Shown piece by piece: positions 1 to 64,000 of a DNA stretch of 64,000 nucleotides. The stretch covers positions 1-64,000 of the IMG/VR virus record IMGVR_UViG_3300028454_001165. One strand, written 5' to 3'. This DNA comes from a virus (Duplodnaviria; Heunggongvirae; Uroviricota; Caudoviricetes). The notes beneath the pieces were generated by a model. That model worked only from the letters and a program-made list of their open reading frames with translations, made no database searches and was not told where the DNA came from. A program made the translations under genes and the position numbers. How positions within the stretch are numbered: position 1 is the stretch's first letter; each line of letters begins with the position of its first letter.

Positions 1-1506
1 ATGGCTGAGAACATCCGGCAGGGACAGGCTCCCGCCGAAGAAGAGAACGTAAACGATCTGATCCGGGTGCGGCGCGAGAAGCTGAAGGCGCTGCAGGACG
101 CGGGACAGGATCCCTTCACGATCCGCCGGTACGACGTGACCCACCATTCGAACGAGATCCGTGACGGGTTTGAGGAACTGGAGGGTAAGGACGTCGTGAT
201 CGCGGGGCGGCTTATGTCCAAGCGCATCATGGGCAAAGCGTCCTTCGCGCATGTGCAGGATCTGGGCGGCACCATTCAGGTCTACACCTCCCGGGACACC
301 CTCGGCGAGGAATCCTACGCGGAGTTCAAGAAGGACGACGTGGGCGACATCGTGGGCGTCAAAGGCGAAGTCTTCCGCACCAAGACCGGCGAGATTTCCG
401 TCCGGGCCTCCGAGTTTGTCCTCCTCTCGAAGTCCCTCCAGCCTCTGCCGGAGAAGTTCCACGGCCTGACCAACGTGGATCAGCGGTACCGTCAACGGTA
501 TGTGGATCTCATCACCAATCCGGATTCCCGCGACGTGTTCGTGAAGCGTTCGAAGATCATCCGCGCGATCCGGAATTTCCTCGACGGGCAGGGATTCCTC
601 GAGGTCGAGACGCCGATCCTCGTGACCAACGCGGGCGGCGCGGCGGCAAGACCGTTCGAGACCCATCACAACGCGCTGGACGAGGATTTCAAGCTCCGGA
701 TCTCCCTCGAGCTGTATCTTAAGCGGCTGATCGTCGGCGGACTCGAGCGGGTCTATGAGATCGGGCGCGTGTTCCGCAACGAGGGCATCGACACCCGCCA
801 CAACCCGGAATTCACGCTGATGGAGCTCTATCAGGCCTACACCGACTATCATGGCATGATGGATCTGACGGAGAACATGTACCGCACCGTTGCGAAGGAA
901 GTGCTCGGGACCACGACCATCACCTATAACGGCGTGGAGATGGATCTGAGCAAACCGTTCTCCCGGATCACGATGGTGGACGCCGTGAAGCAGTATTCCG
1001 GCGTGGACTGGAACGAGATCCATACATTGGAGGAAGCCCGGGCAGCAGCGAAGGAACACAAGGTGGAATTCGAGGAGAGGCACACGAAGGGCGATATCCT
1101 CAATCTCTTCTTCGAAACCTTCGTGGAAGAGCACCTGGTCCAGCCGACCTTCATCATGGATCATCCGGTGGAGATTTCCCCGCTGACCAAGCGCAAGCCG
1201 GAAAATCCGGACTATGTGGAGCGGTTCGAGTTCTTCATGAACGGCTGGGAAATGGCCAACGCCTATTCCGAGCTGAACGACCCCATCGACCAGAGGGCCC
1301 GTTTTGCCGCGCAAGACGCCATGGCCGCTCAGGGCGACGAAGAGGCCCAGCACACGGACGAGGACTTTCTCAACGCGATGGAGATCGGCATGCCTCCCAC
1401 AGGCGGGATCGGCTACGGCATCGACCGGATGTGCATGCTTCTGACGGACTCTGCCGCCATCCGCGACGTGCTTCTGTTCCCGACGATGAAGACTGTGAAG
1501 GAATAA
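1..1506 (+). CDS. lysS: lysine--tRNA ligase (class II LysRS)
   Basis: 501-aa ORF starting at position 1 with a plausible native N-terminus. N-terminal OB anticodon-binding-like region, class II aaRS catalytic core ([21 protein letters not shown] motifs). Terminator follows. Confidence 0.93.
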
Positions 1507-1617
1507 CCCCAATAAAGACAAGGGTTTTGAAGGGTGTATACGCACAAAAAGTATTGATTTACCAAAAAATTACCAAAAACAATGATGGCGCGTGGTAGAT
1601 ATGTTCGCGCAAAAAAG

Positions 1618-1648
1618 AGGGGCTTGTGAATAGTCCCCCTTTTTATTT
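1618..1648 (+). terminator. rho-independent terminator after lysS
   Basis: AGGGG...CCCCT stem (5-6 bp, 13-nt loop) followed by TTTTTATTT. Confidence 0.5.
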
Positions 1649-1671
1649 GCCTCAAATAACTAATTATTAGT

Positions 1672-1696
1672 CGCGTGAATTTCACCTTGTATAATG
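1672..1696 (+). promoter_or_regulatory. first copy of the conserved CGCG-N16-TAATG promoter-like motif
   Basis: cgcg tgaatttcaccttgta TAATGaaa. Same architecture as 13 other copies (see findings). Precedes the first phage-like small gene. Confidence 0.45.
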
Positions 1697-1724
1697 AAAC
1701 CGAATTTAATCGAGGTGAAAGGGC

Positions 1725-1931
1725 ATGACGAAATTTGAGGAAATCGGAGTCGACAGACAGTACGAGGCTCTCAACGCTTGGCAGGCAAAGAAGCAACTGG
1801 AACTCAGCTGCAAACTATGCTGTGAACGAGGATTGAGAATCATGTGCGACAGCTGTCAGATTCAGACGGCACACAATATCGTGATGGACATGAAATTCCC
1901 GAAAGATCGGAGAAGGGATGAGGAGGCGTGA
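1725..1931 (+). CDS. hypothetical small Cys-containing protein (68 aa)
   Basis: GAGGTGA RBS 8 nt upstream of ATG, preceded by the promoter-like motif. CxxC-like cysteines. Confidence 0.5.
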   Translation: MTKFEEIGVDRQYEALNAWQAKKQLELSCKLCCERGLRIMCDSCQIQTAHNIVMDMKFPKDRRRDEEA

Positions 1932-2128
1932 TTGCCTTCTTCTCTCTTTTTTTACGCGAAATTTGCATCGGCTATAATGAAAGGGCACTAGTGTATGTAT
2001 GGTAGCACGCCTCCTAAAACGGACGGGGGAAGGATGGGTTCAAATCCCATTGCCTTTTTCTTTTATTTTCTGCACGCGGGTGATGATAATCCGTGCTAAA
2101 ATGGCATCTGAAAGAAAGGGGGATTCAT

Positions 2129-2350
2129 GTGATTTGGTTCTATGTCTGTCTGACAATTGCAGTCAGCGGCTTTCTGGGATTTGCATTCGGCAAATTTGTT
2201 CAACGAGAGCGAGCAAAAGTCTATGGCACGTTGAACGTCGTCCATTGGTCTGGCAGAGGAGATGATCTCTTACTCCAGTTAGATCATGACACTTCTGACT
2301 TGAGCGACGGCCAATATATCACGCTATATGTAAAATGCACGCGGAGATAA
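2129..2350 (+). CDS. hypothetical small membrane protein (GTG start, 74 aa)
   Basis: AAGGGGG 6 nt upstream of GTG 2129. N-terminal hydrophobic helix. The 2093 GTG alternative lacks an RBS. Confidence 0.3.
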   Translation: MIWFYVCLTIAVSGFLGFAFGKFVQRERAKVYGTLNVVHWSGRGDDLLLQLDHDTSDLSDGQYITLYVKCTRR

Positions 2351-2392
2351 CATCTGATATAATGGACTCAATATACTGAAAGGGGTATACAG

Positions 2393-2890
2393 ATGGAGAA
2401 CGAGAAAAGCAATGCTGAACTGCTTGAGGAGGAACTGAAACGCCAGTTGGAAGAACTGAAGACGCTTCCCGTTGGATCGGAAGGATCGAAGGCCATCCTC
2501 GACGACATGCTGGACCTTTCCAAGGTCGCATCCGAATGGAAGAAACTGGAAATCGAAGCGGACAAAGCGAAAGCGGAGCTCGAACTTGCAGTCAGGAAGC
2601 ACGAAGACGAACGGGCACTTGAAGCGCAGAAAGCTGAGCGCGAACAGGCCAAGTTCGAAGCGGAGCGGAAGGCAAAAGAGAATGAGCATCGTGAAGCTTC
2701 AAAGCAGAGGTGGACCGCGGCAATTCTGCAGGGTGTAGGCTTTGGCGTCAGCATCGGTCTTGCGGCAATGAGCAGACGAGAGACACGCGAACTTCTGGGA
2801 ACCGTCCTGAAGTTTGAAGAATCTGGCAATTACGTCAGTTCCGCGGCAGGAAAGAGCTTACTTGGAAGCATCTTTAGAATCAGAAAATGA
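2393..2890 (+). CDS. hypothetical coiled-coil protein with C-terminal TM segment (165 aa)
   Basis: RBS GAAAGGGG. Glu/Lys-rich heptad-like region, then hydrophobic stretch ILQGVGFGVSIGLAAM. Confidence 0.55.
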   Translation: MENEKSNAELLEEELKRQLEELKTLPVGSEGSKAILDDMLDLSKVASEWKKLEIEADKAKAELELAVRKHEDERALEAQKAEREQAKFEAERKAKENEHREASKQRWTAAILQGVGFGVSIGLAAMSRRETRELLGTVLKFEESGNYVSSAAGKSLLGSIFRIRK

Positions 2891-3027
2891 GATCCCATGG
2901 GAGGGAGGTACACGCTGAGCAAGCGTTGCCTCTTTCTTTTTTTTTCTTCGCGTAGATTACACCCCTCTTAATGGAGAAAAGAGCTCTTTGCTCCGAAGCT
3001 ATTTTATAGTAAAGGAGAACAGAGATC

Positions 3028-3282
3028 ATGAGTGTTTTCAACGAAAAGAGGTGGCTCGCCTTTGAGACGGGCAAATTCATCTGCGCGAAATGCGGTGAAG
3101 AGATGATCTTCGAGGATGAGTGGGAAGAAAACCTCCTGTGCCCGAAATGCGGTTACAGAGTTACCGCTGAAAAATACGGGTTTGACAGTGAAGAAGAATA
3201 CGAGGCAGTCTATCCCATAATCGAGATCACCGATTTACCCGAACAGAAGGACTCTGAAAAAGAGTCACCGAAAACTGAATGA
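3028..3282 (+). CDS. zinc-ribbon protein (84 aa)
   Basis: RBS AAAGGAGAA. Two CxxC pairs (CAKCG...CPKCG). Acidic C-terminus. Confidence 0.6.
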   Translation: MSVFNEKRWLAFETGKFICAKCGEEMIFEDEWEENLLCPKCGYRVTAEKYGFDSEEEYEAVYPIIEITDLPEQKDSEKESPKTE

Positions 3283-3695
3283 TCAGAACGGAGGGAGGCC
3301 AGCGATGGTTTCCCTCTTTTCTTTTGTCTATCAAAATGAGGTATTATAGCATAGAGCCATATTTGTACAGGCAGGCATTCGGAGAGATCTACGCTTGTAA
3401 TCATCCGATTTATAACAGCTGCACCCTCTATCGGATCGGAGAAAAAGGACTGGCTGTGATTCAACAGCGGTTTGATAGTGAAACGAAGCAGACATATTGG
3501 GGAGAGATCGACGGCTGGATTGCGAACGCTCTTTATCTTGAGCCAAAATTCCACGCCTATCTTCGGAAGCGGGCGGGCAGACCCACAGAAGGCCTATATC
3601 CAACGGCAACTGTACGCCAGGCAATGTGGGCAGCAAGAATGAAGCCGCTCAGAAAGGAACGATGGGAAACCGTGTTTGACCGGCAGGATATTTAA
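3279..3695 (+). CDS. hypothetical protein (138 aa)
   Basis: ATGA start/stop overlap with upstream gene (translational coupling). No recognisable domain. Confidence 0.4.
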   Translation: MIRTEGGQRWFPSFLLSIKMRYYSIEPYLYRQAFGEIYACNHPIYNSCTLYRIGEKGLAVIQQRFDSETKQTYWGEIDGWIANALYLEPKFHAYLRKRAGRPTEGLYPTATVRQAMWAARMKPLRKERWETVFDRQDI

Positions 3696-3756
3696 CGCGG
3701 AATTTTCATAGGGTATAATGGGAAAACTATTTTCTCAAAAGGAAGGAGAGAGTAAT

Positions 3757-4110
3757 ATGAGTATAGACAAAGCGAAAGACTGGTGCCGAGAAAAAGCGGA
3801 CAAGGTCAAGAAGGAAGCGGATTACCAGATTTGGAGACTGGAGGAATGGGCGAAGAATAACCCGGAACAAGCGGCTACAATCGCTGCGACCGCAATCGGC
3901 GCTGTCGGTTTTATCACAAGAAAAGCGATCAAGGCAGGCCAACTGCGGAAGGAGATGAGGCTGAAGGATCGGTATATCTACGACCGTTCGCTCGGTAGCT
4001 ACTGGATGCTGAGACGCAAGCCGACGCAGACCGAAATGCTGAAGATCGAGCGCATGAGAAAAGCGGGGATGTCCTACGGAGATATTCTAACATCTTTGAG
4101 ATTACTGTGA
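3757..4110 (+). CDS. hypothetical protein (117 aa; alternative start 3718)
   Basis: AAGGAAGGAGAG RBS 6 nt upstream of ATG 3757. Promoter-like motif at 3696-3720. Confidence 0.5.
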   Translation: MSIDKAKDWCREKADKVKKEADYQIWRLEEWAKNNPEQAATIAATAIGAVGFITRKAIKAGQLRKEMRLKDRYIYDRSLGSYWMLRRKPTQTEMLKIERMRKAGMSYGDILTSLRLL

Positions 4111-4209
4111 CCCAGAAGAGAGAGAGAGAACCGAACAGGTTCTTTTCTCTTTTGCCGCGAAGATTGCATGGCTCTTAATGGAATAACGACAGTTTCAGGA
4201 GGTATGAGA

Positions 4210-4287
4210 ATGAGCTTTGAGGCAATCCTCATCGTAATTCTGGTAGCCTATTTGCTGATGCGGATTGACCGCCGAAACAATAAGTGA
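4210..4287 (+). CDS. putative 25-aa hydrophobic micropeptide
   Basis: AGGAGG RBS 7 nt upstream of ATG 4210. Sequence MSFEAILIVILVAYLLMRIDRRNNK. Promoter-like motif upstream, hairpin downstream. Confidence 0.3.
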   Translation: MSFEAILIVILVAYLLMRIDRRNNK

Positions 4288-4363
4288 GACCGGGGGATGA
4301 GCACCATGAACAGGTGCTTTTCCTTTTTTTTTTATATTCAATTTGAAAGGAGGTTGCAGGCAT

Positions 4364-4480
4364 ATGGATAACAAGACAATTCAGATTTCGGACGAATCTG
4401 TTAGTATGATTTGCGCTACAATAATGGTTTGTATAATTATGTTATTCATGTACAAATGCGCCAAATCAGCTTGTGAATGA
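4364..4480 (+). CDS. small membrane protein (38 aa)
   Basis: AAAGGAGG RBS 10 nt upstream. Hydrophobic core ICATIMVCIIMLFMY. Followed by a perfect hairpin (ATCAGCTTG...CAAGCTGAT) shared with the convergent - strand gene. Confidence 0.4.
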   Translation: MDNKTIQISDESVSMICATIMVCIIMLFMYKCAKSACE

Positions 4481-4762
4481 TTAGCAAGCTGATGTACATG
4501 GCACTTTCGTGGCCTTAATTATTGATGGAACACCAAAGCATACCATAAGTGTTACGCAAATTATTGCACATTTCCAGATTTCACCAGATTTGGCATGATC
4601 TGCTGCTTCCAGTTTCTGATCATCCGGAACATCGGCATAAATTTCACTGGATTTGCATAGTGCTGTCGCCGCGTCTGCCAATTTTGACAGTCCCTCGCCT
4701 ATGGATGGCTTGTTCAGTCTGGTCTGATTTTCAGGTTCTTGATTCGAATTATTCTTCGGCAT
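4481..4762 (-). CDS. hypothetical protein with C-terminal TM helix (93 aa), only - strand gene in the left arm
   Basis: GAGGTGA RBS 7 nt upstream of ATG on - strand. Convergent with the 4364 gene, sharing a bidirectional hairpin. Confidence 0.55.
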   Translation of the reverse strand: MPKNNSNQEPENQTRLNKPSIGEGLSKLADAATALCKSSEIYADVPDDQKLEAADHAKSGEIWKCAIICVTLMVCFGVPSIIKATKVPCTSAC

Positions 4763-4921
4763 GAAATCACCTCGTATGATATTTGGATTTGCCTATCGGC
4801 GGAGGCATTATACCAAAACGGAGAAGAATTGTCAAGAGGATTCTAAAGGATTTGACGCGAAATCTACATCTATAATAATGGAAAACTCGCCAACAAAGAG
4901 TATCTATGAAAGGAAAAGGAT

Positions 4922-5170
4922 ATGGACGAATTGAGAGTGTCAAGTAAATTGATGAATCATTTGATGTCTAAGTTCATCCGTCACAAGATCAGGAAACACT
5001 GCGGGCAGACAATAAACGTTGTGTTTAACCAGATTGTTGCGACGATCAAGGACGGAGACAAAGTCAAGATTCACTTGGAACTGGATGCGGATATGAATAC
5101 GGCCGACTTCGAGAAAATGATCACGAAGGCTCTTGGCCTTGGCGGAGATAAGGAGAACGAGGAGGCATAA
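4922..5170 (+). CDS. hypothetical protein (82 aa)
   Basis: RBS GGAAAAGGA. Promoter-like motif at 4856-4880 with an overlapping 18-codon uORF. Confidence 0.5.
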   Translation: MDELRVSSKLMNHLMSKFIRHKIRKHCGQTINVVFNQIVATIKDGDKVKIHLELDADMNTADFEKMITKALGLGGDKENEEA

Positions 5171-5278
5171 CAGCCCCTCTTCTCTTCTGCCTGATAAAAG
5201 TTTATCATGGGGAAAGCGCGTCTCAAACGGAGGCGGACTGCTTTCCCTTTATTTTTTTGCTCAGAAAGGAGACACAAC

Positions 5279-6025
5279 ATGAGCAAAGCAAAAAATCTGA
5301 TCCGGAAGATCCTTCCGACGGTATTGACTGTCATAGGAGCCGGAGCAACTGTCGCAGCAACTGTGCTCGCGGCAAAAGAGGGGCCAAAATTTGAAAGGGC
5401 TCTTAAAGAAAAGGAGATGACGGCAAAGGAAAAGATTGTCGCGGGAGTGAAGATCTTTGCACCGGCGGCCGGATGCGCTGCGGTTTCAATTGCCTGTACT
5501 GTCGGCGCGCATTGCATGGATCTTCACACGCAGGCCTCTATTACGGGCGCATATATCGCCGTTCAGGAGGCTTATAAGAAGTACCGGGCCAAAAATGAGG
5601 AACTGAACGGTCCGGAAGCAGACCAGAAAATCCTCACAGAGATCATGACGGAAGAAGTCCCGGAAGAGATCCGCGAAAGGATTGGCAACGAACCAATGCT
5701 GAAATTCCATGATTCCGTCAGCGGTCAGGACTTTTACAGTACAATGGCGAATGTGATTCAGGCAGAATACAACGTCAACAAGATGATAACTACACTTGGA
5801 GCGTGCAAGGAGAATGACTGGCTTGAGTTTCTGGATATTGCAAAAGTAGCTGGCGGGGATGATCGCGGATGGTCATCTGATATGCTTTGCGACTTATACA
5901 GCGAATGGTGGCTTGACTTTGCGCATTATCCGTCAGTTGATCTGGATAACGAAGAGACTGTCATCATTGTGCCGGACGTAGATCCGTCAGATGGCTATTT
6001 GAGTAATTACGGCCTCGACTGCTGA
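5279..6025 (+). CDS. membrane protein, paralog family A (249 aa)
   Basis: AAAGGAGA RBS. N-terminal TM segment, Lys/Glu linker, second hydrophobic segment (AGCAAVSIACTVGAH). Architecture shared with the 7130 and 8565 genes. Confidence 0.6.
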   Translation: MSKAKNLIRKILPTVLTVIGAGATVAATVLAAKEGPKFERALKEKEMTAKEKIVAGVKIFAPAAGCAAVSIACTVGAHCMDLHTQASITGAYIAVQEAYKKYRAKNEELNGPEADQKILTEIMTEEVPEEIRERIGNEPMLKFHDSVSGQDFYSTMANVIQAEYNVNKMITTLGACKENDWLEFLDIAKVAGGDDRGWSSDMLCDLYSEWWLDFAHYPSVDLDNEETVIIVPDVDPSDGYLSNYGLDC

Positions 6026-6039
6026 AAGGAGAAATAGGC

Positions 6040-6459
6040 ATGGCGACGGTTATCAGTCCTGAGATCACGGAAAAGAGTCCTTGGTGGATCCCGAGGCAGA
6101 GATACTATGAGCTCAAGCATTTCTGCCTTCAGTATCCGGACTGGAAGATTCAGCTTCGGATGATTGACGGAATCCAGCACCAAGCAGAACTTACAAATAT
6201 GCCGAAAAACAGAAACAGTCTATGCGACACGACCGGAGAGATGGCTATCAACAGAGCACGCCTCTCCAAACGGATCGATATGGTTGAACGAGCGGCAAGA
6301 GAAGCGGATGCAGACCTTTGCGACTACATACTCAAAGGAATCACAGAAGGAGTCAGCTATCATCTTTTGCAGTTCAAGCTTGGAATGCCGTATAATCGCA
6401 ATGACTATTATGAGACGTATCGTAAGTTCTTCTATATTCTGGATAAATACCGCGATTGA
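6040..6459 (+). CDS. hypothetical protein (139 aa)
   Basis: RBS AAAGGAGAAATAGGC. No confident domain. Possible small regulator. Confidence 0.5.
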   Translation: MATVISPEITEKSPWWIPRQRYYELKHFCLQYPDWKIQLRMIDGIQHQAELTNMPKNRNSLCDTTGEMAINRARLSKRIDMVERAAREADADLCDYILKGITEGVSYHLLQFKLGMPYNRNDYYETYRKFFYILDKYRD

Positions 6460-6620
6460 TCTCTGATAGTAAACCGACCCGTGTCATAATTCAGCAAAGC
6501 ATATACAAACCCATTCTGAATCGGTTTCCGGCCTTGCTGAAGATGCGGGTCGGATATTTGATTCTGCAATATTTGACGCGAAATAATCATGCGGTTTAAT
6601 GAAAGGGAGGTGTTTTACCT

Positions 6621-6854
6621 ATGAAAGAATGCATCAAAGTTATCACGGATGGAGTGAAGAAGAATGCGAAGTGGCTTCTTCTCGGAATGACGGCGCTCGC
6701 AAGCCTTGCGATCAGTCGTTTCGAGGAGAAAGAACAGCAGGAGTATATCGACCATGCTGTGGCAGAGCGAATGAATGCGCTCATGGCAGGAGACAACCCT
6801 GACGAGGAAGAAGAATCCGAAGAGGACGAAGAAGATTCCGAGGAAGAATCCTGA
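6621..6854 (+). CDS. small TM protein with poly-acidic C-terminal tail (77 aa)
   Basis: RBS AAAGGGAGG. TM helix LLLGMTALASLAI. Tail DNPDEEEESEEDEEDSEEES. Confidence 0.55.
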   Translation: MKECIKVITDGVKKNAKWLLLGMTALASLAISRFEEKEQQEYIDHAVAERMNALMAGDNPDEEEESEEDEEDSEEES

Positions 6855-6860
6855 ATCGCC

Positions 6861-6886
6861 GAGCCTTAACGGGCTCTTCCTTTTTT
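6861..6886 (+). terminator. terminator hairpin with TTAAC loop
   Basis: GAGCC-ttaacg-GGCTC followed by TTCCTTTTTT. Confidence 0.5.
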
Positions 6887-6911
6887 CATCCTCAGCCAAA
6901 GGAGGCAGCAT

Positions 6912-7103
6912 ATGAAACTTTACAGCTATGAAGGACCCATCATGGTCTTCGAGACATGTGTCGCCTCCAATTGGCGGGGCGTCACCTATGCGACATCGGA
7001 AGCAAGAGCCAGAAGCAATCTGACATATCAGGCGAAGAAGTTTCTTGGCAAGCTTCCGTCTTCAAGAGTTACGCTGCCCGGCAGGATCCAGCTTGTCGGG
7101 TAA
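6912..7103 (+). CDS. hypothetical protein (63 aa)
   Basis: RBS CAAAGGAGG 7 nt upstream. Confidence 0.5.
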   Translation: MKLYSYEGPIMVFETCVASNWRGVTYATSEARARSNLTYQAKKFLGKLPSSRVTLPGRIQLVG

Positions 7104-7129
7104 TAGATATTTGAAAGGAGAAACAGATC

Positions 7130-7945
7130 ATGAGTAAAACAGAAAGATTTGTTGAAGCAATGGCAAGAGGCCTGAAAAAGAGCTGGCCCAAGATTGCTGT
7201 TATCGCAGGAGGGGCTTTGCTGGCGATCGGCGGGTATAAAGCCGGGCTTGAGGTCCCTCGGTATGAGAAAGAGATCAGGGAAAAGGAGAAGGCATCCGAA
7301 GAGAAACTGAAAAAGACGGAAAAAGCGAAGATTGCCGCAAAGCATTTTGTCACTCCCGTGTGCATGGCAGCAGCAGGCGGAATGCTTCTCGTGGCCTCTA
7401 TCTGCGAGAACGACAGGCGTACAGCGATTGGCAGCACGGCGGTGGCAGCTCTTGAAGCGACATCTAAAACCTTTGCCGATTATAAGGAAGCGACGAAGGA
7501 GGTCGCCGGGGAAGAGACGGAAAAAGAAATCCGGAAGAAAGTCAAGGAAAAGCGTCTGGAGAATACGCCTTCCGTACAGGACCCACCGTTCGATAAGGTC
7601 CCTCCGAGTATGCAGGATATGTACTGGTGCTATGACCTGGCATTTGGGGGCGAGCCTTTTCTGACAACAAAGTACAAGCTGGAAAAAGCTGAAAATGAAA
7701 TCCAGAAACAGGTCCTGACCGGAGAAGAAGTCACGCTCAATGAAGCCTATTATATTCTCGGGATGAATCCGGTGAAAATGGGAGAGTCATACGGTTGGAA
7801 ATATGACCCGGAGCATCCGTCAAGCGGCACTGTGGATCTTGATATTTCTACAACGGAAAAGAACGGTGTGCCCGTGTTCTCGATTCTTCCCAATGCAAAT
7901 CTGATTGGCAAAGGCTTTTATGAAATTTCGAACTACGGTTTCTGA
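7130..7945 (+). CDS. membrane protein, paralog family A (271 aa)
   Basis: RBS GAAAGGAGAA. Same N-terminal TM / Lys-Glu linker / second hydrophobic segment as 5279 and 8565. C-terminal ESYGWKYDP motif. Confidence 0.6.
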   Translation: MSKTERFVEAMARGLKKSWPKIAVIAGGALLAIGGYKAGLEVPRYEKEIREKEKASEEKLKKTEKAKIAAKHFVTPVCMAAAGGMLLVASICENDRRTAIGSTAVAALEATSKTFADYKEATKEVAGEETEKEIRKKVKEKRLENTPSVQDPPFDKVPPSMQDMYWCYDLAFGGEPFLTTKYKLEKAENEIQKQVLTGEEVTLNEAYYILGMNPVKMGESYGWKYDPEHPSSGTVDLDISTTEKNGVPVFSILPNANLIGKGFYEISNYGF

Positions 7946-7955
7946 GGAGGATGGC

Positions 7956-8549
7956 ATGAGCGAAGATTACGAAAACAAATCCATAGTGTCCAAAGACGAC
8001 GGCGGGGCGGAGCAACATGCCGAGCCCCCCATCGAAAGTCAGATTGTCCGAAAGAAGGGCATCACAAAGAAGATCGCAAGCTTTCTGATGTCCGAAGATT
8101 ATAACATCATCTTCAAGAACATCTATCAGACAATCATCGAGCCCGCGATCAAGAAACTTGCAGTCGACGCATTCAGGGCGTTTGTCTACCGGGGTGGATC
8201 AAAGAGCGGCGGATATGACGAATACACGGACTATCAGTCCTATCATGACGGCGGTTCTTCCGTTCGGGGAAGCGAAATGCGTCCCAAACAGGATTTCGGG
8301 GAGATCCAGTTCCGATCCAGAGAAGCGGCAGAACGAGTACTCGACATCATGCGAAACAAACTGCGAAAGGATAAGCTGGTCTATGTCGCCGACTACTACA
8401 AGATCTCCGGGCAAGTACCGCAGCATACCTACTATGAGTATGGATGGACAAATCTGAATGCAGCCTACATTTATCATTACAGCGTCAAGGGAGAACGGTT
8501 CTGGAGTATTCATCTGCCGGAACCAATGTACGTTGACAGAATCAATTGA
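7956..8549 (+). CDS. hypothetical protein sharing the C-terminal YEYGW motif (198 aa)
   Basis: GAGGAGG RBS 5 nt upstream of ATG 7956. YYEYGWTNLN resembles the YGW motif of the 7130 and 8565 products. Confidence 0.5.
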   Translation: MSEDYENKSIVSKDDGGAEQHAEPPIESQIVRKKGITKKIASFLMSEDYNIIFKNIYQTIIEPAIKKLAVDAFRAFVYRGGSKSGGYDEYTDYQSYHDGGSSVRGSEMRPKQDFGEIQFRSREAAERVLDIMRNKLRKDKLVYVADYYKISGQVPQHTYYEYGWTNLNAAYIYHYSVKGERFWSIHLPEPMYVDRIN

Positions 8550-8564
8550 GAAAGGAGCTTCAAA

Positions 8565-9491
8565 ATGAATCTCAAAAACATCGGAAAAGGCATTGGCGAC
8601 TTCGGGAAGAAGATCGCTTTTTCCGCACGGAAACATTCCCCGGAACTCTTAACCGGAGGCGCGATCGCATTAGGAATCGGAACAGTCATCGCAACGTGGT
8701 TCGCGGCAAGAAAAACGGACAAAGCTCTCGAAGAGCCGAAGAAGATCATCAAAACGGCAAAAGAGATGCCCGTCAGCGAGTCCTATACGGAGGCAGACCG
8801 TAAGCATGACATCTGGCTCGGATATAAAAAAGGCGCCGTGCAGATCATAAAACTGTACGGACCGGTCACGCTTATGGGCGCGTCATCGATTGCCTGCATA
8901 CTCGGTTCTCACAGAATCCTGTCCAATCGCAACGCCGGTCTGATCGCGGCGAACAGTATCCTGTCGAAGGAATTCAGCGATTACCGGGATAAGGTGATCG
9001 AGAAGTATGGACGCGAGGAGGACTACAACCTGCGCTTCGCGGACAAAATGGAGACTGCCGAAGCAACTCTCAAAGAAGAAAACGGCGAAGAGAAAACGGT
9101 CACGGTTGAGAAGGCGAAGGAAGGGTATCAGCTCGACACGTTTTCGCGGTGTTTCGACGATACAAATCCGTGCTGGAAAAGGGATACACAGTACAATGCG
9201 ACGTTCCTCAAACAAATCATGTCGCAGATGACGGATAAGCTTCGGGCGGAACGCGTGCTTTGTCTGAACGAGGTGTATGATGCTCTCGGATTCGACAAAA
9301 CACAAGCTGGCTTTGAGTACGGATGGATCTGCAAGCCCGGTCAGGAGATGGAGGCATACGTGGACTTCGGAATCTATGACATGAACAAAGAAAGTGTCCG
9401 GGAATTCATCTACGGTCACAACAACAGTATCTGGCTGGACTTCAATTGCTCGAAGATCATCTGGGCTGAGACTCCGTTCAGGAAGGTGTGA
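8565..9491 (+). CDS. membrane protein, paralog family A (308 aa)
   Basis: RBS GAAAGGAGC. TM / linker / TM architecture. C-terminal FEYGWICKPG motif. Confidence 0.6.
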   Translation: MNLKNIGKGIGDFGKKIAFSARKHSPELLTGGAIALGIGTVIATWFAARKTDKALEEPKKIIKTAKEMPVSESYTEADRKHDIWLGYKKGAVQIIKLYGPVTLMGASSIACILGSHRILSNRNAGLIAANSILSKEFSDYRDKVIEKYGREEDYNLRFADKMETAEATLKEENGEEKTVTVEKAKEGYQLDTFSRCFDDTNPCWKRDTQYNATFLKQIMSQMTDKLRAERVLCLNEVYDALGFDKTQAGFEYGWICKPGQEMEAYVDFGIYDMNKESVREFIYGHNNSIWLDFNCSKIIWAETPFRKV

Positions 9492-9495
9492 TACC

Positions 9496-10134
9496 ATGAA
9501 GAATGTGCTGATCTTTCTGAGCGGAGCCGTATTCGGTGTGATCGGCTCTATGCTATATGTAAAGAAGTATCTCATCCCCGCGTTAAGGGAGGATCTTGAA
9601 CAGGAAGCAGAAGAGAAAGCTCAAGCGGGGCCAGGGGTATGCTACATTCCCGAAACCGAAGACGAGCCGGAGAAGGAGGAGACCTATCCGGGGGATCCTG
9701 TCGTGACGGAGAAGAAAAATCCGAGCACCAGAGTTGCTGCCGTAAACGTGGACTATTCCAAATATTCCAGAGAAACGGAAGAGATTTCTTCTGTCCCGGC
9801 TGCGGAACCTGAGACAACAGTTACTGAAAACACGGAGCCGTATCTGATCGATGCGGGGAGTTTCGACGAGTACTCCAATTACCGTGCACACAACTTTACG
9901 ATGTACGCAGACGGAATCATCATTGACGATGAGACCGAAGAGATTCTCGACGCCGATCCGGAACTGGTTTTCGGTAAGACGGCATTGGAAGAGCTGAAGA
10001 CTTCTGCGGACAGAGTGGTTTATATTCGCGATGATTCGAAAAAACAGGATTATTCGCTTGAGCGCTCGGATTATCCGTTTAACGGGCCCGCGGAGCCCTA
10101 TCGCAGCGCAGACCCTGACGACTGGAGGGATTGA
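9496..10134 (+). CDS. hypothetical membrane-anchored acidic protein (212 aa)
   Basis: ATG 9496 with AGGAAGGTG upstream. N-terminal TM helix, then Glu/Asp/Thr-rich region. Confidence 0.5.
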   Translation: MKNVLIFLSGAVFGVIGSMLYVKKYLIPALREDLEQEAEEKAQAGPGVCYIPETEDEPEKEETYPGDPVVTEKKNPSTRVAAVNVDYSKYSRETEEISSVPAAEPETTVTENTEPYLIDAGSFDEYSNYRAHNFTMYADGIIIDDETEEILDADPELVFGKTALEELKTSADRVVYIRDDSKKQDYSLERSDYPFNGPAEPYRSADPDDWRD

Positions 10135-10137
10135 CCG

Positions 10138-10677
10138 ATGGCGGATGAACTGAAAGCACGATATATCGACTGGATTTACGGCAAGGTTGTCGGGCACGGC
10201 TACTCCTACCGGAAGCTGCTGGAACGACTTCATGAGATCCCGTTCATTTATATTCTTCCGATGGACGAGAATCGCATGGAGGACGGACTGAATCTGCGGT
10301 ATCGGTTTGGGTTAGAATCGGGCATTCCGCAGATTCAGATCGCCAATGAGCTGGATATTTCGGAATGCTCCGTGCTCGAAATGATGGCCGCTCTTGCAAT
10401 CCGATGCGAGGAGAGTATCATGAACGACCCTGACGCAGGTGACAGAACCTCCCGCTGGTTTATGGAGATGCTGTCGAATCTCGGTCTTGCCGGGATGGAC
10501 GACCGGCGGTACAGTCAGTCTTATGTGGACGGACACATTGATATTTTCCTCCATCGGAAATACGAGCCGGATGGACGCGGAGGTCTGTTCCATTTAGAAC
10601 ATTGCACGGACGACCTGAGAAACGTGCAGATCTGGTATCAGATGAACTGGTATCTGAATGAAATCAACGAATATTGA
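10138..10677 (+). CDS. hypothetical protein (179 aa)
   Basis: RBS GGAGGGA. No recognisable domain. Confidence 0.5.
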   Translation: MADELKARYIDWIYGKVVGHGYSYRKLLERLHEIPFIYILPMDENRMEDGLNLRYRFGLESGIPQIQIANELDISECSVLEMMAALAIRCEESIMNDPDAGDRTSRWFMEMLSNLGLAGMDDRRYSQSYVDGHIDIFLHRKYEPDGRGGLFHLEHCTDDLRNVQIWYQMNWYLNEINEY

Positions 10678-10691
10678 AAGGAGAAGCGAGA

Positions 10692-11012
10692 ATGAGTGAT
10701 GAAAAAATCGTCAAAGTGCTTGTGCGCATGGACGGAATTCCGATGGCTGCTCGACAGGACAATCGTGATATTCTGAAAATCATCCGGAAGCAGAAAAAGC
10801 AAATCAGAGGGCTGAAAGGCTTTGTCTTCGCACTGATCGTCGGAGGAGCGGTCCTTGCTGCCGAACTTGCAGAAAGAAAACGGAGCGAAAATTACCTGCA
10901 AAGCAAGATCGACAGTCTGAACGAAAAGGTGGACGATCTTCAGAACCGTATGCCGGAGAGCAACGTGGATACCCACGACGAAGCAAACATCGGAGGAGTC
11001 AGTGATGCGTAA
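10692..11012 (+). CDS. hypothetical protein with central TM helix and coiled coil (106 aa)
   Basis: GAAAGGAGAAG RBS. Stop overlaps the start of the replication gene (TAATGG). Confidence 0.5.
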   Translation: MSDEKIVKVLVRMDGIPMAARQDNRDILKIIRKQKKQIRGLKGFVFALIVGGAVLAAELAERKRSENYLQSKIDSLNEKVDDLQNRMPESNVDTHDEANIGGVSDA

Positions 11013-14000
11013 TGGCAGACTTCTTCAAAGTATTCACACGGTCGCCGAAGCGAGGACATGTTGAAATCTACCCGGAGTTTATTATCCGCAGCCCAAGCCA
11101 GGATCTGATGATCAAAGGCGGAGACTTCTATGCGGTCTGGGTCGAAGAACGCGGGCTTTGGTCCACAAGCGAACAGGATCTGATCAATCTTGTAGATCGG
11201 GAGCTTTATCAATATGCGGAAGAGTACGAGAAAAACTCGCCAGATGACATCGTGCATGTTCTGTGCATGAAGTATTCCTCCACCGGAACTACGGATCGAT
11301 GGCATAAGTATTGCCAGAAGCAGATGCGGGACTCCTATCATCCGCTTGACGAAAAGCTGGTCTTTTCCAATACGGAGGTCTCCAAGAGCGATTATGCTTC
11401 AAAGAGACTTCCGTATCCGCTGGAAGCCGGAGAGTGTCCTTCTTGGGATCAGTTCATGTCCGTTTTATATTCTCCCGAGGAGAGGCACAAAATCGAATGG
11501 GCGATCGGAGCCGTCGTGTCAGGCGATTCAAAGGACATTCAGAAGTTTATGGTGTTCTACGGTGATCCGGGGACCGGGAAATCTACCGTGTTAGACATCA
11601 TCATGCTTCTGTTTGCCGGGCACTACTGCACGTTCGACGCGAAGGCCCTCGGCAATCCGAACAGCACGTTTGCGCTCGAACCGTTCAAAGCCAATCCGCT
11701 TGTGGCGATCCAGCAGGACGGAGATCTCAGCCACATCGAGGATAATACCCGGCTGAACTCCATCGCCTCACACGATGAGATGACGGTGAACGAGAAGCAC
11801 AAGTCTTTATATTCCAACCGGTTCAACTGCTTCATGTTCATGGGCACGAACAAGCCCGTAAAGATCACGGACGCAAAATCCGGTATAATCCGGCGTCTGA
11901 TCGACGTATCGCCGACAGGAAACAAACTGCCGAGACGGGAATACGACAAACTCCGTTCTCAGGTCAAGTTTGAACTCGGAGCGATCGCAAAGCGGTGTCT
12001 GGACATCTATCTCGACGATCCGCATTTTTATGACAATTACATCCCGCTCAAGATGATGGGAGCCTCCAATGACTTCTACAATTATGTTTTGGATTCCTAT
12101 TCGGTATTCGAGCGGGAAGACGGGGTTTCGCAGAAAGCGGCGTGGGAGATGTACCGGACATACTGCGAAGAGGCGCGGGTTCCGTATCCGCTGTCGCTTC
12201 GGGTCTTCAAAGAAGAGCTGAAAAGCTACTTCAAGGAGTTCAAGGAGCGGATCAGCACGGAAGACGGCGGCCGCGTCCGAAACTGGTACGGCGGTTTTCG
12301 AAAAGAGAAATTTGTTCGGGAGGACTTTTCCGAAAAATCTCATGAGAAGACGGATCCTTCCTGCTGGTTCGTTCCGGCTCCGCGAACATCGCTCTTTGAT
12401 ATTTTGGGCGCGGACTATCCTGCCCAATACGCCAGCGAGGAAGGGATACCCAGACGGCGCTGGGTCAATGTTACGACAAAACTGAAAGATCTGGACACAT
12501 CACAGCTTCACTACGTCAAGGTTCCGATCAACCACATTGTGATCGATTTCGATATTCCGGATGAGCACGGCAGCAAAAGCCTCGAAAAGAATCTGGAAGC
12601 GGTATCGCGGTGGCCTCCTACCTACGGAGAGCTGTCGAAAAGCGGGCAGGGCATTCATCTTCATTATATTTATAAGGGAGATCCGAAACAGCTCAGCCAC
12701 GTTTACGACGACCGGATCGAGATCAAGGTGTTTGACGGAAATATGACGCTGAGACGGAAGCTTACGAAGTGCAACGATCTTCAGATAGCAGAGATCAGCT
12801 CAGGTTTACCGCTGAAAGGAGAAGACAAAATGGTAAACACCGAGACTGTGAAGAACGAGAAGGCGATCCGAACTCTGATCAAGAGGAATCTATGCAAGGA
12901 GTATCATCCCGGAACGAAGCCGAGCGTGGATTTCATCAAGAAGATTCTGGACGACGCCTATTCCAGCGGCGTGCGCTATGACGTGAGCGACATGTTCAAT
13001 CCCGTGCTGGCCTTTGCCACGAACAGCACGCATCACGCCGAATACTGCACGAAGCTGGTTTCCGAGATGCACTTCCGCTCTGAGGAGGAACCGACGCCGG
13101 GATTCCTCGAAAAAGTCGAAAATATGGGCAAAAATGATATTTTGATATTTTTCGACGTGGAGGTTTTCAAGAATCTTTTCGTGATCTGTTGGAAAGCTGC
13201 CGGGGCGGATCAACCGATCATGAAGATGATCAATCCGACGCCGAAGGAAGTGGAGGCTCTGACAAGGTGGAAGCTGATCGGATTCAACTGCCGTCAGTAC
13301 GACAACCATATTCTCTATGCGAGAATCATGGGGTACACGAACGAGCAGCTCTACAATCTGTCACAGTCCATTATCGGCTCGGAGAAAGGAAATCGGAACC
13401 GGGGCATGTTCGGCAACGCCTACAACTTATCCTATACGGATATTCTGGACTTCTCGTCTGAGAAAAAATCCCTGAAGAAATTTGAGATCGATCTCGGGAT
13501 TCACCATCAGGAGCTCGGTTTCGAATGGGATCAGCCTGTTTCGGAGGAGTTGTGGGAAAAGGTCGCCGAGTATTGCGCGAACGACGTGATCGCAACGGAA
13601 GCGGTCTGGAACGCACGGCAGGCGGATTTTATGGCGCGGCAGATTCAGGTGGAGCTTGTCAAGGCTTTGCACGGGATTACGGGCGTTTCGGTCAATGACA
13701 CGACAAACTCCCTGTCGGAGAAGATCATATTCGGCACGGAGAAAAATCCTCAGCGGCAGTTCAATTACCGCGATCTCTCAAAACCGGTTCCATGGACGGA
13801 ATATACGGAATACCGGAAGCGATTCGGAGACAGGTATACGTTCCATGTCTTCGACGACCACGGCCTTCCGACGTATGAAATCTACACCGGCGAGGGATGC
13901 GTCGTCCTGCCTGACGGATATTCCATTCTCCCATTCTTTCCCGGATATACGTTTGAGTTCGGTAAATCTGTGTATATGGGAGAGGAGATAGGAGAAGGAG

Positions 14001-15208
14001 GGCGTGTCTACGCGGAACCTGGCATTCATGAGAATGTCTGGGATGGGGACATCGCTTCCCAGCACCCGCACAGCGTGATCGCAGAATGCCTGTTCGGGCC
14101 GAAGTACACGGGAATCTTCGAGGAGATCGTGGAGGCGCGCGTCGCCATCAAGCACAAGGACTTTGAGAAAGCCGGGTCCATGCTGAACGGCGTGCTGAAG
14201 CCGTGGCTCACGGAAGAACATGCTGCCGGTCTTGCGCAGGCTCTGAAAATCGTCATCAATTCCATTTACGGGCTGACCTCAGCGGGATTTACAAACCGCT
14301 TCCGGGATGAGCGCAACGTAGATAACATTGTGGCGAAACGCGGAGCTCTGTTTATGACGCTGCTCAAATCCGAAGTGCAGAAGCGCGGATTCACGGTAGC
14401 GCACATCAAGACGGATTCCATCAAGATCGAGAACGCGACGGAGGAGATCCGCAACTTTGTTGTGAAATTCGGACGCGAATACGGATACGATTTCGAAACG
14501 GAGGCAGAATTCGATAAGTTCTGTCTTGTGAACGACGCCGTATACGTGGCGCGGTACAAGGAAGCCCTGAAAGACAAAAAGACCGGAAATGATATTTGGT
14601 GGACGGCCACCGGGACGCAGTTTCAGGTGCCCTATGTCTTCAAAACTTTGTTCTCCGGGGAAGAGCCGGTCTTTGAGGACTTCTGCGAAACAAAATCCGT
14701 TGCGAAGGGGGCAATCGTCATCGATATGAATGAGACCCTTCCGCAGCTCAGCGCGGCAGAGGAAAAGGAACTGATCGAGCTGCAAAAAGCGTACTCCGTA
14801 TCCGATCCTCCGCTTGAAACGGACATGGCTAAGCTCGTAAAGAAATTCAAACTATCCCCGGAAGAGATCGCATCGCGCTATGAAGACCTGAAAAAGCGGG
14901 AGGCAGAAGCGCACAATTATATTTTCGTCGGCAGGGTCGGACAGTTTTGTCCTATTGTGTCCGGCGGAGGAGGCGGGGTACTCTATCGGAATGCGGACGG
15001 CAAGTATTATGCTGTCAGCGGGACGAAAGGCTACCGCTGGCTGGAATCGGAGATGGTAAAGACTCTGGACAAAGCAGATCTCATTGACCGGAGCTTTTAT
15101 GATGCTCTTGCGAAAGATGCTATTCATACCATCAACGAAATCGGTCAAAAATGCGGCTGGGGCGGTTACAGGAAGCTTGTCGGGCATAATGCGGATGATG
15201 CTGACTAG
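11012..15208 (+). CDS. tripartite replication protein: SF3 (D5/P4-like) helicase + AEP primase + family-B DNA polymerase with 3'-5' exonuclease
   Basis: SF3 helicase Walker A FYGDPGTGKST and motif C NCFMFMGTNKP. AEP primase hhhDhD (IVIDFDIPDE) and sGxGxHhhY (SGQGIHLHYIY). DEDDy exonuclease motifs (ILIFFDVEVF; YCANDVIA). Family-B polymerase motif A (DGDIASQHPHS), motif B (KIVINSIYGLT) and motif C (HIKTDSIKIE). Confidence 0.85.
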   Translation: MADFFKVFTRSPKRGHVEIYPEFIIRSPSQDLMIKGGDFYAVWVEERGLWSTSEQDLINLVDRELYQYAEEYEKNSPDDIVHVLCMKYSSTGTTDRWHKYCQKQMRDSYHPLDEKLVFSNTEVSKSDYASKRLPYPLEAGECPSWDQFMSVLYSPEERHKIEWAIGAVVSGDSKDIQKFMVFYGDPGTGKSTVLDIIMLLFAGHYCTFDAKALGNPNSTFALEPFKANPLVAIQQDGDLSHIEDNTRLNSIASHDEMTVNEKHKSLYSNRFNCFMFMGTNKPVKITDAKSGIIRRLIDVSPTGNKLPRREYDKLRSQVKFELGAIAKRCLDIYLDDPHFYDNYIPLKMMGASNDFYNYVLDSYSVFEREDGVSQKAAWEMYRTYCEEARVPYPLSLRVFKEELKSYFKEFKERISTEDGGRVRNWYGGFRKEKFVREDFSEKSHEKTDPSCWFVPAPRTSLFDILGADYPAQYASEEGIPRRRWVNVTTKLKDLDTSQLHYVKVPINHIVIDFDIPDEHGSKSLEKNLEAVSRWPPTYGELSKSGQGIHLHYIYKGDPKQLSHVYDDRIEIKVFDGNMTLRRKLTKCNDLQIAEISSGLPLKGEDKMVNTETVKNEKAIRTLIKRNLCKEYHPGTKPSVDFIKKILDDAYSSGVRYDVSDMFNPVLAFATNSTHHAEYCTKLVSEMHFRSEEEPTPGFLEKVENMGKNDILIFFDVEVFKNLFVICWKAAGADQPIMKMINPTPKEVEALTRWKLIGFNCRQYDNHILYARIMGYTNEQLYNLSQSIIGSEKGNRNRGMFGNAYNLSYTDILDFSSEKKSLKKFEIDLGIHHQELGFEWDQPVSEELWEKVAEYCANDVIATEAVWNARQADFMARQIQVELVKALHGITGVSVNDTTNSLSEKIIFGTEKNPQRQFNYRDLSKPVPWTEYTEYRKRFGDRYTFHVFDDHGLPTYEIYTGEGCVVLPDGYSILPFFPGYTFEFGKSVYMGEEIGEGGRVYAEPGIHENVWDGDIASQHPHSVIAECLFGPKYTGIFEEIVEARVAIKHKDFEKAGSMLNGVLKPWLTEEHAAGLAQALKIVINSIYGLTSAGFTNRFRDERNVDNIVAKRGALFMTLLKSEVQKRGFTVAHIKTDSIKIENATEEIRNFVVKFGREYGYDFETEAEFDKFCLVNDAVYVARYKEALKDKKTGNDIWWTATGTQFQVPYVFKTLFSGEEPVFEDFCETKSVAKGAIVIDMNETLPQLSAAEEKELIELQKAYSVSDPPLETDMAKLVKKFKLSPEEIASRYEDLKKREAEAHNYIFVGRVGQFCPIVSGGGGGVLYRNADGKYYAVSGTKGYRWLESEMVKTLDKADLIDRSFYDALAKDAIHTINEIGQKCGWGGYRKLVGHNADDAD

Positions 15209-15228
15209 CCGCCGGAAACGCCGAAATA

Positions 15229-15244
15229 TTGATATTTTTATCAA
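15229..15244 (+). promoter_or_regulatory. first TTGATATTT junction motif, here a perfect palindrome TTGATAttttTATCAA
   Basis: Lies 20 nt after the polymerase stop codon. Inverted repeat TTGATA/TATCAA. Confidence 0.4.
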
Positions 15245-15280
15245 AATTCTACATTCATAACAAAAAAGGAGTTATTCATC

Positions 15281-15808
15281 ATGAATGAAGTCAAGTACAC
15301 CATCCTCGGCGACAACAAGCTGAAAATCGAGAATCTTTCCAATCGTAACATTATCTACCGGAACTTCTCCGGTCGGACGAGCCAGTACAACAAAAACGGC
15401 GATCTGAAATTCACCATCGTGATCGGAGATCAGGACGCCGCGCAGATGCTTTCTTCCTATGGGTGGAACGTAAAGGTGAAGCCTCCGAGAAACGAAGGCG
15501 AGGAACCCTTCTGCACGCTGGATGTGAAGATCCGTCTGGATCTCGACTGGGCGAGACCGAAGATCAAGCAGTTCACCCGCGGCGGTTCCGTCTGGATCGA
15601 CGCGAGCAACATCAAGAATTTCGACGACGCAGAGTTCGAGACGGTCGATCTGGTTTTGAGACAGTACGCATGGTCGAACGGACGCGGCGAATCCGGTATT
15701 TCTGCGCAGCTTTCCGAGATGTACGCACGGATCGCGGAAGGCGTTCTCGAAGCCAAGTGGGCGGAAGAGGAAGGCCCCGGAGAGGATGCGCTTCCGTGGG
15801 AGAACTGA
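15281..15808 (+). CDS. hypothetical protein (175 aa)
   Basis: RBS AAAAGGAG. No recognisable domain. Confidence 0.55.
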   Translation: MNEVKYTILGDNKLKIENLSNRNIIYRNFSGRTSQYNKNGDLKFTIVIGDQDAAQMLSSYGWNVKVKPPRNEGEEPFCTLDVKIRLDLDWARPKIKQFTRGGSVWIDASNIKNFDDAEFETVDLVLRQYAWSNGRGESGISAQLSEMYARIAEGVLEAKWAEEEGPGEDALPWEN

Positions 15809-15813
15809 TTTGA

Positions 15814-15847
15814 CGCGCGGATTACTTGTAATATAATGGAGTAATCC
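15814..15847 (+). promoter_or_regulatory. CGCG-N16-TAATGG motif embedded in a 7-bp inverted repeat (GGATTAC...GTAATCC)
   Basis: cgcg cggattacttgtaata TAATGGagtaatcc. Possible operator around the -10-like element. Heads a 390-nt leader before the 16205 gene. Confidence 0.4.
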
Positions 15848-16204
15848 ACATTTATATTTTTGAGAGGTGCTTACGGATAAAAAGCGAATACGCTTGACGG
15901 GCTTTACCCTCGGATCAACAAGGACAAGAATATCGTGTACCTGCCAAATGGAATTTGGGCGGACTGGAGTCGATACGAAAAATGTCGAAGATGCGATCGA
16001 CTATTTCAATGACACCAAGTACGTTGAAAATCTTGGGATCGGCATCGGCATGATTTTAGGATCTGTATTGAGGGACTGCTCTCATCGTTCACAGATTCAA
16101 GAAGCACGGCAAGGAAAAGCATGAGGAATCCAAAGAGAGCGGGGAGGCGGCTGAATAAGCCCCTCTTCCTCTTTTTGGTATTGATTTTGAAAAGGAGAAA
16201 AGTT

Positions 16205-18280
16205 ATGGCATTTCACGATTTCAACAATAGATTAATTGAGAATTTCAAAAAGCGCATCGCTGAGAAAGAACTGTTCGAGGTTGATGCAGATAGGGATAGT
16301 TTGTGGTATTTATACATAAAAAGCTTTCCTGCTGCTGCAAATCCGATCTACCGTGTACGGACAAAGCATGACTGTGCCTGCTGCAGGCAGTTCATTCGGG
16401 AGGCCGGTCGAATCGTTTGGATTGATGATGACTTGATCATTCACAGTATTTTTGAGTTTGATGCACATGACGCGGATTATCAGATCGTTATTGATACACT
16501 GAATAACTATGTGTTGGGCCGCAACATCATAGGCAAATACCTGTATGAGAGAAAGAGGATCGGCACACCCGTATCCAGAGAATGCCTCGATGACGGAACA
16601 ATAATATCCTATGAACACTTTTCGATAGATCTGCCTGATTCGGCCGTATTCTGCAATACATCCAGTACAACTATTGACACAGAAAGAGGACGCTTTAGAG
16701 ATCGTAGAAATGTATTTAAGCGATCTCTTGATGAGATCTCAGTTGATGCGCTCAATACTGTTTTGGAACTGATTCAAACAAATGCTCTGTATAAGGGTGG
16801 AGAATGGGGGAAGCTTATCAAACAATTCCTTTACTATAAGAATCAGTACGATACATTGGGATATGATCGAAGCAAGCAAGAAGCTTACTGCTGGGCATAC
16901 GCATCAAAAGTAGGAGATGTACTCGGAAAAATCAGAAATCATAGTATTGGAAAGCTTCTCGTTGATATTTCAGAAGGAGTCGAACTGGATGAGGCAGTTA
17001 GAAGATACGAAGTTGTCGTAGCTCCAATGAACTATAAACGTCCGAAAGCCATTTATACCAAGCGAATGCTGGAAGAAGCGCAGAAAACCGTTACGGAACT
17101 CGGTTATATGGAGTCTCTTCCGAGACGCTTTGCTACATTAGATGACATTACAGTCAATGATATTCTGTTTTTCAATAAGGATACGGCAAGAAGGATTTCC
17201 GGCAATGTGTTCGATGAAATGAAAACGGAAATAGCAACCGATCCTAAGAGATTTAGTCGAATACAAGAAGTCACCATGAATCAGTTCATTCATGACATCT
17301 TACCTGATGCGAAAGAAGTTTATGCTCTTGCAGAAAACCGTTTGGCTCCGAATATGGTATCGCTGATCGCACCTGTTAACAAGGAGTCAAAAAGCATGTT
17401 CAAGTGGGGGAATGGTTTTTCGTGGGCTTATTCTGGAAACATCACAGACAGCAACATTCGCGAAAACGTAAAACTGGCCGGGGGAAAAGTTGAAGGCGCT
17501 CTTCGATTCAGCATCCAGTGGAATGATATTCATTCTGACTATAACGATCTGGATGCCCATTGTGAAATTGCGTTCTCTGATCGAGGCTATGGTCATATCT
17601 ATTATCGCTCAAAGGTTGACCGCATCACCGGTGGAAGTCTTGACGTTGACATTATTAACCCCATACCCGGAAAACCTGCCGTTGAGAACATCATCTTTCC
17701 AAGCAAAGAGATTCTTGAAAACCGAGTGAAAGAAATGATACTGTATGTTTACTGCTTTACCTATCGTGGCGGAGAGAACGGGTTCAGAGCTGAAATTGAG
17801 TATGATGGACAAATTCACAACTATGATTTCAGAAAACCGCTTCATCAAGGCGAACATATTCCTGTGGCAAGACTTAAGTATAAGACTAATGGGGATTTTG
17901 CCTTTGAGGAGTTTCTGCCTTCAAGCACGATAAATCAGGAGATCTGGGGGATTAAAGCCCAGACATTTGTACCTGTTACGGTCATTATGACATCTCCAAA
18001 CTGGTGGAACGGAGAAGAAGGCATCGGTCATAAGCATTGGTTTTTCATGCTGAAAGATTGCGTAAATCCAGAAAAACCAAATGGCTTTTACAATGAGTTT
18101 CTGAAGCAGGAGCTTGTAGAACACAAAAGGGTATTTGAAGCGTTAGGTGCCAAGATGGCCATTCAAGACGTAAACGATCAATTGTCAGGCTTTGGGTTCA
18201 GCGACACGAAACGTAACAACGTTATTGTGAAAGTCAGAAGTATCAACAACACCGAAAGAGTCTACAAAATTAAATTCTAA
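16205..18280 (+). CDS. large hypothetical protein (691 aa) in a low-GC island
   Basis: AAAAGGAGAAAAG RBS. Roughly 42% GC against 55-62% in the flanks. No recognisable catalytic motif. Beta-rich C-terminal half. Confidence 0.65.
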   Translation: MAFHDFNNRLIENFKKRIAEKELFEVDADRDSLWYLYIKSFPAAANPIYRVRTKHDCACCRQFIREAGRIVWIDDDLIIHSIFEFDAHDADYQIVIDTLNNYVLGRNIIGKYLYERKRIGTPVSRECLDDGTIISYEHFSIDLPDSAVFCNTSSTTIDTERGRFRDRRNVFKRSLDEISVDALNTVLELIQTNALYKGGEWGKLIKQFLYYKNQYDTLGYDRSKQEAYCWAYASKVGDVLGKIRNHSIGKLLVDISEGVELDEAVRRYEVVVAPMNYKRPKAIYTKRMLEEAQKTVTELGYMESLPRRFATLDDITVNDILFFNKDTARRISGNVFDEMKTEIATDPKRFSRIQEVTMNQFIHDILPDAKEVYALAENRLAPNMVSLIAPVNKESKSMFKWGNGFSWAYSGNITDSNIRENVKLAGGKVEGALRFSIQWNDIHSDYNDLDAHCEIAFSDRGYGHIYYRSKVDRITGGSLDVDIINPIPGKPAVENIIFPSKEILENRVKEMILYVYCFTYRGGENGFRAEIEYDGQIHNYDFRKPLHQGEHIPVARLKYKTNGDFAFEEFLPSSTINQEIWGIKAQTFVPVTVIMTSPNWWNGEEGIGHKHWFFMLKDCVNPEKPNGFYNEFLKQELVEHKRVFEALGAKMAIQDVNDQLSGFGFSDTKRNNVIVKVRSINNTERVYKIKF

Positions 18281-18293
18281 AAGGAGATAAAAA

Positions 18294-18668
18294 ATGAGCA
18301 ATTTGTTTGAAATCGCTACACGAAAGAAATATCGGTACCCATATAAAGGCAGTATTAGTACCGAGGATCTATGGGATCTGGAAATCGATCAGCTGAATAT
18401 TGTCTATATGGCACTAAACAAGACAGCGGAAACACAGGAAGAGAAAAGTCTTCTTAGCACGCCTACTGTTGATGAAAATCTCCAGAACAAGATTGATATT
18501 GTAAAATATATCTTCTCTGTAAAACAGGGCGAGATAATTGCTCAGAAAGAAGCTACAGAAAAGAAGAGAAAGGAGCAACTCATTCTGTCTCTCATCGAAG
18601 CCAAGCAGAACGAAAAACTGCGTAATATGTCCGAAGAAGAGCTTCGTACAATGTTGGACAATCTTTGA
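18294..18668 (+). CDS. hypothetical protein (124 aa), low-GC island
   Basis: AAAAGGAGATAAAAA RBS. Lys/Glu-rich C-terminus. Confidence 0.55.
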   Translation: MSNLFEIATRKKYRYPYKGSISTEDLWDLEIDQLNIVYMALNKTAETQEEKSLLSTPTVDENLQNKIDIVKYIFSVKQGEIIAQKEATEKKRKEQLILSLIEAKQNEKLRNMSEEELRTMLDNL

Positions 18669-18688
18669 GATAAAAGAATTATAATGTG

Positions 18689-18716
18689 GCGGAGAATAGT
18701 TATCACTGTTCTCCGC
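18689..18716 (+). terminator. perfect 8-bp hairpin terminator
   Basis: GCGGAGAA-tagttatcactg-TTCTCCGC followed by TTATTATAAT. Confidence 0.5.
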
Positions 18717-18747
18717 TTATTATAATGCGAGAATTGGAGTTGCATGG

Positions 18748-19173
18748 ATGAAAAACAAAGAGAAAGAGAAAAGCTATTCGGAAATAATCGCGCTGTACTG
18801 CAATCTTGTCTCGGAAGCACAGGCCCGGTATAGAACTGTCAAAGAAGATCTGGAGCGGCTTGAGATGCTGACGCAGGATTATCTGCACGCGCTTGAACTC
18901 GGGGAACTGAGCTATCATGAGCGGGCAAAGATCGCCACGCAGCTTGCAGAATGCCGGAAGGAAAGACGAATCGCCAAGGATCTGCTGGAAGTGCTGGAAC
19001 CGTTTATCCAGTTTGCAGACGAGAAAGAAAGCAAGGCGTATGTCAACAAGCTCCGGCAGGTACTCGGCTCGGTGCGGACTGCGGAGAAAAAGCACAGCAA
19101 TCGGATCTACGTTCCGAGAGTGCTGGCGGATGCGGAAGGACTGTACGGCGCGAAGGAAAAGGAGAAAAAGTGA
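18748..19173 (+). CDS. coiled-coil protein (141 aa)
   Basis: Heptad-rich Glu/Lys/Leu sequence. Immediately upstream of the micro-TM and SPFH genes. Confidence 0.5.
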   Translation: MKNKEKEKSYSEIIALYCNLVSEAQARYRTVKEDLERLEMLTQDYLHALELGELSYHERAKIATQLAECRKERRIAKDLLEVLEPFIQFADEKESKAYVNKLRQVLGSVRTAEKKHSNRIYVPRVLADAEGLYGAKEKEKK

Positions 19174-19174
19174 G

Positions 19175-19279
19175 ATGCCGATCAGAATGATCATCATCCT
19201 TGTTGTCGTGATCGTAATCTTGGCGATCAGCTTCAAGGATCCGATTTACGACTGGTACAAAAACAATTTCAAAAAGTAA
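19175..19279 (+). CDS. 34-aa single-pass membrane peptide
   Basis: AAGGAGAAAAAG RBS. Sequence MPIRMIIILVVVIVILAISFKDPIYDWYKNNFKK. Confidence 0.4.
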   Translation: MPIRMIIILVVVIVILAISFKDPIYDWYKNNFKK

Positions 19280-19304
19280 AAAAAAAAATAAAAGGAGAAA
19301 CACA

Positions 19305-20420
19305 ATGTCTGACAACATGAAGAAATTCGTTACCGCGCTTCTGATCCTCGCCGTTTACTTGATTGGCGGGATCATCGTTTATGCATCCACTCACGAGACC
19401 ATCCCTGCCGGATATGTCGGTTACATATATGACCGGACAGCAAATGCAAAAGACGACGTTATCGAAGGGACGTCCGTTCTGAACAGTGAAAAGACGGGCC
19501 GTATCCGAATAAACCCTATCACGCAGGACGTACTGAAATACCCGACGACGATCATTTCCAAAAACTGGACGCGGCTCGAAGAGGGCGACAATAAGGTTGA
19601 TATGTCCATGTCCATCGCTTCCAGCGAAGGCAAAAACATCGACGCCGACATTTATATTTCCATCCGCCCCACCGACATCGGTAAAATTATCAAGTCGTTC
19701 GGCACGAAATCCTTCGATTCGATCATTGACAATGATATTTACGGGCTGGCAAAAGGCAAGCTGAACGGCGTCACACAGGAATATTCGGTGTATGACGTAC
19801 AGGCCAACCGAACGGAAATTCAGCAGAAAGCGTTCGACGTGCTGAAAACCGTTCTGAACGACATATACGGTGTGGAACTGATCCGGTTCGAACTCGGTAC
19901 GCTGATCCTTCCGGATGATATTCAGCTTAAAATCGACCAGAAGACGGAAGCGCAGAACGAGGTTGAATTAGCCAGACTGGAAAGAGAAAAACAGGACGAG
20001 ATCAACGCCCAAATCGTAGACGCGCAGAAAGCCCAGAGCGAGAAAGAGCTTCTTCAGAGACAGACGGAAGCCGATGCCGCCGCTTATGAGGTTGCAAAAG
20101 AAGCACAGGCACAGATCGACGCGCAGAAGGCAAAGGCGGAGGTGGCGCAGATCAAGCGTGACGAAGCCGAAGCAGAACAGAAATCCAAGGTCGAAATTGC
20201 CCGTATGCAGGTTGAAGAAGCGGAGCTGAAAAAGAAGGCCGAGCTTGAAAACCAGCAGACGCTGACGGACAGTTACTTCCGCGACCGGGAGCTTGATATT
20301 CAGGAGGCGGCGGTCAAAGCGATCAACGGATCGGTGAAAACCATCATCACTTCCGGGGACGGCGAAGGCTACGGCGGACTGTTCGGGATCAAGGAGATTC
20401 TGGCATCGGAAAACGAATAA
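19305..20420 (+). CDS. SPFH/Band-7 (prohibitin / HflK-C / stomatin-like) membrane protein (371 aa)
   Basis: N-terminal TM helix. SPFH-like core. Long Ala/Glu/Gln/Lys coiled coil (ELARLEREKQDEINAQ...). AAAGGAGAAACAC RBS. Confidence 0.7.
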   Translation: MSDNMKKFVTALLILAVYLIGGIIVYASTHETIPAGYVGYIYDRTANAKDDVIEGTSVLNSEKTGRIRINPITQDVLKYPTTIISKNWTRLEEGDNKVDMSMSIASSEGKNIDADIYISIRPTDIGKIIKSFGTKSFDSIIDNDIYGLAKGKLNGVTQEYSVYDVQANRTEIQQKAFDVLKTVLNDIYGVELIRFELGTLILPDDIQLKIDQKTEAQNEVELARLEREKQDEINAQIVDAQKAQSEKELLQRQTEADAAAYEVAKEAQAQIDAQKAKAEVAQIKRDEAEAEQKSKVEIARMQVEEAELKKKAELENQQTLTDSYFRDRELDIQEAAVKAINGSVKTIITSGDGEGYGGLFGIKEILASENE

Positions 20421-20437
20421 TAAGGAGGGTCGATATT

Positions 20438-20776
20438 TTGGAATCAGCGGAAAACTGGAAAGAAGACTACTCGACGCGGTTTGACGAACTCAGACGGAAT
20501 CGGGTAGAGATGAGCAGATTGAAATACGGTTCGGCAAAAAAGAATTTTCGCAGCGGGAACGTGAAAGCGCTTGATACTATGAAACTCTGCGTGAATAAAT
20601 ACATAGAGACCGGCAACACGGAGTATCTCTGCGACGCCGCAAACTATCTGATGTTCGAATTCATGTGGCCGCAGCATCCAGACGCGCATTTCCGTGCTAC
20701 GGATTCTTCTGAATCGGCCGGGGTGGTCGGTATCACGGAGATGGAGATGGCCGCTCTGAGAGAACAGGATTACTGA
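20438..20776 (+). CDS. hypothetical protein (112 aa)
   Basis: RBS AAGGAGGG. Confidence 0.5.
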   Translation: MESAENWKEDYSTRFDELRRNRVEMSRLKYGSAKKNFRSGNVKALDTMKLCVNKYIETGNTEYLCDAANYLMFEFMWPQHPDAHFRATDSSESAGVVGITEMEMAALREQDY

Positions 20777-20777
20777 T

Positions 20778-21020
20778 ATGGCAGGTTGGAAACAGCAGGC
20801 CCGGCAGTATGGAAGGGTCAATGCAAAATCGTTATCCGTTCTTGCACAAGATCAGAAGCCGCCGGAGAAGAAAGTAATAGACGCATACAGGACGAAAGAG
20901 CAGGCGGACGTGTGTCTTGGCTGCTCAAAAACGGTCTGCACCGGTAGTCCGGAATGCTTTCGAAAACGGAGAAAGGAGCTGACATGCGCAAAATCGGAAG
21001 AATCATCTGCAACGCGATAG
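20778..21020 (+). CDS. hypothetical Cys-rich protein (80 aa)
   Basis: Stop/start overlap with upstream gene (TGATATGG). CLGC...CTGSPEC cysteines. Confidence 0.4.
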   Translation: MAGWKQQARQYGRVNAKSLSVLAQDQKPPEKKVIDAYRTKEQADVCLGCSKTVCTGSPECFRKRRKELTCAKSEESSATR

Positions 21021-21124
21021 AGGCGCTTCTTGTTCTCTTCTCCTTTGTTGCAATTTTCGGAGCGCTGACATTCGCGGCGGCATGGATCACATATACCGCC
21101 GTTTCATGGCTTATGAGGGTATGA
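20984..21124 (+). CDS. putative 46-aa membrane peptide (overlapping frame)
   Basis: AAAGGAG RBS 5 nt upstream of ATG 20984. Hydrophobic LLVLFSFVAIFGALTFAAAWITY. Confidence 0.3.
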   Translation: MRKIGRIICNAIEALLVLFSFVAIFGALTFAAAWITYTAVSWLMRV

Positions 21125-21129
21125 TATGC

Positions 21130-22359
21130 ATGGACATACAGAAAGCAATGTCCGCTGCTGACGGGCTCGACGCATACCAGATCGATGCGATAAATCAAAT
21201 GAAGAACGGCTGTATTCTCTGCGGCGGCGTCGGTTCCGGGAAATCCCGGACTGCTCTTGGATATTACTATAAAGACTTTGAGCAGATCCGGGAGAGGAGC
21301 GGACACGAAATGCCGCTTATCATTATCACGACCGCGAAGAAGCGCGATACGGGGGAATGGCAGGAGGAATGCAGACTGTTCGGGATTCCTTTCACCGGTG
21401 ATCTGATCGTTGACTCGTGGAATAATATCGGAAAATACGTCGGCGAGATCGGCGCGTTTTTTATATTCGATGAGCAGCGGGTCGTCGGCAGCGGGGCATG
21501 GGTCAAATCTTTTCTGAAAATCGTCCGGGCCAACCGATGGATCCTTCTGTCGGCTACGCCCGGCGATACATGGAAGGACTATATACCGGTCTTCATCGCC
21601 AATGGGTTTTACAAGAATCGGACTGAATTTACCCGTGAGCACATCGTCTACTCCCAGTTCACAAATTTTCCGAAGATCGATCGATACCTTGAGACGGCAA
21701 AGCTCATGCGGCTGCGGGATTCCATTCTCGTTCGGATGGACTATGTCAAGCACACGAAGGACAGACATGAGGACATCTGGTGCCAGTATGATATTCCGGG
21801 GTACCGGTCGATCATGCGGAATATGTGGAACCCGTGGACGGACGAACCGATCGATACGGCGGGAGCGCTATGCTATGCGCTGAGAAGAATCTGCTATTCG
21901 GACAAATCGCGTCTGGAGGCGCTTCAAAAGCTGCTTGGCATTCATCCGAAAGCAATTATATTTTACAATTATGATTTTGAACTTGATCTTCTGCGGGTAT
22001 TCTGTACGGAACACGGGATCGTCTGGGGAGAATGCAATGGCCACCGGCACGACGAGGTTCCCATGGGTGACCGATGGGTCTACCTTGTGAACTTCCAGAG
22101 CGGAGCCGAAGGATGGAACTGTATTGCCACGGACACATTGATATTCTATTCCGAGAACTATTCTTACCGGATCATGCAGCAGGCGGCCGGACGGATTGAC
22201 AGACGGAACACGCCGTTTGATATTTTGTACTACTATCACCTGAAGTCCCATTCGTCAATCGAATTGACGATCATGCGGACGCTGAGGGACAAGAAGGATT
22301 TCAACGAAGGCGGGTTCTACCGAAAAATCGCGGGATCGCGGGAAAAACATGGTTCTTAA
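21130..22359 (+). CDS. SF2 (DEAD/DEAH-like) helicase (409 aa; alternative start 21121)
   Basis: Walker A CGGVGSGKS. DEAD-like IFDEQR. Motif III LLSATPG. Motif VI QQAAGRIDR. Confidence 0.7.
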   Translation: MDIQKAMSAADGLDAYQIDAINQMKNGCILCGGVGSGKSRTALGYYYKDFEQIRERSGHEMPLIIITTAKKRDTGEWQEECRLFGIPFTGDLIVDSWNNIGKYVGEIGAFFIFDEQRVVGSGAWVKSFLKIVRANRWILLSATPGDTWKDYIPVFIANGFYKNRTEFTREHIVYSQFTNFPKIDRYLETAKLMRLRDSILVRMDYVKHTKDRHEDIWCQYDIPGYRSIMRNMWNPWTDEPIDTAGALCYALRRICYSDKSRLEALQKLLGIHPKAIIFYNYDFELDLLRVFCTEHGIVWGECNGHRHDEVPMGDRWVYLVNFQSGAEGWNCIATDTLIFYSENYSYRIMQQAAGRIDRRNTPFDILYYYHLKSHSSIELTIMRTLRDKKDFNEGGFYRKIAGSREKHGS

Positions 22360-22391
22360 TGGAAATCATATTTTTCCGAAGGAGAAAGAAA

Positions 22392-22604
22392 ATGAACAAC
22401 AAAATTCTGAATCAAGCAGGTACGGTTGTATTTGTTCTTGGTATGATCGGGGGAGTTATGTATTTCTGCGACAATGTCTATAACCTTACGAGGACGATTG
22501 CAAAAGACATTTGCAGATACAAGGACAGCTCCGCAAAAGCCAGAAAAACCGACAACGGACATGCTTCCGGCGAAAAGGCGTTCAAGATTGGATTCTGCGG
22601 TTGA
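22392..22604 (+). CDS. small membrane protein (70 aa)
   Basis: GGAGAAAGAAA RBS. TM helix GTVVFVLGMIGGVMYF. Confidence 0.45.
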   Translation: MNNKILNQAGTVVFVLGMIGGVMYFCDNVYNLTRTIAKDICRYKDSSAKARKTDNGHASGEKAFKIGFCG

Positions 22605-22691
22605 GGTGAGGACCGAAAAGGACAGGGGCCGAGCATGATCTCTTCCTTTTTATATTTCTGAGTTTATTACGTGTTGAAAAGGAGATTCCAT

Positions 22692-23000
22692 ATGGCGAAC
22701 GAACGGAGAAGCTTCGAGATCGGCAAACTATTATCTACGAGAGGGGTTGCAGACAGGATGCAGGAAGACAGACAATTCGCATACTTTGTTGCCCTGTCTC
22801 TCGGAAGGTACATGAACTGCGACTGGGGCGAGCTGACGGACGAAGATAAGGCGCAGAACGACGAGGCCGTAGCCAGCGGAGAAGACCGGATCTTTGCTTC
22901 CTATACCCGCAAGACCGGTGACGGGGAGGAAACAAAGTTTTGGATCATCACAGAGTGGGATCGAAGCGTGACGACGATTCTGTTCCCGGACGAATATTGA
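22692..23000 (+). CDS. hypothetical protein (102 aa)
   Basis: AAAAGGAGA RBS. Stop codon supplied by the TTGATATTT junction motif. Confidence 0.5.
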   Translation: MANERRSFEIGKLLSTRGVADRMQEDRQFAYFVALSLGRYMNCDWGELTDEDKAQNDEAVASGEDRIFASYTRKTGDGEETKFWIITEWDRSVTTILFPDEY

Positions 23001-23072
23001 TATTTTCGGGACGCGAAAAAACCATGTCTCTTAATGGATAACTATTCTACAATCCACAAAGGAGACAAAAAC

Positions 23073-23633
23073 ATGAGGAATACGGTGAAAGAATTTTCCG
23101 ACCTGTTTTCATTGGTCAGCAGACTGATCGATTGCGTCAGCGGAGCGTTATTACGGACGCTTACCGCGATTGTGATCATCGGGAAGCTGTTCGTGAAACC
23201 GGTGGAGATTGCGATCGGCATTCTCAGGGATTTCGAGGCCAGAAGGGAAGAGAGAAGGTTAAAGAAAGCGAAGAGGAACGAGTCCGCAATGGGCTCCTCC
23301 TCTCCTTTTTTTGTGAAAGGAGAACACATGAAAGAAAAGGAAACCGCCATTATGATCCGCGCAAAATCCCCGACGATTATGCACCCGGAGAGACTTGACG
23401 ATATGAAGGCCATACTCCGGGAGCAGATCGCGGAGAAATACAAATGCGAAGAGATGATCAGCCATACGTATGAAGAAGGGCAATCCCGAATAATTCGTTT
23501 CTATATCTGCCGCAAAGGGGGACTCAAAAACAGTCTCCGGTACAGGTTGGAAAAAGATCTGGCGCGAATGAAGCGGCAATGGCTTCCGATGACCGGATAT
23601 GCGGTAATGATCGCAAGCGGGGCAAAACAATAA
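23073..23633 (+). CDS. hypothetical protein (186 aa; possibly two genes, internal RBS+ATG at 23328)
   Basis: CAAAGGAGACAAAAAC RBS before ATG 23073. A second AAAGGAGAACAC-ATG at 23328 is in the same frame without an intervening stop. Confidence 0.4.
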   Translation: MRNTVKEFSDLFSLVSRLIDCVSGALLRTLTAIVIIGKLFVKPVEIAIGILRDFEARREERRLKKAKRNESAMGSSSPFFVKGEHMKEKETAIMIRAKSPTIMHPERLDDMKAILREQIAEKYKCEEMISHTYEEGQSRIIRFYICRKGGLKNSLRYRLEKDLARMKRQWLPMTGYAVMIASGAKQ

Positions 23634-23658
23634 GCTAATAAGAGAAAGGAGAAAATCA

Positions 23659-24111
23659 ATGAAGAATGCCAATGATATTTGCAAAGTTCTCGAAAAGGGG
23701 TTCGAGGCGGAGAAGAAAATGATCCGCACTTGGCTGAAAGGACCTGTCGCGGGAGTCATGCTGACTGGCGCCGGGCTTGTCGTACTCTCTATGAACGGCG
23801 TTGACGTAACCGGGCTGCTCGGCGGAAATAAAGACGGTTCCGCGGCCGTTGCTGCGCCTTCCGCAGACTACGACACGCTGGCAGAAGAAGGAATCCGTAA
23901 GATCCTTGAAGGAACAGGCGGCTATACTTTCGACAGCAACCTTCTTTGCGCGGCGCAAGAGATCCGGGATATCTCCGTTCAGCAGGGGAGCGGGAATAAG
24001 GCGAAGACTGCCGCGCTGAACGCGCTGAGTGATATTTCGTCCCGTTGTGATTTTGACAGCTCAAGACGGAAGATCGCAGGATACATCAAGGAAATCGCAA
24101 TGGCGATCTGA
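23659..24111 (+). CDS. hypothetical membrane-anchored protein (150 aa)
   Basis: AAAGGAGAAAATCA RBS. Hydrophobic VAGVMLTGAGLVVL. Confidence 0.5.
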   Translation: MKNANDICKVLEKGFEAEKKMIRTWLKGPVAGVMLTGAGLVVLSMNGVDVTGLLGGNKDGSAAVAAPSADYDTLAEEGIRKILEGTGGYTFDSNLLCAAQEIRDISVQQGSGNKAKTAALNALSDISSRCDFDSSRRKIAGYIKEIAMAI

Positions 24112-24162
24112 GGCACTATATACTTTAACATCATTTATATTTGAATAAGGAGAATCAATCAA

Positions 24163-24669
24163 ATGACTGTTATGAGATCCGTATGGACAAACGTAAGCAA
24201 GCCCGATGTCGGAGACAAAATCGCTGTGCAGCTCGAAGAGTTCGGCAACTTCACGGCAACCTGTCAGAAGGTGAATGAAGACCGCGCGGAGTTCATCTTT
24301 GACAATTGCGTCGCCGATGAAATCAGAGACGATGTGGACTCAGTTCTTGAGAAGATTGCGGCTGGGCTTCGGGATTCACTTAAAGCCAAGCTTTTGAAAG
24401 TCGATATCCCGACCTACGGACAGATCTTCGGCCATGACGATTTCTACGAGAGATTTGAGCCGGACAATGACGAGCGGTGGCCGTTGATGAAAGATCGTCG
24501 AAATCGAATCGCACTTGATACGGACGGCAATCTTAACTGGTACTGGCTTAAGAATCGCTGTAAAAATTCTGCGCCCGCCTTCGCCTATGTCTACTACGTT
24601 GGCGCTGCGGGCAGCAACCACGCGTCGGGCAGCGGTGGGGTTCGTCCGGCTTTTCTGTTGGAGCTTTGA
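24163..24669 (+). CDS. hypothetical protein (168 aa)
   Basis: AAGGAGAATCAATCAA RBS. Stop inside the TTTGATATTC junction. Confidence 0.5.
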   Translation: MTVMRSVWTNVSKPDVGDKIAVQLEEFGNFTATCQKVNEDRAEFIFDNCVADEIRDDVDSVLEKIAAGLRDSLKAKLLKVDIPTYGQIFGHDDFYERFEPDNDERWPLMKDRRNRIALDTDGNLNWYWLKNRCKNSAPAFAYVYYVGAAGSNHASGSGGVRPAFLLEL

Positions 24670-24724
24670 TATTCACCTGAACCCGAGACCCCTCGTGGGT
24701 CGAGGCGCTTATAAAAAGGAGAAC

Positions 24725-25159
24725 ATGATGGGCAATCGAGCAGTGATCATGACGCCTGCCGGATACGGACAGGAGAGCGGCATTGGGATCTATCTTCATT
24801 GGAATGGCGGGTATGACAGCATATCCGCTTTTCTGAAATACTGCGAGCTTAGAGGGTTTCGCCCTCCGGACGAGGACTGCTACGGCTGGGCGAGGCTCTG
24901 CCAGATCATCGGGAATTACTTCGGCGGGGATTTATCCATCGGGATCGATGCTTTTCCGCGTCTTCCCGTTGACAATGGGGACAACGGAACATTCATTATT
25001 GAGAAGTGGAAAATAGTCGGGCGGAAATTCAACGATCTGCCGGAACAGCATATCTACGACCTTTGTGAGATGGTATGCGCGATCGACAAGGCACAGCCTC
25101 GGAAAGACAGGCTTGGGAAGAAATACATCAAGATAGCTTTGAAAGGGGAAAGTATATGA
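24725..25159 (+). CDS. hypothetical protein (144 aa)
   Basis: AAAAAGGAG RBS. Upstream hairpin GACCC-ctcgt-GGGTC. Confidence 0.5.
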   Translation: MMGNRAVIMTPAGYGQESGIGIYLHWNGGYDSISAFLKYCELRGFRPPDEDCYGWARLCQIIGNYFGGDLSIGIDAFPRLPVDNGDNGTFIIEKWKIVGRKFNDLPEQHIYDLCEMVCAIDKAQPRKDRLGKKYIKIALKGESI

Positions 25160-25407
25160 AAAGAGTGCTGGCCGTGGCATTATTCGTAATAATCCTGCTG
25201 GCAATGCTTAATGCTTGCGGAACGAATATCCAAATTATCGATACAACCTGGCGATATTCTTACGGATACGTCTATCTCGGAGGTGAGAAAATTGCCGAAG
25301 GGAAAGTCGACAGCTGGCTCGATTTTGAAAACTCTGATATGATTCAGGTAAAAATCGACGGAAAAGTGTATCTAACACACTCAGCAAATGTTGTTCTTGT
25401 TGGGTAA
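25156..25407 (+). CDS. small lipoprotein candidate (83 aa)
   Basis: ATGA overlap with upstream gene. GAAAGGGGA RBS. Signal peptide with LNAC lipobox-like cysteine. Confidence 0.45.
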   Translation: MKRVLAVALFVIILLAMLNACGTNIQIIDTTWRYSYGYVYLGGEKIAEGKVDSWLDFENSDMIQVKIDGKVYLTHSANVVLVG

Positions 25408-25428
25408 TAAGGAAAGGAGTAGTACACA

Positions 25429-26211
25429 ATGTTGAAAATTGAAAATGTGACAATTGAAGGCTGGGAATCCGCGATCCGGGGAATGCGGAATCCGATGAAC
25501 TCGTGGACGAAATCTGATAGCTACGAAGGCTACGACTGCCATGCATGCGGGAAAATCGATCGCGAGGGTTCTTGCGCGAAAGCCGATCGCGACGAAGGCG
25601 TCTGCAAAAAATTCCACGGATGGCAAATCGGCCCAAACGACCGTAAACTTATGGAGAGCCTGAGAGACGCAGGATCGGATCACGCGAAGTACCGGAGAAT
25701 GATCGTCGTATGGTGTGATATTCTCGCTCCGCTGTACTGGTGGAAGGAGTTCGACACCTACAAAGTTGGGACGGTTGCCAACTCCTGCTCGACGATGCAT
25801 AAGATCGCGGAGAAAGAGTTCGTGCTTGATGATTTCTCGCATGAGCATCTTTCCGACTTTGCGCGGGATTATATCCTCGGCGATGCCATTCACGAACTGA
25901 ATGTTAACCGGCATGAGTATCTTGTGACCGGTGAAAAACAGTACTGGTGGAACATGATTCAGCTTCTTCCTTCATCCTATAATCAAAAGCGGACGATCAT
26001 GTTGAACTACGAGGTGTTGGCAAACATCTATCCGGCGAGAAGAAATCACAAGCTCGACGAGTGGCATACGTTCTGCGACTGGATCGAGAGTTTGCCGGAG
26101 AGCTGGATCATCGTCGGAGAGACCGAAGACGAAAGAATCGAGAAATTATATTCCGCCGCAAAAACCGCAGTAAAGGAGTATGCCGACGGCGGACTTGCTC
26201 CGACAACCTAA
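25429..26211 (+). CDS. ThyX-like (flavin-dependent thymidylate synthase fold) protein with Cys4 insertion; catalytic RHR motif not evident
   Basis: N-terminus and the APLYWWKEFDTYK...S and NQKRTIMLNYEVLAN...HKLDEW segments align by eye to ThyX conserved blocks. CHACGK...C...C insertion. The RHR catalytic motif is replaced by DTY. Confidence 0.35.
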   Translation: MLKIENVTIEGWESAIRGMRNPMNSWTKSDSYEGYDCHACGKIDREGSCAKADRDEGVCKKFHGWQIGPNDRKLMESLRDAGSDHAKYRRMIVVWCDILAPLYWWKEFDTYKVGTVANSCSTMHKIAEKEFVLDDFSHEHLSDFARDYILGDAIHELNVNRHEYLVTGEKQYWWNMIQLLPSSYNQKRTIMLNYEVLANIYPARRNHKLDEWHTFCDWIESLPESWIIVGETEDERIEKLYSAAKTAVKEYADGGLAPTT

Positions 26212-26246
26212 TATAAAAAATCAAAGAAGGAGAAATAAAAAAAAAA

Positions 26247-26615
26247 ATGACTGCTGAAAATTGCGTCGAGGAAAAAGTCGACCTCCGGGCAAAGCTCGAA
26301 CAGGTCACGGAGGAATGCGGAGAACTGGCGGCGGCCTGCATGAAGCTTGTGCGGGCTCTCGGCAACGGAAATCCCTGCAATGTAACCGAAGAAGAGGCCA
26401 TCGCCAAGGTACTTGAAGAATGGTCCGACGTGGAGGTTGCCGGTATCTACCTTCTGCAGATGCTTGAGGGCATGTGCGACTATGATATTTACGACCGGAT
26501 CGATGAGATCGGGGCCGAGAAAACGGCAAGATGGCAGAAACGGGTAAAGGAGGACGGAAACAATGAAGTACTTCCTGGCGATGCTTGTTGTAACGGTGAT
26601 GCTTGCGATCTTTAA
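26247..26615 (+). CDS. MazG-like nucleotide pyrophosphohydrolase (122 aa)
   Basis: EExGE motif (VTEECGELAAAC). Conserved acidic and hydrophobic pattern (EEWSDVEVAGIYLL). Confidence 0.55.
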   Translation: MTAENCVEEKVDLRAKLEQVTEECGELAAACMKLVRALGNGNPCNVTEEEAIAKVLEEWSDVEVAGIYLLQMLEGMCDYDIYDRIDEIGAEKTARWQKRVKEDGNNEVLPGDACCNGDACDL

Positions 26616-26721
26616 GCTGGCCGGATGGACCGACGTCTCGTGGCTGTGGGTACTCTCTCCGTTCTGGCTGCCGATGATCGAAGGTGTTTTCGTCCGTATC
26701 GCGGAATGGATGGACGATTGA
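26563..26721 (+). CDS. 52-aa membrane peptide
   Basis: AAAGGAGG RBS 9 nt upstream. Sequence MKYFLAMLVVTVMLAIFKLAGW... Stop supplied by the TTGATATTT junction. Confidence 0.4.
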   Translation: MKYFLAMLVVTVMLAIFKLAGWTDVSWLWVLSPFWLPMIEGVFVRIAEWMDD

Positions 26722-26766
26722 TATTTGCAGACAAAAAATCTAAAAATTGAAAGAGAGAAAAAGGAT

Positions 26767-27189
26767 ATGATGTACATCTACAAAGTGGGGGATCTTCTCG
26801 AAACGCTGGACGGAGCGACGCGATACCGCGTGCAGACTGTTCTCGACAGAGGCTATCTTTGCGACAAAGTTATTCTGAATCAGCGCACAGGGCATTATGA
26901 TGGTAAAACAACCGTCCTTATGGATGAGATCGAGCTGGTCAAAAATGCGCGAAGATTCGGGCACGAGGAGCCGACGGATGATCCGCTCATGAGCCTTTTC
27001 AAAAATGCTGCAAACATTGTGAGTTTGGACGAGGAGAATCGCAGACTGAAGGCAGAAAACGCAAGACTGCTGCAAAAACTCAGTATCGTTGAAAAGTATA
27101 TTTTGCTGATACAAAAGAACGCAAAAATCGCGGAAGATCATCTTCAACTATCATGCAAAATGCCGGAGGGTAATAACGATGGCCAATAA
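26767..27189 (+). CDS. hypothetical protein (140 aa)
   Basis: GAGAGAAAAAGGAT RBS. C-terminal coiled coil. Confidence 0.5.
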   Translation: MMYIYKVGDLLETLDGATRYRVQTVLDRGYLCDKVILNQRTGHYDGKTTVLMDEIELVKNARRFGHEEPTDDPLMSLFKNAANIVSLDEENRRLKAENARLLQKLSIVEKYILLIQKNAKIAEDHLQLSCKMPEGNNDGQ

Positions 27190-27565
27190 GCATTATATTT
27201 TCAAGAACGGATCGCAGGAGGCACAGGACATGATCTGTGCGCTTGTAGGGATCGACGACATCCGGTATCTCAGCGACGGGCATCATACCTTTGACGGTCT
27301 TTATCATCAGCGAGCGGTGCTTTTTGGAGCTCTTGTAAAAGCGAACAAAGATCTGGCATGGAAATCAAGACGACATGACGACGGGGAGTATTGCTTCGGA
27401 GATCCGAAGTGGTTTATCGTCGGCATCAATACGCCGAAAGGACAGTACACGTATCATTATCACTATGATGACTACTGGGATCTGTTTGACTGCAAGGAAC
27501 TTGACAGAGCTCCCAAATGGGACGGACATGATGAAAAGGATGTAACGAGACTGCTGAGTCTTTGA
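27179..27565 (+). CDS. hypothetical protein (128 aa)
   Basis: Start overlaps the upstream gene's stop. Confidence 0.45.
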   Translation: MANKHYIFKNGSQEAQDMICALVGIDDIRYLSDGHHTFDGLYHQRAVLFGALVKANKDLAWKSRRHDDGEYCFGDPKWFIVGINTPKGQYTYHYHYDDYWDLFDCKELDRAPKWDGHDEKDVTRLLSL

Positions 27566-27590
27566 TTGATATTTCCGAAAGGAGGCCCTT

Positions 27591-27929
27591 ATGAAGGCAA
27601 AACTGGACGCCGGAACGGTGAAAAAGCGGAATCCGATCACGGAGCAGGTAATGCGTGCCGAAGCGGAGAGGATGGCCAAAGAAGCGATTGCCGAAATGAA
27701 CCGCGAAAACGAGGCCGAGCTTGACGCTATGGTGCTTTATATTCTGCACACAGAGTTCGGGTTCGGCGAGAAACGGCTCCGGAGGTTTTATGACCGCTTT
27801 TCCGAGGGCCTCCGCGAACTTGGAGAACGATATGCTATGAATGAGTATGATGAAAAAATATGGCTTTGTCAGAGGAAGCTCAAAGAAGCCGGAATTGATA
27901 TTTCAAAGTGGGAGGAAGAAGACGGATGA
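27591..27929 (+). CDS. hypothetical protein (112 aa)
   Basis: GAAAGGAGGCCC RBS directly after a TTGATATTT junction. Confidence 0.5.
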   Translation: MKAKLDAGTVKKRNPITEQVMRAEAERMAKEAIAEMNRENEAELDAMVLYILHTEFGFGEKRLRRFYDRFSEGLRELGERYAMNEYDEKIWLCQRKLKEAGIDISKWEEEDG

Positions 27930-28129
27930 TGAACTCATTTGTTACACTAACTGCTAAAACTGGTAATACACTCGCTGTGCATATGGATGATATTCTAATC
28001 ATTTGCAGTATAGATAATGGATCCTCAATTAAACTAAAATCCACCGAAGATTGTTATTTGACAGTCTGTGAAACTATTGACGAAATTCTTGAAAAGATTG
28101 CACAGATAGGAGAGGAACAAACAAAATGA
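27926..28129 (+). CDS. hypothetical protein (67 aa), AT-rich
   Basis: GGAGGAAGAAGACGG upstream, start overlapping upstream stop. Roughly 35% GC. Confidence 0.4.
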   Translation: MMNSFVTLTAKTGNTLAVHMDDILIICSIDNGSSIKLKSTEDCYLTVCETIDEILEKIAQIGEEQTK

Positions 28130-28407
28130 AAACATACGAAGCCAAAGTTACGTTGCGAGAACGTAATATTCAGGAAATTCTATCAGAATACTTTAGCGTC
28201 AGGCCCGAAGCGGTGCGAATCACTGTTGTTCCGGTCGGAATGCTGGACGAAGAATATGTGGTAAACTGCGAGATTGTGAAGGAGATGGAAATTCCGGAAA
28301 AACCGGGCACGGTCCCGCTTCATTGGCCGGAAGGCGTGAGGGATACCGGAAAATGTACAGAGCCTCCTTTTATTGCTACATGCAAAAGTGAGGGAAGCAA
28401 TGAATAA
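28126..28407 (+). CDS. hypothetical protein (93 aa)
   Basis: ATGA overlap with upstream gene. Confidence 0.45.
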   Translation: MKTYEAKVTLRERNIQEILSEYFSVRPEAVRITVVPVGMLDEEYVVNCEIVKEMEIPEKPGTVPLHWPEGVRDTGKCTEPPFIATCKSEGSNE

Positions 28408-28687
28408 AGAGAAAAAGGGACGGATCAGATGCGCGAACTGCATCTTCTTCGAGCATGATATTTTCGCTAAATGCCATTGCGAGCAGAAGCCGGAGTATGT
28501 GCTCGACCGATATACGCGAAGGCCGGACTGGTGTCCTCTGCGGCAGAAGAGCAGGGAGGTCACAGACGAGCAGCTGCGGTGGATTAGGAGAGAACCAGAG
28601 GTCTCGGCAGAAACTCGGACAAGCATTGATCTTCAAGTGAATATCAACAATTTCATTCCGAAGGAACGGGGGGGTCTGAATGAATGA
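28400..28687 (+). CDS. Cys-rich (zinc-binding?) protein (95 aa)
   Basis: CANC...CHC...C cysteine cluster. GAGGGAAGCA upstream. Confidence 0.45.
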   Translation: MNKEKKGRIRCANCIFFEHDIFAKCHCEQKPEYVLDRYTRRPDWCPLRQKSREVTDEQLRWIRREPEVSAETRTSIDLQVNINNFIPKERGGLNE

Positions 28688-28985
28688 GGAAGAGGGATTC
28701 ATTTATATTTTCACCGAAGACCCTCAGAAGATAGTTTTTGATAAACTCATTGCGTTGCTTTGCAGTGGAGAGCTCGATGAGATACTCAAAAATGTCGACG
28801 ATACTCAGAAATCCGGTTTTCTATTTGCAACGTCATATATGTCGGCTATGTTGGCCGGAAAGAGCCTCCCGATGAAGGAGTCCGATTTTAACCGATGTGT
28901 AAGTCATTGCAGTCAGCTACAGGCGGCAAATCAGGCTATCAATGCACTGAAAAGCAAGATACGAGATCTTGGAGGTGATATATAG
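28680..28985 (+). CDS. hypothetical protein (101 aa)
   Basis: Start overlaps upstream stop. Confidence 0.45.
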   Translation: MNEEEGFIYIFTEDPQKIVFDKLIALLCSGELDEILKNVDDTQKSGFLFATSYMSAMLAGKSLPMKESDFNRCVSHCSQLQAANQAINALKSKIRDLGGDI

Positions 28986-29275
28986 TGGATGAATTATACC
29001 ATGAACCAAAGTACAGGCCGGGAGATGTTGTAATCTTCAAGTGGCCTTTGTATCAGGAGACCGAAGGAGATCCGGCATTTGAGTACCGGTATTATATTTG
29101 CCTGTCTGCGAACTCGACGAATTACCGGCTCCTGAGGCTTAAAACGGGAAGCGGATACCCGAAGTACATCGAAAATATTCCTTCGGTCGCTGTTGACAGA
29201 TATGAGGGAAAAGTACTCTACCGAATAGACGCCGACAAGATCAGAGAACTTTGCTGCGAAGGACCGCAAATATGA
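28985..29275 (+). CDS. hypothetical protein (96 aa, GTG start)
   Basis: GGAGGTGATATA upstream of GTG. Confidence 0.45.
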   Translation: MDELYHEPKYRPGDVVIFKWPLYQETEGDPAFEYRYYICLSANSTNYRLLRLKTGSGYPKYIENIPSVAVDRYEGKVLYRIDADKIRELCCEGPQI

Positions 29276-29466
29276 AGATCCCAAAAGGGCAGAAACTCTG
29301 GGAGACGGTCTGCGATGAGAAAGGGCGGGTGAAATGGGCTATCACGTCTGATCCCGCCCGGACGGTCTACTATTTATATTCCGTGAACGGAGACGGTCTC
29401 ATCATGTGGACAAAGAAAACCGGGAGCCCGGCAGGATTTGAGAAGTACACAGGAGTGAGGATATGA
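29272..29466 (+). CDS. hypothetical protein (64 aa)
   Basis: ATGA coupling with upstream gene. Confidence 0.4.
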   Translation: MKIPKGQKLWETVCDEKGRVKWAITSDPARTVYYLYSVNGDGLIMWTKKTGSPAGFEKYTGVRI

Positions 29467-29717
29467 GATATGGAGATCATGTTTTAATAAATACGACTGC
29501 ATTGCAGTTTGCTCTTGTTACATGTTTAAGAAGAATGATGACTAAGGATTCGGATGTATGCTTTATGTGTCCTTATCGATATAAGGATCATTCGTTCGAT
29601 TCTCAATGCATGGAACACCTGCTGTCCGATGTCGTATTATATATAAAGGTGCATCCACCGGAAAGAAAAGTAATCGGAATTTATGATCCGAAGGAGAAGA
29701 AAGATGAACAATCATGA
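29463..29717 (+). CDS. hypothetical Cys-containing protein (84 aa), AT-rich
   Basis: ATGA coupling. Low GC. Confidence 0.4.
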   Translation: MRYGDHVLINTTALQFALVTCLRRMMTKDSDVCFMCPYRYKDHSFDSQCMEHLLSDVVLYIKVHPPERKVIGIYDPKEKKDEQS

Positions 29718-29851
29718 AACCGATGTTTATTGGGTGGGGCCTGTAACGGCAAAAGATTGCAGCTACGGACCGGATGTAGACAGCAGATTCGCGTGAAATA
29801 CATGGCCTACAATGGATTAAATCCAATCTTATACATAACGGGGTATTTAAG

Positions 29852-30037
29852 ATGAAAAATGTAATCGCTACGGTGACGGCTATTGGGGTGTTTGCGGCCT
29901 GTGAGTTCCTACTCGGATTTATAAGTGGCAAAGCCTACGGAAGGTCACAAGCCTACGGCGAAATTACAAAAGATCTGAATACAGTTCTCAAGAACATCGG
30001 AAAGGAAGAATCCAAAGAACCTGAGAAGGGGGCTTAA
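29852..30037 (+). CDS. small membrane protein (61 aa)
   Basis: TM helix IATVTAIGVFAACEFLLGFI. Followed by a hairpin with CTTAACAG loop plus T-run. Confidence 0.45.
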   Translation: MKNVIATVTAIGVFAACEFLLGFISGKAYGRSQAYGEITKDLNTVLKNIGKEESKEPEKGA

Positions 30038-30088
30038 CAGTCCCTCTTCTTTTTTTATGTATTTTATATTTGAAAAGGAGATTTGAAA

Positions 30089-30841
30089 ATGCCTAATCAC
30101 GTCAAAAATGTTATCACTGTTGAGAATGTAACGGAAAAGAGATTCAAGCAGATCAGCGAGTTTGTCGCATCGGAGAAACAGGCTTTCGATTTCAACAAGA
30201 TCGTGCCGATGCCGGAGGAATTGAATCTCGAAGAGGGAGGCGCGAACGATTTCTTCAAGGATTTATGGAAAAAATTTGGAGGCCTTATCGGATGCGATCC
30301 AGACCCGGACGCGGACTACAATGATATTCTCCATATGATGACAGCGTACGAACTCGACGCAGCGCGCAGGTATATCGAGGGACACGGCAGGAAAGACGGC
30401 GAGCCGATGAGCGATCTCAGCATCGTCAAGGAGGCCATGCGTCGCGGATACCAATATCTGCGAAACCGGGAGATGTACGGCGGATGTGAGACTTGGTACG
30501 GATGGTGCATAGAAAACTGGGGCACCAAATGGAATGCGTATTATATTTGCGAACCGGAGGACGAGGCTTTCGGCTGGGAGTTCAACACGGCTTGGAGCGC
30601 GCCGGAGCCTGTTTTGACGGTCCTCAGCGCTATTTTCAGGAATGCGCGGTTCATTCTGCGATATGCAGACGAGGATCTCGGACAGAATTGCGGAATCATC
30701 GTATTTGAGAACGGTGAGAAAGACGAGTTTCCGGCTTTGACGGAGGAAATCGCGTATCAGTTCGCCGTAAATCTGTGGAGATACAGCCCGGAAGATCTTG
30801 ACGATGAAGACGATGAAGACGATGAAGACGAGGAAGATTGA
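30089..30841 (+). CDS. conserved phage protein, paralog family B (PMPEEL...NWGTKWNA...FGWEF motifs) with poly-acidic tail (251 aa)
   Basis: GAAAAGGAGATTTG RBS. Shares more than 12 conserved blocks with the 31488 product. C-terminal DLDDEDDEDDEDEED. Confidence 0.6.
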   Translation: MPNHVKNVITVENVTEKRFKQISEFVASEKQAFDFNKIVPMPEELNLEEGGANDFFKDLWKKFGGLIGCDPDPDADYNDILHMMTAYELDAARRYIEGHGRKDGEPMSDLSIVKEAMRRGYQYLRNREMYGGCETWYGWCIENWGTKWNAYYICEPEDEAFGWEFNTAWSAPEPVLTVLSAIFRNARFILRYADEDLGQNCGIIVFENGEKDEFPALTEEIAYQFAVNLWRYSPEDLDDEDDEDDEDEED

Positions 30842-30916
30842 TATTTGAGGCTGCGCGAAAAATACATCTTTCTTAATGGATAACTATCCGAAAAATTTCC
30901 ATTGAGGAGATTCGAT

Positions 30917-31087
30917 ATGAGCAACTATTTCGATGCTTCTGCAATCTTTACGGCGGACGAAGATCCCTACCTGTGGCTTAAGGAAGACCCGGACGAGATC
31001 CGGGAAGACGACGGCGACTGGCGGGACGGCTTCGAGGCAATGCTGGACGAAGAAGAAACCGATTATGATTACGAATACGATGACTGA
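30917..31087 (+). CDS. highly acidic 56-aa protein (DNA-mimic candidate)
   Basis: GAGGAGATTCGAT RBS. About 40% Asp/Glu plus aromatic residues (DYDYEYDD). Promoter-like motif and 9-codon uORF upstream. Confidence 0.45.
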   Translation: MSNYFDASAIFTADEDPYLWLKEDPDEIREDDGDWRDGFEAMLDEEETDYDYEYDD

Positions 31088-31109
31088 GGAAGACGGACGG
31101 AGTATATGA

Positions 31110-31146
31110 GGGGACGGGAGCTTAACAGGCTCTCTTCCCCTTTTTT
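31110..31146 (+). terminator. terminator hairpin with TTAACAG loop
   Basis: GGGGA-c-GGGAGC-ttaacag-GCTCTC-t-TCCCC followed by TTTTTT. Confidence 0.55.
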
Positions 31147-31177
31147 GTTTATTTATATTTGTAAAAGGAGATTGGCC

Positions 31178-31486
31178 ATGGTTGTTTTGGTCTACAAAGT
31201 CAAGAATTTCATTGGAGACGAAATAAAATACGCTACGCATAAGCAATTTGCGAGCAATAGAGAAAGCGGCATGTACGTACCGCTCGAAATCGATATTCCG
31301 GAACGGTTTCATCCCGTTGCCGAATTGGGTACGACCCGTAAGGACGACAAAATCACTGTCGACTGTAACGGAGACCGATATCCGCTTGAAGAGGTTCTCG
31401 GAGCGGACGGATGGGGAAGACCGGCGCTTGTCTGGAAAGACGCGAAATATGGCTTCTTTTATCGCGTGAGCTTGGAGGAGGTTTGA
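31178..31486 (+). CDS. hypothetical protein (102 aa)
   Basis: AAAAGGAGATTGGCC RBS. Confidence 0.5.
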   Translation: MVVLVYKVKNFIGDEIKYATHKQFASNRESGMYVPLEIDIPERFHPVAELGTTRKDDKITVDCNGDRYPLEEVLGADGWGRPALVWKDAKYGFFYRVSLEEV

Positions 31487-31487
31487 G

Positions 31488-32228
31488 ATGCCTGCTTATA
31501 CGCGGAATCTTCTGACCGTGAGCGGAGTCAGTCCGAAGAGATTCGATCAGATGGCGCAGTTCGTCATGTCGCGGAAGACAGAGTTCGACTTCGATCTCAT
31601 TATTCCGATGCCGGAGGAGCTTGATATTTTCGACGCAAGCCGGAACGATGCGCTGGAAACCCTGTACAGACGGTACTGCACGCCGAGCTCCGAATGGTCG
31701 CGGGGGCTCGGCATCGATCGAAGGCTGTTCGAGGAGATCCGAATGAACGAAAAGACATGGCTTCTGTTCGGCTGCCCGAATCCGGGAGAACTGACTGCGG
31801 AAGACGCGCAGATCCTGTCGAGAAGTTTCAAGCTGTCTCACAGCGATGGCACGGAAGTCCCGGCTTTATATTTCGGGTGGCGGCTCACGGAGAACCGGAT
31901 CCTCTACGGCGCGCCGACTTGGTACCATTGGCGGATTTGCAACTGGGGCACACGATGGAACGCCATCAATCCGAAGGTACTGGAACACGGATTCGGCTGG
32001 GAATTCGATACCGTCCTCTCGCCCGCCGTACCGATCGCAAGAACACTGTCCGCCGTCTTTGTCGGCTGTGATATTTCGCTGAGCTACTCGGACGAAGATA
32101 TCGGCAGAGGGTGCGGGCAGGAGACGTACAACAGCGGACGCATGGCAAAGGAATTGATATTTGAAGACGGTTCCTGGAAAGCGCGAACGTTTGCGCTGAA
32201 GCTCTGGGACAAGGAAAGGATGAACTGA
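31488..32228 (+). CDS. conserved phage protein, paralog family B (246 aa)
   Basis: Same conserved blocks as the 30089 product: KRFDQ..QFV, FDFD.IIPMPEEL, NWGTRWNA, FGWEFDT.LSPA.P, YSDEDIGRGCG. Confidence 0.6.
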   Translation: MPAYTRNLLTVSGVSPKRFDQMAQFVMSRKTEFDFDLIIPMPEELDIFDASRNDALETLYRRYCTPSSEWSRGLGIDRRLFEEIRMNEKTWLLFGCPNPGELTAEDAQILSRSFKLSHSDGTEVPALYFGWRLTENRILYGAPTWYHWRICNWGTRWNAINPKVLEHGFGWEFDTVLSPAVPIARTLSAVFVGCDISLSYSDEDIGRGCGQETYNSGRMAKELIFEDGSWKARTFALKLWDKERMN

Positions 32229-32229
32229 A

Positions 32230-32961
32230 ATGAAAAAGACGGTAAAAATCATTCTGCTTGACGCCATTGATATTCTTGTCGGGCTCGCAGTATTTGCGGG
32301 GATGTTCTGGCTGTTCCTGATGATGGCAACGGGCCGCGCAGAAGCCGCAGAGCCCTCTATAACGTTCGAAGACGGACGGGAGGGTAATGTACCCATTATC
32401 GCGTCAGACGCGCTCTACGTCGATTCTCGGGGCGCTCAGGCATACGGATGGGAGCTGACCGAAGGAATACGGCTGATGATGCTCGAATGCGGGTCGAACA
32501 CGGTGCCGGAGGAAGACAAGCGGGAGCATTGCGCGGTTCTCTTCAAGCAGCTTCTTTACACGCAGACGGTCGGCGGGTACAACGGCTGGGGAACGACGCT
32601 CTGGGGTGTGATGCATGCCGGGAATACATACACGGAGACCGCTCCGAGGATCTGGAACGACGAGGCCGAACCCACGGACGAGATCGCGGCGATCTTCTGG
32701 GACGTGTGGCAGAATGGATATTCGAGCGACTTCCGGGTGCAGAACTACCGGACGGACTACTATTTTGCCGGGGACTGGGCGACGCCCGCGTATTCGATCG
32801 GGACGACGTTCTACTCGGTTAACGTCTGGCAGGATTTCTCCATGTTTGACGCAAGCGAGATCCGCCCAGAGATTGAGAAACCGGCTCGGATTGATATTTA
32901 TGAGACGGCGTCTGAAGACTGGTTCGAGCCGGAGAAAACGGTGATCGTTTATGAAAGGTGA
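32230..32961 (+). CDS. secreted or membrane-anchored protein (243 aa)
   Basis: N-terminal hydrophobic signal/anchor. Trp/Tyr/Gly-rich mature part. Function unknown. Confidence 0.5.
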   Translation: MKKTVKIILLDAIDILVGLAVFAGMFWLFLMMATGRAEAAEPSITFEDGREGNVPIIASDALYVDSRGAQAYGWELTEGIRLMMLECGSNTVPEEDKREHCAVLFKQLLYTQTVGGYNGWGTTLWGVMHAGNTYTETAPRIWNDEAEPTDEIAAIFWDVWQNGYSSDFRVQNYRTDYYFAGDWATPAYSIGTTFYSVNVWQDFSMFDASEIRPEIEKPARIDIYETASEDWFEPEKTVIVYER

Positions 32962-33112
32962 TCTGCTGCTCTATTTTTTCGGCGGGACAATCGGATTGCT
33001 CGTGAAGTATGTACCGGACGATATTCTGTCCGTGATATGCACGAGCTGTCTTGGTTCGATACTCCTAAACTGTCTTGAATCGGCGATAAAGAATCCGGGC
33101 AAGAATGAGTAA
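32951..33112 (+). CDS. putative 53-aa membrane peptide
   Basis: ATG overlaps upstream stop. Hydrophobic GGTIGLLVKYV...ILLNCL. Weak RBS. Confidence 0.25.
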   Translation: MKGDLLLYFFGGTIGLLVKYVPDDILSVICTSCLGSILLNCLESAIKNPGKNE

Positions 33113-33192
33113 AGTAGGGAGTGGACGCCCACGCGAAGTTTACATGTCTCATTATGGAATAAAACCAAATCAAATACAAGGAGATATGAGAC

Positions 33193-33402
33193 ATGAAGAA
33201 ACTGATTTCCGATATTTTGACGGCGGCGGTCATTCTGCTGGCGATCGGCGGTACCCTTGCCGTCTATGGACTGTTTACCATAGGCGTCGCGGGCGTTACG
33301 CTGTACGCTGTCGGAGTGGGGCTGATCATCGTGATCGGAGCGATTTCCGGTGTGGCGCATGAACTTGAGGAGATTGGCAAAAACGAGGAGGAGGGACTCT
33401 GA
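33193..33402 (+). CDS. double-TM small membrane protein (69 aa)
   Basis: CAAGGAGATATGAGAC RBS. Two hydrophobic helices. Confidence 0.5.
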   Translation: MKKLISDILTAAVILLAIGGTLAVYGLFTIGVAGVTLYAVGVGLIIVIGAISGVAHELEEIGKNEEEGL

Positions 33403-33447
33403 CAACAGGGTCTCTTTCTCTTTTTATATTTGAAAAGGAGATTTGAA

Positions 33448-34098
33448 ATGTTCTGCAAGAAATCTGGGTATATCTCAGAATGGCCCGAAAACCTGATCGA
33501 GGAAATCCTTGAAAAGACCGTAGAGGAGCCTCTGACCGGCTGGCAGATCGACGGGCTGGAATGGATCCTCGGAAATCTGAACAAGAGAACGGGCGACATG
33601 ATCCGATACAAATTCAAGGACGGACTCACGCTGGAGGAGATCTCCGGCATCTTCGGCGTCGGGAAGGAAAGAGTCCGGCAGATCATCGCAAGAGGGATCC
33701 GGCTGATGCGGCATCCGTCGCGGACTGTTTATCTTTTGAAGGACTACAAGACCGTGACCGCCGACTACGAAGCGGAGCTTGCCCGGCTGACGCAGGAGAT
33801 CGGCGAACGTGAGGTGGAACTCGACCGGCTTGTGAAAAAGATCGCGGAGCTGAGCGAGAAGGCGGAAACGCTTGAGCCTGCGGCTTCGAGAGCGCAAAAC
33901 GCGGCTTTGCGTCTTCCAATCATCGATATGGATCTGAGCGCGCGGGCATACAACTCCCTTATTCGATGCGGAATGGATACGATCGAAGATGTTGTAAAGC
34001 GGTGGGGTGAAGATGAGCTGCACGGAATACGGAACTGCGGGGCGGTATCACGCGAAGAAATCCGGAGAAAGCTCATATCGTTTGGCGTACTGAATTGA
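33448..34098 (+). CDS. sigma-70 region-4-like HTH fused to an RNA polymerase alpha-subunit C-terminal-domain-like module (217 aa)
   Basis: LTLEEISGIFGVGKERVRQIIARGIRLMRH matches the sigma70 region 4.2 consensus. After a coiled-coil linker, IIDMDLSARAYNSLIRCGMDTIEDVVKRWGEDELHGIRNCGAVSREEIRRKL aligns to E. coli RpoA alpha-CTD ([48 protein letters not shown]). Confidence 0.6.
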   Translation: MFCKKSGYISEWPENLIEEILEKTVEEPLTGWQIDGLEWILGNLNKRTGDMIRYKFKDGLTLEEISGIFGVGKERVRQIIARGIRLMRHPSRTVYLLKDYKTVTADYEAELARLTQEIGEREVELDRLVKKIAELSEKAETLEPAASRAQNAALRLPIIDMDLSARAYNSLIRCGMDTIEDVVKRWGEDELHGIRNCGAVSREEIRRKLISFGVLN

Positions 34099-34131
34099 CA
34101 TTTGCAAGTAATCGTGGGGGGGGGTATCACG

Positions 34132-34386
34132 ATGAAAGTCATACTTGCCGGGGCGGCCGTTCTGCTGGCGTACCTGATCGGGATCATTGTCGGGCGGAAA
34201 AGCATTGCCGACGAATCGGAAGAATACGAACGGAGGATCCATGATCTGAAGGAAGAGATGCGGACATTGGACTGCGGTTATGCCGGGAGGGTCAAGGATC
34301 TGATCATGGAGCGGGAATTCCTTCGCGGGCAGATCGCGGAAATGAAACAGGTTCAGGATACGATTAGCGGCAAAAGAACGGATTGA
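34132..34386 (+). CDS. TM + coiled-coil small protein (84 aa); G9 tract serves as its RBS
   Basis: GGGGGGGGG at 34116-34124, 7 nt upstream of ATG. TM helix ILAGAAVLLAYLIGIIV. Confidence 0.5.
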   Translation: MKVILAGAAVLLAYLIGIIVGRKSIADESEEYERRIHDLKEEMRTLDCGYAGRVKDLIMEREFLRGQIAEMKQVQDTISGKRTD

Positions 34387-34410
34387 TATTTTTACAAAAG
34401 GAGAAAAGGC

Positions 34411-34740
34411 ATGAGAGTCTGGATACACAGGATCCGAGAGGATGAAACATACAAATTCATCCCGGACGCAGAGTTTACGAGAAGATACAGGGACGGCATT
34501 TACAGTAGGGAAGACCGGCTGAAACTTGAATGGACGCCGATCAAAGTCGAGATCCCGGAAAGCCTGAGCCCATCGGTCAATGCGGATGGAATCATGACGA
34601 TTGCTTGTCCCGAATCCGACGAACTGCGGGTAAATCTTGCGGAGGTTCTCACGGCGGACGGGGAAGGAAAACCCGTTCTTCTGTTCCTGCAGTCGGAGGA
34701 CAGGGCGATGGAATTTGCGCTGGAAGAAATCTTTTATTGA
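34411..34740 (+). CDS. hypothetical protein (109 aa)
   Basis: AAAAGGAGAAAAGGC RBS. Stop inside TTGATATTT. Confidence 0.5.
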   Translation: MRVWIHRIREDETYKFIPDAEFTRRYRDGIYSREDRLKLEWTPIKVEIPESLSPSVNADGIMTIACPESDELRVNLAEVLTADGEGKPVLLFLQSEDRAMEFALEEIFY

Positions 34741-34761
34741 TATTTGAAAGGGGTTTTGAAA

Positions 34762-35379
34762 ATGGGAAAGTTTCTTGCCGGGTGTGCGGTCGGGTTCGCC
34801 GGGGCTTCGGTTCTTGCGGCTGCGGCGGCGAAAAAGATATTTGAAGACGAGACTTTCGGCTATGCTCTTCGGTCGAGCATTGTCATGAAGGCGACCGGAT
34901 TCATCCGCGATCTTGTTTACGGGCGAGAGAGACTGAGAAAACGGCAATACTGTGAATACGTCGACTATTCGCGGGACGGGCGCGGGCACGGCTCATCCTG
35001 GCCGGGCGTGGAAACCGTCAAGGAGAAAGAAACCGATAAGGAAAAGCCGCATTCGGTGTTTCAGAAGTTTGATATTCTCGGACTGGAGGCGCTGTATTCC
35101 GAGGAGCGGGGAGAGCTCGAGGCTGAAGCGCAGGGGCTTGGATATACCGAAGGCGAGGACTTTTATATTTACTGGCTGCGCGGAGGAAAGGGCGACGATC
35201 CGGGCGAGATCGCTTCGGTCGAGCAGGCCTTTGTCGCGGTGAACTATGTTGCGACGGTCATGACGAAGGAGCCGATCTCATTCCCGGAAGGACGGAACTG
35301 GATGGATCTCTCGGAGAACGACTGGGGATTCCTGTCCGACGAGGGTGACATCACGGTATTTGAGTTTTTGGGGGATTGA
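34762..35379 (+). CDS. hypothetical protein with N-terminal hydrophobic segment (205 aa)
   Basis: GAAAGGGG RBS after a TTGATATTT junction. Stop inside the next TTGATATTT. Confidence 0.5.
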   Translation: MGKFLAGCAVGFAGASVLAAAAAKKIFEDETFGYALRSSIVMKATGFIRDLVYGRERLRKRQYCEYVDYSRDGRGHGSSWPGVETVKEKETDKEKPHSVFQKFDILGLEALYSEERGELEAEAQGLGYTEGEDFYIYWLRGGKGDDPGEIASVEQAFVAVNYVATVMTKEPISFPEGRNWMDLSENDWGFLSDEGDITVFEFLGD

Positions 35380-35436
35380 TATTTTCGCCGCGGTGTGGTA
35401 TAATGGATCTGCGATCCGAAAGAAAGGAGAAACGGT

Positions 35437-35703
35437 ATGCCTGAGTTGAGCAGGTTCGGCGGCATGGTGATCTATATGCTGTTCTATGACGTAAAGAAGC
35501 ACCATAAGCCGCATGTGCACGTGTATTACGGAGACTATGAGGCAACGGTCGCGATCGACGGGGAGCTTCTTGCCGGGGCTCTGCCGAGAAAGCAGCTGAA
35601 GATCGTCACGGGCTGGCTGGCGTTTTACGAAGAAGAGGCCTACAAGGCTTGGAATCTGGCGGTGCGGGGTGAGCACTTCGAGCAGATCCCGCCGATGAAC
35701 TGA
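35437..35703 (+). CDS. DUF4160-family protein (88 aa)
   Basis: HHKPHVHVYYGDYEA matches the H-x-PHFHV signature I recall for DUF4160. Partner DUF2442-like gene immediately downstream. Confidence 0.5.
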   Translation: MPELSRFGGMVIYMLFYDVKKHHKPHVHVYYGDYEATVAIDGELLAGALPRKQLKIVTGWLAFYEEEAYKAWNLAVRGEHFEQIPPMN

Positions 35704-35712
35704 GGTGAAAGC

Positions 35713-36009
35713 ATGTATATCGTGAATGATATTTGTTATGCCGGAGAGCTTGTCGAGGACATCCGGGTGACGGAGGTCAAACCTCTGCGGGGACGGATGA
35801 TGCTCGTGACGTTCTCCACGGGGGAGAAGCGTTTGTTCGACACGACGCTTCTGAAGGGCTCTGCGTTCGAGCCGCTGAAGGATGAAAAGATCTTCATGGC
35901 TCCGGTCCTGTTCCACGGGGTCATCACATGGAACAACGGGGAAATCGACATCGCGCCGGAGACGGTTTATGTCGAGAGCTACCCATATGAGGAGGCCGCC
36001 GTCGTTTGA
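35713..36009 (+). CDS. DUF2442-family protein (98 aa)
   Basis: Typical DUF2442 size and pattern (IRVTEVKPL....LVTFSTGEKRLFD). Canonical two-gene pairing with DUF4160. Confidence 0.5.
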   Translation: MYIVNDICYAGELVEDIRVTEVKPLRGRMMLVTFSTGEKRLFDTTLLKGSAFEPLKDEKIFMAPVLFHGVITWNNGEIDIAPETVYVESYPYEEAAVV

Positions 36010-36225
36010 TATTAACGGCAAAGGGTGACGGGAAAAGAGAAACGGGGTCGTGCGATTTGCATGGCCTCTTTCTTTTTGCCGCGCAGATTGATATTTATAG
36101 ACTTGTTTAGGAGATCGGGGGGGGGACTTGAGGTTGATTTGGCGAACTTTTGCGGGCGGTTTTCTATCTTAAGATAGTTCTCGAGGGATGCGAGATTGAT
36201 ATTTTGTACTTTTTAGGAGACGATT

Positions 36226-36480
36226 TTACTGGCCAATTTTATAGTTGTAAAAGTGGGCTTTGCCCACCCAAAATGCAGAAAATAATTAGTTTAACAAACT
36301 AACTGTCCGGAAAAAGTGGGCAACTGGCCACTTTTTTTTCAAAGTTGGCCAGCTGAAAACCGTTGTCTTTATTGGGTTTGAGGCTTCTCTGGCCAATTGG
36401 CCAACTTTTTTTTAATATTTCCGCGAAACGAAAAAATTCGTTTTTATATAATATAGAGAAAAAACTGGGCAAGTTGGCCA
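36226..36480 (+). repeat. iteron cluster: six TGGCCA copies (one as the 14-bp palindrome TGGCCAATTGGCCA) plus GTGGGCtttGCCCAC and AAGTGG...CCACTT palindromes and an AT-rich core
   Basis: TGGCCA at 36230, 36325, 36346, 36390, 36398, 36475. AT-rich 36404-36460 containing AACGAAaaaaTTCGTT. No ORF with RBS. Confidence 0.6.
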
Positions 36481-36594
36481 GCGTGGATTTTGAGGCTGTT
36501 TTCACAAGAAAAAGCGCGGCGGAGAGTCCGGTCGCGTTGATTGATATTTTCGGAGATTGAGGGGGGGGGGATGAACGCTTTCGTCGGACTGCGA

Positions 36595-36619
36595 CGCGAA
36601 AAAAACATGGGTCTTAATG
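36595..36619 (+). promoter_or_regulatory. CGCG-N16-TAATGG motif (copy identical to 37224-37248)
   Basis: gcgaCGCGaaaaaaacatgggtctTAATGGagaacatccaaaattactga, 46 nt identical to the downstream cassette. Confidence 0.45.
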
Positions 36620-36663
36620 GAGAACATCCAAAATTACTGATTTTTCAAAAGGAGTTTAGAACT

Positions 36664-36912
36664 ATGGCAAAGATCAATGCGAAGGAAATCGGAATGGCGT
36701 GCCTGACCGGTGCGAAGAAGATCTGGAAGCCTTTAACGGGCGTTATGATCGCTGCGGGAGCGGTGATCGGAACGTACCTGCTGGGGAAAAAAGAACTCGA
36801 CGCGGAGGAGGCGGCGGAAAACGAGAACCTGCTCGCGGACGGAGCTGAAGAAGAAACGACTGACGAAGAAAGCAACGAGGAAGAATCCGAAGAGGAGGAC
36901 GACGCTGAATAA
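36664..36912 (+). CDS. small TM protein with poly-acidic tail (82 aa)
   Basis: AAAAGGAGTTTAGAACT RBS. TM GVMIAAGAVIGTYLL. Tail ...EEESEEEDDAE. The last codons and terminator are duplicated at 37435-37475. Confidence 0.5.
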   Translation: MAKINAKEIGMACLTGAKKIWKPLTGVMIAAGAVIGTYLLGKKELDAEEAAENENLLADGAEEETTDEESNEEESEEEDDAE

Positions 36913-36937
36913 GCGTCCCCTCTTTCTTTTTTTTTTT
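36895..36937 (+). terminator. terminator hairpin GACGC-tgaataa-GCGTC + T-run (duplicated at 37443-37479)
   Basis: Stop codon TAA sits in the loop. T10 run follows. Confidence 0.5.
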
Positions 36938-36959
36938 GTGTGAGGATTGATATTTTTTG

Positions 36960-37175
36960 TTACTTTGAACGATGTTCTCTTTCGGACTTTTTTCGGAGGA
37001 GTTTTACGGCCTTCGCGACGGTAAGCCCGATCGATACCGCTATTCCGGCGGTGATGATTTTTTCGTTTGTGTTCAATTGGTTATAGGCGGCGTTCATGCT
37101 TCCGTATCCCCGCTTCATTTCTTTGGTAATCTGGGCGGCGTTCAGCTTTTTGCTCACGTCGGTCTCTCCGGGCAT
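36960..37175 (-). CDS. putative - strand membrane protein (71 aa)
   Basis: TATAAT -10-like element 13 nt upstream on the - strand, but no SD. TM helix IITAGIAVSIGLTVAKAV. Uncertain. Confidence 0.25.
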   Translation of the reverse strand: MPGETDVSKKLNAAQITKEMKRGYGSMNAAYNQLNTNEKIITAGIAVSIGLTVAKAVKLLRKKSEREHRSK

Positions 37176-37235
37176 TGATATTTACATGATTATATCATAG
37201 ACACGGAATAAATGCAAGGACAGCGCGAAAAAAAC

Positions 37236-37460
37236 ATGGGTCTTAATGGAGAACATCCAAAATTACTGAATGAAGGAGAAATAGAGATAAAAAGCTTGAA
37301 AAGTATCGTGCTTGGGAGTATCGGAGGCTTGGTGGGCGGGTTTACCGTTCTGCTATGGCTCTGGAGCAGACCGGACACGCTGACGGATGAGCTGAATGAA
37401 ATTCGCTCTGACATCAAAGCTTTGGAGGAATCCAAAAAGACGGAGGACGACGCTGAATAA
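37236..37460 (+). CDS. small TM protein with acidic C-terminus (about 75 aa; start ambiguous)
   Basis: Shares 5' flank and 3' end (EDDAE* plus terminator) with the 36664 cassette. TM helix IVLGSIGGLVGGFTVLLWLW. No clean RBS-ATG; the start may be the ATG inside the promoter-like motif or a downstream TTG/GTG. Confidence 0.3.
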   Translation: MGLNGEHPKLLNEGEIEIKSLKSIVLGSIGGLVGGFTVLLWLWSRPDTLTDELNEIRSDIKALEESKKTEDDAE

Positions 37461-37645
37461 GCGTCCCCTCTTTCTTTTTGCGGCGGGTGGGATTGATATT
37501 TCCGGGAATCGGGGGGGGGACGCGCAGATCGCATGGACTGTAATGAGAGAAGAACGAATATGCGCGTTCTGTTTCTCTTGCGTTTGATCCGCAAAAAAAA
37601 AGAGCCCGCGTTTCGGCACAGGCCCTTTTGTCCGCTTGCGCGGTA

Positions 37646-37750
37646 TCACTTCCGGTTTTCCACGGAAGCTCTGGCATCCGCCAGCTTTTCCGCAGCGATC
37701 TGCAGAGCAGCGATGATGCCTTCGAGATTTACTCTCCGGCGAGCTTTCAT
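37646..37750 (-). CDS. 34-aa - strand peptide with strong RBS
   Basis: AAGGAGGG 7 nt upstream of ATG. Sequence MKARRRVNLEGIIAALQIAAEKLADARASVENRK. Confidence 0.3.
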   Translation of the reverse strand: MKARRRVNLEGIIAALQIAAEKLADARASVENRK

Positions 37751-38049
37751 TTTTCAGCCCTCCTTTACGGTAGAATCTCTTCTCCTTTTCTACGAGTATT
37801 ATACCAAATTTCGGCGGGTTTGTCAAGCGGATTGCGGATCGGACGCAAAAAAGAACCTATGATCGGACACAGGTTCTTTCCGGGTTTCCTTCGGATGCGG
37901 GTGGGCGAACAATCAACACTGATTGATATTCGTACCGCTGGTTTCTCCTTTCAGTTTCGGCTGGCAACGGTCTGCGCGCAAGATCACCGATCATCCCAAA
38001 CTGAACGTCCGGCTCCGCATCCAATGGAAGCCCTACGGCTCTTAACCGC

Positions 38050-38136
38050 TTACCTTCGGCTGATGTAATTCAGCACGGCAACTACAGTCTGAATGAGACT
38101 GAGCACCAACATGATGATACCAATCAATTCAGTCAT
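38050..38136 (-). CDS. 28-aa hydrophobic peptide, type I toxin-like
   Basis: Sequence MTELIGIIMLVLSLIQTVVAVLNYISRR. Canonical promoter TTGCAA(38190-38195)-N17-TATAAT(38167-38172) on the - strand. Paralog of the 38660 peptide. Confidence 0.45.
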   Translation of the reverse strand: MTELIGIIMLVLSLIQTVVAVLNYISRR

Positions 38137-38659
38137 GTACACCGCTTTCCGTGTGCGCGCGAGAGCATTATAGCACATTCTCGGCGTCTTTGCAACCGGC
38201 AGGTTGAACAAAGATCGTTCGGGATCTGTGCGAAAAATAAGGAGAGGCGCATAGCTAACATACCCTCTTTATTTTTGCCGAGGATCCGGGGAAGGTGGTT
38301 TTCGAAATGCCCCCCCCCTGTTTTATTGATATTTTCAGACGGTCGGACGCGGCGGAAACATTTTCTGTTATGAAGAGAGGAGACAGAACGGGGTTTTGGT
38401 TCCCGTTTGATTTTGTCTTTCTTTTCGTCATTGATATTTTCGATGACGAAGAAAAAGGAGATACGCGCCAGACGCTGCCAAACAGCTTTTCCGTATAAAT
38501 GAATCACTTCATGTTCGGAACGGTCGGCGGGGTCTGCCGTACTGACGAAGAGCGGTTTCTTTCGCCGCGATTTGCTGCGCGGGATGAATGAGGAGGAAGT
38601 AGTTCATCCCCTACTTGAAATTGCAATGCGTCTTTACGGCGGATCCCCCTTTTTCAGCC

Positions 38660-38767
38660 TTACCGCTTACGGATTTGCATCACGCAAGCGACAACGGTGG
38701 CTAATGCCGACACGACTTCGCATACGGTCTGAACAAAGTCAAACACAAGCTGGATGTCAAACGTCAT
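38660..38767 (-). CDS. 35-aa hydrophobic peptide, type I toxin-like
   Basis: Sequence MTFDIQLVFDFVQTVCEVVSALATVVACVMQIRKR. GAAAGAAAGGGG RBS. Extended -10 TGcTAAAAT upstream on the - strand. Same MT...QTV...I(R/S)(K/R)R pattern as the 38050 peptide. Confidence 0.45.
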   Translation of the reverse strand: MTFDIQLVFDFVQTVCEVVSALATVVACVMQIRKR

Positions 38768-38860
38768 GGCGCGCCCCTTTCTTTCTACATGCGGGCGCAC
38801 GGATATTTTAGCACAGGTCGTCATCACTCGCGTGCACAATTTTCAGAAAGGAGAAACAAA

Positions 38861-39199
38861 ATGGCAAAAAAGAAAGAGAACCGGTTTCAGCGGGAAGTGA
38901 TTCAGGAGCTGAAAAGCCGGTTTCCGGGATGCGTCGTGATGAAGAACGCCACCGGGTTCCACGACGGGTTCCCGGACATTGTGATGTATCTCGGGCGCGT
39001 CTGGGCGATGCTCGAATGCAAGCGGGAGAAGGCGGCGAAGAAACGGCCGAACCAGCTGTACTGGGTGGACCGGATGGACGGGATGTCCTTCGCGCGGTTC
39101 ATTTACCCGGAGAACAGGGCCAAGGTCATGGCGGAGCTTGAGGCGTTCGTCGTGGCTTCTGTCGGCATTGATATTTCCGGCAGGAGGGACGCCGCATGA
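38861..39199 (+). CDS. VRR-NUC domain nuclease (112 aa)
   Basis: GFPDIVMY...AMLECK...QLYW matches the VRR-NUC PD-(D/E)xK signature (GFPDL...EVK...Q..W). AAAGGAGAAACAAA RBS. Confidence 0.55.
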   Translation: MAKKKENRFQREVIQELKSRFPGCVVMKNATGFHDGFPDIVMYLGRVWAMLECKREKAAKKRPNQLYWVDRMDGMSFARFIYPENRAKVMAELEAFVVASVGIDISGRRDAA

Positions 39200-39765
39200 G
39201 CTTCCAGTTCAACCGGCACGCGGAGATCGAGGGCAAGCACGCTTTTCTCTCGGCGTCGAAGTATCATTGGATCCGGTACGATGAAGCGAAGATGGCCGAC
39301 GTATTCCGCAATTTCTTCGCGGCGGAGCAGGGAACGCGGATGCACGATTTCGCGTCCCATTGCATTCGGATGGGACAGAAGCTTCCGCGGACGAAGCAGA
39401 CGCTCAACATGTTCGTCAACGACGCGGTGGAGTTCGGGATGTCCTCGGAGGTGGTGCTGTATTACAGCCGCAACTGTTTCGGGACGACGGACGCGATCGG
39501 TTTCCGGAATGGGGTGCTCCGCATTCACGACTACAAGAGCGGTGTGATCCCGGCGCATTTCGAGCAGCTCTTCGTCTACGCGGCTCTGTTTTGTCTGGAA
39601 TACGACGTTGCGCCGGAGGATATTCAGATCGAGCTGCGGATCTATCAGTCGGGTGAGATTCAGAAATGCAGGCCGGAGCCGGAGGTGATCCGGGAGGTCA
39701 TGCGGAAAGCGGTGGATTTTGACATGCTGATCGAATCCATCAAAGAGGAAGAGCGGGCCAATTGA
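39196..39765 (+). CDS. putative PD-(D/E)xK-family nuclease (189 aa)
   Basis: ATGA coupling to the VRR-NUC gene. TDAIGF...LRIHDYKSG resembles a D...(D/E)xK core. Low certainty. Confidence 0.35.
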   Translation: MSFQFNRHAEIEGKHAFLSASKYHWIRYDEAKMADVFRNFFAAEQGTRMHDFASHCIRMGQKLPRTKQTLNMFVNDAVEFGMSSEVVLYYSRNCFGTTDAIGFRNGVLRIHDYKSGVIPAHFEQLFVYAALFCLEYDVAPEDIQIELRIYQSGEIQKCRPEPEVIREVMRKAVDFDMLIESIKEEERAN

Positions 39766-39848
39766 TATTTGAAATAGGGGGTGGGATCGCCGGATGTGAC
39801 CCCCTCTTCTTTTTCATTGATATTTGCAAAGAAAGGCAGATTACAGCC

Positions 39849-42668
39849 ATGGATACGAAAAACGACGCGATCTACATCGATGAGGAAACCGGCGAGGTCT
39901 TGGATGACATGGATATTCTCGAGCACTACGGGATGCCCCGGCGGTCCGGGAGGTACCCGTGGGGTTCCGGGGACAATCCTTACCAGCGGACGGGGGATTT
40001 CATTTCCCGCGTGAACAAGATGAAGGCCGACGGCATGTCGGAGGGGGAGATCGCCCGCGAGCTTGAGATTGTGAACTACCGCGGCGAACCGTCCCCATCC
40101 CGGCTCAGAACGCAGCTCTCCGTCGCCAAGAATTACCGCCGCTCGCTTCTTGTAGAGCAGGCGAAGGACATGAAGGCGAAGGGTCTCGGAGCTACGGAGA
40201 TCGGCGAGAAGATGGGGCTGAACGAGTCTACGGTCCGCTCCCTTCTCAATACGAAGGCCGAAGCCCGGATGCTCGCGGCGTCCAACACGGCGAAATACCT
40301 CAAAGAGGAGATCGACAAGAACGGCATGATCGACGTTGGTTCCAGCGTGGAGCGAAAGCTCGGCGTGACGCGGACGACGCTCGACAACGCGCTGATGATC
40401 CTCGAAATGGAGGGATATCCGACTTACGGAGGACGGGTCCCTCAGGTGACGAACAAGGGGCAGATGACGACGCTCAAGGTGGTCTGCCCGCCGGGCGCTG
40501 AGAAAAAAGATATTTACGATTATGCGAAGATCCACCAGCTCGGAGACAGGATCTCGTCCGACGGAGGCGAGACCTTCGATCCGGTCTGGGTCTATCCGAA
40601 GTCGCTGGATTCGAAGCGGGTGCAGATCCGTTACGCGGAAGAAGGCGGCAAGGACAAGGACGGTGTGGTTGAGATCCGGCCGGGTGTGGAAGACGTTTCC
40701 CTCGGCGGCTCCTCTTACGCGCAGGTCAGGGTTCTGGTGGACGGGACGCATTACATCAAGGGCATGGCGGTTTACGGGGATCCGGCCGACTTCCCGGAGG
40801 GGGTCGACATGATCTTCAACACGAACAAGCACGTCGGGACGCCGATGCTGTCGGATGATCCGAACGCGAAGTGCGTGCTCAAGCCCATCGATAAGGCGAA
40901 TCCGACGAACCCCTTCGGGTCGCTGATCAAGGACGGCATCGTCGATCCTGACGACCCTTCGAAGAAGGAGGGCGGACAGCGGTACTACTACGACGAGAAC
41001 GGCGAGAAGCAGCTCTCCGTCATCAACAAGCGGGCCGACGCCGGGGATTGGAACGAATGGAGCCACGATCTCCCCTCGCAGTTCCTTTCGAAGCAGAACA
41101 ACAAGCTCGTGAAGCAGCAGCTCGATCTTGCGAAGATCGACAAGCAGAGCGAATACGAGGAGATCTGCGCATTGACGAATCCGACGGTGAAGAAGCATCT
41201 CCTTCTGAATTTCGCGAACGACTGTGATTCGGCGGCGGTGCATCTCAAGGCGGCCGCCCTTCCGAGGCAGCGGTATCAGGTGATCCTTCCCCTGACGACG
41301 CTCGGGGACGACGAGGTCTATGCTCCGAACTACAAGCCTGGGGAGAAGGTCGCGCTGATCCGGTATCCGCACGGGGGGACGTTCGAGATCCCGATCCTGA
41401 AGGTGAACAATAAGAATGCGGAGGGGAGGCGGGTGATCGGGCCCAATCCGCCGGATGCGGTCGGCATCAACGCGAAGGTCGCGGAGCGGCTCTCCGGGGC
41501 GGATTTCGACGGGGACACGGTCATGGTGATCCCGCTCTCCGGCAAGGCGAATATCACCTCTACGCCGACGCTTCCGGGGCTCGAAGGCTTCGATCCGAAG
41601 GAGCAGTACGGCGGGAAACCGGCAGGGACCTTCAAGCAGATGACGAAGCCCGGCACGCAGATGGAGATGGGGAAGGTTTCAAATCTCATCACCGACATGA
41701 CGATCGGGGGGGCCGGTCCGGAAGAGCTGGCAAAGGCGGTTCGCCACTCCATGGTGGTCATCGACGCATACAAGCACAAGCTGGATTACAAGCAGTCCGA
41801 AATCGACAACGATATCCCCGCCCTCAAACGCAGATGGCAGGGGCATACGACGGAGGACGGGCGGTATTCCACGGGGGCCGCCACGATCATTTCGCAGGCG
41901 AAGGGGCAGGCGAGCGTTCCGAAATACCGGGGGGTCCAGAAGATCGATCCCGAGACGGGCAAGCTCTACTGGGACAGCCGGAAGACGCCCGAGACCTATG
42001 TGGACAAGAACGGTAAGACGCAGACGCGAATGGTCCGCACCACGAAAATGGCGGCCACGGACGACGCGATGAAGCTGGTTTCGGAAGGCAGGACGCAGGT
42101 CGAGCTGCTGTACGCGGATTACGCGAACACGATGAAGTCTCTGGCGAACGACGCGCGAAAAGAATACGTTTCCGCAGGAAGGATCGAGCGCAGTTCCGAA
42201 GCCGCGCAGAAATATGCGGCCGAAGTGGCAAATCTTGAAGCGCAGCTGAACGTCGCAAAGCTCAACGAGCCGCGCGAACGTCAGGCGCAGCTGAACGCCA
42301 ACGCGAACATCAAGCTCTGGCTGGAGAAGAATCCCGACGCGACGAACGCCGAGATCAAGAAGCAGTCTCAGCGGGAACTCTCGAACGAGCGCGCAAAGCT
42401 CGGCGCGAAGAGAAGTCCGGTGAAGATCAGCCCCGAACAATGGGAGGCGATTCAGGCCGGAGCGGTTTCGGAAAACGTGCTGACGAACATCCTCAAGTAC
42501 ACGGACATTGATGTCGTCCGCGGCTACGCGACGCCTCGCGCTTCCAAAGAGCTGAGCGCGGTGAAGCAGGCGAGGATCCACGCGCTGCAGAACTCCGGCT
42601 ACACGAATCAGGACATCGCAGACGCGCTCGGCGTTTCGGTTTCGACTGTGCTGAACTATCTTGACTGA
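39849..42668 (+). CDS. large multi-HTH protein (940 aa)
   Basis: AAAGAAAGGCAG RBS. Three HTH-like segments (GMSEGEIARELEI; GLGATEIGEKMGLNESTVRSLLN; C-terminal GYTNQDIADALGVSVSTVLNYLD). N-terminal HYGMPRRSGRYPWGSGDNPYQ resembles the N-termini of the 45556 and 50539 products. Confidence 0.6.
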   Translation: MDTKNDAIYIDEETGEVLDDMDILEHYGMPRRSGRYPWGSGDNPYQRTGDFISRVNKMKADGMSEGEIARELEIVNYRGEPSPSRLRTQLSVAKNYRRSLLVEQAKDMKAKGLGATEIGEKMGLNESTVRSLLNTKAEARMLAASNTAKYLKEEIDKNGMIDVGSSVERKLGVTRTTLDNALMILEMEGYPTYGGRVPQVTNKGQMTTLKVVCPPGAEKKDIYDYAKIHQLGDRISSDGGETFDPVWVYPKSLDSKRVQIRYAEEGGKDKDGVVEIRPGVEDVSLGGSSYAQVRVLVDGTHYIKGMAVYGDPADFPEGVDMIFNTNKHVGTPMLSDDPNAKCVLKPIDKANPTNPFGSLIKDGIVDPDDPSKKEGGQRYYYDENGEKQLSVINKRADAGDWNEWSHDLPSQFLSKQNNKLVKQQLDLAKIDKQSEYEEICALTNPTVKKHLLLNFANDCDSAAVHLKAAALPRQRYQVILPLTTLGDDEVYAPNYKPGEKVALIRYPHGGTFEIPILKVNNKNAEGRRVIGPNPPDAVGINAKVAERLSGADFDGDTVMVIPLSGKANITSTPTLPGLEGFDPKEQYGGKPAGTFKQMTKPGTQMEMGKVSNLITDMTIGGAGPEELAKAVRHSMVVIDAYKHKLDYKQSEIDNDIPALKRRWQGHTTEDGRYSTGAATIISQAKGQASVPKYRGVQKIDPETGKLYWDSRKTPETYVDKNGKTQTRMVRTTKMAATDDAMKLVSEGRTQVELLYADYANTMKSLANDARKEYVSAGRIERSSEAAQKYAAEVANLEAQLNVAKLNEPRERQAQLNANANIKLWLEKNPDATNAEIKKQSQRELSNERAKLGAKRSPVKISPEQWEAIQAGAVSENVLTNILKYTDIDVVRGYATPRASKELSAVKQARIHALQNSGYTNQDIADALGVSVSTVLNYLD

Positions 42669-42682
42669 AAGGAGAAAACGTC

Positions 42683-43213
42683 ATGAAGAATTCTGAGAAC
42701 ACAGTTGACGAGATCCTTGCCGAAAAGGCGGAAGAGCGCGCGCAGACCGAGCCGATCGCGGAGTCGGCGGAAGAAAGCGGCGCGATTGCCGACGAGAGTT
42801 TCGGAAACGAAAACAGCGGCGAAAAAGCAGAGGAAAATCTGAGCGCAGAATCTGCCGAAAATTTGGACGACGAGCGGAAAGAAAGCGCCGATCAAGCTGT
42901 TCACGCCGACAAAGGCGAGTATTTTGGCGGAAATTATGAGGCGATGCTGACGACGGTTGACAATCCTTTTGATCCGTTCGACAAATTTGACGATTGGTTT
43001 CGCTTTGACGAGCAGCACGGCTACCACAGCTGCGCTTATCTTGGCAGAATCACGGAAATCAGCGACGAGATGAGCGACGAAGAAGCGCAGAAAGAGATCG
43101 AGCGAGCGATCGACGAGATTCTCAAATACGACGTCTTCAACGTATACCGGAAGGTGCGGCGGCCTGTGAGAGTTTCGGAAGATTCCGCGGAAACGCTGGA
43201 GATTTCTGACTGA
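42683..43213 (+). CDS. hypothetical protein with poly-acidic N-terminal half (176 aa)
   Basis: GGAGAAAACGTC RBS. Conserved-looking C-terminal DPFDKFDDWFRFDEQHGYHS. Confidence 0.5.
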   Translation: MKNSENTVDEILAEKAEERAQTEPIAESAEESGAIADESFGNENSGEKAEENLSAESAENLDDERKESADQAVHADKGEYFGGNYEAMLTTVDNPFDPFDKFDDWFRFDEQHGYHSCAYLGRITEISDEMSDEEAQKEIERAIDEILKYDVFNVYRKVRRPVRVSEDSAETLEISD

Positions 43214-43397
43214 AATCGAGTCGTCGCCCTGCTGGAACTCGCAAGAGTTTCGTGAATTTGAAACCCCTCCTCTGAAATCTGCTGTCAGACACCCGGGGGA
43301 GGGGTCGAAAAATCTGCACCCCCTCTGAAATCGCGTTGGCCTTTGAAAAATCTCCGGGGGAGTTATTTGAGAAAAGTCGTTCGTCTCTGATATTCAG

Positions 43398-43525
43398 CGG
43401 TGCTTATACAGGCTCACAAGGAGATGCTCTGGCAGGCACATATGCCAGCTTCCTTTTCCTGTTTCTCCTTTCGGGAAGTGATATGAAGCAGTTTATTCTT
43501 GTCTTTGTGAGCCTGTATAAGCACC
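43398..43525 (+). repeat. perfect 21-bp inverted repeat (GGTGCTTATACAGGCTCACAA / TTGTGAGCCTGTATAAGCACC) separated by 86 nt
   Basis: Arms at 43398-43418 and 43505-43525. Sits in the non-coding 43215-43597 region with CTGAAATC / GAAAAATCT direct repeats. Confidence 0.6.
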
Positions 43526-43597
43526 GTAAAACTGATAGAAAGATATTTGAATTGGACATGAAAATCTATGAACTTTGATGAAAGGAAGGAGAAAAGT

Positions 43598-43948
43598 ATG
43601 CCGAAAAGTAAACAAAAGCCGGTGGAAACCCCTTCTGAAGAGTTCGTTCCTGAGCTTGATCCCGAGGCCAGAGAGGCACAGATGATCAATCTCGCCGTCA
43701 GACAGGCAGAAAAACAACTCAGGGAGGGAACAGCACCGGCACAAATCGTTACACATTATCTCAAACTGGCGACGGTCAGAGAGCGGAAGGAATTGGAGAT
43801 CCTTGAGCAGCAGGCAAAGCTGATAGCCGCAAAGACGGAAGCACTCGAGTCTGCGAAACGGATCGAGGAGCTTTACGCTCAGGCGATCGATGCAATGAAA
43901 CTATATAACGGACAGGGGATTGATGAGGACGATGAGGACGTATACTGA
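43598..43948 (+). CDS. hypothetical protein (116 aa); position compatible with a small terminase or other DNA-packaging accessory
   Basis: GGAAGGAGAAAAGT RBS. No recognisable motif. First gene after the inverted-repeat region. Confidence 0.45.
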   Translation: MPKSKQKPVETPSEEFVPELDPEAREAQMINLAVRQAEKQLREGTAPAQIVTHYLKLATVRERKELEILEQQAKLIAAKTEALESAKRIEELYAQAIDAMKLYNGQGIDEDDEDVY

Positions 43949-44348
43949 GCTAATCAAGCTGCCGACATTCGGGGAACGGTTTGAATATTTGAAGCTGGAC
44001 GGGGCCGTTGCTCAGGAGACTTTCGGCGGAGCCAGATGGCTGAATCAGGTATTATATCAGACGCCGGAATGGAAAGTGGCAAGAAGGAAAGCGATCGTCC
44101 GGGACATGGGCAACGATCTTGGCTGTGAGGGATGGCCGATATTGGGGCGGGTTTATGTGCATCATATGAACCCAATCACAAAGGAAGATATTCTTAAACG
44201 GTCGGAGGCGCTGTTTGATCCGGAGAATCTGATCTGCTGTTCAGACATGACGCACAAGGCCATTACATACGGAGACTTCAATCTTCTTCCGAAAGAATTC
44301 GAAGAAAGAAAAGCGGGGGACACCTGTCCATGGAAAAAATTGAAATAG
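43923..44348 (+). CDS. HNH endonuclease (141 aa)
   Basis: YVHHMNPITKEDI...ENLICCSDMTHKAIT fits the HNH motif (HH..N...NL...H). Confidence 0.6.
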   Translation: MRTMRTYTELIKLPTFGERFEYLKLDGAVAQETFGGARWLNQVLYQTPEWKVARRKAIVRDMGNDLGCEGWPILGRVYVHHMNPITKEDILKRSEALFDPENLICCSDMTHKAITYGDFNLLPKEFEERKAGDTCPWKKLK

Positions 44349-44359
44349 GGAGCGTAATT

Positions 44360-44602
44360 ATGTGCGAAGACGATCTCAGTTCCGTCTACCGAAAGCGTAA
44401 TCGATACGAAAAAGGAAGGGTCAGCAAGACACAGAACGTGTATTACGGCCCTTCCTATGATTCAGATGTGCTCTGCATTGTGACGTCGGATGAGGAGTTC
44501 GAGATCGATCACAATGAGTCCAGAGGCGAATTCTATAAGATTTATACCGCAAGCGGAGTCGAAGGCTTCGTGCGCAGAAAAAACACAAGGACGGAGGGAT
44601 AA
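44360..44602 (+). CDS. hypothetical protein (80 aa)
   Basis: AATAGGGAGCG upstream. Confidence 0.4.
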   Translation: MCEDDLSSVYRKRNRYEKGRVSKTQNVYYGPSYDSDVLCIVTSDEEFEIDHNESRGEFYKIYTASGVEGFVRRKNTRTEG

Positions 44603-44605
44603 ACA

Positions 44606-44971
44606 ATGGATGAGAATATCCTTACCTCTGTTAAGTTGGCTCTTGGTATCGCTGAGGATTATACGTACTTTGATCAGCAGCTGATCCTTTACATCAACAC
44701 CGCTCTGGCTGTGCTGACGCAGACCGGAGTGGGTGAAGCGGGATTCACGATTACCGGCAGCGCCGAAAAATGGTCCGATTTTCTCGGTGAGAAGATGGCT
44801 GCCCTTGAATACAGCAAGAGCTATGTGATCATGCGCGTCCGACTGATGTTTGACCCTCCGCAGAGTTCGGCGGCAATCGAAGCTTTGAAGGCAATGATCG
44901 CCGAGTATGAATGGCGGGGATATGTGGAGAGCGATGAGGGTGTGGCCGAGGCATTAGTCGGAGGAAACTGA
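44606..44971 (+). CDS. gp6-like head-tail connector / DNA-packaging protein family (121 aa)
   Basis: VKLALGIAEDYTYFDQQLILYINTALAVLTQTGVGE resembles the Phage_connect_1 signature (L...LRID.D.DD.LI..LI.AA..YI...TG). Confidence 0.4.
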   Translation: MDENILTSVKLALGIAEDYTYFDQQLILYINTALAVLTQTGVGEAGFTITGSAEKWSDFLGEKMAALEYSKSYVIMRVRLMFDPPQSSAAIEALKAMIAEYEWRGYVESDEGVAEALVGGN

Positions 44972-44972
44972 A

Positions 44973-45407
44973 TCACTTGTTGGCTACGCCAAATATGACA
45001 CGGAGCAATATTATGAAGCAAGTACAGGGAATAATTATAAGAAATAATATTCCAAGTCCATATAAGGGATTATCATTATCATAGGAGTTCTTAGCGATCG
45101 TATAACAGATAATACCTGCGATTATAGACAAGAGCATAAGCGTGCCAAGAGAAATGCCCGCAATCAGTTTAACTTTTCTTTCCCTTGATTCACGTTCCTT
45201 CGCTTCTTTTATTTCGAGAATACGGAGTTTATACTGCAGCTCTGCTTCTCTAATTTGCCCTTCATCTATTGTGCGAATAATGTGCTCGTTATTGTTGTCG
45301 ATTACTATTTTCATCCCGCAGTATGTACAGAAGCATTGGCGGACATCGTCCTTTACTTCAAGATTTGCCCCGCAATGCGGGCATTCTAATTTTATGAGAT
45401 TGATCAT
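44973..45407 (-). CDS. - strand moron: zinc-ribbon + TM protein (144 aa), AT-rich
   Basis: CPHCG...CTYCG ribbon. Two C-terminal TM helices. Roughly 35-40% GC patch 44970-45500. Confidence 0.5.
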   Translation of the reverse strand: MINLIKLECPHCGANLEVKDDVRQCFCTYCGMKIVIDNNNEHIIRTIDEGQIREAELQYKLRILEIKEAKERESRERKVKLIAGISLGTLMLLSIIAGIICYTIAKNSYDNDNPLYGLGILFLIIIPCTCFIILLRVIFGVANK

Positions 45408-45555
45408 TTTTGGTTACCTTGAAAAGTATGTTGAGATTTTTGTTGTTTGAAGATCTTAATTGGTCAGAAGCCTCTTATGTTTACTGCATATACTTAGCAA
45501 ATGAATTGTGTTTATGCTTACAGGTATTTTGTATCCTCATGAAAGGAGGGTTTTT

Positions 45556-46596
45556 ATGGATAAACAATTCGATACTTTGGAGCACCATGGCATCCTCGGG
45601 ATGAAGTGGGGCGTGAGAAGATACCAGAATGAGGACGGATCTCTTACTGAAGCCGGTCGAAAGCGGTATGGTGTCGAGGAAAGTTCTTCAGAATCGGAGA
45701 CGAGGTCTTCACAGGACACCTCGCAGGGGCAGACTTGGAGTCCGGCATCGACTGTGAAGTCAGTCTCCGAGATGTCTGACGAAGAACTGCGGAACGCTCT
45801 GAATCGGATGAATATGGAACGACAGTACAATGAGATGACACGTTCCAGAGAAAATCAAAATACGACTCAGAATAATGCAACGGTTATCGAACGGCCGAAA
45901 ACGACCGGAGAGATGACGAATGCTGAATTGCAGAGTTATATTAACAGACTCGAGTTGGAAAAGCGGTATGCTACTTTGACAGCACCTCCTCCCAAACAGG
46001 TCACAAAAGGCGAACAATTTGTCAAGGATGTCCTGAAGCCTGCGTTCAACGAAGTTGCTAAGCTCTATGTTGTCAATACCTTGAAGAACTTTGTCGGGCT
46101 GAACAACAGCGACAATGGAGGAAAGGACAAGGGTAACGATAATTCCGATAGCGGAAAGAAGAAAAAAACAGGTAATCAGGATAGTCAGTATCAATCCATC
46201 AAGAAGGAACTTGACTCTCTCAAGGCCATGATTTCCTCTTCGAACCAGACCAAGAAAGAGGCAACTGGACAGAACGCGTCCAAATCTGGAGACAGATCCG
46301 ACAATAAGACAGAGTCAGCGGCCAGATCAGAGACCAGAAATGAGAATCGTTCGGAAAGCAGGACCGCAAGCAATTCCTCTCATCGCGCCGATATTCTTCG
46401 CGCAGCCAGAGAGAATGTCAGAACGGCAAAGGAACAGGTAAACCAGAAGTCGAGTAACGATCGGTGGAGCAGTATTCTTAATTCATTAAATGCGCAGAAC
46501 CAGTTTTTGGATAATTCAATACAGAGTCAAAGGGCTCAGATGCAACGTCAAAGAGCTCAGAATTACTTAGACAGATACATTAGTAATCTTCCATAA
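45556..46596 (+). CDS. low-complexity S/T/N/Q/R-rich protein with N-terminal HHGILGMKWGVRRYQN motif (346 aa)
   Basis: GAAAGGAGGG RBS. N-terminal 40 aa nearly identical to the 50539 product. Internal repeated ELxxxxNRxxxExxY blocks. Confidence 0.6.
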   Translation: MDKQFDTLEHHGILGMKWGVRRYQNEDGSLTEAGRKRYGVEESSSESETRSSQDTSQGQTWSPASTVKSVSEMSDEELRNALNRMNMERQYNEMTRSRENQNTTQNNATVIERPKTTGEMTNAELQSYINRLELEKRYATLTAPPPKQVTKGEQFVKDVLKPAFNEVAKLYVVNTLKNFVGLNNSDNGGKDKGNDNSDSGKKKKTGNQDSQYQSIKKELDSLKAMISSSNQTKKEATGQNASKSGDRSDNKTESAARSETRNENRSESRTASNSSHRADILRAARENVRTAKEQVNQKSSNDRWSSILNSLNAQNQFLDNSIQSQRAQMQRQRAQNYLDRYISNLP

Positions 46597-46671
46597 AGAT
46601 CATTTCCCATATAGCATGGGAATGAGGCAGAATGTTTGATGTCGGAAAGCTCATCATTATATGAGATCAGA

Positions 46672-47538
46672 TCAATGCACGCATTTCTGGCATGGGGTTT
46701 TGCCTCTGCGCAAAGCTTCTGATAAGCTTACCGGGTATGAGTTGACACCGCCGCAATCCGGATCGATGTGGTATCTGACTCCGGATGGTGTTATATAGAC
46801 GGTTTCTTCGTCCGGTTCTTCTTCAAGTGTATATATAGTCAGATCTTCCTGCCCTGTGGAGAGTGAGCGGTAATTGGACATATTACCGACAGATTCTCCA
46901 ATACTTTCCATGGCGTAGTAATAGTCATCATAAGTAAAAACTTGCTTGAAGATCAGCCAATCAGCGAGCGGAGCAAGCGGATATTCCTTTTGCGGAGCTT
47001 GAATTGTAGCAAGGGAGACCGTTACAATATCGGCTCGCAGGAAGTTATCAAGATCAACGTTCCAGCGGATCAGGTTTAGTTGCCGGGCAAGATCGTAGGG
47101 GTTGCTCCATGTGAAATCTCCACGGGAGTCATCATAGCCGAGGGCACGAAGGGCAAACGTTAGATACATGGCGGAGGATACAGTGCCGGTACCGAACTCG
47201 GTATCCGAGATGCCGTTGGCAAGGCCCTCGTTATATGCGAATCCTATATAGTCGTCTGCCCAGTTCGGAACGTCAGTGAATGGATGCCAGCGATGGACAG
47301 CCAGAGCTTCTTCTTCATAACCGATCAGACGGATCAGCATGACGATTGCTTCTACTCTGGTTGCGGGTCTCTCCAAATCAAAGTTGTTATCGGAGACTCC
47401 TTTGAATAAACCGAGTGATTTCAAAGCCTGTGCCTGTGATTCTTCCACACCTATGTATCTTGCATTTACTGCTGTCGGCAGGAAACAAAAGAGCATCGCG
47501 ATCGCAAGCAAGAGGGAGATAATTTGTGAAGATTTCAT
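46672..47538 (-). CDS. - strand moron: secreted SLH-domain protein with C-terminal Cys4 (288 aa)
   Basis: Signal peptide (LLLAIAMLFCFLPTAVNA). Two SLH-like repeats (FKGVSDNNFDLERPATRVEAIVMLIRLIGY; GFAYNEGLANGISDTEFGTGT..RALGY). C-terminal CGG...CQKC. Confidence 0.55.
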   Translation of the reverse strand: MKSSQIISLLLAIAMLFCFLPTAVNARYIGVEESQAQALKSLGLFKGVSDNNFDLERPATRVEAIVMLIRLIGYEEEALAVHRWHPFTDVPNWADDYIGFAYNEGLANGISDTEFGTGTVSSAMYLTFALRALGYDDSRGDFTWSNPYDLARQLNLIRWNVDLDNFLRADIVTVSLATIQAPQKEYPLAPLADWLIFKQVFTYDDYYYAMESIGESVGNMSNYRSLSTGQEDLTIYTLEEEPDEETVYITPSGVRYHIDPDCGGVNSYPVSLSEALRRGKTPCQKCVH

Positions 47539-47606
47539 TGAAAAACAGCCTCGCTTATCATTAAGTGATGTGTCTCAAGCAATTTAACGATTTATTATAC
47601 CACAAA

Positions 47607-47620
47607 ATTTTCGTTAACCC
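47607..47620 (+). repeat. C14 homopolymer tract 70 nt upstream of the terminase gene
   Basis: cgttaa-CCCCCCCCCCCCCC-gaaataattt. Confidence 0.6.
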
Positions 47621-47689
47621 CCCCCCCCCCGAAATAATTTACAAAATATTTACAAAGCGGGCTTTTAGGGGCGAAAGGAGATTATCAAA

Positions 47690-49438
47690 ATGGCGCTCTC
47701 GAATACGGCTGTGCCGAGGTACTACGGCGTGTTTCGGGACGCCGTGATTCGCGGGGAGATCCCGGTATGCAGAGAGATTTCCCTTCAGATGAACCGGATC
47801 GACTATCTGATCCGAAGCCCGAACTACTACTATGATCCCGCTCCGGTTGAAGGGTGGATCCGATTCTGCGAGAATGAGCTGACCCTGACGGACGGGTCCG
47901 ATCTCGCTCTTCTGCCGTCGTTCAAGCTTTGGGGCGAGGATCTGCTCGGGTGGTACTACTTCGAGGAACGGAGCGTTTATGAGCCCGGAACAAACGGACG
48001 CGGAGGACGGTATGTCCGCAAGAGGATCAAGAAACGACTGTGCCACAAGCAGTATCTGATCGTCGGGCGCGGCGCGGCAAAGTCCGTTTATGATTCCTCC
48101 GTACAGGCGTTTTTCCTGAATGCGGACTCCTCTACAACCCAGCAGATCACGACGGCTCCGACTATGAAGCAGGCGGACGAGGTAATGAGCCCGATCCGAA
48201 CGGCTATCACACGATCCCGCGGCCCTCTGTTCCGGTTTCTGACGGAAGGATCCATCCAGAACACGACCGGGTCGAAGGCAAAGAGGGTTAAACTGGCTCC
48301 GACAAAGAAGGGGATCGAGAACTTTCTGACGGGATCATTGCTTGAAATCCGTCCGATGAATACGGACAAGCTGCAAGGACTTCGATGCAAGGTGGCCACG
48401 ATCGACGAATGGCTGTCCGGGGATGTAAATGAGGACGTTGTGGGGCCGATCGAGCAGGGGGCTTCCAAGCTGGACGATTATGTGATCATCGCCACAAGTT
48501 CTGAGGGAACCGTTCGGAACGGAACCGGCGACTCCATCAAAATGGAGTTGATAAAGATCCTCAAAGGCGAATACATCAATCCGCACACTTCGATCTGGTG
48601 GTACAAACTGGACAGCTTGGAGGAAGTCGGCAAGCCGAACATGTGGCTGAAATGCAATCCGAACATCGGCAAGACTGTCTCTTATGAGACATATCAGCTT
48701 GACGTGGAACGGGCCGAGAAGGTTCCGTCCGCCAAAAACGATATTCTGGCAAAGCGGTTCGGGCTGGCTATGGAAGGCTACACATACTACTTCACCTATG
48801 AGGAAACCAAAGTGCATAGGCCGCGGGAGTTCTGGTCGATGCCGTGTTCTCTTGGAGCGGACTTGTCTTTGGGGGACGACTTCTGCGCTTTTACGTTCCT
48901 GTTTCCTCTGCCAGACGGATGCTTCGGCGTAAAGACGCGGGCTTACATCACATCGCTGACGATGAGCAAATTACAGGCGTCGCTCCGACAGAAGTACGAC
49001 GAATTCATGGCGGAAGGAAGTCTAATCGTCATGGAGGGAACGGTTCTCGATATGATCGACGTCTACGACGATCTGGACCGGCATATCGCGGAGAAAGAAT
49101 ACGACGTGCGGTGTTTCGGCTACGACCCGTATAACGCGCGGGAATTCGTGGAGCGGTGGACAACGGAAAACGGACCGTTCGGCGTGGAGAAGGTCATACA
49201 GGGCGCGAAGACGGAGAGCGTTCCGCTCGGCGAGCTGAAGAAGCTGGCGGGGGAGAGGATGCTGATCTTCGACGAGCAGATGATGACCTTTGCGATGGGG
49301 AACTGCATTGCGATCGAGGACACGAACGGAAACCGCAAGCTGATGAAGAAGCGGTACGACCAGAAGATCGACTCGGTCGCGGCCATGATGGACGCTTACG
49401 TGGCATACAAGGCCAACCGGGACGCGTTCGAGGGATAA
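47690..49438 (+). CDS. terminase large subunit (582 aa)
   Basis: Walker A LIVGRGAAKS. Walker B-like ATIDEW. C-terminal nuclease motif CSLGADLSLGDDFCAFTFLF. Confidence 0.85.
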   Translation: MALSNTAVPRYYGVFRDAVIRGEIPVCREISLQMNRIDYLIRSPNYYYDPAPVEGWIRFCENELTLTDGSDLALLPSFKLWGEDLLGWYYFEERSVYEPGTNGRGGRYVRKRIKKRLCHKQYLIVGRGAAKSVYDSSVQAFFLNADSSTTQQITTAPTMKQADEVMSPIRTAITRSRGPLFRFLTEGSIQNTTGSKAKRVKLAPTKKGIENFLTGSLLEIRPMNTDKLQGLRCKVATIDEWLSGDVNEDVVGPIEQGASKLDDYVIIATSSEGTVRNGTGDSIKMELIKILKGEYINPHTSIWWYKLDSLEEVGKPNMWLKCNPNIGKTVSYETYQLDVERAEKVPSAKNDILAKRFGLAMEGYTYYFTYEETKVHRPREFWSMPCSLGADLSLGDDFCAFTFLFPLPDGCFGVKTRAYITSLTMSKLQASLRQKYDEFMAEGSLIVMEGTVLDMIDVYDDLDRHIAEKEYDVRCFGYDPYNAREFVERWTTENGPFGVEKVIQGAKTESVPLGELKKLAGERMLIFDEQMMTFAMGNCIAIEDTNGNRKLMKKRYDQKIDSVAAMMDAYVAYKANRDAFEG

Positions 49439-49460
49439 AACAGAAAGGAGGCGACGGCCG

Positions 49461-50519
49461 TTGTCTGTGATAGACATAGAGACAAAGAAAAGATGCGTAG
49501 ACGCCTATAATGAAGGGCGGCCTCCGAAGGAAATCTATCTTCAGCTGTTTCACGACGATTACCCGACCGCGAGCTATGAGAGTTTCAAGCGGAGACTGAG
49601 AAGCTGGCGAAAGCAGGACTACCCTGATCGGAAGACGCTGGACAGCGGGACCTATGAGGGATTTACTGCGCACAATGCCACGGTACAGGTGAACAGCAAG
49701 GGAGAAATCACGCAGGCATGGATTAAACAGACGCTCGACGACGGACAATGGGATGCGCTTCTGGATGCGATCCGGGAAAATACGGAGCCTGTCCGCATCG
49801 AACCGGTAACCGGAGACGGAATCGGCATGCTGGAGATCCCGCTTTTCGATATGCATCTCCCGCTTTCCGACCACACGAAGAGCATTGGACAACTGCTCGA
49901 TATTATCGGGCGGCAGAAATGGGAAGAGATCAATGTCGTTATCGGACAGGATCTGTTTCACAATGACGATATGCGCGGCAGAACCGCTTCCGGCAGAGTC
50001 ATTGAGAAGGCGGACATACCGGAGGCATGGGAAATGGCCCGGACAATCTGGTACAGTGTGATCGACGCTTCTCTCCGGCAGGCAGAACGCGTGAATCTGA
50101 TCTATTCGATCGGGAATCATGACGAGAGTCTCGCTTGGTGTTTTGTTCAGATGCTGAAGGATCACTACCCGCAAGTCCATGTGGACGACCGTTTCAAGCA
50201 GAGGAAGTGCATCTACTGGAACGGATGCTTTATCGGACTGACGCACGGACATTATGCGAGGAGCAAGGTTCACGACCTGCGCGGGCAGTTTACGATCGAG
50301 TTCCCGGAGGAATTCTCCTATGCCATCGTCCGTGAGATCCATGCCGGGCATCTGCACCGCGAAGGAGAAGGCGATCTCTACGGTGTGATGATCCGACGGT
50401 TATTCCGAAACGGTGAGACTGACCGATGGTCCGAGGACGAAGGATATGTCGGTGCGCATAAGCGGTTTATGGTATTCGAATGGATGCCGGGCTGCCTGAA
50501 AGCGGTTTACTATATTTGA
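49461..50519 (+). CDS. HTH-domain + calcineurin-like metallophosphoesterase (352 aa, TTG start)
   Basis: AAAGGAGG 9 nt upstream of TTG. N-terminal transposase/terminase-small-like HTH (KKRCVDAYNEGRPPKEIYLQL...SWRK). Phosphoesterase motifs DMH, GNHDE, GH, GHLH. Confidence 0.6.
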   Translation: MSVIDIETKKRCVDAYNEGRPPKEIYLQLFHDDYPTASYESFKRRLRSWRKQDYPDRKTLDSGTYEGFTAHNATVQVNSKGEITQAWIKQTLDDGQWDALLDAIRENTEPVRIEPVTGDGIGMLEIPLFDMHLPLSDHTKSIGQLLDIIGRQKWEEINVVIGQDLFHNDDMRGRTASGRVIEKADIPEAWEMARTIWYSVIDASLRQAERVNLIYSIGNHDESLAWCFVQMLKDHYPQVHVDDRFKQRKCIYWNGCFIGLTHGHYARSKVHDLRGQFTIEFPEEFSYAIVREIHAGHLHREGEGDLYGVMIRRLFRNGETDRWSEDEGYVGAHKRFMVFEWMPGCLKAVYYI

Positions 50520-50538
50520 AGAGAGGAGACGTAACAGA

Positions 50539-51039
50539 ATGGAGCAAAATGTTTCAAACAATGCGAACGAATCTCTTCAGCATCACGGCATCCTCGGGAT
50601 GAAATGGGGCATTCGGCGATACCAGAATCCCGATGGGACTCTTACGGAAGCCGGGCGGAAAAGGCTGGATCAGAAAGACACGAAGTGGGCGCACAAACGC
50701 GAGGAGAAGATCTACAATCAGACTTACTCAAAGTCGCGCCGTGAGGTGAACAAGTTCGTCAAGGAACTCAACCGGCAGATAAGCCCGACGAATGCGAACG
50801 GACGGCTCTCGGCGACCTACGTCAATGCATACAACCAGAAGCTGGCCGAGATCATGAACAAGAACGTGAAGGAGATCCACGCCCCGTCCGGCAAAGTGGT
50901 CAAGTGGGTGGCAAAACGCGGAGAGGTCGGCGTTCACATGGCTCTGGCCGACGCAGGGTATGATCTGAGCCAGCTCAAACGCGGCGTGTACGGTTCCGGG
51001 CGGATCGCTTACCGGAAAACTTCGGTTGATGTCGGCTGA
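50539..51039 (+). CDS. protein with N-terminal HHGILGMKWGIRRYQN motif (166 aa)
   Basis: GAGAGGAGACG RBS. N-terminus paralogous to the 45556 product. Confidence 0.55.
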   Translation: MEQNVSNNANESLQHHGILGMKWGIRRYQNPDGTLTEAGRKRLDQKDTKWAHKREEKIYNQTYSKSRREVNKFVKELNRQISPTNANGRLSATYVNAYNQKLAEIMNKNVKEIHAPSGKVVKWVAKRGEVGVHMALADAGYDLSQLKRGVYGSGRIAYRKTSVDVG

Positions 51040-51059
51040 CACAGGAGGGCAAAATCAAA

Positions 51060-53405
51060 ATGCAATATACTTTTACCGACAGGCTGAAACATGCCTGGAA
51101 CGTATTTAAGAGCCGCGATCCGACTCAGTACGCAAGGTCTTATGTCGGCGGATTCAGCGAGTACAATCCCGATTTCAACCGGCGGTACTACCGGAATTCC
51201 GGCGACCGGTCCATTGTGACGGCCATCAAAAACCGGATCGCCGTCGACGCCGCGCAGGTGGATATTCAGCATGTGAAGCTGGACGACAACGACCGCTATC
51301 TCGAGACGCTGGACTCCGGCCTGAACCGGTGTCTATCCGTAGAAGCGAACATTGACCAGACGGGCAGAGCGTTCCGTCTGGATATTTTTTTCTCGCTTCT
51401 GGACGAGGGGGTCATCGCGCTTGTTCCGATCGACACGACATTCGACCCGGAGGTGACCGGCACGTATCAGATCAACTCCATGCGGGTCGGACGGATCACG
51501 CAATGGCATCCGAAGCACGTGCATATCAGCGTTTACAACGAAGATACCGGGCGGCGGGAAGAAATGGTTGTTCCGAAGAAAGTCGTGGCAATCGTGGAGA
51601 ATCCGTTTTACGCGGTGATGAACGAGCACAATTCCACCTTTCAGCGGCTGATCCATAAGCTCGCGCTTTTGGACGCGGTGGATGAGCAGTCTTCCTCCGG
51701 CAAGCTGGATCTTATCATACAGCTTCCCTATGTGGTCAAGACGCCGCAGAGAAAGGCGCTTGCGCAGGAGAGGCGGGAGGAGATCGAGCAGCAGTTATCC
51801 GGTTCCAAGTACGGTATTGCATGGACGGACGGTACGGAGAAGATCCAGCAGCTGAACAGGCCGATCGAGAACAATCTTCTCAGTCAGATCCAGTATCTGA
51901 CGGACCTTGCTTATTCCCAGCTCGGTATCACCGCGGATATCCTGAACGGAACGGCGGACGAGAAGACGATGCTGAACTACAACAACCGGATCATCGAGCC
52001 CCTTGTGGCGGCGGTCGCGGACAGCATCAAGCGGACTTTCCTGACAAAGACTGCCATCACGCAGCATCAATCCATCGAGTATTACCGCGATCCGTTCGCT
52101 CTGGTACCGGTGGAGAAGATCGCCGAGATCGCGGACAAATTCGGACGGAACGAGATCACGACGTCCAACGAAATCCGTCAGGCAATCGGCATGAAGCCGT
52201 CGACCGATCCGAACGCAGATATTCTCCGGAACAAGAACCTCTATGACACAACCGGTCAGGCTCCGGGGACAAATCCCGCAGGCGGGGAAGAAGAGGCCGA
52301 GGAAGAGGACGACGGGCCGATGACGGAGGAGGATTACCTTCGGGCGGTATCCGATCTCGACGATATGGACGAGCAGCTCGACAATCTCGAAGCCTCTTTG
52401 CGGCACTTTGACGATCCGCAGGAGGCGAAAGAGTATCGGAGATGGTACTACGAGAACGTCGAGAAGGAAAACCGGAAGCTCGGCTACGGCAATGCCTCGA
52501 CCAAGGGGCTGAACGAGGAAGGCCGGGCCTATGCGAAGTACATCCGGGAGCTTTTCGGAAACGAGCGCAAGGCCAAGGTTGCCGACTCGAAGGCCAGACA
52601 GGACGCGGGGATCGAATCCAGCAAATCGAGCACGAACGAGGGGATCGAGAAGAGCAAGACCGCGCGGGATACGCTTGTCGGCAACATCAATGCCTCTCGG
52701 GACAGCCGGATCGAATCCGAACGGACGAAGATGAACGCCGGGATCGAAAAGAGCCAGTCCGAACGGGACAGCCGCATCGCTTCTGTCAATGAGGAACGGG
52801 ATAAGAATATCGAGTCTGAGCGCACGCGCACAAAATCTGAAATCGAATCGCACAAGAATTCGATGCAGATGAAGATCGACACGCTGAAAAACTATCTTTC
52901 CGGGCTGAGCAAGGAAGACAAGGCGGCGGTCAAGGAGCGCGTACAGCAGGAAATCTCCGATCTCAGAGAAGACAACAAGCAGAAGCGGACAGAGCTTCAG
53001 GAGGCCTTCAAAGCGACAAGCGCGGAACTGCGCACCGAAGCCAAGACGGAAAACGATGCTGCGAGACAGGGGCACAAGGACACCTCTTCCTCCCTGCGCG
53101 AAGAGTTCAAGACGACAAGCGGCAATCTCCGCACGCAGTCGAAGAACAGCACGACGGCTATCAAGGAGGCGCATCAGTCCAAAGCGGCTTCCCTCAGAGA
53201 GCAGCACAAGCAGACAAGCGCCGGTCTGAGAGAAGAGCACAAGGCAAATACCGCCAAGGCCAAGCAGGAATATGAGGATGCTTACGCCGCAGAGCTTGAA
53301 TACATCAAATCTCTCCCGGAGTATCAAGCCGCGACGAAATCGAAGTCAAGCGGAAGCAAAGCTAAGTCTACTACCGTCGTCTATAAAGGCAAGAAGAATC
53401 TATAA
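51060..53405 (+). CDS. putative portal protein with about 360-aa repetitive C-terminal extension (781 aa)
   Basis: Size and position immediately upstream of the protease-capsid gene. Globular N-terminal 420 aa. C-terminal half made of degenerate IES(E/S)RT(K/R) and LREEHK(x)TS repeats. Confidence 0.55.
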   Translation: MQYTFTDRLKHAWNVFKSRDPTQYARSYVGGFSEYNPDFNRRYYRNSGDRSIVTAIKNRIAVDAAQVDIQHVKLDDNDRYLETLDSGLNRCLSVEANIDQTGRAFRLDIFFSLLDEGVIALVPIDTTFDPEVTGTYQINSMRVGRITQWHPKHVHISVYNEDTGRREEMVVPKKVVAIVENPFYAVMNEHNSTFQRLIHKLALLDAVDEQSSSGKLDLIIQLPYVVKTPQRKALAQERREEIEQQLSGSKYGIAWTDGTEKIQQLNRPIENNLLSQIQYLTDLAYSQLGITADILNGTADEKTMLNYNNRIIEPLVAAVADSIKRTFLTKTAITQHQSIEYYRDPFALVPVEKIAEIADKFGRNEITTSNEIRQAIGMKPSTDPNADILRNKNLYDTTGQAPGTNPAGGEEEAEEEDDGPMTEEDYLRAVSDLDDMDEQLDNLEASLRHFDDPQEAKEYRRWYYENVEKENRKLGYGNASTKGLNEEGRAYAKYIRELFGNERKAKVADSKARQDAGIESSKSSTNEGIEKSKTARDTLVGNINASRDSRIESERTKMNAGIEKSQSERDSRIASVNEERDKNIESERTRTKSEIESHKNSMQMKIDTLKNYLSGLSKEDKAAVKERVQQEISDLREDNKQKRTELQEAFKATSAELRTEAKTENDAARQGHKDTSSSLREEFKTTSGNLRTQSKNSTTAIKEAHQSKAASLREQHKQTSAGLREEHKANTAKAKQEYEDAYAAELEYIKSLPEYQAATKSKSSGSKAKSTTVVYKGKKNL

Positions 53406-53423
53406 AGGAGGCAGAAAATCAAA

Positions 53424-55424
53424 ATGAAATACGATTTTTGCGGATGGGCCACGCGGAACGACATTCTGTGCACCGACGGCAGGACCATCCGAAAGGATGC
53501 ATTCAAGGACTGTGACGGAAAGACCGTCCCCCTTGTTTGGAATCATCAGCACAACGACCCTGAAAATGTTCTGGGCCACGCGGTCTTGAAGAACATGGAC
53601 GAGGGCGTTTTCGCCTACTGCTCTTTCAACAGTACGAGAAAAGGGCAGAGTGCCAAGCTTGCCGTTGAGCATGGCGATTATGATTCCCTGTCCATTTTCG
53701 CAAACAGGCTCAAGCAGGTCGGCGGTGATGTTCTTCACGGCGAGATCAAAGAGGTATCCCTCGTTCTGGCCGGGGCCAATTCCGGCGCGCATATCGTGGA
53801 TGTGATTCGTCACGGAGAAATCTCCGAGGACGAATTTGTTCTTTATGCGGGTGAGGAGATCAGCTTTGAGCACGCCGACGATGAGCAGAACGACCTTGAA
53901 GCCGCGAAGCCCGACGCGAAGACGGTGAACAAGGAAGAGAAGGAAGAGGCGGGCGATAAGGACAAAAAGAAGACCGTCCGTCAGGTCCTCGATACGTTCA
54001 CCGAGAAGCAGCAGATCGCCCTGTATTCCGTCATCGGAGATATTATCGAAGGCGATGAAGACGCGGAGGACGGGGACGCAGAGGGAAAAGAGGCCTCTCA
54101 CGCCGATTCCAAGAAGGAAGAGAACAGCAAAGAGGACGACGAGACGGTCGGCGACATTCTCGAAACGCTCAATGACGAGCAGAGAGAAGTTGCCATTGCC
54201 CTGATCGCACAGGCGATTAAGGACAAGGAATCCAAGAAAGCGAAGCACTCCGACGAGCCGGAGGAAGGGGACAAGCCCGCATCCGAGCCCGAAGAGGAGA
54301 TCAAACACAATTCTGAAAATACCGAAGGAGGTACTGAAATGCACGACAACATTTTTGAGCGCAACTACGAGAACACCGCCGTTGAGACCGAGGGGGTCCT
54401 TTCCCACTCCGAGCAGGTGAAGATTCTCACCGAGGCAAGAAACGGCAAGGGAAGCCTGCGGGACGTGGTTCTCCAGCACGGAATCACCGATATCAGCAAT
54501 GCATATCCCGACGCAAAGACCGTCGGCGATCAGCCTCAGACCATTACCGGGAATCTCGGCTGGGTCAAGGAGGTTCTGTCCGGGGTACGTCACGCGCCGT
54601 TCGGCCGCATCAAGACGCTCTTTGCCGATATGACTGCCGACGATGCCCGCGCTAAGGGTTATCTGACCAAGGGCACGCAGAAGATCGAGGAAATTCTCAG
54701 GCTCCTGAAGCGCGAAACCTCGCCCGCCAGAATCTACAAGCTCCAGAAGCTTGACAAGGACGATATCGACGACATCACCGACTTCGACATCGTCGCGTGG
54801 CTGAAGAAGGAGATGCAGGTAATGCTCGACGCCGAGGAAGCCCGCGCGATCCTGATCGGCGACGGCCGCGGTATCACCGCAAGCGATAAGATCGACGAGG
54901 AGAAGATCCGTCCGATCTGGACGATGGAGGATCTTTTCGCTATTCAGGCTACTGCCATGGTTGCCTCCAGCGCGACGGACGACGACATCGCGAAGGCCGC
55001 TATCCGTTCCGCCGTGAAGGGGTTCGACGACTATGACGGTTCCGGCAATACGATTTTCTTCGTCGCTTCCGACAGACTTTCCGATATGCTTCTGCTCGAG
55101 GACGACTACGGTCACAGACTCTACAAGACGAAGACTGAGCTCGCGGCCGCTATCGGCGTGGAGAAGGTCGTCGGGGTTCCCGTCATGAAGAACAAGACCC
55201 GCACGGTCACCATCAGCAGTGTGGACCATACCCGCAATCTTGTCGGCATTATTGTCGATATGGCCGATTACACCGTGGGTCAGACCAAGGGCGGTCAGAC
55301 CAGCTTCTTCGACGACTTCGACCTCGACTTCAACAAGATGGAGTATCTGCTTGAGAAGAGAGAGTCCGGCACTCTTGTGAAGCCGAAGTCCGCCATCGTT
55401 CTCGAATACGAGCTGGGAAACTGA
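53424..55424 (+). CDS. fused prohead protease (S78-like) - acidic scaffold-like linker - HK97-fold major capsid protein (666 aa)
   Basis: N-terminal VPLVWNHQHNDPENVLGHA resembles S78 prohead protease (LLWQHD..PIG). Roughly 200-aa D/E/K-rich linker. C-terminal 300 aa with HK97-like blocks (ILIGDGRG..., TKTELAAAIGVEKVVGVPVM). Confidence 0.65.
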   Translation: MKYDFCGWATRNDILCTDGRTIRKDAFKDCDGKTVPLVWNHQHNDPENVLGHAVLKNMDEGVFAYCSFNSTRKGQSAKLAVEHGDYDSLSIFANRLKQVGGDVLHGEIKEVSLVLAGANSGAHIVDVIRHGEISEDEFVLYAGEEISFEHADDEQNDLEAAKPDAKTVNKEEKEEAGDKDKKKTVRQVLDTFTEKQQIALYSVIGDIIEGDEDAEDGDAEGKEASHADSKKEENSKEDDETVGDILETLNDEQREVAIALIAQAIKDKESKKAKHSDEPEEGDKPASEPEEEIKHNSENTEGGTEMHDNIFERNYENTAVETEGVLSHSEQVKILTEARNGKGSLRDVVLQHGITDISNAYPDAKTVGDQPQTITGNLGWVKEVLSGVRHAPFGRIKTLFADMTADDARAKGYLTKGTQKIEEILRLLKRETSPARIYKLQKLDKDDIDDITDFDIVAWLKKEMQVMLDAEEARAILIGDGRGITASDKIDEEKIRPIWTMEDLFAIQATAMVASSATDDDIAKAAIRSAVKGFDDYDGSGNTIFFVASDRLSDMLLLEDDYGHRLYKTKTELAAAIGVEKVVGVPVMKNKTRTVTISSVDHTRNLVGIIVDMADYTVGQTKGGQTSFFDDFDLDFNKMEYLLEKRESGTLVKPKSAIVLEYELGN

Positions 55425-55522
55425 TCGAGGACACAATTCAGGACGATGACGACGAGGACGTACTCGATCATCGCGACCGTGTAATTGTGTCCGCGAATTC
55501 AGAGTAAGCGGAGGAAATCAAA

Positions 55523-55858
55523 ATGGCAAAGTATTACGGAGCAATCGGTTTCGCCGATACGGTCGAGAAGGATCCGGTCAACCGGCCGGGCGTTTTCGAG
55601 GAGACCGTTTTGGAGCGGAATTATTACGGCGATGTCCTTTCAAACAACAGGCGGTATGAGAAGGGCGACGGGCTGAACGACAACCTGAACGTCCGCAATG
55701 AAATCAGTATCCTGGCCGATCCGTTCGCCGCCGAGAACTTCGTAAAAATGCGCTACCTGACATGGCTCGGCTCGAAATGGAAGATCACGGATGCGAAGGT
55801 CGACTTTCCCCGGATCGTGCTCACCGTAGGGGGTGTTTATAATGGACCGGAGGAATGA
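55523..55858 (+). CDS. head-tail joining / head completion protein candidate (111 aa)
   Basis: Position between capsid and tail-tube genes. Size typical. Confidence 0.4.
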   Translation: MAKYYGAIGFADTVEKDPVNRPGVFEETVLERNYYGDVLSNNRRYEKGDGLNDNLNVRNEISILADPFAAENFVKMRYLTWLGSKWKITDAKVDFPRIVLTVGGVYNGPEE

Positions 55859-56147
55859 ACTGCATGAAAAGCTCTGCGATCTCATCGGGTCGCGCCATGT
55901 CTATTTTCAGCCGCCGGAGACGGTGAAACTCGTTTATCCGTGCATTATTTACGGACTTAACGATATTGCCGTCCGGCGGGCTGACAATACGGCGTACAGC
56001 GGGAGACTGCGGTATGCAATAACGGTTATCGGCAAGGACCCGGATTATTCGGTTGTTAAGGAGCTGGCTCTCTGGCCGCTCTGTTCTTTCAACCGCCGTA
56101 TAATGGCGGACAACCTGAATCACTGGGTCTTTGAACTTTACTATTGA
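55842..56147 (+). CDS. head-tail adaptor / tail completion candidate (101 aa)
   Basis: AGGGGG 10 nt upstream. Position. Confidence 0.4.
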   Translation: MDRRNELHEKLCDLIGSRHVYFQPPETVKLVYPCIIYGLNDIAVRRADNTAYSGRLRYAITVIGKDPDYSVVKELALWPLCSFNRRIMADNLNHWVFELYY

Positions 56148-56161
56148 GGAGGAAAATCACA

Positions 56162-56857
56162 ATGTCTAAACTCGTTTGGGACAAGACCGGCGAACATTTT
56201 TATGAAACCGGCGTAGACCACGGCGTTCTTTACGTCTACGACGAGACGCTGACTGGCGACAACAAATACGGGGACGGTGTCGTCTGGAACGGCCTGACCT
56301 CCGTCAGCGAGAATCCGTCCGGCGCCGAACCCATGGCTCTCTATGCGGACAACATCAAGTACCTGAATCTGATGAGCGCGGAGGAGTTCGCCTGCACCAT
56401 CGAAGCGTACACCTACCCGGAAGAGTTCGGCGAATGCGACGGTTCCGCTGAAATCTCCGACGGCATCTACGTCCATCAGCAGAAGAGAAAGATGTTCGGC
56501 TTCTGCTACCGCACCAGAATCGGCAACGACGTGTCTCAGGACGATCTCGGCTACAAGATCCACATCGTTTACGGCTGTCTGGCGTCTCCTTCCGAGAGAA
56601 GCTATGCGACCGTCAACGACAGTCCCGAGGCGATCACGTTCTCTTGGGAAGTCAACACGACCCCCGTCGAAATCGGCACGATCAGCGGCACCGCCTACAA
56701 GCCGACTGCTTATCTGGAAATCGATTCGACCAAGATCGACTCCGCGAAGCTGACGATCCTTGAGAATAAGCTCTACGGAACGGACGGCACCGGCGGATCT
56801 TCCGGTACTGCTCCCAAGCTTCCCCTGCCGTCTGAAATCGTTGCTCTGATCGCATAA
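56162..56857 (+). CDS. major tail (tube) protein, paralog 1 (231 aa)
   Basis: GAGGAGGAAAATCAC RBS. Shares VVWNGLT.VS.NPSG.EP...ADN.KYLNL.SAEE...TIEAY.YP...QQKR.MFGFC.R..IGN...Y.IHIVYGC.ASPSE.SY.T.NDSPEAIT.SWEV with the next gene. Position before chaperones and tape measure. Confidence 0.6.
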   Translation: MSKLVWDKTGEHFYETGVDHGVLYVYDETLTGDNKYGDGVVWNGLTSVSENPSGAEPMALYADNIKYLNLMSAEEFACTIEAYTYPEEFGECDGSAEISDGIYVHQQKRKMFGFCYRTRIGNDVSQDDLGYKIHIVYGCLASPSERSYATVNDSPEAITFSWEVNTTPVEIGTISGTAYKPTAYLEIDSTKIDSAKLTILENKLYGTDGTGGSSGTAPKLPLPSEIVALIA

Positions 56858-56879
56858 GCAAAAGGGGAGGTGGTCTGCT

Positions 56880-57695
56880 ATGCCACGTCTCTCATGGGAC
56901 AGAAACAAAGACCGCAAATATGCGACCGGTACGGATCACGGCATACTGTTCCTGCGGAATCCTGACGGCACATATTCGAAGGGCGTGGTGTGGAACGGTC
57001 TGACCGCGGTCTCCATCAATCCTTCCGGCGGCGAACCAACCGCTTTCTGGGCGGATAACGCGAAATACCTGAATCTGCTGTCTGCCGAGGAATTAAGTCT
57101 GACAATCGAAGCGTACTCTTATCCGCGTCCGTTCAAGCCTTGTCTCGGGCGTCGCGAGCTGGTCGACGGCGTAACGGTCACACAGCAGAAACGGCAGATG
57201 TTCGGTTTTTGCTTTCGAAGTCTGATCGGCAATGCGGAAGAGGGAAACGACTACTCCTACGAGATCCATATCGTCTACGGATGCACGGCGTCTCCTTCCG
57301 AAAAGTCGTACTCTACGATCAACGACAGTCCAGAGGCAATCACTCTTTCATGGGAAGTCTCTACGCTTCCGGAAGTTGTCGAGGGATTCAAACCCACGGC
57401 GCACTTTGTGTTCAGCGGTCCGCGCTATAAGGACACCGGGCTTATGAATGTGCTCCGGGTGATCGAGGATCTTTTGTACGGTCTCGACGATGATGTATAT
57501 GTTCTCGATTCCGACGGAGAAAATATCCTTGACAGCGAAGGGGAGCCCGTCAAGTCTTTTGCATCCGAACCGCATCTGCCCTCCTTGCAGGAGATTCAGG
57601 AAGTCTACAATTCGGAGGCCTTCGCAGCCGCTTCCGACGATACCATGATCTTGGATTCAAGCGGATCAAAGATCCGGACATTCGTTCCGAACTGA
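56880..57695 (+). CDS. major tail (tube) protein, paralog 2 with C-terminal extension (271 aa)
   Basis: Roughly 55% identical by eye to the 56162 product over 190 aa. Extra 80-aa C-terminal region. Confidence 0.55.
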   Translation: MPRLSWDRNKDRKYATGTDHGILFLRNPDGTYSKGVVWNGLTAVSINPSGGEPTAFWADNAKYLNLLSAEELSLTIEAYSYPRPFKPCLGRRELVDGVTVTQQKRQMFGFCFRSLIGNAEEGNDYSYEIHIVYGCTASPSEKSYSTINDSPEAITLSWEVSTLPEVVEGFKPTAHFVFSGPRYKDTGLMNVLRVIEDLLYGLDDDVYVLDSDGENILDSEGEPVKSFASEPHLPSLQEIQEVYNSEAFAAASDDTMILDSSGSKIRTFVPN

Positions 57696-57760
57696 AAAAC
57701 GGGCCGTATTCAGGACAGCTGGCGGCCCATTATTTTTTTATACCGAAAGGGGAAAACAAA

Positions 57761-58156
57761 ATGCTTAAAAAAACCATGACTTACACTGATTACAACGGCG
57801 AACAGAGAACCGAAGACTTCTACTTCAATCTGACCAGAGCAGAGGTGACCGAGTTCGAGACCTCTGTGGACGGCGGACTTTCCGAGAGGATCAAGCAGAT
57901 CTCTCAGGAGAAGAAAGTTCCTGCGATCATGGAGCTTTTCAAGGAGCTTATCCTCCGTTCCTACGGTCAGAAGAGCCCCGACGGCAGACGCTTCATCAAG
58001 AACAAGGAACTGACCGAGGAATTCTCTCAGACGGAAGCCTATTCCGACCTGTACATGGAGCTCGCCACGAATTCGGCTTCCGCCGCGGCTTTTATCAACG
58101 GGATCATGCCCGCGGATATGAAGCAGAGCGCTCCGGCTCTCGAAATCGTCGACTGA
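57761..58156 (+). CDS. tail assembly chaperone (gpG-like) candidate (131 aa)
   Basis: GGGGAAAACAAA RBS. Position between tube and tape-measure genes. Acidic. Confidence 0.5.
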   Translation: MLKKTMTYTDYNGEQRTEDFYFNLTRAEVTEFETSVDGGLSERIKQISQEKKVPAIMELFKELILRSYGQKSPDGRRFIKNKELTEEFSQTEAYSDLYMELATNSASAAAFINGIMPADMKQSAPALEIVD

Positions 58157-58164
58157 TATAAACA

Positions 58165-58713
58165 ATGCTGCGCATCAACATTCCCTCCGGAGATATCTGG
58201 GACGAGCAGAATCAGGAGTTCTTATATTCGGAGGGAAAAACGATTCTGCTCGAGCACTCGCTTGTTTCCCTGGCGAAATGGGAAAGCCGGTGGAAAAAGC
58301 CATTTTTCTCCAAGACGCCGAAGACAAGGGCGGAATCTATAGACTACATTCGCTGCATGACGCTGACGCCGAATGTGGACAAGAAAATCTACGGGACGCT
58401 GACACAGGCGTCTATTGACATCGTCAATCAGTATATTGCCGACCCCATGACAGCAACGACTTTTTCGGATGGCGGAAAGACGAACCATCCTTCGAGGGAA
58501 ACCGTCACGGCGGAGCTGATCTACTACTGGATGACGGCGCTGCAGATCCCCTTCGAGTGCCAGAACTGGCATCTGAACAGGCTTCTGACGCTCATTCGGG
58601 TCTGCAATATTAAGAACCAACCGAAGAAAAAGAAGGGGACGAGCCGGGATTCGCTGTCCCAGAGAGCAAGGCTGAACCGGGAACGGAAGGCAAGGCTCGG
58701 AACCACTGGATAA
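58165..58713 (+). CDS. second tail assembly chaperone-like / hypothetical protein (182 aa)
   Basis: In the -1 frame relative to the 57761 gene, but its upstream frame is closed by TAA at 58159-58161, so no G/GT-type fusion at this point. No SD before ATG. Basic C-terminus. Confidence 0.4.
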   Translation: MLRINIPSGDIWDEQNQEFLYSEGKTILLEHSLVSLAKWESRWKKPFFSKTPKTRAESIDYIRCMTLTPNVDKKIYGTLTQASIDIVNQYIADPMTATTFSDGGKTNHPSRETVTAELIYYWMTALQIPFECQNWHLNRLLTLIRVCNIKNQPKKKKGTSRDSLSQRARLNRERKARLGTTG

Positions 58714-58731
58714 GGAAAGGGGGCGCCCGAA

Positions 58732-59109
58732 TTGATCTCATTCCGGCAGAAGGGAGACTTCAAGAAGCTGAGCGGGTATCTGGAAAAGGCGAAGGAAGTC
58801 TTCAATATCGGCATTCTGGACCGATACGGAGAAGAAGGCGTTCGGGCGCTTGCCGAAGCGACGCCGAAGGATACGGGTCTGACCGCGGCTTCATGGCGGT
58901 ACAGAATCGTCAGAGGGGAAGGATCCGTGACTATTTCATTCGACAACACGAACTTTCAAAATGGAGTGCCGATTGCGATCATCCTGCAATACGGACACGC
59001 TACACGAAACGGCGGATACGTGCAGGGGATCGACTATATCAACCCGGCGCTCCGTCCCGTTTTTGAGAAGATCGCCGACGCGGCATGGGAGGAGGTGAAG
59101 CGCGTATGA
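58732..59109 (+). CDS. tail component, HK97 gp10-like candidate (125 aa, TTG start)
   Basis: GGAAAGGGGG upstream of TTG. PKDTGLTAASWRY and ILQYGHATRNGGYVQG resemble the gp10 family as I recall it. Confidence 0.35.
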   Translation: MISFRQKGDFKKLSGYLEKAKEVFNIGILDRYGEEGVRALAEATPKDTGLTAASWRYRIVRGEGSVTISFDNTNFQNGVPIAIILQYGHATRNGGYVQGIDYINPALRPVFEKIADAAWEEVKRV

Positions 59110-62100
59110 GCAGAACGATCGATGAGAAAGTCGTCGAGATGCGGTTTGACAACGCGGACTTTGAGAGGAATGTCTCGCAGAGCATGTCCACGCTGGACAA
59201 GCTGAAGAGCGCGCTTGACTTTTCCGGGGCGGAGAAAGCTTTTTCCGGCATTTCATCGGCTGCGGACAATGTCGATTTCGGCGGACTGACCGGAGCGCTC
59301 AGCGGAGTCGGGGAGAAATTTTCGGCTCTTGAGACCATTGCGATCGGGGCGCTTATGAACATCGGCGCATCGATTGAGACATGGGTTGTCGATAAGCTGA
59401 AAGCCGTCAGCACGGACCAGATCGTAGCCGGTTTTGATAAATACGGTGAAAAGACGACTGCCGTTCAGACAATCATGAATGCCACAGGTCGGACGATTGA
59501 CGACGTATCGGATAAGCTGGCAACGCTAAACTGGTTTACGGATGAAACTTCCTACAATTTTACCGATATGACGAACAGTATCGGTAAGTTCACTTCTCAG
59601 GGAATTGAGCTTGAAGATGCTGTATCCGCTATGGAAGGTATTTCAACGGCGGCGGCTCTTGCCGGTCAGAACGCGGCTTCCGCAAGCCGGGTCATGTACA
59701 ACTTCTCGCAGTCGCTCGGCATGGGCGCGGTAAAATTGCCGGACTGGATGTCCGTCGAGAATGCCAACATGGCGACCGAAGAGTTCAAGCAGACGATCAT
59801 TGATACTGCTGTGGAGCTCGGACGACTGGATAAATACGGAAATATCAATGAAATCGCTTCGAGTAATTATAACGGTGATCACTTTGTCAATGTAGGCAAC
59901 TTCAGGTCGACTCTTGCGGCCGGATGGTTTGACAATAAGGTATTGATTGCCGCTATGAATAAGTTCGGCGGCTTCGCCGGGCGGCTGAACGAGGTTTACG
60001 ATCAGTTCAACGAGAATTATGACGTTACGACCTCCCAGATCCTGACATGGCTTAACGCATACATGGACGGGACACTTGAGATCGAGGATGTTGTTAAAAA
60101 AACCGGGCTCGCGGCTGAGGAAATTCTTCCTATTTTGGAAGAGTTGAGCAGCGACGAATATGAACTGGGCAGACGGGCTTTCGCTGCCGCGCAGGAAGCA
60201 AAGACATTCGAAGATGTTATCAATGCGACAACGGACGCCGTATCGACAGCATGGATGAATGTTTTTGAGAATATTTTCGGCAACTATGAGGAAGCGAAGG
60301 TCACGTGGACTCAGCTTTCCAATGAGTTATGGGATATATTTGCCGGGCCGATCAGCAATCTGAACGATCTTCTGACAGATTGGCATGATATGGGCGGCCG
60401 GGAAGATTTTATTCAGAGTATCAAGAATATGTACCACGCGGTACGGTCATTTCTCGATCCGATCGGAGAAGCATGGGAGGCGATGGAGGCGATGGAGGCC
60501 GAGGAGCTTTTCGGTATTACGAAGCGTTTCCGGGAGTTTACCGAAGGGCTGATCCTGAGCGAGGAGAAGATGGACAAGATTCGGGGGACATTTGAAGGAT
60601 TCTTCCGGGATCTTTCCGGCGTCAAGGACGGCCTCGGAGAATATCTCGGCGGGCTCTCCCGTGTCTTTTCTCTCGCAAAGGACGGGATCGGCGGTCTGAC
60701 CCGCGAGTTTGCTGCCGGTTTTTCCGGCACGAACGGTTTGTCCGGTTTCTTCGGCGGGATCTCCGATCTATACAGCCGCGCGGGAGCTGTGCTGAGCGAT
60801 TTTGCGATCGGAATTCGCAGAGTTCGCGGTGCGATGGATGCGCTTGCCGACGGAAGTCTTCTTGATACGGGCGTTCTTGAAAGTCTTCGGGAGCAGTATC
60901 CTCTGGCCGCAAAGCTCATTGGAATTTACGATAAGCTGGCAGAAACGATGAGGGTCTTCGGAACCGCTTTTGGAAAGTACATTGATCTATCGGTGTTTTT
61001 CAAAGACGGGGCCATATCATTCGACACCGTTGTCGATGGGATGACGAGCAGACTCGCCGCCTTCCTCGGAGCAATTACGGAGGTCGTTCATATCTGGACG
61101 GGAGCGGATATTGCCGGTACTGCGGACGGTATTCGGAAGATCCTGTTTGATTTGGCAGACGGACTGAAGACGCTGGCCCATCATGAGGGCTGGGGCAAGA
61201 TCAAGGACGGAATCCTCGGTATCGGTACGGCGTTCCGGGAGACCTTCGGCGGGATCGAGGAGTTCTTCGGTCCGGCTTGGACGGCTGCCGTTACAATCTT
61301 CAACGACTGGCTCGAAGGAATCCGAATGCTTCTCGGCAGTACGGGCGGCGATCTCGACGGTTTCTTCGGCACTATCGTCGGAGGGCTCGAGACAGTTCAG
61401 GATTTTATTCGGAACAACGAAGGATTTTCCGCCTTCATCAACGGGATCAAGGACGGCATCGTGTTTGTCTCAGAGTTTCTGACGAAATTTCTGTCTTTGA
61501 CGGATTCGATCCGTGTGTATCAGGAGAACGGCGGAGGGCTTACGGGACTGCTTGCTGTTATCGAAGACAAGCTGAAAATTATACTGGACACAGTATTCGA
61601 CATAATTCAAAATGTGACCGGTCTCGATCTTCACTATATCGGGGACGGCGTCATCGACGTGATTCAGGGGATCGGCTTCGCGCTTTTGCAGGTAGCCGAC
61701 ACGGTATCCAAAGCCTTCGGGTGGAATGACAATCCGTTCGGAAAGCTTCTTGAAAGCCTCGGCGGAGAGTACGGTGGATTTGAGGGTGTCGGTGTCGATC
61801 TGAGCGGCATTTTCGACAAGATCGGCGGGGCGTTCTCCAAGTTCGGGGAGATTGTTCAGAAGATGGCTCCGGGCGTGAGTGATCTGCTCTCTGGACTCGG
61901 AAAGATTTTAGGCGACGTTGTCAAGCTGATCCGGGATCTCACTAACGGGATCGATCTGCCGACGCTGACCGAGCTTATTCTTCTTGCGATCAAGGCGTTT
62001 GCGACGATCCGGCTGATGCACAAGGCCGGGGATGCTCTGGAAGCGGTCGGCAATGCTCTGACCTCATGGCAGAAGACGCTGAAGGTCACGATGCTGCTTG

Positions 62101-64000
62101 AAATCGCCGGGGCAATCGCACTTCTGGCCGGAGCGGCGTTTCTGATCAGCCGTATCGACAGCGAAAAGATCGGCGGTGTGATCGGTACGCTCGCCACTTC
62201 CTTTGCCGGTCTGATAGGAGTTTTACTTGTTTCTCAATTTGCGGATTCAAAGTCGCTTCACGCTTTGCCGCAGATCGCTCTTGCCCTTGCAGCTTCCATG
62301 ATTTTGCTGGCCAAAGCGGTCGGCATGATGGTGGATCCGATGAAGGCTCTCGGAGAGCTTGAGAATTTCTGGCCAAGTTTCGGCAGGCTTGCCGCGCTTC
62401 TCGGTCTGATGTCCGCGGTTCTCGGCGCGTTCACGGCGGCGAATCTGGCCGGTGAAGGCGGAGGACTCATCGGCGCGGCAAAGGACATTCGGCAGTTTGT
62501 GGTTTCGGCCGCGTTGCTGCTCGGTGTCCTGAAGCTGTACTCGATGGTGGACTGGCCGACAATAGGCGACGGGCTATTGAAGATCGCAGCGGCATTCGGC
62601 GCTCTCGGATTGGTATCGGCAGGAATCTTCGGCCTCTTTGAGCTGATGAGCAGAATCGGCGATATCAGTTCTTCCTTCTCCGATTTCGGAGGCGGGATGC
62701 TGAAAGTTGTCGGCGCGCTGGCGATTCTGATGGGACTTCTGGCCGCGCTCAGTCTGCTCGGCTGGAGCGATATCCTGTCCTCCCTCGGAAAGATTGGGGT
62801 GGCGCTTCTCGGCCTTGTGGCGGGTATACTTGCTTTATCTTTTGCGGCTGCAGTTCTCAAACCATGTCTTGATACTCTTAATAAATTGGCGAATGTGCTA
62901 TTCAAAATAGGAGCCGGTGTCGCGCTGTTTTCAGGCGGACTTCTGATTTTCGGACTGCTTGCAAAAATCCTCGGAGACGCGGCGGACGATCTGATTGACG
63001 CCGGAATGACACTTGTCCTCAAGGTACTTGACGCTCTCGCGCAGAACGCCGAACAGATCGCGGAGGACGTTTGCATTATCTTATTGGATATCCTCATGGT
63101 CGCTCTGCGGCTTCTGGCGGAGCATATTCCGGAAATCACGGAGTATGTCTGCGAGATCCTCGGCGGGCTGATCAAGGGTGTGAAGCAGGCTCTCGGAGAA
63201 GGAGGAATCGATCTCAGTGAACTGATCGGTGGAGGCGGACTGCTTGCCGGTCTGATCGCCGCGGTCTGGTTATTGAAGAAGTCCGGTTTAACGACGAAGG
63301 ACTTTCTCCACGCCGGACTGATGATCCTCGAAGCTGCGGCGCTTCTGGTCGAGATCGGCGCATTGTTCGCCGCGATCGGATGGCTTTCCGACAAGGTCGG
63401 CGGGGTCGAAATGATCCGTTCTTTCGGAGAGTTCTGCTCCGCAATTGCAGGAGTGTTTGAGGCAGACTGGGGCGTCGGCGTGCTGTTTGCCGCTATCGCC
63501 GGACTGCTGGTGCTTTTCGATAAATTCAATCTCGGTGCGATCAGCGCGGGAGCGTTCGGCTCCGTTGTTGTGGCCATCGCGGAAGTCGCCGGAGTGATCG
63601 AGGCAATGGGACTGATATTTGCCGCCGGTGGAGCCATCATCAATCTTCTTGAACAGATACCCGGCGGTGGCGAAGGAGCTATTGTCGACCGGATCAACAA
63701 ATTCGGTGATATGGTGGTAGCCATTGCGGACGTAATCGGCGGGGTTGTCGGTCATCTGATCGGCAGTCTTGCCGGAGGTATTGCCGGGGAGACGATCGAC
63801 GCTGTTATGAGCGGATACGGCGACGGACTGGCGCATATTGCGGAAAAGGCCGAAGGGTTCTTTACGCTGATGGACGGGCTGAATGAAGGGACGCTTGAAG
63901 GATGTCGGATATTTGCGGAGATGATCCTGACTCTGACGAAAGCGAGCGTTCTGGACGGTCTGACATCATGGTTCACCGGAGGCATTGATTTCAGCGGATT
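59106..64000 (+). CDS. tail tape measure protein (partial, at least 1631 aa, continues past window end)
   Basis: ATGA overlap with upstream gene. GGAGGTGAAG RBS. Open frame to position 64000. Long helical Gly/Ala/Leu-rich sequence with a central cluster of hydrophobic helices. Position after chaperones. Confidence 0.8.
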   Translation, partial: MSRTIDEKVVEMRFDNADFERNVSQSMSTLDKLKSALDFSGAEKAFSGISSAADNVDFGGLTGALSGVGEKFSALETIAIGALMNIGASIETWVVDKLKAVSTDQIVAGFDKYGEKTTAVQTIMNATGRTIDDVSDKLATLNWFTDETSYNFTDMTNSIGKFTSQGIELEDAVSAMEGISTAAALAGQNAASASRVMYNFSQSLGMGAVKLPDWMSVENANMATEEFKQTIIDTAVELGRLDKYGNINEIASSNYNGDHFVNVGNFRSTLAAGWFDNKVLIAAMNKFGGFAGRLNEVYDQFNENYDVTTSQILTWLNAYMDGTLEIEDVVKKTGLAAEEILPILEELSSDEYELGRRAFAAAQEAKTFEDVINATTDAVSTAWMNVFENIFGNYEEAKVTWTQLSNELWDIFAGPISNLNDLLTDWHDMGGREDFIQSIKNMYHAVRSFLDPIGEAWEAMEAMEAEELFGITKRFREFTEGLILSEEKMDKIRGTFEGFFRDLSGVKDGLGEYLGGLSRVFSLAKDGIGGLTREFAAGFSGTNGLSGFFGGISDLYSRAGAVLSDFAIGIRRVRGAMDALADGSLLDTGVLESLREQYPLAAKLIGIYDKLAETMRVFGTAFGKYIDLSVFFKDGAISFDTVVDGMTSRLAAFLGAITEVVHIWTGADIAGTADGIRKILFDLADGLKTLAHHEGWGKIKDGILGIGTAFRETFGGIEEFFGPAWTAAVTIFNDWLEGIRMLLGSTGGDLDGFFGTIVGGLETVQDFIRNNEGFSAFINGIKDGIVFVSEFLTKFLSLTDSIRVYQENGGGLTGLLAVIEDKLKIILDTVFDIIQNVTGLDLHYIGDGVIDVIQGIGFALLQVADTVSKAFGWNDNPFGKLLESLGGEYGGFEGVGVDLSGIFDKIGGAFSKFGEIVQKMAPGVSDLLSGLGKILGDVVKLIRDLTNGIDLPTLTELILLAIKAFATIRLMHKAGDALEAVGNALTSWQKTLKVTMLLEIAGAIALLAGAAFLISRIDSEKIGGVIGTLATSFAGLIGVLLVSQFADSKSLHALPQIALALAASMILLAKAVGMMVDPMKALGELENFWPSFGRLAALLGLMSAVLGAFTAANLAGEGGGLIGAAKDIRQFVVSAALLLGVLKLYSMVDWPTIGDGLLKIAAAFGALGLVSAGIFGLFELMSRIGDISSSFSDFGGGMLKVVGALAILMGLLAALSLLGWSDILSSLGKIGVALLGLVAGILALSFAAAVLKPCLDTLNKLANVLFKIGAGVALFSGGLLIFGLLAKILGDAADDLIDAGMTLVLKVLDALAQNAEQIAEDVCIILLDILMVALRLLAEHIPEITEYVCEILGGLIKGVKQALGEGGIDLSELIGGGGLLAGLIAAVWLLKKSGLTTKDFLHAGLMILEAAALLVEIGALFAAIGWLSDKVGGVEMIRSFGEFCSAIAGVFEADWGVGVLFAAIAGLLVLFDKFNLGAISAGAFGSVVVAIAEVAGVIEAMGLIFAAGGAIINLLEQIPGGGEGAIVDRINKFGDMVVAIADVIGGVVGHLIGSLAGGIAGETIDAVMSGYGDGLAHIAEKAEGFFTLMDGLNEGTLEGCRIFAEMILTLTKASVLDGLTSWFTGGIDFSG

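What the first reader, a model, noticed from the sequence alone, without database searches (positions are those of the whole stretch)
1672..37248. Promoter-like consensus CGCG-N16-TAATGG(A) with exact spacing upstream of at least 14 genes, unlike a sigma70 -35/-10
Copies: 1672-1696, 1955-1979, 2949-2973, 3696-3720, 4156-4180, 4856-4880, 6577-6601, 15814-15838, 22337-22361, 23012-23036, 30854-30878, 36595-36619, 37224-37248, plus a degenerate copy near 35388. All have CGCG, exactly 16 nt (A-tract then xCAT), and a (T/c)TTAATGG / TATAATG -10-like element. No TTGACA-like hexamer sits at 17-nt spacing. The two - strand peptide genes at 38050 and 38660 instead carry textbook TTGCAA-N17-TATAAT and TGcTAAAAT promoters. 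The host therefore appears to use canonical promoters while the cassette genes use a distinct signal. The A-tract resembles an UP element, which is interesting given the alpha-CTD-like module in the 33448 protein. The ATGG of the motif often opens a tiny uORF (MENIQNY* twice, MDNYPKNFH*, MEKRALCSEAIL*, ME*).
Basis: seen in the sequence. Interest (0 to 1): 0.8.

Follow-up and report, generated by a model that had tools for sequence, protein, structure and literature searches.

The report
Promoters for a phage-encoded RNA polymerase
A 27-base signal repeated 18 times in front of the early genes of a gut-bacterium prophage is a real, widely conserved promoter, and its layout suggests it is read by the phage's own unusual RNA polymerase rather than by the host's enzyme.

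Summary
The motif is real. There are 18 copies of CGCG-RRR-WWW-n-CAT-N4-YW-TAATGGA. All lie on the gene strand, all are intergenic, all fall within 1672-38374, and none lies in the structural-gene half.

The window is a Ruminococcaceae prophage related to Faecalibacterium phage FP_oengus. The same grammar, CGC(G/A)-N6-(T)ACA-N5-TWTWAT-G/A-R with identical spacing, recurs in hundreds of related gut phage contigs (204 copies on the gene strand, 5 on the other). It also occurs in isolated phages of Faecalibacterium, Lactococcus, Gordonia, Arthrobacter and Streptomyces.

All of these phages encode one signature protein, here at 39909-42668. It is a 919-aa putative single-chain two-barrel RNA polymerase with an invariant SGADFDGD loop and sigma-region-4-like HTH domains at both ends.

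Four kinds of downstream element begin at motif positions 25-30, mostly 25-28: Shine-Dalgarno sequences, a tRNA-like gene, leader terminator hairpins and the Lactococcus extended SD. Transcription therefore most likely starts at the conserved G25. The TATAAT-like box then sits at -6 to -1, which does not fit sigma-70 geometry.

Best reading (about 0.6): a T7-style promoter for the phage polymerase. The alpha-CTD/sigma-4 protein is confirmed, but it occurs in only three relatives and is not the general reader. No transcript mapping or biochemistry exists.

The parts
1672..1698 (+). promoter copy, CGCGTGAATTTCACCTTGTATAATGAA; precedes the 68-aa gene at 1725-1931
   Evidence: 28.2 bits
1955..1981 (+). 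promoter copy; directly abuts the tRNA-like gene
   Evidence: 33.0 bits
1982..2057 (+). tRNA-like RNA gene with a 10-nt anticodon loop and no CCA, followed by a T-run; its acceptor 5' strand starts at motif position 27/28 of copy 1955
   Evidence: Rfam tRNA 22.4 bits, below the gathering score of 29, E 0.0096, full model
   Evidence: 31.1 bits
2949..2975 (+). promoter copy; precedes 3028-3282
3696..3722 (+). promoter copy; precedes 3757-4110
4156..4182 (+). promoter copy
   Evidence: 36.1 bits
4856..4882 (+). promoter copy; precedes 4922-5170 and the DUF6353 gene at 5279-6025
6577..6603 (+). promoter copy; the SD AAAGGGAGG starts at motif position 26-28 and the start codon is at 6621
15814..15840 (+). 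promoter copy after the ssDNA-binding gene; precedes the 719-aa gene at 16121-18280
22337..22363 (+). promoter copy; precedes 22392-22604
23012..23038 (+). promoter copy; precedes 23073-23633
30854..30880 (+). promoter copy
   Evidence: 36.7 bits
36595..36621 (+). promoter copy; identical to the 37224 copy, including 20 nt of 5'UTR
37224..37250 (+). promoter copy (duplicate of 36595)
37521..37547 (+). promoter copy, followed at once by a leader hairpin
   Evidence: 23.6 bits
37545..37577 (+). leader hairpin whose first paired base is motif position 25
   Evidence: -12.9 kcal/mol, z -2.35
38348..38374 (+). promoter copy upstream of the nuclease-exonuclease-RNAP operon; a copy at this relative position is conserved in 68/76 related prophages
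   Evidence: (19.6 bits)
38372..38426 (+). leader terminator-like hairpin; pairing starts at motif position 25 (G)
   Evidence: -23.2 kcal/mol, z -3.7, 0/200 shuffles
39909..42668 (+). putative single-chain two-barrel RNA polymerase, 919 aa; it has an SGADFDGD catalytic loop and sigma-r4/LuxR-type HTH domains at about residues 80-170 and 880-918; proposed reader of the motif
   Evidence: HTH Pfam hits; phrog_4291, full length, E=0; sequence; invariant columns; aligns to the E. coli beta' NADFDGD loop; Pfam RdRP is the top hit in 4/4 family members

Best explanation
The 27-nt motif is the promoter used for the early and middle (DNA-metabolism) genes of an FP_oengus-like prophage. It is most likely recognised by the phage's own RNA polymerase, the 919-aa protein at 39909-42668, and not by host sigma-A holoenzyme.

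Proposed layout, numbered from the first C of CGCG:
- Transcription starts at the conserved purine G25.
- The AT-rich T(A/T)T(A/T)AT box occupies -6 to -1 and serves as the melting region.
- The (T)ACA box lies at about -14 to -12.
- The CGC(G/A) box lies at -24 to -21, roughly one helical turn from the ACA box, so the two boxes would face about the same side of the helix.

The two upstream boxes are inferred to be read by the sigma-region-4/LuxR-type helix-turn-helix domains fused to the polymerase's N and C termini. That would act as a built-in specificity module, and the overall arrangement resembles a T7-type promoter that runs from upstream contacts through +1 to +3.

A special copy about 1 kb upstream of the polymerase gene fires straight into a terminator-like leader hairpin. 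This suggests an attenuated, self-reinforcing switch for polymerase expression.

What is shown:
- the motif, its conservation and its strand and position rules;
- its co-occurrence with the polymerase gene across two phyla;
- downstream elements that begin at positions 25-30.

What is inferred:
- the start site;
- which enzyme reads the motif;
- the role of the HTH domains;
- the attenuator logic.
For: 1. The motif is real and is restricted to the gene strand and to intergenic sites.

2. It is conserved across the family.
- In 80 IMG/VR loci chosen only for a related primase-polymerase, there are 204 copies on the gene strand and 5 on the other. The unselected positions C12, A13 and A5/A7 are conserved.
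- In 80 prophage loci from GTDB species there are 126 copies on the gene strand and 0 on the other.

3. The same spacing and boxes occur in isolated phages from hosts of two phyla, all of which carry the polymerase.
- FP_oengus: 14 copies.
- Lactococcus 1706: 10 copies, with TATAGTAG.
- Gordonia Secretariat: 9 copies.
- Arthrobacter Gordon: 8 copies, and Streptomyces GirlPower: 8 copies.

4. Each phage has its own near-uniform 3' half: TATTATGAG x10 in L087, CTTAATGGA here, CTTTATGAA in L103. Promoters of phage-encoded polymerases behave this way.

5. Start-site constraints.
- Of 252 unique copies with a downstream SD and start codon, the SD begins at position 28 in 43, at 29 in 14 and at 25-27 in 13. 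Start codons pile up at 41-45.
- The tRNA-like acceptor stems start at 27-30 and show compensatory variants.
- Leader terminator hairpins start at position 28 in 30/72 and at 25-30 in 53/72. In the window both start at position 25.
- In phage 1706 the extended SD AGAAAGAAGG starts at position 25.
- A sigma-70 -10 at 19-24 would place the start at about 30-33.

6. Polymerase identity.
- SGADFDGD is invariant in 17 sequences down to 40% identity.
- Pfam RdRP (PF05183) is the top hit for the core of 4/4 members, over the same profile columns (E from 0.11 down to 2.4e-5).
- The best hhalign match to E. coli beta' is the NADFDGD loop.
- The protein matches PHROG 4291 over its full length.
- Koert et al. 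(bioRxiv 10.1101/842583) report an HHpred probability of 95.7% to RdRP for the FP_oengus homologue.

7. A motif copy lies 930-1370 nt upstream of the polymerase gene in 68/76 prophages.
Against: - No 5'-end mapping, rifampicin test or in vitro transcription exists for any member of this family. The start site is inferred only from what lies downstream.
- The polymerase gene itself lies behind a copy of the motif. A prophage cannot rely on a virion-delivered enzyme, so host RNAP must start the cascade somewhere. I found no convincing plus-strand host-type promoter upstream of the operon in the window.
- The box at 19-24 is TATAAT-like. It is a perfect TATAAT in the actinophages. Four window copies read as TTGACG-16-TATAAT-type promoters. 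Host sigma-A binding, or dual use, is therefore not excluded, and in actinophages the SD position does not rule out a start at about 31.
- Structural genes carry no copy, whereas the one characterised single-chain phage enzyme of this general kind, YonO, transcribes late genes (PMC5467207).
Confidence: 0.6

Rival explanations
1. Host sigma-A RNA polymerase reads the TWTWAT box as a -10 element. A conserved phage-encoded activator bound to the CGCR and ACA boxes replaces -35 recognition, as MotA/AsiA does at T4 middle promoters. The DFDGD/HTH protein could itself be that DNA-binding activator rather than a polymerase.
For: - There is a TATAAT-like hexamer with a G/GA discriminator.
- CGCG lies 14 nt upstream of the hexamer, a MotA-box-like position.
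- Some copies pass a sigma-70 scan.
- The 919-aa protein has strong HTH hits and is annotated only as an HTH protein in most records.
- This reading avoids the kick-start problem for prophage induction.
Against: - SDs, tRNA-like acceptor stems and leader hairpins begin at positions 25-30, inside the region a sigma-70 open complex would place upstream of +1.
- The A at hexamer position 2, the most critical -10 base, is present in only about half of the copies (8/17 in the window, 73/155 in the family).
- Conservation runs through G25-A27 and the 3' half is phage-specific.
- The invariant SGADFDGD loop and the RdRP hits would be unexplained in a pure DNA-binding activator.
Confidence: 0.22
2. 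These are ordinary host sigma-A promoters, and the conserved CGCR and ACA boxes are operators for a prophage repressor that silences all early promoters in the lysogen.
For: - The window is an integrated prophage.
- A repressor acting on many promoters would explain the identical upstream boxes.
- The hexamer is TATAAT-like.
Against: - The same boxes occur in phages described as lytic or virulent, without integrase or repressor: Gordonia cluster DJ (PMC9671010) and Lactococcus 1706.
- The start-site geometry argues against it, as above.
- There is no -35 element, and the boxes are not palindromic.
Confidence: 0.06
3. The sigma-4/alpha-CTD fusion protein (33448-34098) is the specificity factor for the motif: its sigma-4 HTH reads CGCG and its alpha-CTD reads the A-tract.
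For: - Both domains are confirmed (Sigma70_r4 E 4e-10, RNA_pol_A_CTD E 2e-13).
- CGCG followed by an A-tract is a plausible bipartite site.
- The relative L001 has both the protein and the motif.
Against: - Only 3 relatives were found among 5.8 billion proteins, and none in IMG/VR.
- tblastn finds it in 2 of about 200 related loci, although about 100 of those loci cover the corresponding region upstream of the polymerase gene.
- The motif is present in FP_oengus, 1706 and the actinophages, where I found no such protein.
Confidence: 0.04
4. The motif is not a promoter but an RNA-level signal, such as a processing site that creates mature 5' ends at positions 25-28.
For: Downstream elements begin at a sharply defined position. 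Endonucleolytic processing could produce the same picture.
Against: - Copies usually follow a terminator-like hairpin and T-run, so there is often no upstream transcript to process.
- The motif has no conserved secondary structure.
- It has a bipartite DNA-like architecture with fixed spacing and an AT-rich box before a purine.
- The stand-alone units (promoter, tRNA-like gene, T-run) fit transcription units.
Confidence: 0.04

Closest known systems
T7-group promoters (T7, T3, SP6; about 23 bp, -17 to +6) read by the phage's single-subunit RNA polymerase
   Same: - Many near-identical copies, about 17-18 per genome.
- Contiguous conservation that runs through the start site.
- An AT-rich stretch immediately upstream of a purine start.
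- Lineage-specific sequence variants.
- Placement in front of DNA-metabolism genes.
   Different: - The enzyme here is not a T7-like (Pol I-fold) polymerase. No such domain was found in the proteins scanned. The candidate is a beta'/RdRP-like two-barrel protein with fused HTH domains.
- The motif is bipartite or tripartite, with variable spacers.
- The start site is inferred, not mapped.
Thermus phage P23-45: two single-subunit two-barrel RNAPs (TMP-fused gp96 and gp64), each with its own promoter motif (Nat Commun 2024, PMC10770324)
   Same: - A siphovirus.
- DFDGD-type two-barrel enzymes with almost no sequence similarity to cellular RNAP.
- Conserved motifs directly upstream of start sites of early genes.
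- The motif is present only where the enzyme is present.
   Different: - There the start sites were mapped by ONT-cappable-seq and occupancy by ChIP-seq. Here nothing is mapped.
- The motif sequences differ (that paper describes one AT-rich and one GC-rich motif).
- The enzyme here carries sigma-4-type HTH domains.
- This family includes temperate members, and I found no evidence of a virion-borne copy.
YonO of Bacillus prophage SPbeta (Forrest et al. 2017, PMC5467207)
   Same: - A single-chain, beta'-like DxDGD RNA polymerase encoded by a Firmicutes prophage.
- Its promoter and any cofactor requirements are explicitly stated to be unknown.
   Different: - No detectable sequence similarity to YonO.
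- YonO drives one late operon from a single start site. Here the motif precedes 18 early or middle units and no structural gene.
T4 middle promoters (MotA box at about -30 plus a sigma-70 -10; sigma appropriation). This comparison is from my own knowledge.
   Same: - No -35 element.
- A phage-specific box a fixed distance upstream of a TATAAT-like hexamer.
   Different: - The inferred start lies 1 nt, not 7 nt, after the hexamer.
- No MotA or AsiA homologue was seen in the scans I ran.
- There is an extra ACA box, and conservation continues past the hexamer.
The 50-bp intergenic motif noted in Gordonia cluster DJ phage Vardy (Microbiol Resour Announc 2022, PMC9671010)
   Same: Probably the actinophage version of the same element. 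I found CGCA-N6-TACA-N5-TATAATGAGACCCC in another cluster DJ-type phage, Secretariat.
   Different: - That note reports 5 copies in one genome.
- It interprets the TATAAT as a sigma-70 -10.
- It does not link the motif to the polymerase-like gene or to Firmicutes phages.

Membership tests
sigma-70 / sigma-A housekeeping promoter | -10 hexamer TATAAT with A at position 2 and T at position 6 | tested here: inconclusive
   T(A/T)T(A/T)AT lies at positions 19-24. T6 is invariant (though it was part of the search pattern). A2 is present in only 8/17 window copies and 73/155 family copies.
sigma-70 / sigma-A housekeeping promoter | -35 hexamer TTGACA-like, 16-18 bp upstream of the -10 | tested here: not met
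   The positions that would hold it (-4 to +2 in motif numbering) carry at most 0.5 bit, apart from the C1 and G2 fixed by the pattern. Only 4 of 18 copies pass a 4/6 hexamer scan, and all of those have a 16-nt spacer.
sigma-70 / sigma-A housekeeping promoter | transcription start 6-8 nt downstream of the -10 hexamer | tested here: not met
   This is an indirect test. SDs start at position 28 (43 copies) or 25-29 (71 of 252). tRNA-like acceptor stems start at 27-30. Leader hairpins start at 25-30 in 53/72, and at 25 in both window leaders. A sigma-70 start would be at 30-33.
T7-type single-subunit RNAP promoter | one contiguous conserved block reaching +1 to +3, with an AT-rich segment just before a purine start | tested here: met
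   Conservation runs from position 1 to 27. The TWTWAT box is directly followed by G25 (146/155) and then purines. The start site itself is inferred.
T7-type single-subunit RNAP promoter | a cognate T7-like (Pol I-fold) RNA polymerase gene in the same genome | tested here: not met
   No such Pfam or PHROG hit appeared among the proteins scanned. Not every small ORF of the late region was scanned.
phage single-chain two-barrel RNAPs and their promoters (P23-45 gp64/gp96, crAss-like gp66, YonO) | the phage encodes a protein with a DxDGD catalytic loop in a beta'/RdRP-like double-psi barrel | tested here: met
   SGADFDGD is invariant. Pfam RdRP PF05183 is the top hit in 4/4 members, all just below the gathering score (the best scores 23.7 against a cut-off of 23.8 bits). 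The best alignment to E. coli beta' is the NADFDGD loop. The fold itself was not confirmed, because the AF2 model was poor.
phage single-chain two-barrel RNAPs and their promoters (P23-45 gp64/gp96, crAss-like gp66, YonO) | the motif co-occurs with the enzyme and is absent from relatives that lack it | tested here: inconclusive
   Co-occurrence holds in every lineage examined. No relative lacking the gene was found, so the negative half could not be tested.
phage single-chain two-barrel RNAPs and their promoters (P23-45 gp64/gp96, crAss-like gp66, YonO) | rifampicin-resistant, enzyme-dependent initiation at the motif | not testable with these tools
   This needs infection or induction experiments, or in vitro transcription.
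YonO family specifically | detectable sequence homology to SPbeta YonO | tested here: not met
   hhalign of 15- and 17-sequence family profiles against YonO gave probabilities of 0.4% or less, with no match at the catalytic loop. tblastn against 50,697 phage records returned no Bacillus phage among the ten organism groups it named (two further groups were not named).
T4 MotA-type middle promoter | activator box replacing -35, a normal sigma-70 -10 and start site, and MotA/AsiA-like proteins | tested here: not met
   The box position relative to the hexamer is compatible. The start-site geometry is not. No MotA or AsiA family hit appeared in the scans I ran.
UP element read by an alpha-CTD | an A/T tract upstream of the -35 (about -40 to -60), with the alpha-CTD-bearing reader present wherever the element occurs | tested here: not met
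   The A/T tract lies between CGCG and CAT, inside the promoter. The alpha-CTD protein is found in only 2 of about 200 related loci and has 3 relatives overall.

The most novel reading that the evidence does not exclude
The 919-aa protein is a self-sufficient, sigma-independent RNA polymerase. Its fused sigma-4-type HTH domains read the CGCR and ACA boxes, and it starts at G25.

This would be the first defined promoter for a very large, mostly mis-annotated lineage of two-barrel phage polymerases. More than 8000 homologues are labelled 'HTH protein', and 251 isolated phages carry one.

Because the same promoter grammar works in phages of Actinobacteria and Firmicutes, polymerase plus 27-bp promoter would be a compact, host-independent transcription module. 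It would also be a living example of a minimal RNAP with promoter recognition built into the catalytic chain.
Probability: 0.4. Interest if true: 0.85.

Novelty: new variant of a known kind. Interest (0 to 1): 0.72.

Why it matters
Single-chain relatives of cellular RNA polymerase (YonO, crAss-like gp66, P23-45 gp64/gp96) are studied as models of a minimal or ancestral transcription enzyme. How they find promoters is largely open. The YonO paper states that its promoter and cofactor needs are unknown.

This finding links a sharply defined 27-bp motif to one such lineage. That lineage is abundant in human-gut Firmicutes prophages and also occurs in cultivable, genetically tractable phages of Lactococcus, Arthrobacter, Gordonia and Streptomyces. 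The question therefore becomes directly testable: one purified protein, one 60-bp template, one TSS-mapping experiment.

It would also correct the annotation of thousands of 'helix-turn-helix proteins'. It would explain the architecture of the early regions of these phages, where each unit is a terminator, a promoter and a small gene. It may also yield an orthogonal expression system for Gram-positive bacteria.

If the host polymerase turns out to read the motif after all, the finding reduces to an unusual activator-dependent promoter class. That would be of narrower interest.

Tried and rejected
- **Near-identical phages:** megablast of 50 kb against INPHARED found nothing useful. The only hit was an aaRS fragment.
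- **RNA genes in the window:** Rfam at gathering threshold and ARAGORN found nothing. The tRNA-like gene appears only below the gathering score.
- **sigma4/alpha-CTD protein as a probe in IMG/VR:** no relatives.
- **Lactococcus 1706 orf47 ('positive regulator of sigma'):** unrelated to it.
- **First strict regex:** it had an off-by-one error and returned 0. It was replaced by the looser pattern and by later patterns.
- **Exact CGCG pattern in 1706 and Secretariat:** it failed. k-mer counting then revealed their own versions.
- **Profile comparisons of the polymerase:** no signal against YonO or against PDB sequences.
- **First leader-hairpin analysis:** it cut the sequences at T-runs inside loops. 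It was redone.
- **tRNA-like genes in the actinophage and 1706 loci scanned:** none by ARAGORN, and none by Rfam in the one Arthrobacter phage Gordon region tested.
- **Host DNA for a genome-wide control:** only about 1 kb more of host flank (S41 peptidase, greA, aaRS) could be reached.
- **Literature:** searches for the motif strings and for promoter descriptions in these clusters found only the Vardy note.

Full report
**Observation**

The pattern CGCG-N16-TAATGG, allowing at most one mismatch, occurs 18 times in the window: 17 on the + strand and 1 on the - strand. One hundred dinucleotide-preserving shuffles gave 4.5 +/- 2.1 matches, with a maximum of 11.

It adds copies at 2340, 29790, 33132, 37521 and 38348.

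Positions that were not part of the search pattern are conserved too. C12 is 17/17, A13 16/17, T14 15/17 and A27 15/17. Positions 6-7 hold only purines, and positions 8-10 hold almost only A/T.

The window consensus is CGCG-RRR-WWW-n-CAT-N4-YW-TAATGGA. A weight matrix gives 19.6-36.7 bits for the 18 sites and at most 13.5 bits for anything else on either strand. No site lies between 38375 and 64000.

All copies are intergenic and co-directional with the genes. Many sit directly after a terminator-like hairpin and T-run.

**What the window is**

- Positions 1-1506 encode the end of a host class II aminoacyl-tRNA synthetase. In another assembly it follows greA and an S41 peptidase gene.
- From 1672 onward the DNA is a prophage with essentially all genes on the + strand.
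- The region up to about 38 kb holds many small genes, three DUF6353 genes, a DUF5906 primase-helicase-polymerase (11108-15208), an ssDNA-binding protein, an SPFH protein, a helicase and other genes.
- Next come a nuclease, an exonuclease (DUF2800/PD-(D/E)XK) and a 919-aa gene (39909-42668).
- After that come the large terminase, the capsid gene and a tape measure gene that runs off the end of the window.
- An identical copy of the 919-aa protein is recorded from a 543-kb contig of a Ruminococcaceae MAG.
- Gene order matches Faecalibacterium phage FP_oengus.

**The motif is a family trait**

I fetched 80 IMG/VR loci solely because they encode a relative of the primase-polymerase (58-64% identity). 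In these, CGCG-N16-[TC][AT]AT[GA] occurs 204 times on the gene strand and 5 times on the other, over 1.58 Mb.

The logo of 155 unique sites is ttCGCGAAAwwwACA-N5-TWTWATGaaa. The unselected C12 (141/155) and A13 (139/155) are conserved.

In 80 prophage loci from GTDB species (Lachnospiraceae, Oscillospiraceae, Ruminococcus, Blautia, Hungatella and others), a generalised pattern occurs 126 times on the gene strand and never on the other.

**Link to the 919-aa gene**

This protein matches PHROG 4291 over its full length (E=0; the PHROG is labelled 'RNA-dependent RNA polymerase'). It has sigma-region-4/LuxR/HTH_23-type helix-turn-helix hits at about residues 80-170 and 880-918, and it contains GADFDGD.

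Full-length relatives (37-49% identity) occur in 251 isolated phages. These infect Arthrobacter, Gordonia, Streptomyces, Curtobacterium, Microbacterium, Rhodococcus, Lactococcus and Faecalibacterium. In the actinophages the gene is usually the last large gene before the right genome end.

More than 8000 homologues exist in the protein collection. The few that carry a name are called 'helix-turn-helix' proteins or transcriptional regulators.

Koert et al. (bioRxiv 10.1101/842583) called it a putative RNA polymerase and the signature gene of an Actinobacteria/Firmicutes phage supercluster. Their text contains no mention of promoters.

I then looked for the motif in those isolated phages. All have it, with identical spacing:

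| Phage | Motif | Copies |
|---|---|---|
| FP_oengus | gaCGCGAAAAAWnCAGnnTGCTTTATGGA | 14 |
| Lactococcus 1706 | sCAYnTTTTACAYAYRCTATAGTAGAAAG | 10 |
| Gordonia Secretariat | CGCAnnnATTACAYGCCYTATAATGAG | 9 |
| Arthrobacter Gordon | CGCAAGAATTACAnnnnTTATAATGA | 8 |
| Streptomyces GirlPower | CGCAWnWWTTACAnGnCCTATAATGAGACCCC | 8 |

Each phage keeps its own near-uniform 3' half.

In 68 of 76 prophages, a copy sits 930-1370 nt upstream of the polymerase gene and fires into a leader hairpin with a T-run. The window's 38348 copy is that one. Secretariat has an equivalent, TGCACGGAATACATGCGCTATAATAGA followed by a hairpin.

**Where transcription starts**

Nothing is mapped, but four kinds of downstream element set an upper bound.

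- (i) Of 252 unique motif copies with an SD and a start codon, the SD begins at motif position 28 in 43, at 29 in 14 and at 25-27 in 13. Start codons pile up at positions 41-45. With the preceding GAA, the SD reads GAAAGGAGG, which by my knowledge of the Firmicutes 16S rRNA 3' end is an extended anti-16S match.
- (ii) A tRNA-like gene directly abuts the motif in the 17 unique cases parsed, the window included (1982-2057; Rfam tRNA 22.4 bits, below the gathering score). It has an odd anticodon loop, no CCA, and a T-run right after the acceptor 3' strand. The acceptor 5' strand starts at position 27-30, and the stems differ by compensatory changes, e.g. AAACAGT:GCTGTTT, AATAGGT:GCCTATT and AAGGGCA:TGCCTTT.
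- (iii) The terminator-like leader hairpins start at position 28 in 30 of 72 unique leaders and at 25-30 in 53 of 72. In the window both leaders pair from position 25 (-23.2 kcal/mol, z -3.7; and -12.9 kcal/mol, z -2.35).
- (iv) In phage 1706 the SD AGAAAGAAGG starts at position 25.

A sigma-70-type open complex using 19-24 as its -10 would start at about 30-33 (established promoter geometry). That would cut into all of these elements.

The simplest reading is a start at the conserved purine G25 (146/155). The AT-rich box then lies at -6 to -1, ACA at about -14 to -12 and CGCR at -24 to -21.

**Is the 919-aa protein a polymerase?**

Evidence in favour:
- SGADFDGD and flanking residues are invariant in 17 sequences down to 40% identity.
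- Pfam RdRP (PF05183, the QDE-1-type two-barrel family) is the top hit for the core region of all four members tested, over the same profile columns. E-values are 0.11 (window), 0.0011 (FP_oengus), 0.02 (Secretariat) and 2.4e-5 (1706).
- The single best hhalign match between the family profile and E. coli beta' aligns AVGINAKVAERLSGADFDGDTVMV-IPL with [27 protein letters not shown].

Evidence lacking:
- There is no detectable similarity to SPbeta YonO or to PDB sequences.
- My structure model was too poor to use.

I therefore call it a putative two-barrel RNA polymerase. I do not file it as a YonO-family member.

**The alpha-CTD/sigma-4 protein**

The 216-aa product of 33448-34098 does combine Sigma70_r4 (E 4e-10) and RNA_pol_A_CTD (E 2e-13).

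It has only three relatives in the protein collection and none in IMG/VR. It is found in 2 of about 200 related loci, although about 100 of those loci cover the corresponding region upstream of the polymerase gene. It cannot be the general reader of a motif that spans two phyla. It may be a lineage-specific accessory, possibly aimed at host transcription. That last point is speculation.

**Mechanism proposed**

The motif is the promoter of the phage's own polymerase. Upstream boxes are read by the enzyme's fused HTH domains. The AT-rich box melts, and synthesis begins at G25.

Early and DNA-metabolism units are each bracketed by a promoter and a terminator. The polymerase operon has its own copy, followed by a leader terminator, which suggests attenuated positive feedback.

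Weak points:
- How the cascade is first triggered in a lysogen is unknown. I found no clear host-type plus-strand promoter upstream of the operon in the window. Secretariat does have TTGACG-17-TAATGT-like sequences upstream of its operon.
- How the structural genes are transcribed is also unknown, since no copy of the motif lies there.

**Rivals**

- A MotA-like scheme, in which host sigma-A reads the hexamer and a phage activator sits on the boxes, remains the main alternative (about 0.2). It solves the kick-start problem and fits the TATAAT-like hexamer and the four sigma-70-like copies. It conflicts with the start-site bounds, with the poorly conserved A at hexamer position 2 and with the catalytic-loop conservation.
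- Repressor operators, the alpha-CTD protein as reader, and an RNA-processing signal are each unlikely, for the reasons given in the rival entries.

**Comparison with known systems and novelty**

In working principle, the nearest systems are T7-type promoters and the two promoter classes of the P23-45 two-barrel polymerases (PMC10770324).

The actinophage version of the motif was noticed once, in a genome announcement for Gordonia phage Vardy. It was described there as a 50-bp repeat containing a sigma-70 -10 (PMC9671010). The main Arthrobacter phage paper mentions neither promoters nor a polymerase.

In the library I could search, I found no paper that links the motif to the polymerase gene, defines its cross-phylum grammar, or addresses its start site. 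I rate it a new variant of a known kind: phage-polymerase-specific promoters, attached here to an uncharacterised and very abundant polymerase lineage.

**Limits**

All functional statements are inferences from sequence. The start site, the identity of the reading enzyme and the polymerase activity itself need experiments.

Noticed in passing
window 10537-39824 (27 copies of ATTGATATT, e.g. 15228, 27565, 34382, 34736, 35375, 39167, 39761, 39816); also L001, L109, L111: There is a second strongly strand-specific motif.
- ATTGATATT occurs 27 times on + and once on -, against 0.75 expected.
- Its core GATATTT occurs 52 vs 3 times in the window, 56 vs 1 in 19.8 kb of L001, and 42 vs 1 in FP_oengus.
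- Gordonia Secretariat has CATATTT, 28 vs 0.
- It often overlaps the stop codon of one gene and lies 1-5 nt before the SD of the next, including just before the polymerase gene. It also occurs inside ORFs.
- In the 36-38.5 kb non-coding stretch it precedes promoter copies by 16-55 nt.

Its function is unknown. Candidates are a minimal second-class promoter, a pause or processing site, or a Chi-like polar signal.
   Followed up: partly
window 1982-2057; L003:2427-2503, L109:2935-3006, L020:1472-1543 and others: A tRNA-like gene forms a stand-alone unit of promoter, RNA and T-run. It has an enlarged or odd anticodon loop (10 nt in the window), no CCA and a canonical T-arm. It is conserved in the early region of many related gut phages. 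It is probably not a decoding tRNA, and its role is unknown.
   Followed up: partly
window 33448-34098: A 216-aa protein fuses a sigma-70 region 4 domain, a coiled-coil linker and an RNA polymerase alpha C-terminal domain. Only 3 relatives are known. It could mimic or compete with host RNAP modules, but this was not investigated further.
   Followed up: partly
window 37826-37598 (-), 38195-38050 (-), 4835-4481 (-), about 38867-38660 (-): Minus-strand genes with canonical or near-canonical sigma-A promoters sit inside the otherwise plus-strand prophage.
- A 34-aa helical, basic peptide (37750-37646) has a perfect TTGACA-17-TGnTATAAT promoter and its own terminator.
- A 28-aa hydrophobic peptide (38136-38050) has the sequence MTELIGIIMLVLSLIQTVVAVLNYISRR and looks like a type I toxin.
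- A 93-aa protein lies at 4762-4481.
- A 35/54-aa hydrophobic peptide ends at 38660.

These are probably expressed in the lysogen. The first two flank the control region upstream of the polymerase operon.
   Followed up: partly
window 36595-36925 vs 37224-37473: Two neighbouring cassettes share an identical promoter, 20 nt of 5'UTR and an identical terminator (GACGCTGAATAAGCGTC followed by a T-rich tail). They encode different small proteins. This looks like module exchange at promoter and terminator boundaries.
   Followed up: no
window 34116-34124, 36117-36125, 36561-36570, 37511-37519 (G runs); 38310-38318, 47618-47630 (C runs): There are homopolymer runs of 9-13 G or C. Three lie just upstream of promoter copies or next to ATTGATATT. 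They could be slippage-prone switches, structural elements or assembly artefacts.
   Followed up: no
L087, L088, L091, L093, L098, L101, L103, L105, L108, L001; actinophage records: In many independent assemblies the contig ends 300-700 nt after the polymerase gene. In isolated actinophages the gene is the last large gene before the right cohesive end. In the window it is followed by structural genes, as expected if the prophage is joined through the virion ends.
   Followed up: no
window 35375-36009: A host-type promoter, TTGATA-17-TGgTATAAT, drives a pair of small genes (35437-35703 and 35713-36009). From my reading of the sequences these look like a DUF4160/DUF2442 pair. They would be a likely moron expressed from the prophage. 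They were not scanned against Pfam.
   Followed up: no
L112:3600-4090 (Lactococcus 1706) and L111:44880-45215 (Gordonia Secretariat): The non-coding stretch upstream of the polymerase operon carries other repeats. In 1706 it is CTATCACGAAAAAACTTCGGGAAAACTTCGGGATT, three times. In Secretariat it is AATCTTGACGAATCTGA, two or three times, and includes TTGACG-17-TAATGT. These are possible host-type promoters or operators that start polymerase expression.
   Followed up: no

Follow-up and report, generated by a model that had tools for sequence, protein, structure and literature searches.

The window analysed here, a stretch of 64,000 nucleotides, encodes a protein of 1398 amino acids which, with a probability of roughly 0.93, is the replicase of an uncultured tailed phage, falls within the HelPrimPolB group and is orthologous to GP55 of Lactococcus phage 1706. 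The evidence supports the domain order SF3 helicase, AEP primase, 3'-5' exonuclease and family-B polymerase (Table 1). BLASTP comparison with GP55 revealed 37% identity between residues 3-1386 of the replicase and residues 2-1311 of GP55 (E=0), the two proteins being collinear. GP55 was cited in 2016 as a fusion of SF3 helicase, AEP and PolB (Kazlauskas et al. 2016, PMC4889955), its group was given the name HelPrimPolB in 2020 (PMC7544198), and its helicase, primase, exonuclease and polymerase activities were demonstrated in 2025, as those of a "four-in-one replicase" (Zhang et al. 2025, PMC12205980). A preliminary description of this DNA had taken the fusion to be unusual and unexplored, which these three publications contradict; the four-domain fusion is already known, and the replicase is an ordinary new member of HelPrimPolB.

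Table 1. Features of the replicase gene, with their positions in the window
Feature	Residues	Position	Strand	Basis
Whole HelPrimPolB ("four-in-one") replicase gene	1-1398	11012..15208	+	ORF of 1398 aa plus stop; phrog_4210 over the full length, E=0; 37% identity end to end to phage 1706 GP55
N-terminal domain, beta-rich with one long helix (model)	~1-105	11012..11326	+	structure model, alignment
D5/P4-type SF3 helicase module with C-terminal Pox_D5-like region	~120-445	11369..12346	+	DUF5906, weak Pox_D5, TIGR01613, 7ola, PHROG
Probable AEP (PriS-like / Prim-Pol) catalytic domain	~470-605	12419..12826	+	invariant motifs, Pfam Prim-Pol in relatives, Foldseek
Predicted alpha-helix domain (aHD), four helices, Y656 and F668	~612-690	12845..13081	+	structure model
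3'-5' proofreading exonuclease subdomain	~705-900	13124..13711	+	invariant in 21 sequences
Family-B polymerase subdomain	~901-1398	13712..15205	+	family profile against PDB, phrog_1252, invariant motifs
50-aa insertion 5' of motif A	926-975	13787..13936	+	alignment columns
Variable charged insertion of ~65 aa, C-terminal polymerase part	1239-1303	14726..14920	+	alignment columns

The ORF listing gives a single unbroken ORF with an ATG start. The start codon shares bases with the stop of the preceding ORF (TAATG) and follows a GGAGGAG sequence at a distance of about 12 nt. We consider the start codon correct because the N-terminus of the replicase, MADFF, lines up with the N-termini of the homologues. 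The translation contains FYGDPGTGKST (182-192) in the helicase part, IVIDFDIPDE (509-518) and SGQGIHLHYIY (544-554) in the primase part, FFDVEVF (713-719) and YCANDV (854-859) in the exonuclease part, and DIASQHPHS (1013-1021), KIVINSIYG (1079-1087) and KTDS (1133-1136) in the polymerase part. The match to phrog_4210 spans residues 3-1379, and 252 records of cultured and uncultured phages hold a homologue, annotated "DNA primase/polymerase", that covers at least 80% of the replicase. The replicase has at least 8000 database relatives, and a 99%-identical protein of 1397 residues (P0001) is present in public assemblies. The unusual length of the ORF is the only reason to ask whether adjacent helicase-primase and polymerase genes were joined by a sequencing or assembly error, and no support for such an error was found. 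The same single-ORF layout recurs in the 252 phage genomes, which were sequenced independently, and in metagenomic proteins numbering in the thousands, and GP55 was purified as one polypeptide, which leaves a joining error with a practically negligible chance. Judged from phrog_4210, the 252 homologues and the near-identical P0001, the ORF did not arise by chance or through faulty assembly.

The helicase module contains conserved Walker A (G184-T192, with K190), Walker B (D236/D238), sensor (N280) and arginine-finger (R294/R295) motifs. Pfam DUF5906 matched residues 182-295 with an E-value of 5.8e-11, over its curated cut-off, and Pox_D5 gave a weak match in the same module. The NCBIfam P4-family primase_Cterm model (TIGR01613) matched residues 139-389 with an E-value of 1.2e-14, its score of 54 bits lying below the curated cut-off of 108.7 bits. 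In addition, the SaPI5 primase-helicase (7ola) matched the helicase part with an E-value of 1e-5, and PHROG primase-helicase families cover residues 122-452. A helicase placed N-terminal to the primase and equipped with Walker A, Walker B, sensor 1 and arginine finger is a defining feature of HelPrimPolB, and this arrangement was found in the replicase.

In the primase part, motif I (D512-x-D514), motif II (S544-G-x-G-x-H549-x-H551) and motif III (E570) of the AEP superfamily are invariant in the family. Pfam Prim-Pol gave weak matches in four of eight family members, the best with an E-value of 0.002; a Pfam search with the AEP segment of the replicase itself gave no match. The family profile of this segment found no AEP among PDB sequences, the only match being a spurious one to a lactococcin immunity protein (E=0.15). 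A Foldseek search of PDB with the structure model, which is of moderate confidence (mean pLDDT of 68.5), returned primase-polymerases of pRN1 or NrS-1 at ranks 1-9, led by pRN1 3m1m (6e-4), 9aam and NrS-1 6jop, with low TM-scores of about 0.2. Based on the invariant motifs, the Prim-Pol matches of relatives and the Foldseek result, we propose with moderate confidence that residues ~470-605 form an AEP domain. The adjacent aHD is predicted by the model to consist of four helices, the number required of a HelPrimPolB protein. Its residues Y656 and F668 are invariant and equal the GP55 residues Y655 and F667 that are essential for priming.

The exonuclease motifs Exo I (D715/E717), Exo II (N759/Y763/D764) and Exo III (Y854/D858) are invariant in the 21 sequences aligned. 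Comparison of the family profile with PDB revealed E. coli Pol II (1.3e-7), P. abyssi PolB (1.5e-4), Pol alpha (1.7e-4) and also Pol zeta, and phrog_1252, a DNA polymerase family, matched the PolB part with an E-value of 4.8e-44. Polymerase motifs A (D1013-xx-S-x-HP-x-S), B (K1079-xxx-N-xx-YG) and C (H1131-x-K-T-D1135-S) are invariant as well, including D1013 of motif A and D1135, the second aspartate of motif C, which are the two metal ligands in PolBs. Motif C reads HIKTDS (HxKTDS), with a lysine in place of the first aspartate of the canonical DTDS, a substitution that could indicate that the PolB module is dead and serves the primase-helicase only as a structural tail resembling a polymerase. 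We rejected the reading of KTDS as an inactivated polymerase because the lysine is invariant in 21 of 21 family members and is present in active GP55, whose motif C is HVKTDS. A dead module is very improbable also in view of the invariance of D1013 and D1135, of the efficient polymerase activity of GP55 at 1.25 nM (PMC12205980), and of the piPolBs, which likewise lack the first aspartate and are highly active (PMC7544198). The divergent motif C has been remarked on for the HelPrimPolB group (PMC7544198), and by the alignment the lysine-containing form is a hallmark of the family.

The window also encodes TerL, portal, protease, major tail protein, SSAP, SF2 helicase and YonO-like RNA polymerase, a siphovirus-like gene set that is also that of the supercluster of FP_oengus, 1706 and actinophages. 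Faecalibacterium phage FP_oengus is a relative of this tailed phage, which is probably gut-associated.

The preliminary description had drawn an analogy to self-priming and protein-primed PolBs. Taken literally, it would make the replicase a polymerase of the piPolB or phi29 type with a vestigial AEP-like region, and motif C offers a point in its favour, as primer-independent PolBs lack the same aspartate (PMC7544198). However, family members do not vary in AEP motifs I-III or in the aHD residues, and in GP55 D509 is essential for primase activity: with the D509A mutation no primers are made, and DNA synthesis de novo depends on NTPs (PMC12205980). In the published PolB phylogeny HelPrimPolB sits in the primer-dependent EpsilonN-like clade (PMC7544198), and no phi29-type polymerase appeared at E<=1 among the PDB matches of the family profile. 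In a search for inverted or direct terminal repeats, inverted repeats of at least 40 nt were absent from the window, whose ends may not be genome ends, and a large terminase is encoded. A self-primed or protein-primed polymerase is thus most unlikely, and the proposed kinship falls away on the clade, the separate AEP and the profile matches. By analogy with GP55, priming would very probably be carried out by a separate AEP active site, not by PolB.

Mutagenesis of GP55 showed that K189, D509, Y655, F667, D712, E714 and D949 are each needed for an activity (PMC12205980). In the alignment these residues correspond to identical residues K190, D514, Y656, F668, D715, E717 and D1013 of the replicase, so that every residue of GP55 proven essential is retained, and each is invariant in the 21 family members. 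The catalytic residues are all invariant across these 21 diverse members. The architecture, the collinearity with GP55 and the conservation of all catalytic and proven-essential residues were observed directly in this comparison.

From what is known of GP55 we propose the following mechanism. The N-terminal SF3 (D5/P4-type) helicase region would unwind duplex DNA and power strand displacement; that of GP55 uses UTP or dTTP and mediates dimerisation (PMC12205980). The AEP domain together with the four-helix aHD would make short RNA primers de novo at loosely specific template sites, GTP being favoured for initiation by the AEP of GP55 (PMC12205980). The C-terminal PolB would then add dNTPs to these primers, with proofreading by a 3'-5' exonuclease of its own. 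Priming and extension would take place at two separate active sites, which may act in trans inside a dimer. That the replicase has these four activities, the same nucleotide preferences and a dimeric state is inferred from its 37%-identical orthologue. Other parts of the preliminary description stand: the ORF listing and the translation agree with one 1398-aa ORF holding all the motifs in the order given, DUF5906, the AEP motifs and Foldseek, the PolB profile matches and the invariant motifs uphold the four domain identities, and the picture of a minimal replisome in one protein matches the experiments on GP55 (PMC12205980).

Only two things in the replicase are possibly new, namely the clade-specific polymerase insertions and the N-terminal domain of ~105 residues. 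The latter carries the invariant residues D31, G36, F39, Y40, A41, W43, W50 and D62; it is confidently folded in the model, and no structural neighbour of it was detectable. The insertion at 926-975 is conserved in the gut-metagenome clade and absent from GP55 and actinophage homologues, and that at 1239-1303 occurs in some clade members only. Both could alter the properties of the enzyme relative to GP55. The published work on GP55 leaves the N-terminal domain and the 926-975 insertion unaddressed (PMC12205980). It is a tentative and rather unlikely idea that one of these two is a functional module not described before, serving for instance in the binding of DNA or an origin, in dimerisation or in contact with a host factor; if true, the four-in-one replicase of this clade would differ in mechanism.

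One polypeptide chain able to unwind, prime, copy and proofread DNA is striking and has a potential use in isothermal amplification, a point already made and tested for GP55. The replicase adds a divergent member, in which catalytic residues, aHD residues and lysine-containing motif C are once more strictly conserved. Its practical worth lies in the annotation "HelPrimPolB-type helicase-primase-polymerase replicase" and in its possible use as an alternative enzyme in comparative biochemical work.

Among known systems, phi29 polymerase and pipolin piPolB are similar to the replicase in being family-B enzymes with a proofreading exonuclease, and piPolB shares the missing first aspartate of motif C (PMC7544198). 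However, they have no AEP domain, belong to another PolB clade and are primed by a terminal protein or by PolB itself. Pas55 of Actinoplanes phage phiAsp2, cited alongside GP55 as SF3 helicase, DnaG primase and PolA (PMC4889955), is an analogous three-function fusion when compared by description, but its DnaG and PolA modules are non-homologous to AEP and PolB. NrSPol of NrS-1 and ORF904 of pRN1 have a structurally related AEP domain, which shares one chain with an SF3-type helicase. Their AEP precedes the helicase, whereas the helicase comes first in the replicase; their single AEP site both primes and polymerises with no PolB, whereas the replicase elongates by a separate PolB; and their accessory domain is a helix-bundle domain (HBD), to which the aHD is unrelated. 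None of the three traits of the NrS-1/pRN1 type (AEP before helicase, HBD and one active site) was found in the replicase. GP55 shares the collinear N-terminal region, SF3 helicase, AEP, aHD, Exo and PolB together with the HxKTDS motif C. The replicase is 81 aa longer than GP55, has the two insertions of 50 and ~65 aa, lacks an insertion of GP55's own near the C-terminus, and comes from another phage lineage, nearer to the gut phage FP_oengus. Among homologues from cultured phages, gp28 of FP_oengus (YP_009797554, annotated "DNA polymerase" or "helicase/polymerase") is the nearest, with 52% identity across 99% of the length. Its 926-975 insertion is only short and the 1239-1303 insertion is missing, but the loci are syntenic: the replicase gene is preceded by small ORFs and three paralogues of the DUF6353 type, and a recombination gene follows directly after it.

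The replicase is encoded by a single uninterrupted ORF of 1398 aa (11012..15208, plus strand) in the ORF listing of the window. The start codon, an ATG, shares bases with the stop codon of the ORF before it (TAATG); a GGAGGAG precedes this ATG by about 12 nt, and the N-terminus of the protein aligns with those of its homologues. All eight motifs quoted in the preliminary description were found in the translation, in the order claimed. A PHROG search matched phrog_4210 ("DNA polymerase") to residues 3-1379 (E=0), tblastn against 50,697 phage records yielded 391 matching records (252 at ≥80% coverage), and at least 8000 relatives are present in a large protein database, among them P0001 at 99% identity. 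With these matches a chance origin of the ORF is excluded, and its being an assembly artefact has essentially no support.

In the helicase region, Pfam DUF5906 matches residues 182-295 (E=5.8e-11), exceeding the curated cut-off, and Pox_D5 matches residues 354-415 weakly. NCBIfam TIGR01613 (P4-family primase C-terminal/helicase region) covers residues 139-389 (1.2e-14) at 54 bits, below its curated cut-off of 108.7 bits, and the SaPI5 primase-helicase structure 7ola matches residues 175-409 (1e-5). Conservation was assessed by aligning 21 members, 40-81% identical to the window protein, from Faecalibacterium, Lactococcus, Gordonia, Arthrobacter, Streptomyces and Curtobacterium phages and metagenomic proteins. 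The (near-)invariant helicase residues are G184...K190 and T192 of Walker A, D236/D238 of Walker B, N280 and R294/R295; those of the AEP primase are D512/D514, S544-G-x-G-x-H549-x-H551 and E570. Equally, D715/E717 (Exo I), N759/Y763/D764 (Exo II) and Y854/D858 (Exo III) are (near-)invariant in the exonuclease, as are D1013/S1016/H1018/P1019/S1021 (motif A), K1079/N1083/Y1086/G1087 (motif B) and H1131-x-K1133-T-D1135-S (motif C) in PolB. A dead polymerase might be suspected from the Lys replacing the first Asp of motif C. However, this Lys is (near-)invariant in the 21 members and so characterises the family rather than marking a defect, leaving that suspicion essentially unsupported.

For the exonuclease and polymerase part, a profile built from eight diverse family members matched E. 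coli Pol II (1.3e-7), Pyrococcus abyssi PolB (1.5e-4) and Pol alpha (1.7e-4), and the same search revealed no phi29-type polymerase at E≤1. A self-priming PolB finds essentially no support either. The preliminary description had also raised protein priming; since no inverted repeats of ≥40 nt occur within the 64-kb window, and a terminase and an intact primase are present, nothing points to it.

The window represents all or part of the genome of a tailed phage. Almost all of its genes lie on the plus strand, and those further downstream of the replicase include TerL, portal, protease and major tail protein. The phrog_1735 protein, large and conserved in phages, lies just 3' of the replicase/SSAP unit. 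The phrog_704 gene sits between the large terminase and portal, an unusual nuclease position in a packaging module. The 93-nt repeat copies lie inside different ORFs (45508-46596 and 50539-51039), which flank the terminase and exonuclease genes, and both encode the shared N-terminal peptide HHGILGMKWG.RRYQN.DG.LTEAGR.

Features of the window and their coordinates
Feature	Position	Strand	Remark
Promoter-like motif copies	2340, 2949, 4156, 4856, 15814, 22337, 23012, 29790, 30854, 33132, 36595, 37224, 38348	+	
Terminator-like hairpins followed by T-runs	2028-2082, 2904-2958, 36894-36948, 37442-37496	+	
Three phrog_2152 paralogues	5207-6025, 7130-7945, 8565-9491	+	unknown function; upstream of replicase
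Single-strand annealing protein (SSAP)	15281-15808		directly downstream of replicase
phrog_1735 protein, 719 aa	16121-18280	+	function unknown; E=5e-234
SF2 helicase	21082-22359		
YonO-like RNA polymerase, 968 aa	39762-42668	+	phrog_4291 ('RNA-dependent RNA polymerase'), E=0
93-nt direct repeat	45570-45662 and 50568-50660	+	76% identity
DNA repair exonuclease-like gene	49461-50519	+	phrog_704, E=4.8e-46

A conserved motif of about 27 nt, CGCG-N6-MCAT-N4-YNNNATGGA (typical form CGCGAAAAAAACATGGGTCTTAATGGA), occurs 13 times in the window versus 0.14 expected by chance, restricted to the non-structural half (2-38 kb). It usually precedes the start of the following ORF by 22-55 nt, and a Shine-Dalgarno sequence often occupies the gap; the motif does not match sigma-70 spacing. 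The copies resemble a family of phage-specific promoters, which the YonO-like RNA polymerase or a sigma-like factor of the phage could use. Those at 4856 and 15814 enclose the replicase, suggesting a transcription unit some 11 kb long. Two hairpins are paired with the two 100%-identical copies (36595 and 37224), suggesting that a small cassette, about 630 nt long, has been duplicated. The called ATG of ORF 23034-23633 (+) falls inside the motif at 23012-23038; the true start is probably further 3', after AAAGGAGA at ~23060.

The gene set is that of the actinophage supercluster and Lactococcus and Faecalibacterium phages, for which a YonO-like single-subunit RNA polymerase was proposed as signature gene (bioRxiv 10.1101/842583). 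The 968-aa protein, with HTH matches at its termini, is its counterpart, and phage 1706 gp75 is annotated identically. Faecalibacterium phage FP_oengus carries counterparts of the three phrog_2152 paralogues, namely three DUF6353 genes in the corresponding place.

The architecture, homology and conservation of catalytic and mutagenesis-proven residues are established here, and domain matches, conserved motifs and homology support the proposed helicase-primase-exonuclease-polymerase reading. We consider it very likely (about 93%) that the protein is a functional four-in-one replicase of the type of GP55, the Lactococcus phage 1706 orthologue. GP55, purified by Zhang et al. 2025, is mainly a dimer with DNA polymerase, 3'-5' exonuclease, UTP/dTTP-dependent helicase and strand-displacement activities; it synthesises RNA primers, preferring GTP for initiation, and its priming depends on a domain of four helices (aHD) first described in that work; it also replicates ssM13 DNA de novo and has >1000 homologues, mostly from human-associated phages (PMC12205980). 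By analogy, the helicase region would unwind DNA and support strand displacement, AEP plus aHD would make short RNA primers, and PolB would extend and proofread them, the two separate active sites possibly cooperating in trans within a dimer. The group was named HelPrimPolB by Kazlauskas et al. 2020, who assign it to the primer-dependent PolBs, as a divergent branch within the EpsilonN-like clade, and note that motif C and the KxY motif diverge as well (PMC7544198). The fusion is not novel, and its exemplar GP55 is biochemically characterised; the window ORF adds an ordinary, if divergent, representative to the HelPrimPolB family.

Follow-up and report, generated by a model that had tools for sequence, protein, structure and literature searches.

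Genes for SPFH proteins have been noted in phage genome papers since at least 2006. What such a protein does for a phage has been called unclear or only guessed at (PMC13239085, PMC8540360, PMC7150955), and no experimentally defined role of any phage SPFH protein was found in the literature searched, only annotations and speculation. The locus described here raises the same question: an earlier note on this DNA had taken its SPFH gene for an HflK/C-like one that could, together with a small membrane partner of its own, manipulate the host FtsH protease and the choice between lysis and lysogeny. Does the gene belong to the HflK/HflC group at all, which of its neighbours belong with it, and what might the resulting module do?

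The whole stretch of viral DNA that was analysed, 64,000 nucleotides in length (IMG/VR record IMGVR_UViG_3300028454_001165, positions 1 to 64,000), is referred to here as the window. The three open reading frames proposed for the locus were confirmed, all of them on the plus strand, and together with a sequence feature in front of them they are arranged as follows:

18689..18726, + strand: 8-bp hairpin GCGGAGAA / TTCTCCGC with a 12-nt loop, then TTATTATAAT (read from the sequence)
18748..19173, + strand: gene for a 141-aa charged, probably helical protein, phrog_2717 (context, not a conserved component of the module)
19175..19279, + strand: gene for a 34-aa single-pass membrane peptide (ORF and translation MPIRMIIILVVVIVILAISFKDPIYDWYKNNFKK; AGGAG upstream)
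19305..20420, + strand: SPFH (Band 7) gene, 371 aa (Pfam Band_7, PHROG_200, AF2 fold)

The peptide ORF starts 1 nt past the stop codon of the 141-aa gene and is preceded at a distance of 10 nt by AGGAG (19160-19164); the same motif lies 7 nt before the SPFH gene (19293-19297). The hairpin may mark a candidate terminator/promoter boundary 5' of the 141-aa gene and is given as a lead only. A scan for consensus promoters and terminators did not report it and showed no enrichment in the region, the counts being those of shuffled sequence, and therefore no promoter is claimed as module-specific.

That the locus is phage-encoded was borne out by genes for a polymerase-primase, a helicase, a terminase, a portal protein, a protease and a major tail protein in the window. 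The module is located between the genes for a single-strand binding protein (SSB, Phage_ssDNA_bind, 15281-15808) and a helicase (21082-22359), with the terminase gene about 27 kb further downstream; no lysis cassette was identified among the ORFs scanned in the window. A host gene for a lysyl-type tRNA synthetase adjoins the phage DNA, and an identical copy of the SPFH protein is encoded on a 543-kb Ruminococcaceae MAG contig. The carrier element is a prophage of a gut Ruminococcaceae bacterium and, because it is integrated beside a host gene, it is probably temperate.

The 371-aa product genuinely belongs to the SPFH superfamily and also to PHROG_200. It matches Pfam PF01145 Band_7 (CL0433; residues 33-229, E=1.3e-10, 42.1 bits where the gathering cutoff is 23.6) and PHROG_200 (E=2.5e-26, 93.7 bits, residues 4-260); NCBIfam holds no family for it, for the peptide or for the neighbours. 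PDB sequences were searched both with the protein alone and with a profile of 16 sequences, but nothing useful was returned: the top profile matches, to USP7 (E ~0.3), were chance ones and QmcA appeared only at E=0.93, so that a fold search was needed. The AF2 model has a mean pLDDT of 70, with values of 77-91 over residues 101-280 and poor ones for SPFH1 and the C-terminus. Foldseek matched this model to the solved SPFH cages with E-values of 1e-8 to 1e-5 and a probability of 1.00 (prohibitin 8rrh, stomatin 9z7u, HflK/C 7wi3 and 9paw, erlin 9vvj, flotillin 9l3g), the similarity being about equal for all five families, and the stomatin SPFH domain 4fvg alone could be superposed on it with a TM-score (target) of 0.80 and an rmsd of 2.4 Å. 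Further matches were MVP, QmcA and viral Band-7 proteins. The SPFH call is above chance in Pfam, PHROG and Foldseek alike, and the N-terminal anchor, SPFH core and long helix that had been described for the protein were all found in the AF2 model. The protein consists of a TM helix (~8-27; anchor helix at residues 3-29 in the model), the SPFH domain (~33-229), a long helix (204-333) and a conserved C-terminal segment SVKTIITSGDGEGY.

Among 8000 scored candidates, 440 homologues were found at E<=1e-3, and the best 120 of these 440 are 65-100% identical. Only 8 of 1.84 billion cluster representatives reached E<1e-30 with the window SPFH protein, and tblastn against cultured phages gave one weak match. 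Judged by these sequence comparisons, the protein belongs to a tight clade of uncultured gut-Clostridia phages.

On which side of the membrane the SPFH domain resides is suggested by the charges around the anchor, which range from 0 to +4 on the N-terminal flank (positive in 11 of 12 sequences) and from -2 to +1 on the C-terminal flank. The predicted topology is N-in/C-out with the SPFH domain outside the cytoplasm, i.e. on the side opposite to that of the cytoplasm-facing flotillins and stomatins, as far as a positive-inside prediction only can tell. Gram-negative phage homologues carry lipoprotein-type signals (LLSGC in PhiSH19, similar cysteine motifs in BcepF1 and KB57), and with such an anchor the SPFH domain comes to lie outside the cytoplasm. 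The window SPFH protein shares the profile match with this PHROG_200 'lipoprotein' family; its clade is, however, TM-anchored rather than lipid-anchored and has a coiled coil of ~130 residues, and its own N-terminus MSDNMKKFVTALLILAVYLIGGIIVYAS contains neither a cysteine nor any lipobox or lipoprotein signal.

HflK and HflC regulate FtsH, and the same protease is inhibited by two small amphipathic proteins, lambda CIII and B. subtilis SpoVM. One explanation of the locus would accordingly be that an outward SPFH cage encloses the host FtsH, as HflK/C does in E. coli, with the peptide as an adaptor or as a CIII/SpoVM-like inhibitor, so that phage or host FtsH substrates would be stabilised by cage and peptide and the decision between lysis and lysogeny, or host takeover, would be biased. 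The window protein indeed resembles the HflK/HflC-FtsH system of Proteobacteria in its SPFH fold, in a single N-terminal anchor with the bulk of the protein predicted outside the cytoplasm (the N-in/C-out topology of HflC), and in a long coiled coil followed by a conserved C-terminal segment of the cage-closing kind; its fold matches the FtsH-HflK/C cryo-EM chains 7wi3, 9cz2 and 9paw at E ~1e-6, and integration of the element beside a host gene would suit a temperate phage. However, the window SPFH protein gave no match to the HflK/HflC models (TIGR01932, TIGR01933, NF008259) at E<=0.1, and relatives at ~30% identity reach 22-39 bits where the cutoffs are 134-159, which is a weak and far sub-threshold resemblance. 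Identity in structural alignments is ~13-16%, prohibitin and stomatin are at least as similar, and a single gene takes the place of the K/C heteropair: tblastn with the window protein and a distant relative found only 19305-20420 in the 64 kb, and no second SPFH gene was found in related loci either. The 371-aa protein is not an HflK or HflC orthologue. Of the designation 'HflK/C-like', the superfamily level and the predicted topology hold, while the more specific assignment fails on the missing TIGR01932/TIGR01933 match and the missing paralogue pair.

The 34-aa ORF directly upstream encodes a peptide with an MPIR N-terminus, a TM helix of ~17 residues and an aromatic/basic juxtamembrane tail FKDPIYDWYKNNFKK. 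It is very short, it has no significant match in Pfam, NCBIfam or PHROG and no curated family, and gene callers skipped such ORFs in some records, all of which might suggest a non-functional chance ORF whose adjacency to the SPFH gene is meaningless. The Pfam match to Flp1_like (23.7, 18.7 and 17.0 bits, the cutoff being 33.5) reflects hydrophobic composition, not membership. However, across 26 distinct DNA variants the ORF is never interrupted and its N-terminal motif is conserved, pN is smaller than pS in every informative pair, and a ribosome-binding site lies upstream. Taken with the conservation of its position described below, this makes a chance ORF extremely improbable, and by its pattern of sequence conservation the 34-aa ORF qualifies as a real, conserved gene. 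A MP(I/V/L/W)(R/K) peptide is encoded upstream of the SPFH gene in 35 of 37 close loci and additionally in L038; of the remaining two, L010 has LPIR with a TTG start and L028 a divergent peptide. Within the clade the partner peptides are 34-59 aa long. Their C-terminal flank carries a charge of +2 to +5 in most variants and zero or a negative charge in several, and the orientation of the peptide in the membrane is ambiguous from these charges.

The strongest result of our analysis concerns the pairing itself. All 37 close loci have a gene for a small peptide with an N-terminal TM helix upstream of the SPFH gene, which bears out the proposal that a small membrane peptide is the SPFH protein's own partner. 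The end of the peptide gene lies within -35 to +31 nt of the SPFH start in 36 of these loci, the exception being L004 where one gene is inserted between the two, and in 21 of the 37 the genes overlap. The pairing is kept in L038, whose SPFH protein is 55% identical, and in L040, L041 and L042 (31-32% identity), the peptide of L042 being an uncalled ORF. In addition, peptide divergence correlates with SPFH divergence (Mantel r=0.70; none of 5000 permutations reached r), which again argues against a chance ORF.

No further gene travels with the pair. When ORFs within 5 kb were compared all against all by BLAST in 21 non-redundant loci, no family occurred in more than 5 of them and none at a fixed position; therefore the 141-aa protein and a DUF8224 protein were rejected as members of the module. 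The former, described as a flanking coiled-coil protein in the earlier note, is not a conserved partner: it matches phrog_2717, a family of unknown function (E=2e-16), and a homologue stands directly upstream of the peptide in just one of the 20 other non-redundant loci (L038). Homologues of it are found in 24 phage records, mainly of Bacillus, and tblastn with the window SPFH protein revealed no close homologue in these phrog_2717-bearing records. The peptide and SPFH genes are co-inherited across phages with otherwise unrelated flanking genes.

Analogous pairs of a small TM protein and an SPFH protein occur in phages of Gram-positive bacteria, Gram-negative bacteria and archaea. A small hydrophobic ORF adjoins the SPFH gene in 11-12 of 12 distant isolates, as compared to 7 of 162 control genes (4.3%) with an adjacent small TM ORF, a difference that likewise disfavours a chance ORF. 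The partner is located upstream in nine of them (ISP, B4, PBS1, BcepF1, PhiSH19, RpAliso, crAss cr128_1, Lak-A2 and FADO, where the 24-aa ORF is too short for certainty) and downstream in two (phiEF24C and HJTV-3), whereas in KB57 it is one gene away from the SPFH gene. These distant partners include two-TM proteins and the 102-aa MbpV, so their likeness to the 34-aa peptide is one of position and hydrophobicity only. A related query returned SPFH records annotated as 'lipoprotein', 'band 7 protein' or 'prohibitin family protein' from 583 phage genomes, and the cassette is one more example of a kind common to hundreds of phage genomes.

This distribution also bears on FtsH. Obligately lytic phages, among them strictly lytic Herelleviridae and Ackermannviridae, commonly carry homologous modules, as do haloarchaeal viruses; together with the early operon of Kayvirus described below, this means that a lysogeny-specific role cannot be general. 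No FtsH-related gene is linked to the module in any locus, and most archaea are, to our knowledge, without FtsH. A role in the control of FtsH and lysogeny is not supported as the general one, and we regard a cage around FtsH as rather unlikely.

Two further known systems can be compared with the pair. The NfeD-SPFH operons (QmcA-YbbJ, PH1510-PH1511, YuaF-FloT and YqeZ-FloA), whose gene order and partner roles are known from E. coli, Pyrococcus and B. subtilis, likewise combine a small membrane protein with an SPFH scaffold, and an adjacent and co-oriented small membrane gene as in these operons is present in all 37 close loci. QmcA is among the Foldseek matches of the window SPFH protein, and its partner has been solved together with the SPFH cage (PDB 8z5g). 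However, a partner of 34 aa cannot contain the OB-fold domain of NfeD and has no Pfam NfeD match, and QmcA and the flotillins face the cytoplasm, whereas the window SPFH protein is predicted to face outward.

The second system is MbpV-MbpS of the Staphylococcus Kayvirus phages (K, ISP, vB_SauM-515A1). Here, too, a small N-terminal-TM gene is located upstream of an N-terminally anchored SPFH gene; mbpV overlaps mbpS, the pair of ISP is annotated with its own promoter and terminator, and MbpS and the window SPFH protein were both retrieved by query P0137 at ~29-32% identity. The differences are that MbpV, at 102 aa, carries a long charged tail and that no sequence similarity could be detected between it and the 34-aa MPIR peptide, that MbpS has 263 aa and a much shorter coiled coil, and that the Kayvirus pair is situated between lysis genes, whereas the window pair is placed among replication genes. 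The mbpV-mbpS genes form the transcription unit TU15 with one early sigma-70 promoter, which is among the five most abundantly transcribed units with similar counts at 5, 15 and 30 min (PMC7698491).

Taking these findings together, we consider it somewhat probable that the module is a two-gene accessory, consisting of a membrane peptide and an outward SPFH scaffold, which forms a cage on the host membrane early in infection. By analogy to the solved SPFH assemblies (HflK/C, QmcA-YbbJ, stomatin, prohibitin, erlin and flotillin), the SPFH protein probably assembles into a closed homo-oligomeric cage that sits on the outside of the host cytoplasmic membrane, the TM helix of the peptide probably co-assembles with or inside the anchor ring, and the cage would fence off a patch of membrane. 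The module probably acts from the start of infection, because it is placed among replication genes here and its Kayvirus counterpart is early and abundant.

What such a cage would achieve can be worded only tentatively. Membrane protection, either by excluding the entry of DNA of superinfecting phages or by preventing premature permeabilisation, is a possible outcome, suggested circumstantially by the early timing, by the outward orientation and, in PhiSH19, by a gene next to the module that is annotated 'superinfection exclusion'; compared with it, lysogeny control is less likely. We doubt that the peptide serves as a pore-forming or holin-like effector which is kept inactive at the membrane by the SPFH cage.

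A related explanation is lysis timing, in which a holin-like or pore-forming peptide is corralled by the SPFH cage, acting as antiholin or raft organiser, until it is released by a trigger, or in which the cage aids the export of lytic enzymes. The design of the peptide, an N-terminal TM helix with a charged C-tail, is indeed reminiscent of holins or type I toxins, and an Amidase_2 gene is found three genes downstream in L038. In Kayvirus, MbpV 'resembles holins', mbpV-mbpS is located between lysK and tgl, and the authors suggested that MbpS may aid the secretion of Tgl (PMC7150955). However, the peptide matches no holin family (Pfam Holin_SPP1 E=0.48), the module lies among genes of replication and nucleotide metabolism in the window and most loci and not in a lysis cassette, and transcription of TU15 is early and constant, while that of holA and lysK requires a late promoter (PMC7698491). 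A function in lysis timing therefore appears improbable.

Finally, the module might be a prophage-carried cassette for anti-phage defence or abortive infection that benefits the lysogen. Prophages often carry defence morons, the element is integrated, and the earlier note had pointed to SPFH proteins in some defence operons. This link did not withstand comparison with PADLOC-DB v2: none of seven proteins around the locus had a meaningful match, the SPFH protein and the peptide had none at all, and the 141-aa protein gave only noise at E>0.01. The module, moreover, runs co-directionally within a replication operon and lacks a convincing promoter for itself alone, and it is present in virulent phages, where defence of a lysogen is irrelevant. 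We consider such a cassette very unlikely.

The two-gene accessory on the host membrane that we favour comes with a usable rule, namely that a phage SPFH gene is nearly always found beside a tiny, often unannotated gene for a membrane protein. In the gut-Clostridia phage clade the pair is inherited jointly while the surrounding genes are exchanged, and the unit for experimental study is therefore the two genes together; mbpV-mbpS of Kayvirus and the pairs of the Bacillus phages B4 or PBS1 are tractable counterparts. The sequence does not support the attractive notion of a phage HflK/C that controls FtsH and lysogeny. If the peptide were indeed an effector caged by the SPFH protein, the widespread pair of a mini-TM protein and an outward SPFH protein would represent a general device of bacterial and archaeal viruses for timed or conditional membrane permeabilisation, or for sealing the membrane against competing phages, and SPFH cages would thereby gain a new functional class. 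The function, once established, would show what purpose SPFH membrane cages serve for viruses.

Three co-oriented open reading frames were found at 18748-20420, as the earlier note had described:

18748-19173, co-oriented with the other two: 141-aa ORF
19175-19279, co-oriented: 34-aa ORF, MPIRMIIILVVVIVILAISFKDPIYDWYKNNFKK
19305-20420 (+), co-oriented: 371-aa SPFH ORF

A single base separates the stop of the 141-aa gene from the start of the 34-aa ORF, and AGGAG boxes lie 10 nt 5' of the latter and 7 nt 5' of the SPFH gene start.

The 371-aa product is, as had been proposed, an SPFH protein, and its domain set is complete. It scores 42.1 bits against Pfam Band_7 (cutoff 23.6) and matches PHROG_200 ('lipoprotein', E=2.5e-26). 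Its AlphaFold2 model (mean pLDDT 70; 77-91 over residues 101-280) consists of a helix at the N-terminus (3-29), an alpha/beta core and a single unbroken helix from 204 to 333. PDB searches by sequence returned no matches; Foldseek matched human prohibitin, stomatin, HflK/C, erlin, flotillin, major vault protein and QmcA, with a probability of 1.00 throughout and E between 1e-8 and 1e-5. Since no subfamily was ahead, neither the HflK nor the HflC equivalog model of NCBIfam matched and the 64-kb window contains no second SPFH gene, the description 'HflK/C-like' is valid at the superfamily level and for the predicted topology only. No defence model was matched in a PADLOC search, which speaks against the suggested link to anti-phage defence.

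The 34-aa peptide gene is real and a conserved partner of the SPFH gene. Related loci (25 viral, 8 genome loci and several contigs) were collected by exact protein look-up, and each of the 37 close loci has a small peptide gene 5' of the SPFH gene. The end of the peptide gene falls -35 to +31 nt from the SPFH start in 36 of them; in the remaining locus, L004, one unrelated gene intervenes. The peptide begins with MP(I/V/L/W)(R/K) in 35/37 close loci, the exceptions being L010 (LPIR, TTG start) and the divergent L028, followed by a TM helix of ~17 residues and an aromatic/basic tail. The motif also occurs in L038, whose SPFH protein is 55% identical and which keeps the peptide (MPVKAIILMIVIICIVAFFYRNE...), and the peptide is likewise kept in L040, L041 and L042 (31-32% identity; an uncalled ORF in L042), so that the earlier proposal of an SPFH gene with its own small membrane partner is borne out. 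Flanking genes differ wholly from locus to locus. All 26 distinct DNA versions of the peptide gene are open, with pN < pS in each informative pair. Pairwise identity among the peptides correlates with that among the SPFH proteins (Mantel r=0.70; 0/5000 permutations as high), the peptide diverging about twice as fast (mean identity 38% vs 69%). These data show that the small membrane partner is obligate and that the two genes are co-inherited as a unit. The peptide belongs to no curated family, its match to Pfam Flp1_like being sub-threshold.

In an all-against-all neighbour comparison of 21 non-redundant loci no third conserved gene was found. The 141-aa protein, which the earlier note had described as a flanking coiled-coil protein, recurs in L038 alone and was thereby ruled out as a conserved partner. 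Other members of its family, phrog_2717, are found in Bacillus phages, in which tblastn with the window SPFH protein found no close homologue. The 719-aa DUF8224/phrog_1735 protein encoded at 16121-18280 (+) has 66-72% nucleotide identity to Bacillus Herelleviridae genes, and a DUF8224 gene lies in L042 (5538-7379), two genes 3' of the 31%-identical SPFH gene; this neighbourhood may be fortuitous or may reflect a loose association.

A word-indexed search gave 440 homologues of the SPFH protein at E<=1e-3 among 8000 scored candidates, the best 120 of which (65-100% identity) come nearly all from gut or rumen metagenomes. Exhaustive phmmer over 1.84 billion cluster representatives found just 8 at E<1e-30, with a single full-length second representative (55% identity) and the next relatives at ~30%. 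Among 185,579 species genomes 8 loci carry a homologue, all in MAGs, mostly Clostridia, and tblastn against 50,697 phage records yielded one weak match. The clade is thus a tight group of uncultured gut-Clostridia phages and prophages. L030 and L035 carry the Clostridia-type module in MAGs labelled Bacteroidales and Cryptobacteroides and are probably phage contigs put in the wrong bin. In the coiled coil, at about residues 278-295, an indel of 18 residues, or five helical turns, sets members with >=80% identity apart from most of those with 65-70%, the exceptions being P0087 (64-66%), which retains the insert, and another member whose deletion is shorter. The walls of a cage, should the protein form one, would then differ in height between the two clades.

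With P0137, a relative of ~30% identity, as query, SPFH genes were found in 583 phage records, including Staphylococcus Kayvirus, Bacillus and Enterococcus Herelleviridae, Burkholderia, Klebsiella and Erwinia phages, Lak megaphage, crAss-like phage and haloarchaeal viruses; BFVD adds giant viruses. A small hydrophobic ORF adjoins the SPFH gene in 11 of the 12 distant lineages inspected, against 4.3% of 162 other genes of these phages put through the same test.

Small hydrophobic ORFs near the SPFH gene in distant lineages
ISP: upstream, MbpV, 102 aa
B4: upstream, 44 aa
PBS1: upstream, 50 aa
BcepF1: upstream, 66 aa
PhiSH19 (Salmonella phage, JN126049, L046): upstream, 1432-1650 (-), 72 aa, two TM helices, unannotated, 4-nt overlap
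RpAliso: upstream, 79 aa
crAss cr128_1 (L054): upstream, 987-1190 (+), 67 aa, two TM helices, unannotated, overlaps SPFH start
Lak-A2: upstream, 86 aa
FADO: upstream, 24 aa only, too short for certainty
phiEF24C: downstream, 49 aa
HJTV-3: downstream, 44 aa
KB57: two-TM protein, one gene removed

The arrangement is therefore widely distributed in viruses. These partners resemble the 34-aa peptide in position and hydrophobicity, homology not being demonstrable, and that of B4 is closest in design. The PhiSH19 and cr128_1 ORFs are probably genes missed in public records. In the window, other small TM ORFs of 52-69 aa lie directly 5' of larger genes including the helicase gene (20954-21124, 26563-26721 and 33193-33402, all +) and are positives in the control-gene test.

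The suggestion that the module modulates host FtsH loses ground, because the window protein fails the HflK/HflC membership tests and because obligately lytic phages commonly carry the module and archaeal viruses have it too; we consider it unlikely.

The window is a phage genome coded almost entirely on the + strand:

1-1506 (+): complete class II Lys/Asp/Asn-type tRNA synthetase (Pfam tRNA-synt_2, E=1e-97, plus anticodon OB fold)
11012-15208 (+): primase-polymerase fusion, 1398 aa
15281-15808: SSB
21082-22359: helicase
39762-42668 (+): large RNA-polymerase-like protein, 968 aa
47690-49438: terminase large subunit
51060-53405: portal protein
53424-55424: head protease
56880-57695: major tail protein

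The fusion protein matches phrog_4210 DNA polymerase and, over residues 120-450, primase families; Pfam DUF5906 is found in its counterpart on an identical JGI contig. The 968-aa protein, matching phrog_4291 ('RNA-dependent RNA polymerase') along its whole length and HTH families briefly near each end, most strongly at the C-terminus, could be a non-canonical RNA polymerase of the phage. The tRNA synthetase is probably a host gene at the left edge of a prophage and, as a 543-kb Ruminococcaceae MAG contig encodes an identical SPFH protein, the element is most likely a prophage; no integrase-sized ORF lies between the synthetase and the first phage-like genes. Three DUF6353 paralogues stand in tandem near the left end (5207-6025, 7130-7945 and 8565-9491, +). 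Just 5' of the terminase gene is a 288-aa ORF with an S-layer homology (SLH) domain (46672-47538, -), one of few on the minus strand. Between the 124-aa and 141-aa genes, the stretch 18689-18726 (+) comprises a GC-rich hairpin (8-bp stem, 12-nt loop) and then TTATTATAAT; it may mark a transcription-unit boundary and was absent from the consensus scan output.

The module lies between replication genes, and the terminase gene follows ~27 kb downstream. Early, abundant transcription has been shown for one cultured homologous pair: in RNA-seq of Kayvirus vB_SauM-515A1, mbpV-mbpS form transcription unit TU15, which has a single early sigma-70 promoter (p70), is among five abundantly transcribed units and has similar normalised counts at 5, 15 and 30 min, whereas holA and lysK need a late promoter (PMC7698491, text and supplementary files 2 and 3). 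A speculative comment in PMC7150955 is that MbpV 'resembles holins' while MbpS might help Tgl secretion. A role in timing lysis, in which the peptide would be holin-like and caged, appears slightly less probable still than FtsH modulation.

Net charge is 0 to +4 ahead of the SPFH anchor (positive in 11/12 family sequences) and -2 to +1 over the 15 residues that follow the anchor, so that an N-in/C-out topology is predicted. In agreement with this, Gram-negative phage homologues carry a lipoprotein-type signal sequence in place of the helix (LLSGC in PhiSH19), placing the SPFH domain outside the cytoplasm. For the peptide, a C-flank charge of usually +2 to +5 suggests N-out/C-in, several variants being neutral or negative.

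Judging from SPFH cages of solved structure, among them that of QmcA and its partner YbbJ, the SPFH protein probably forms a cage on the outside of the host membrane, the peptide sitting within or beside the ring of anchors. The pair probably acts early in infection. The outcome we tentatively rank first is membrane insulation, i.e. superinfection exclusion or protection from premature permeabilisation, ahead of FtsH modulation, lysis timing and, as a very improbable last, lysogen defence. The comments on phage SPFH function found in the literature are all speculative: one is that the protein may take part in adsorption or DNA entry (PMC13239085), another concerns a possible link to lysogeny, which according to the same authors is contradicted by the presence in lytic phages (PMC8540360).

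The module is a further member, from an uncultured gut clade, of a known viral SPFH kind. The useful result is a rule: a mini-membrane partner accompanies the SPFH gene, and this makes the pair the unit for experiments.
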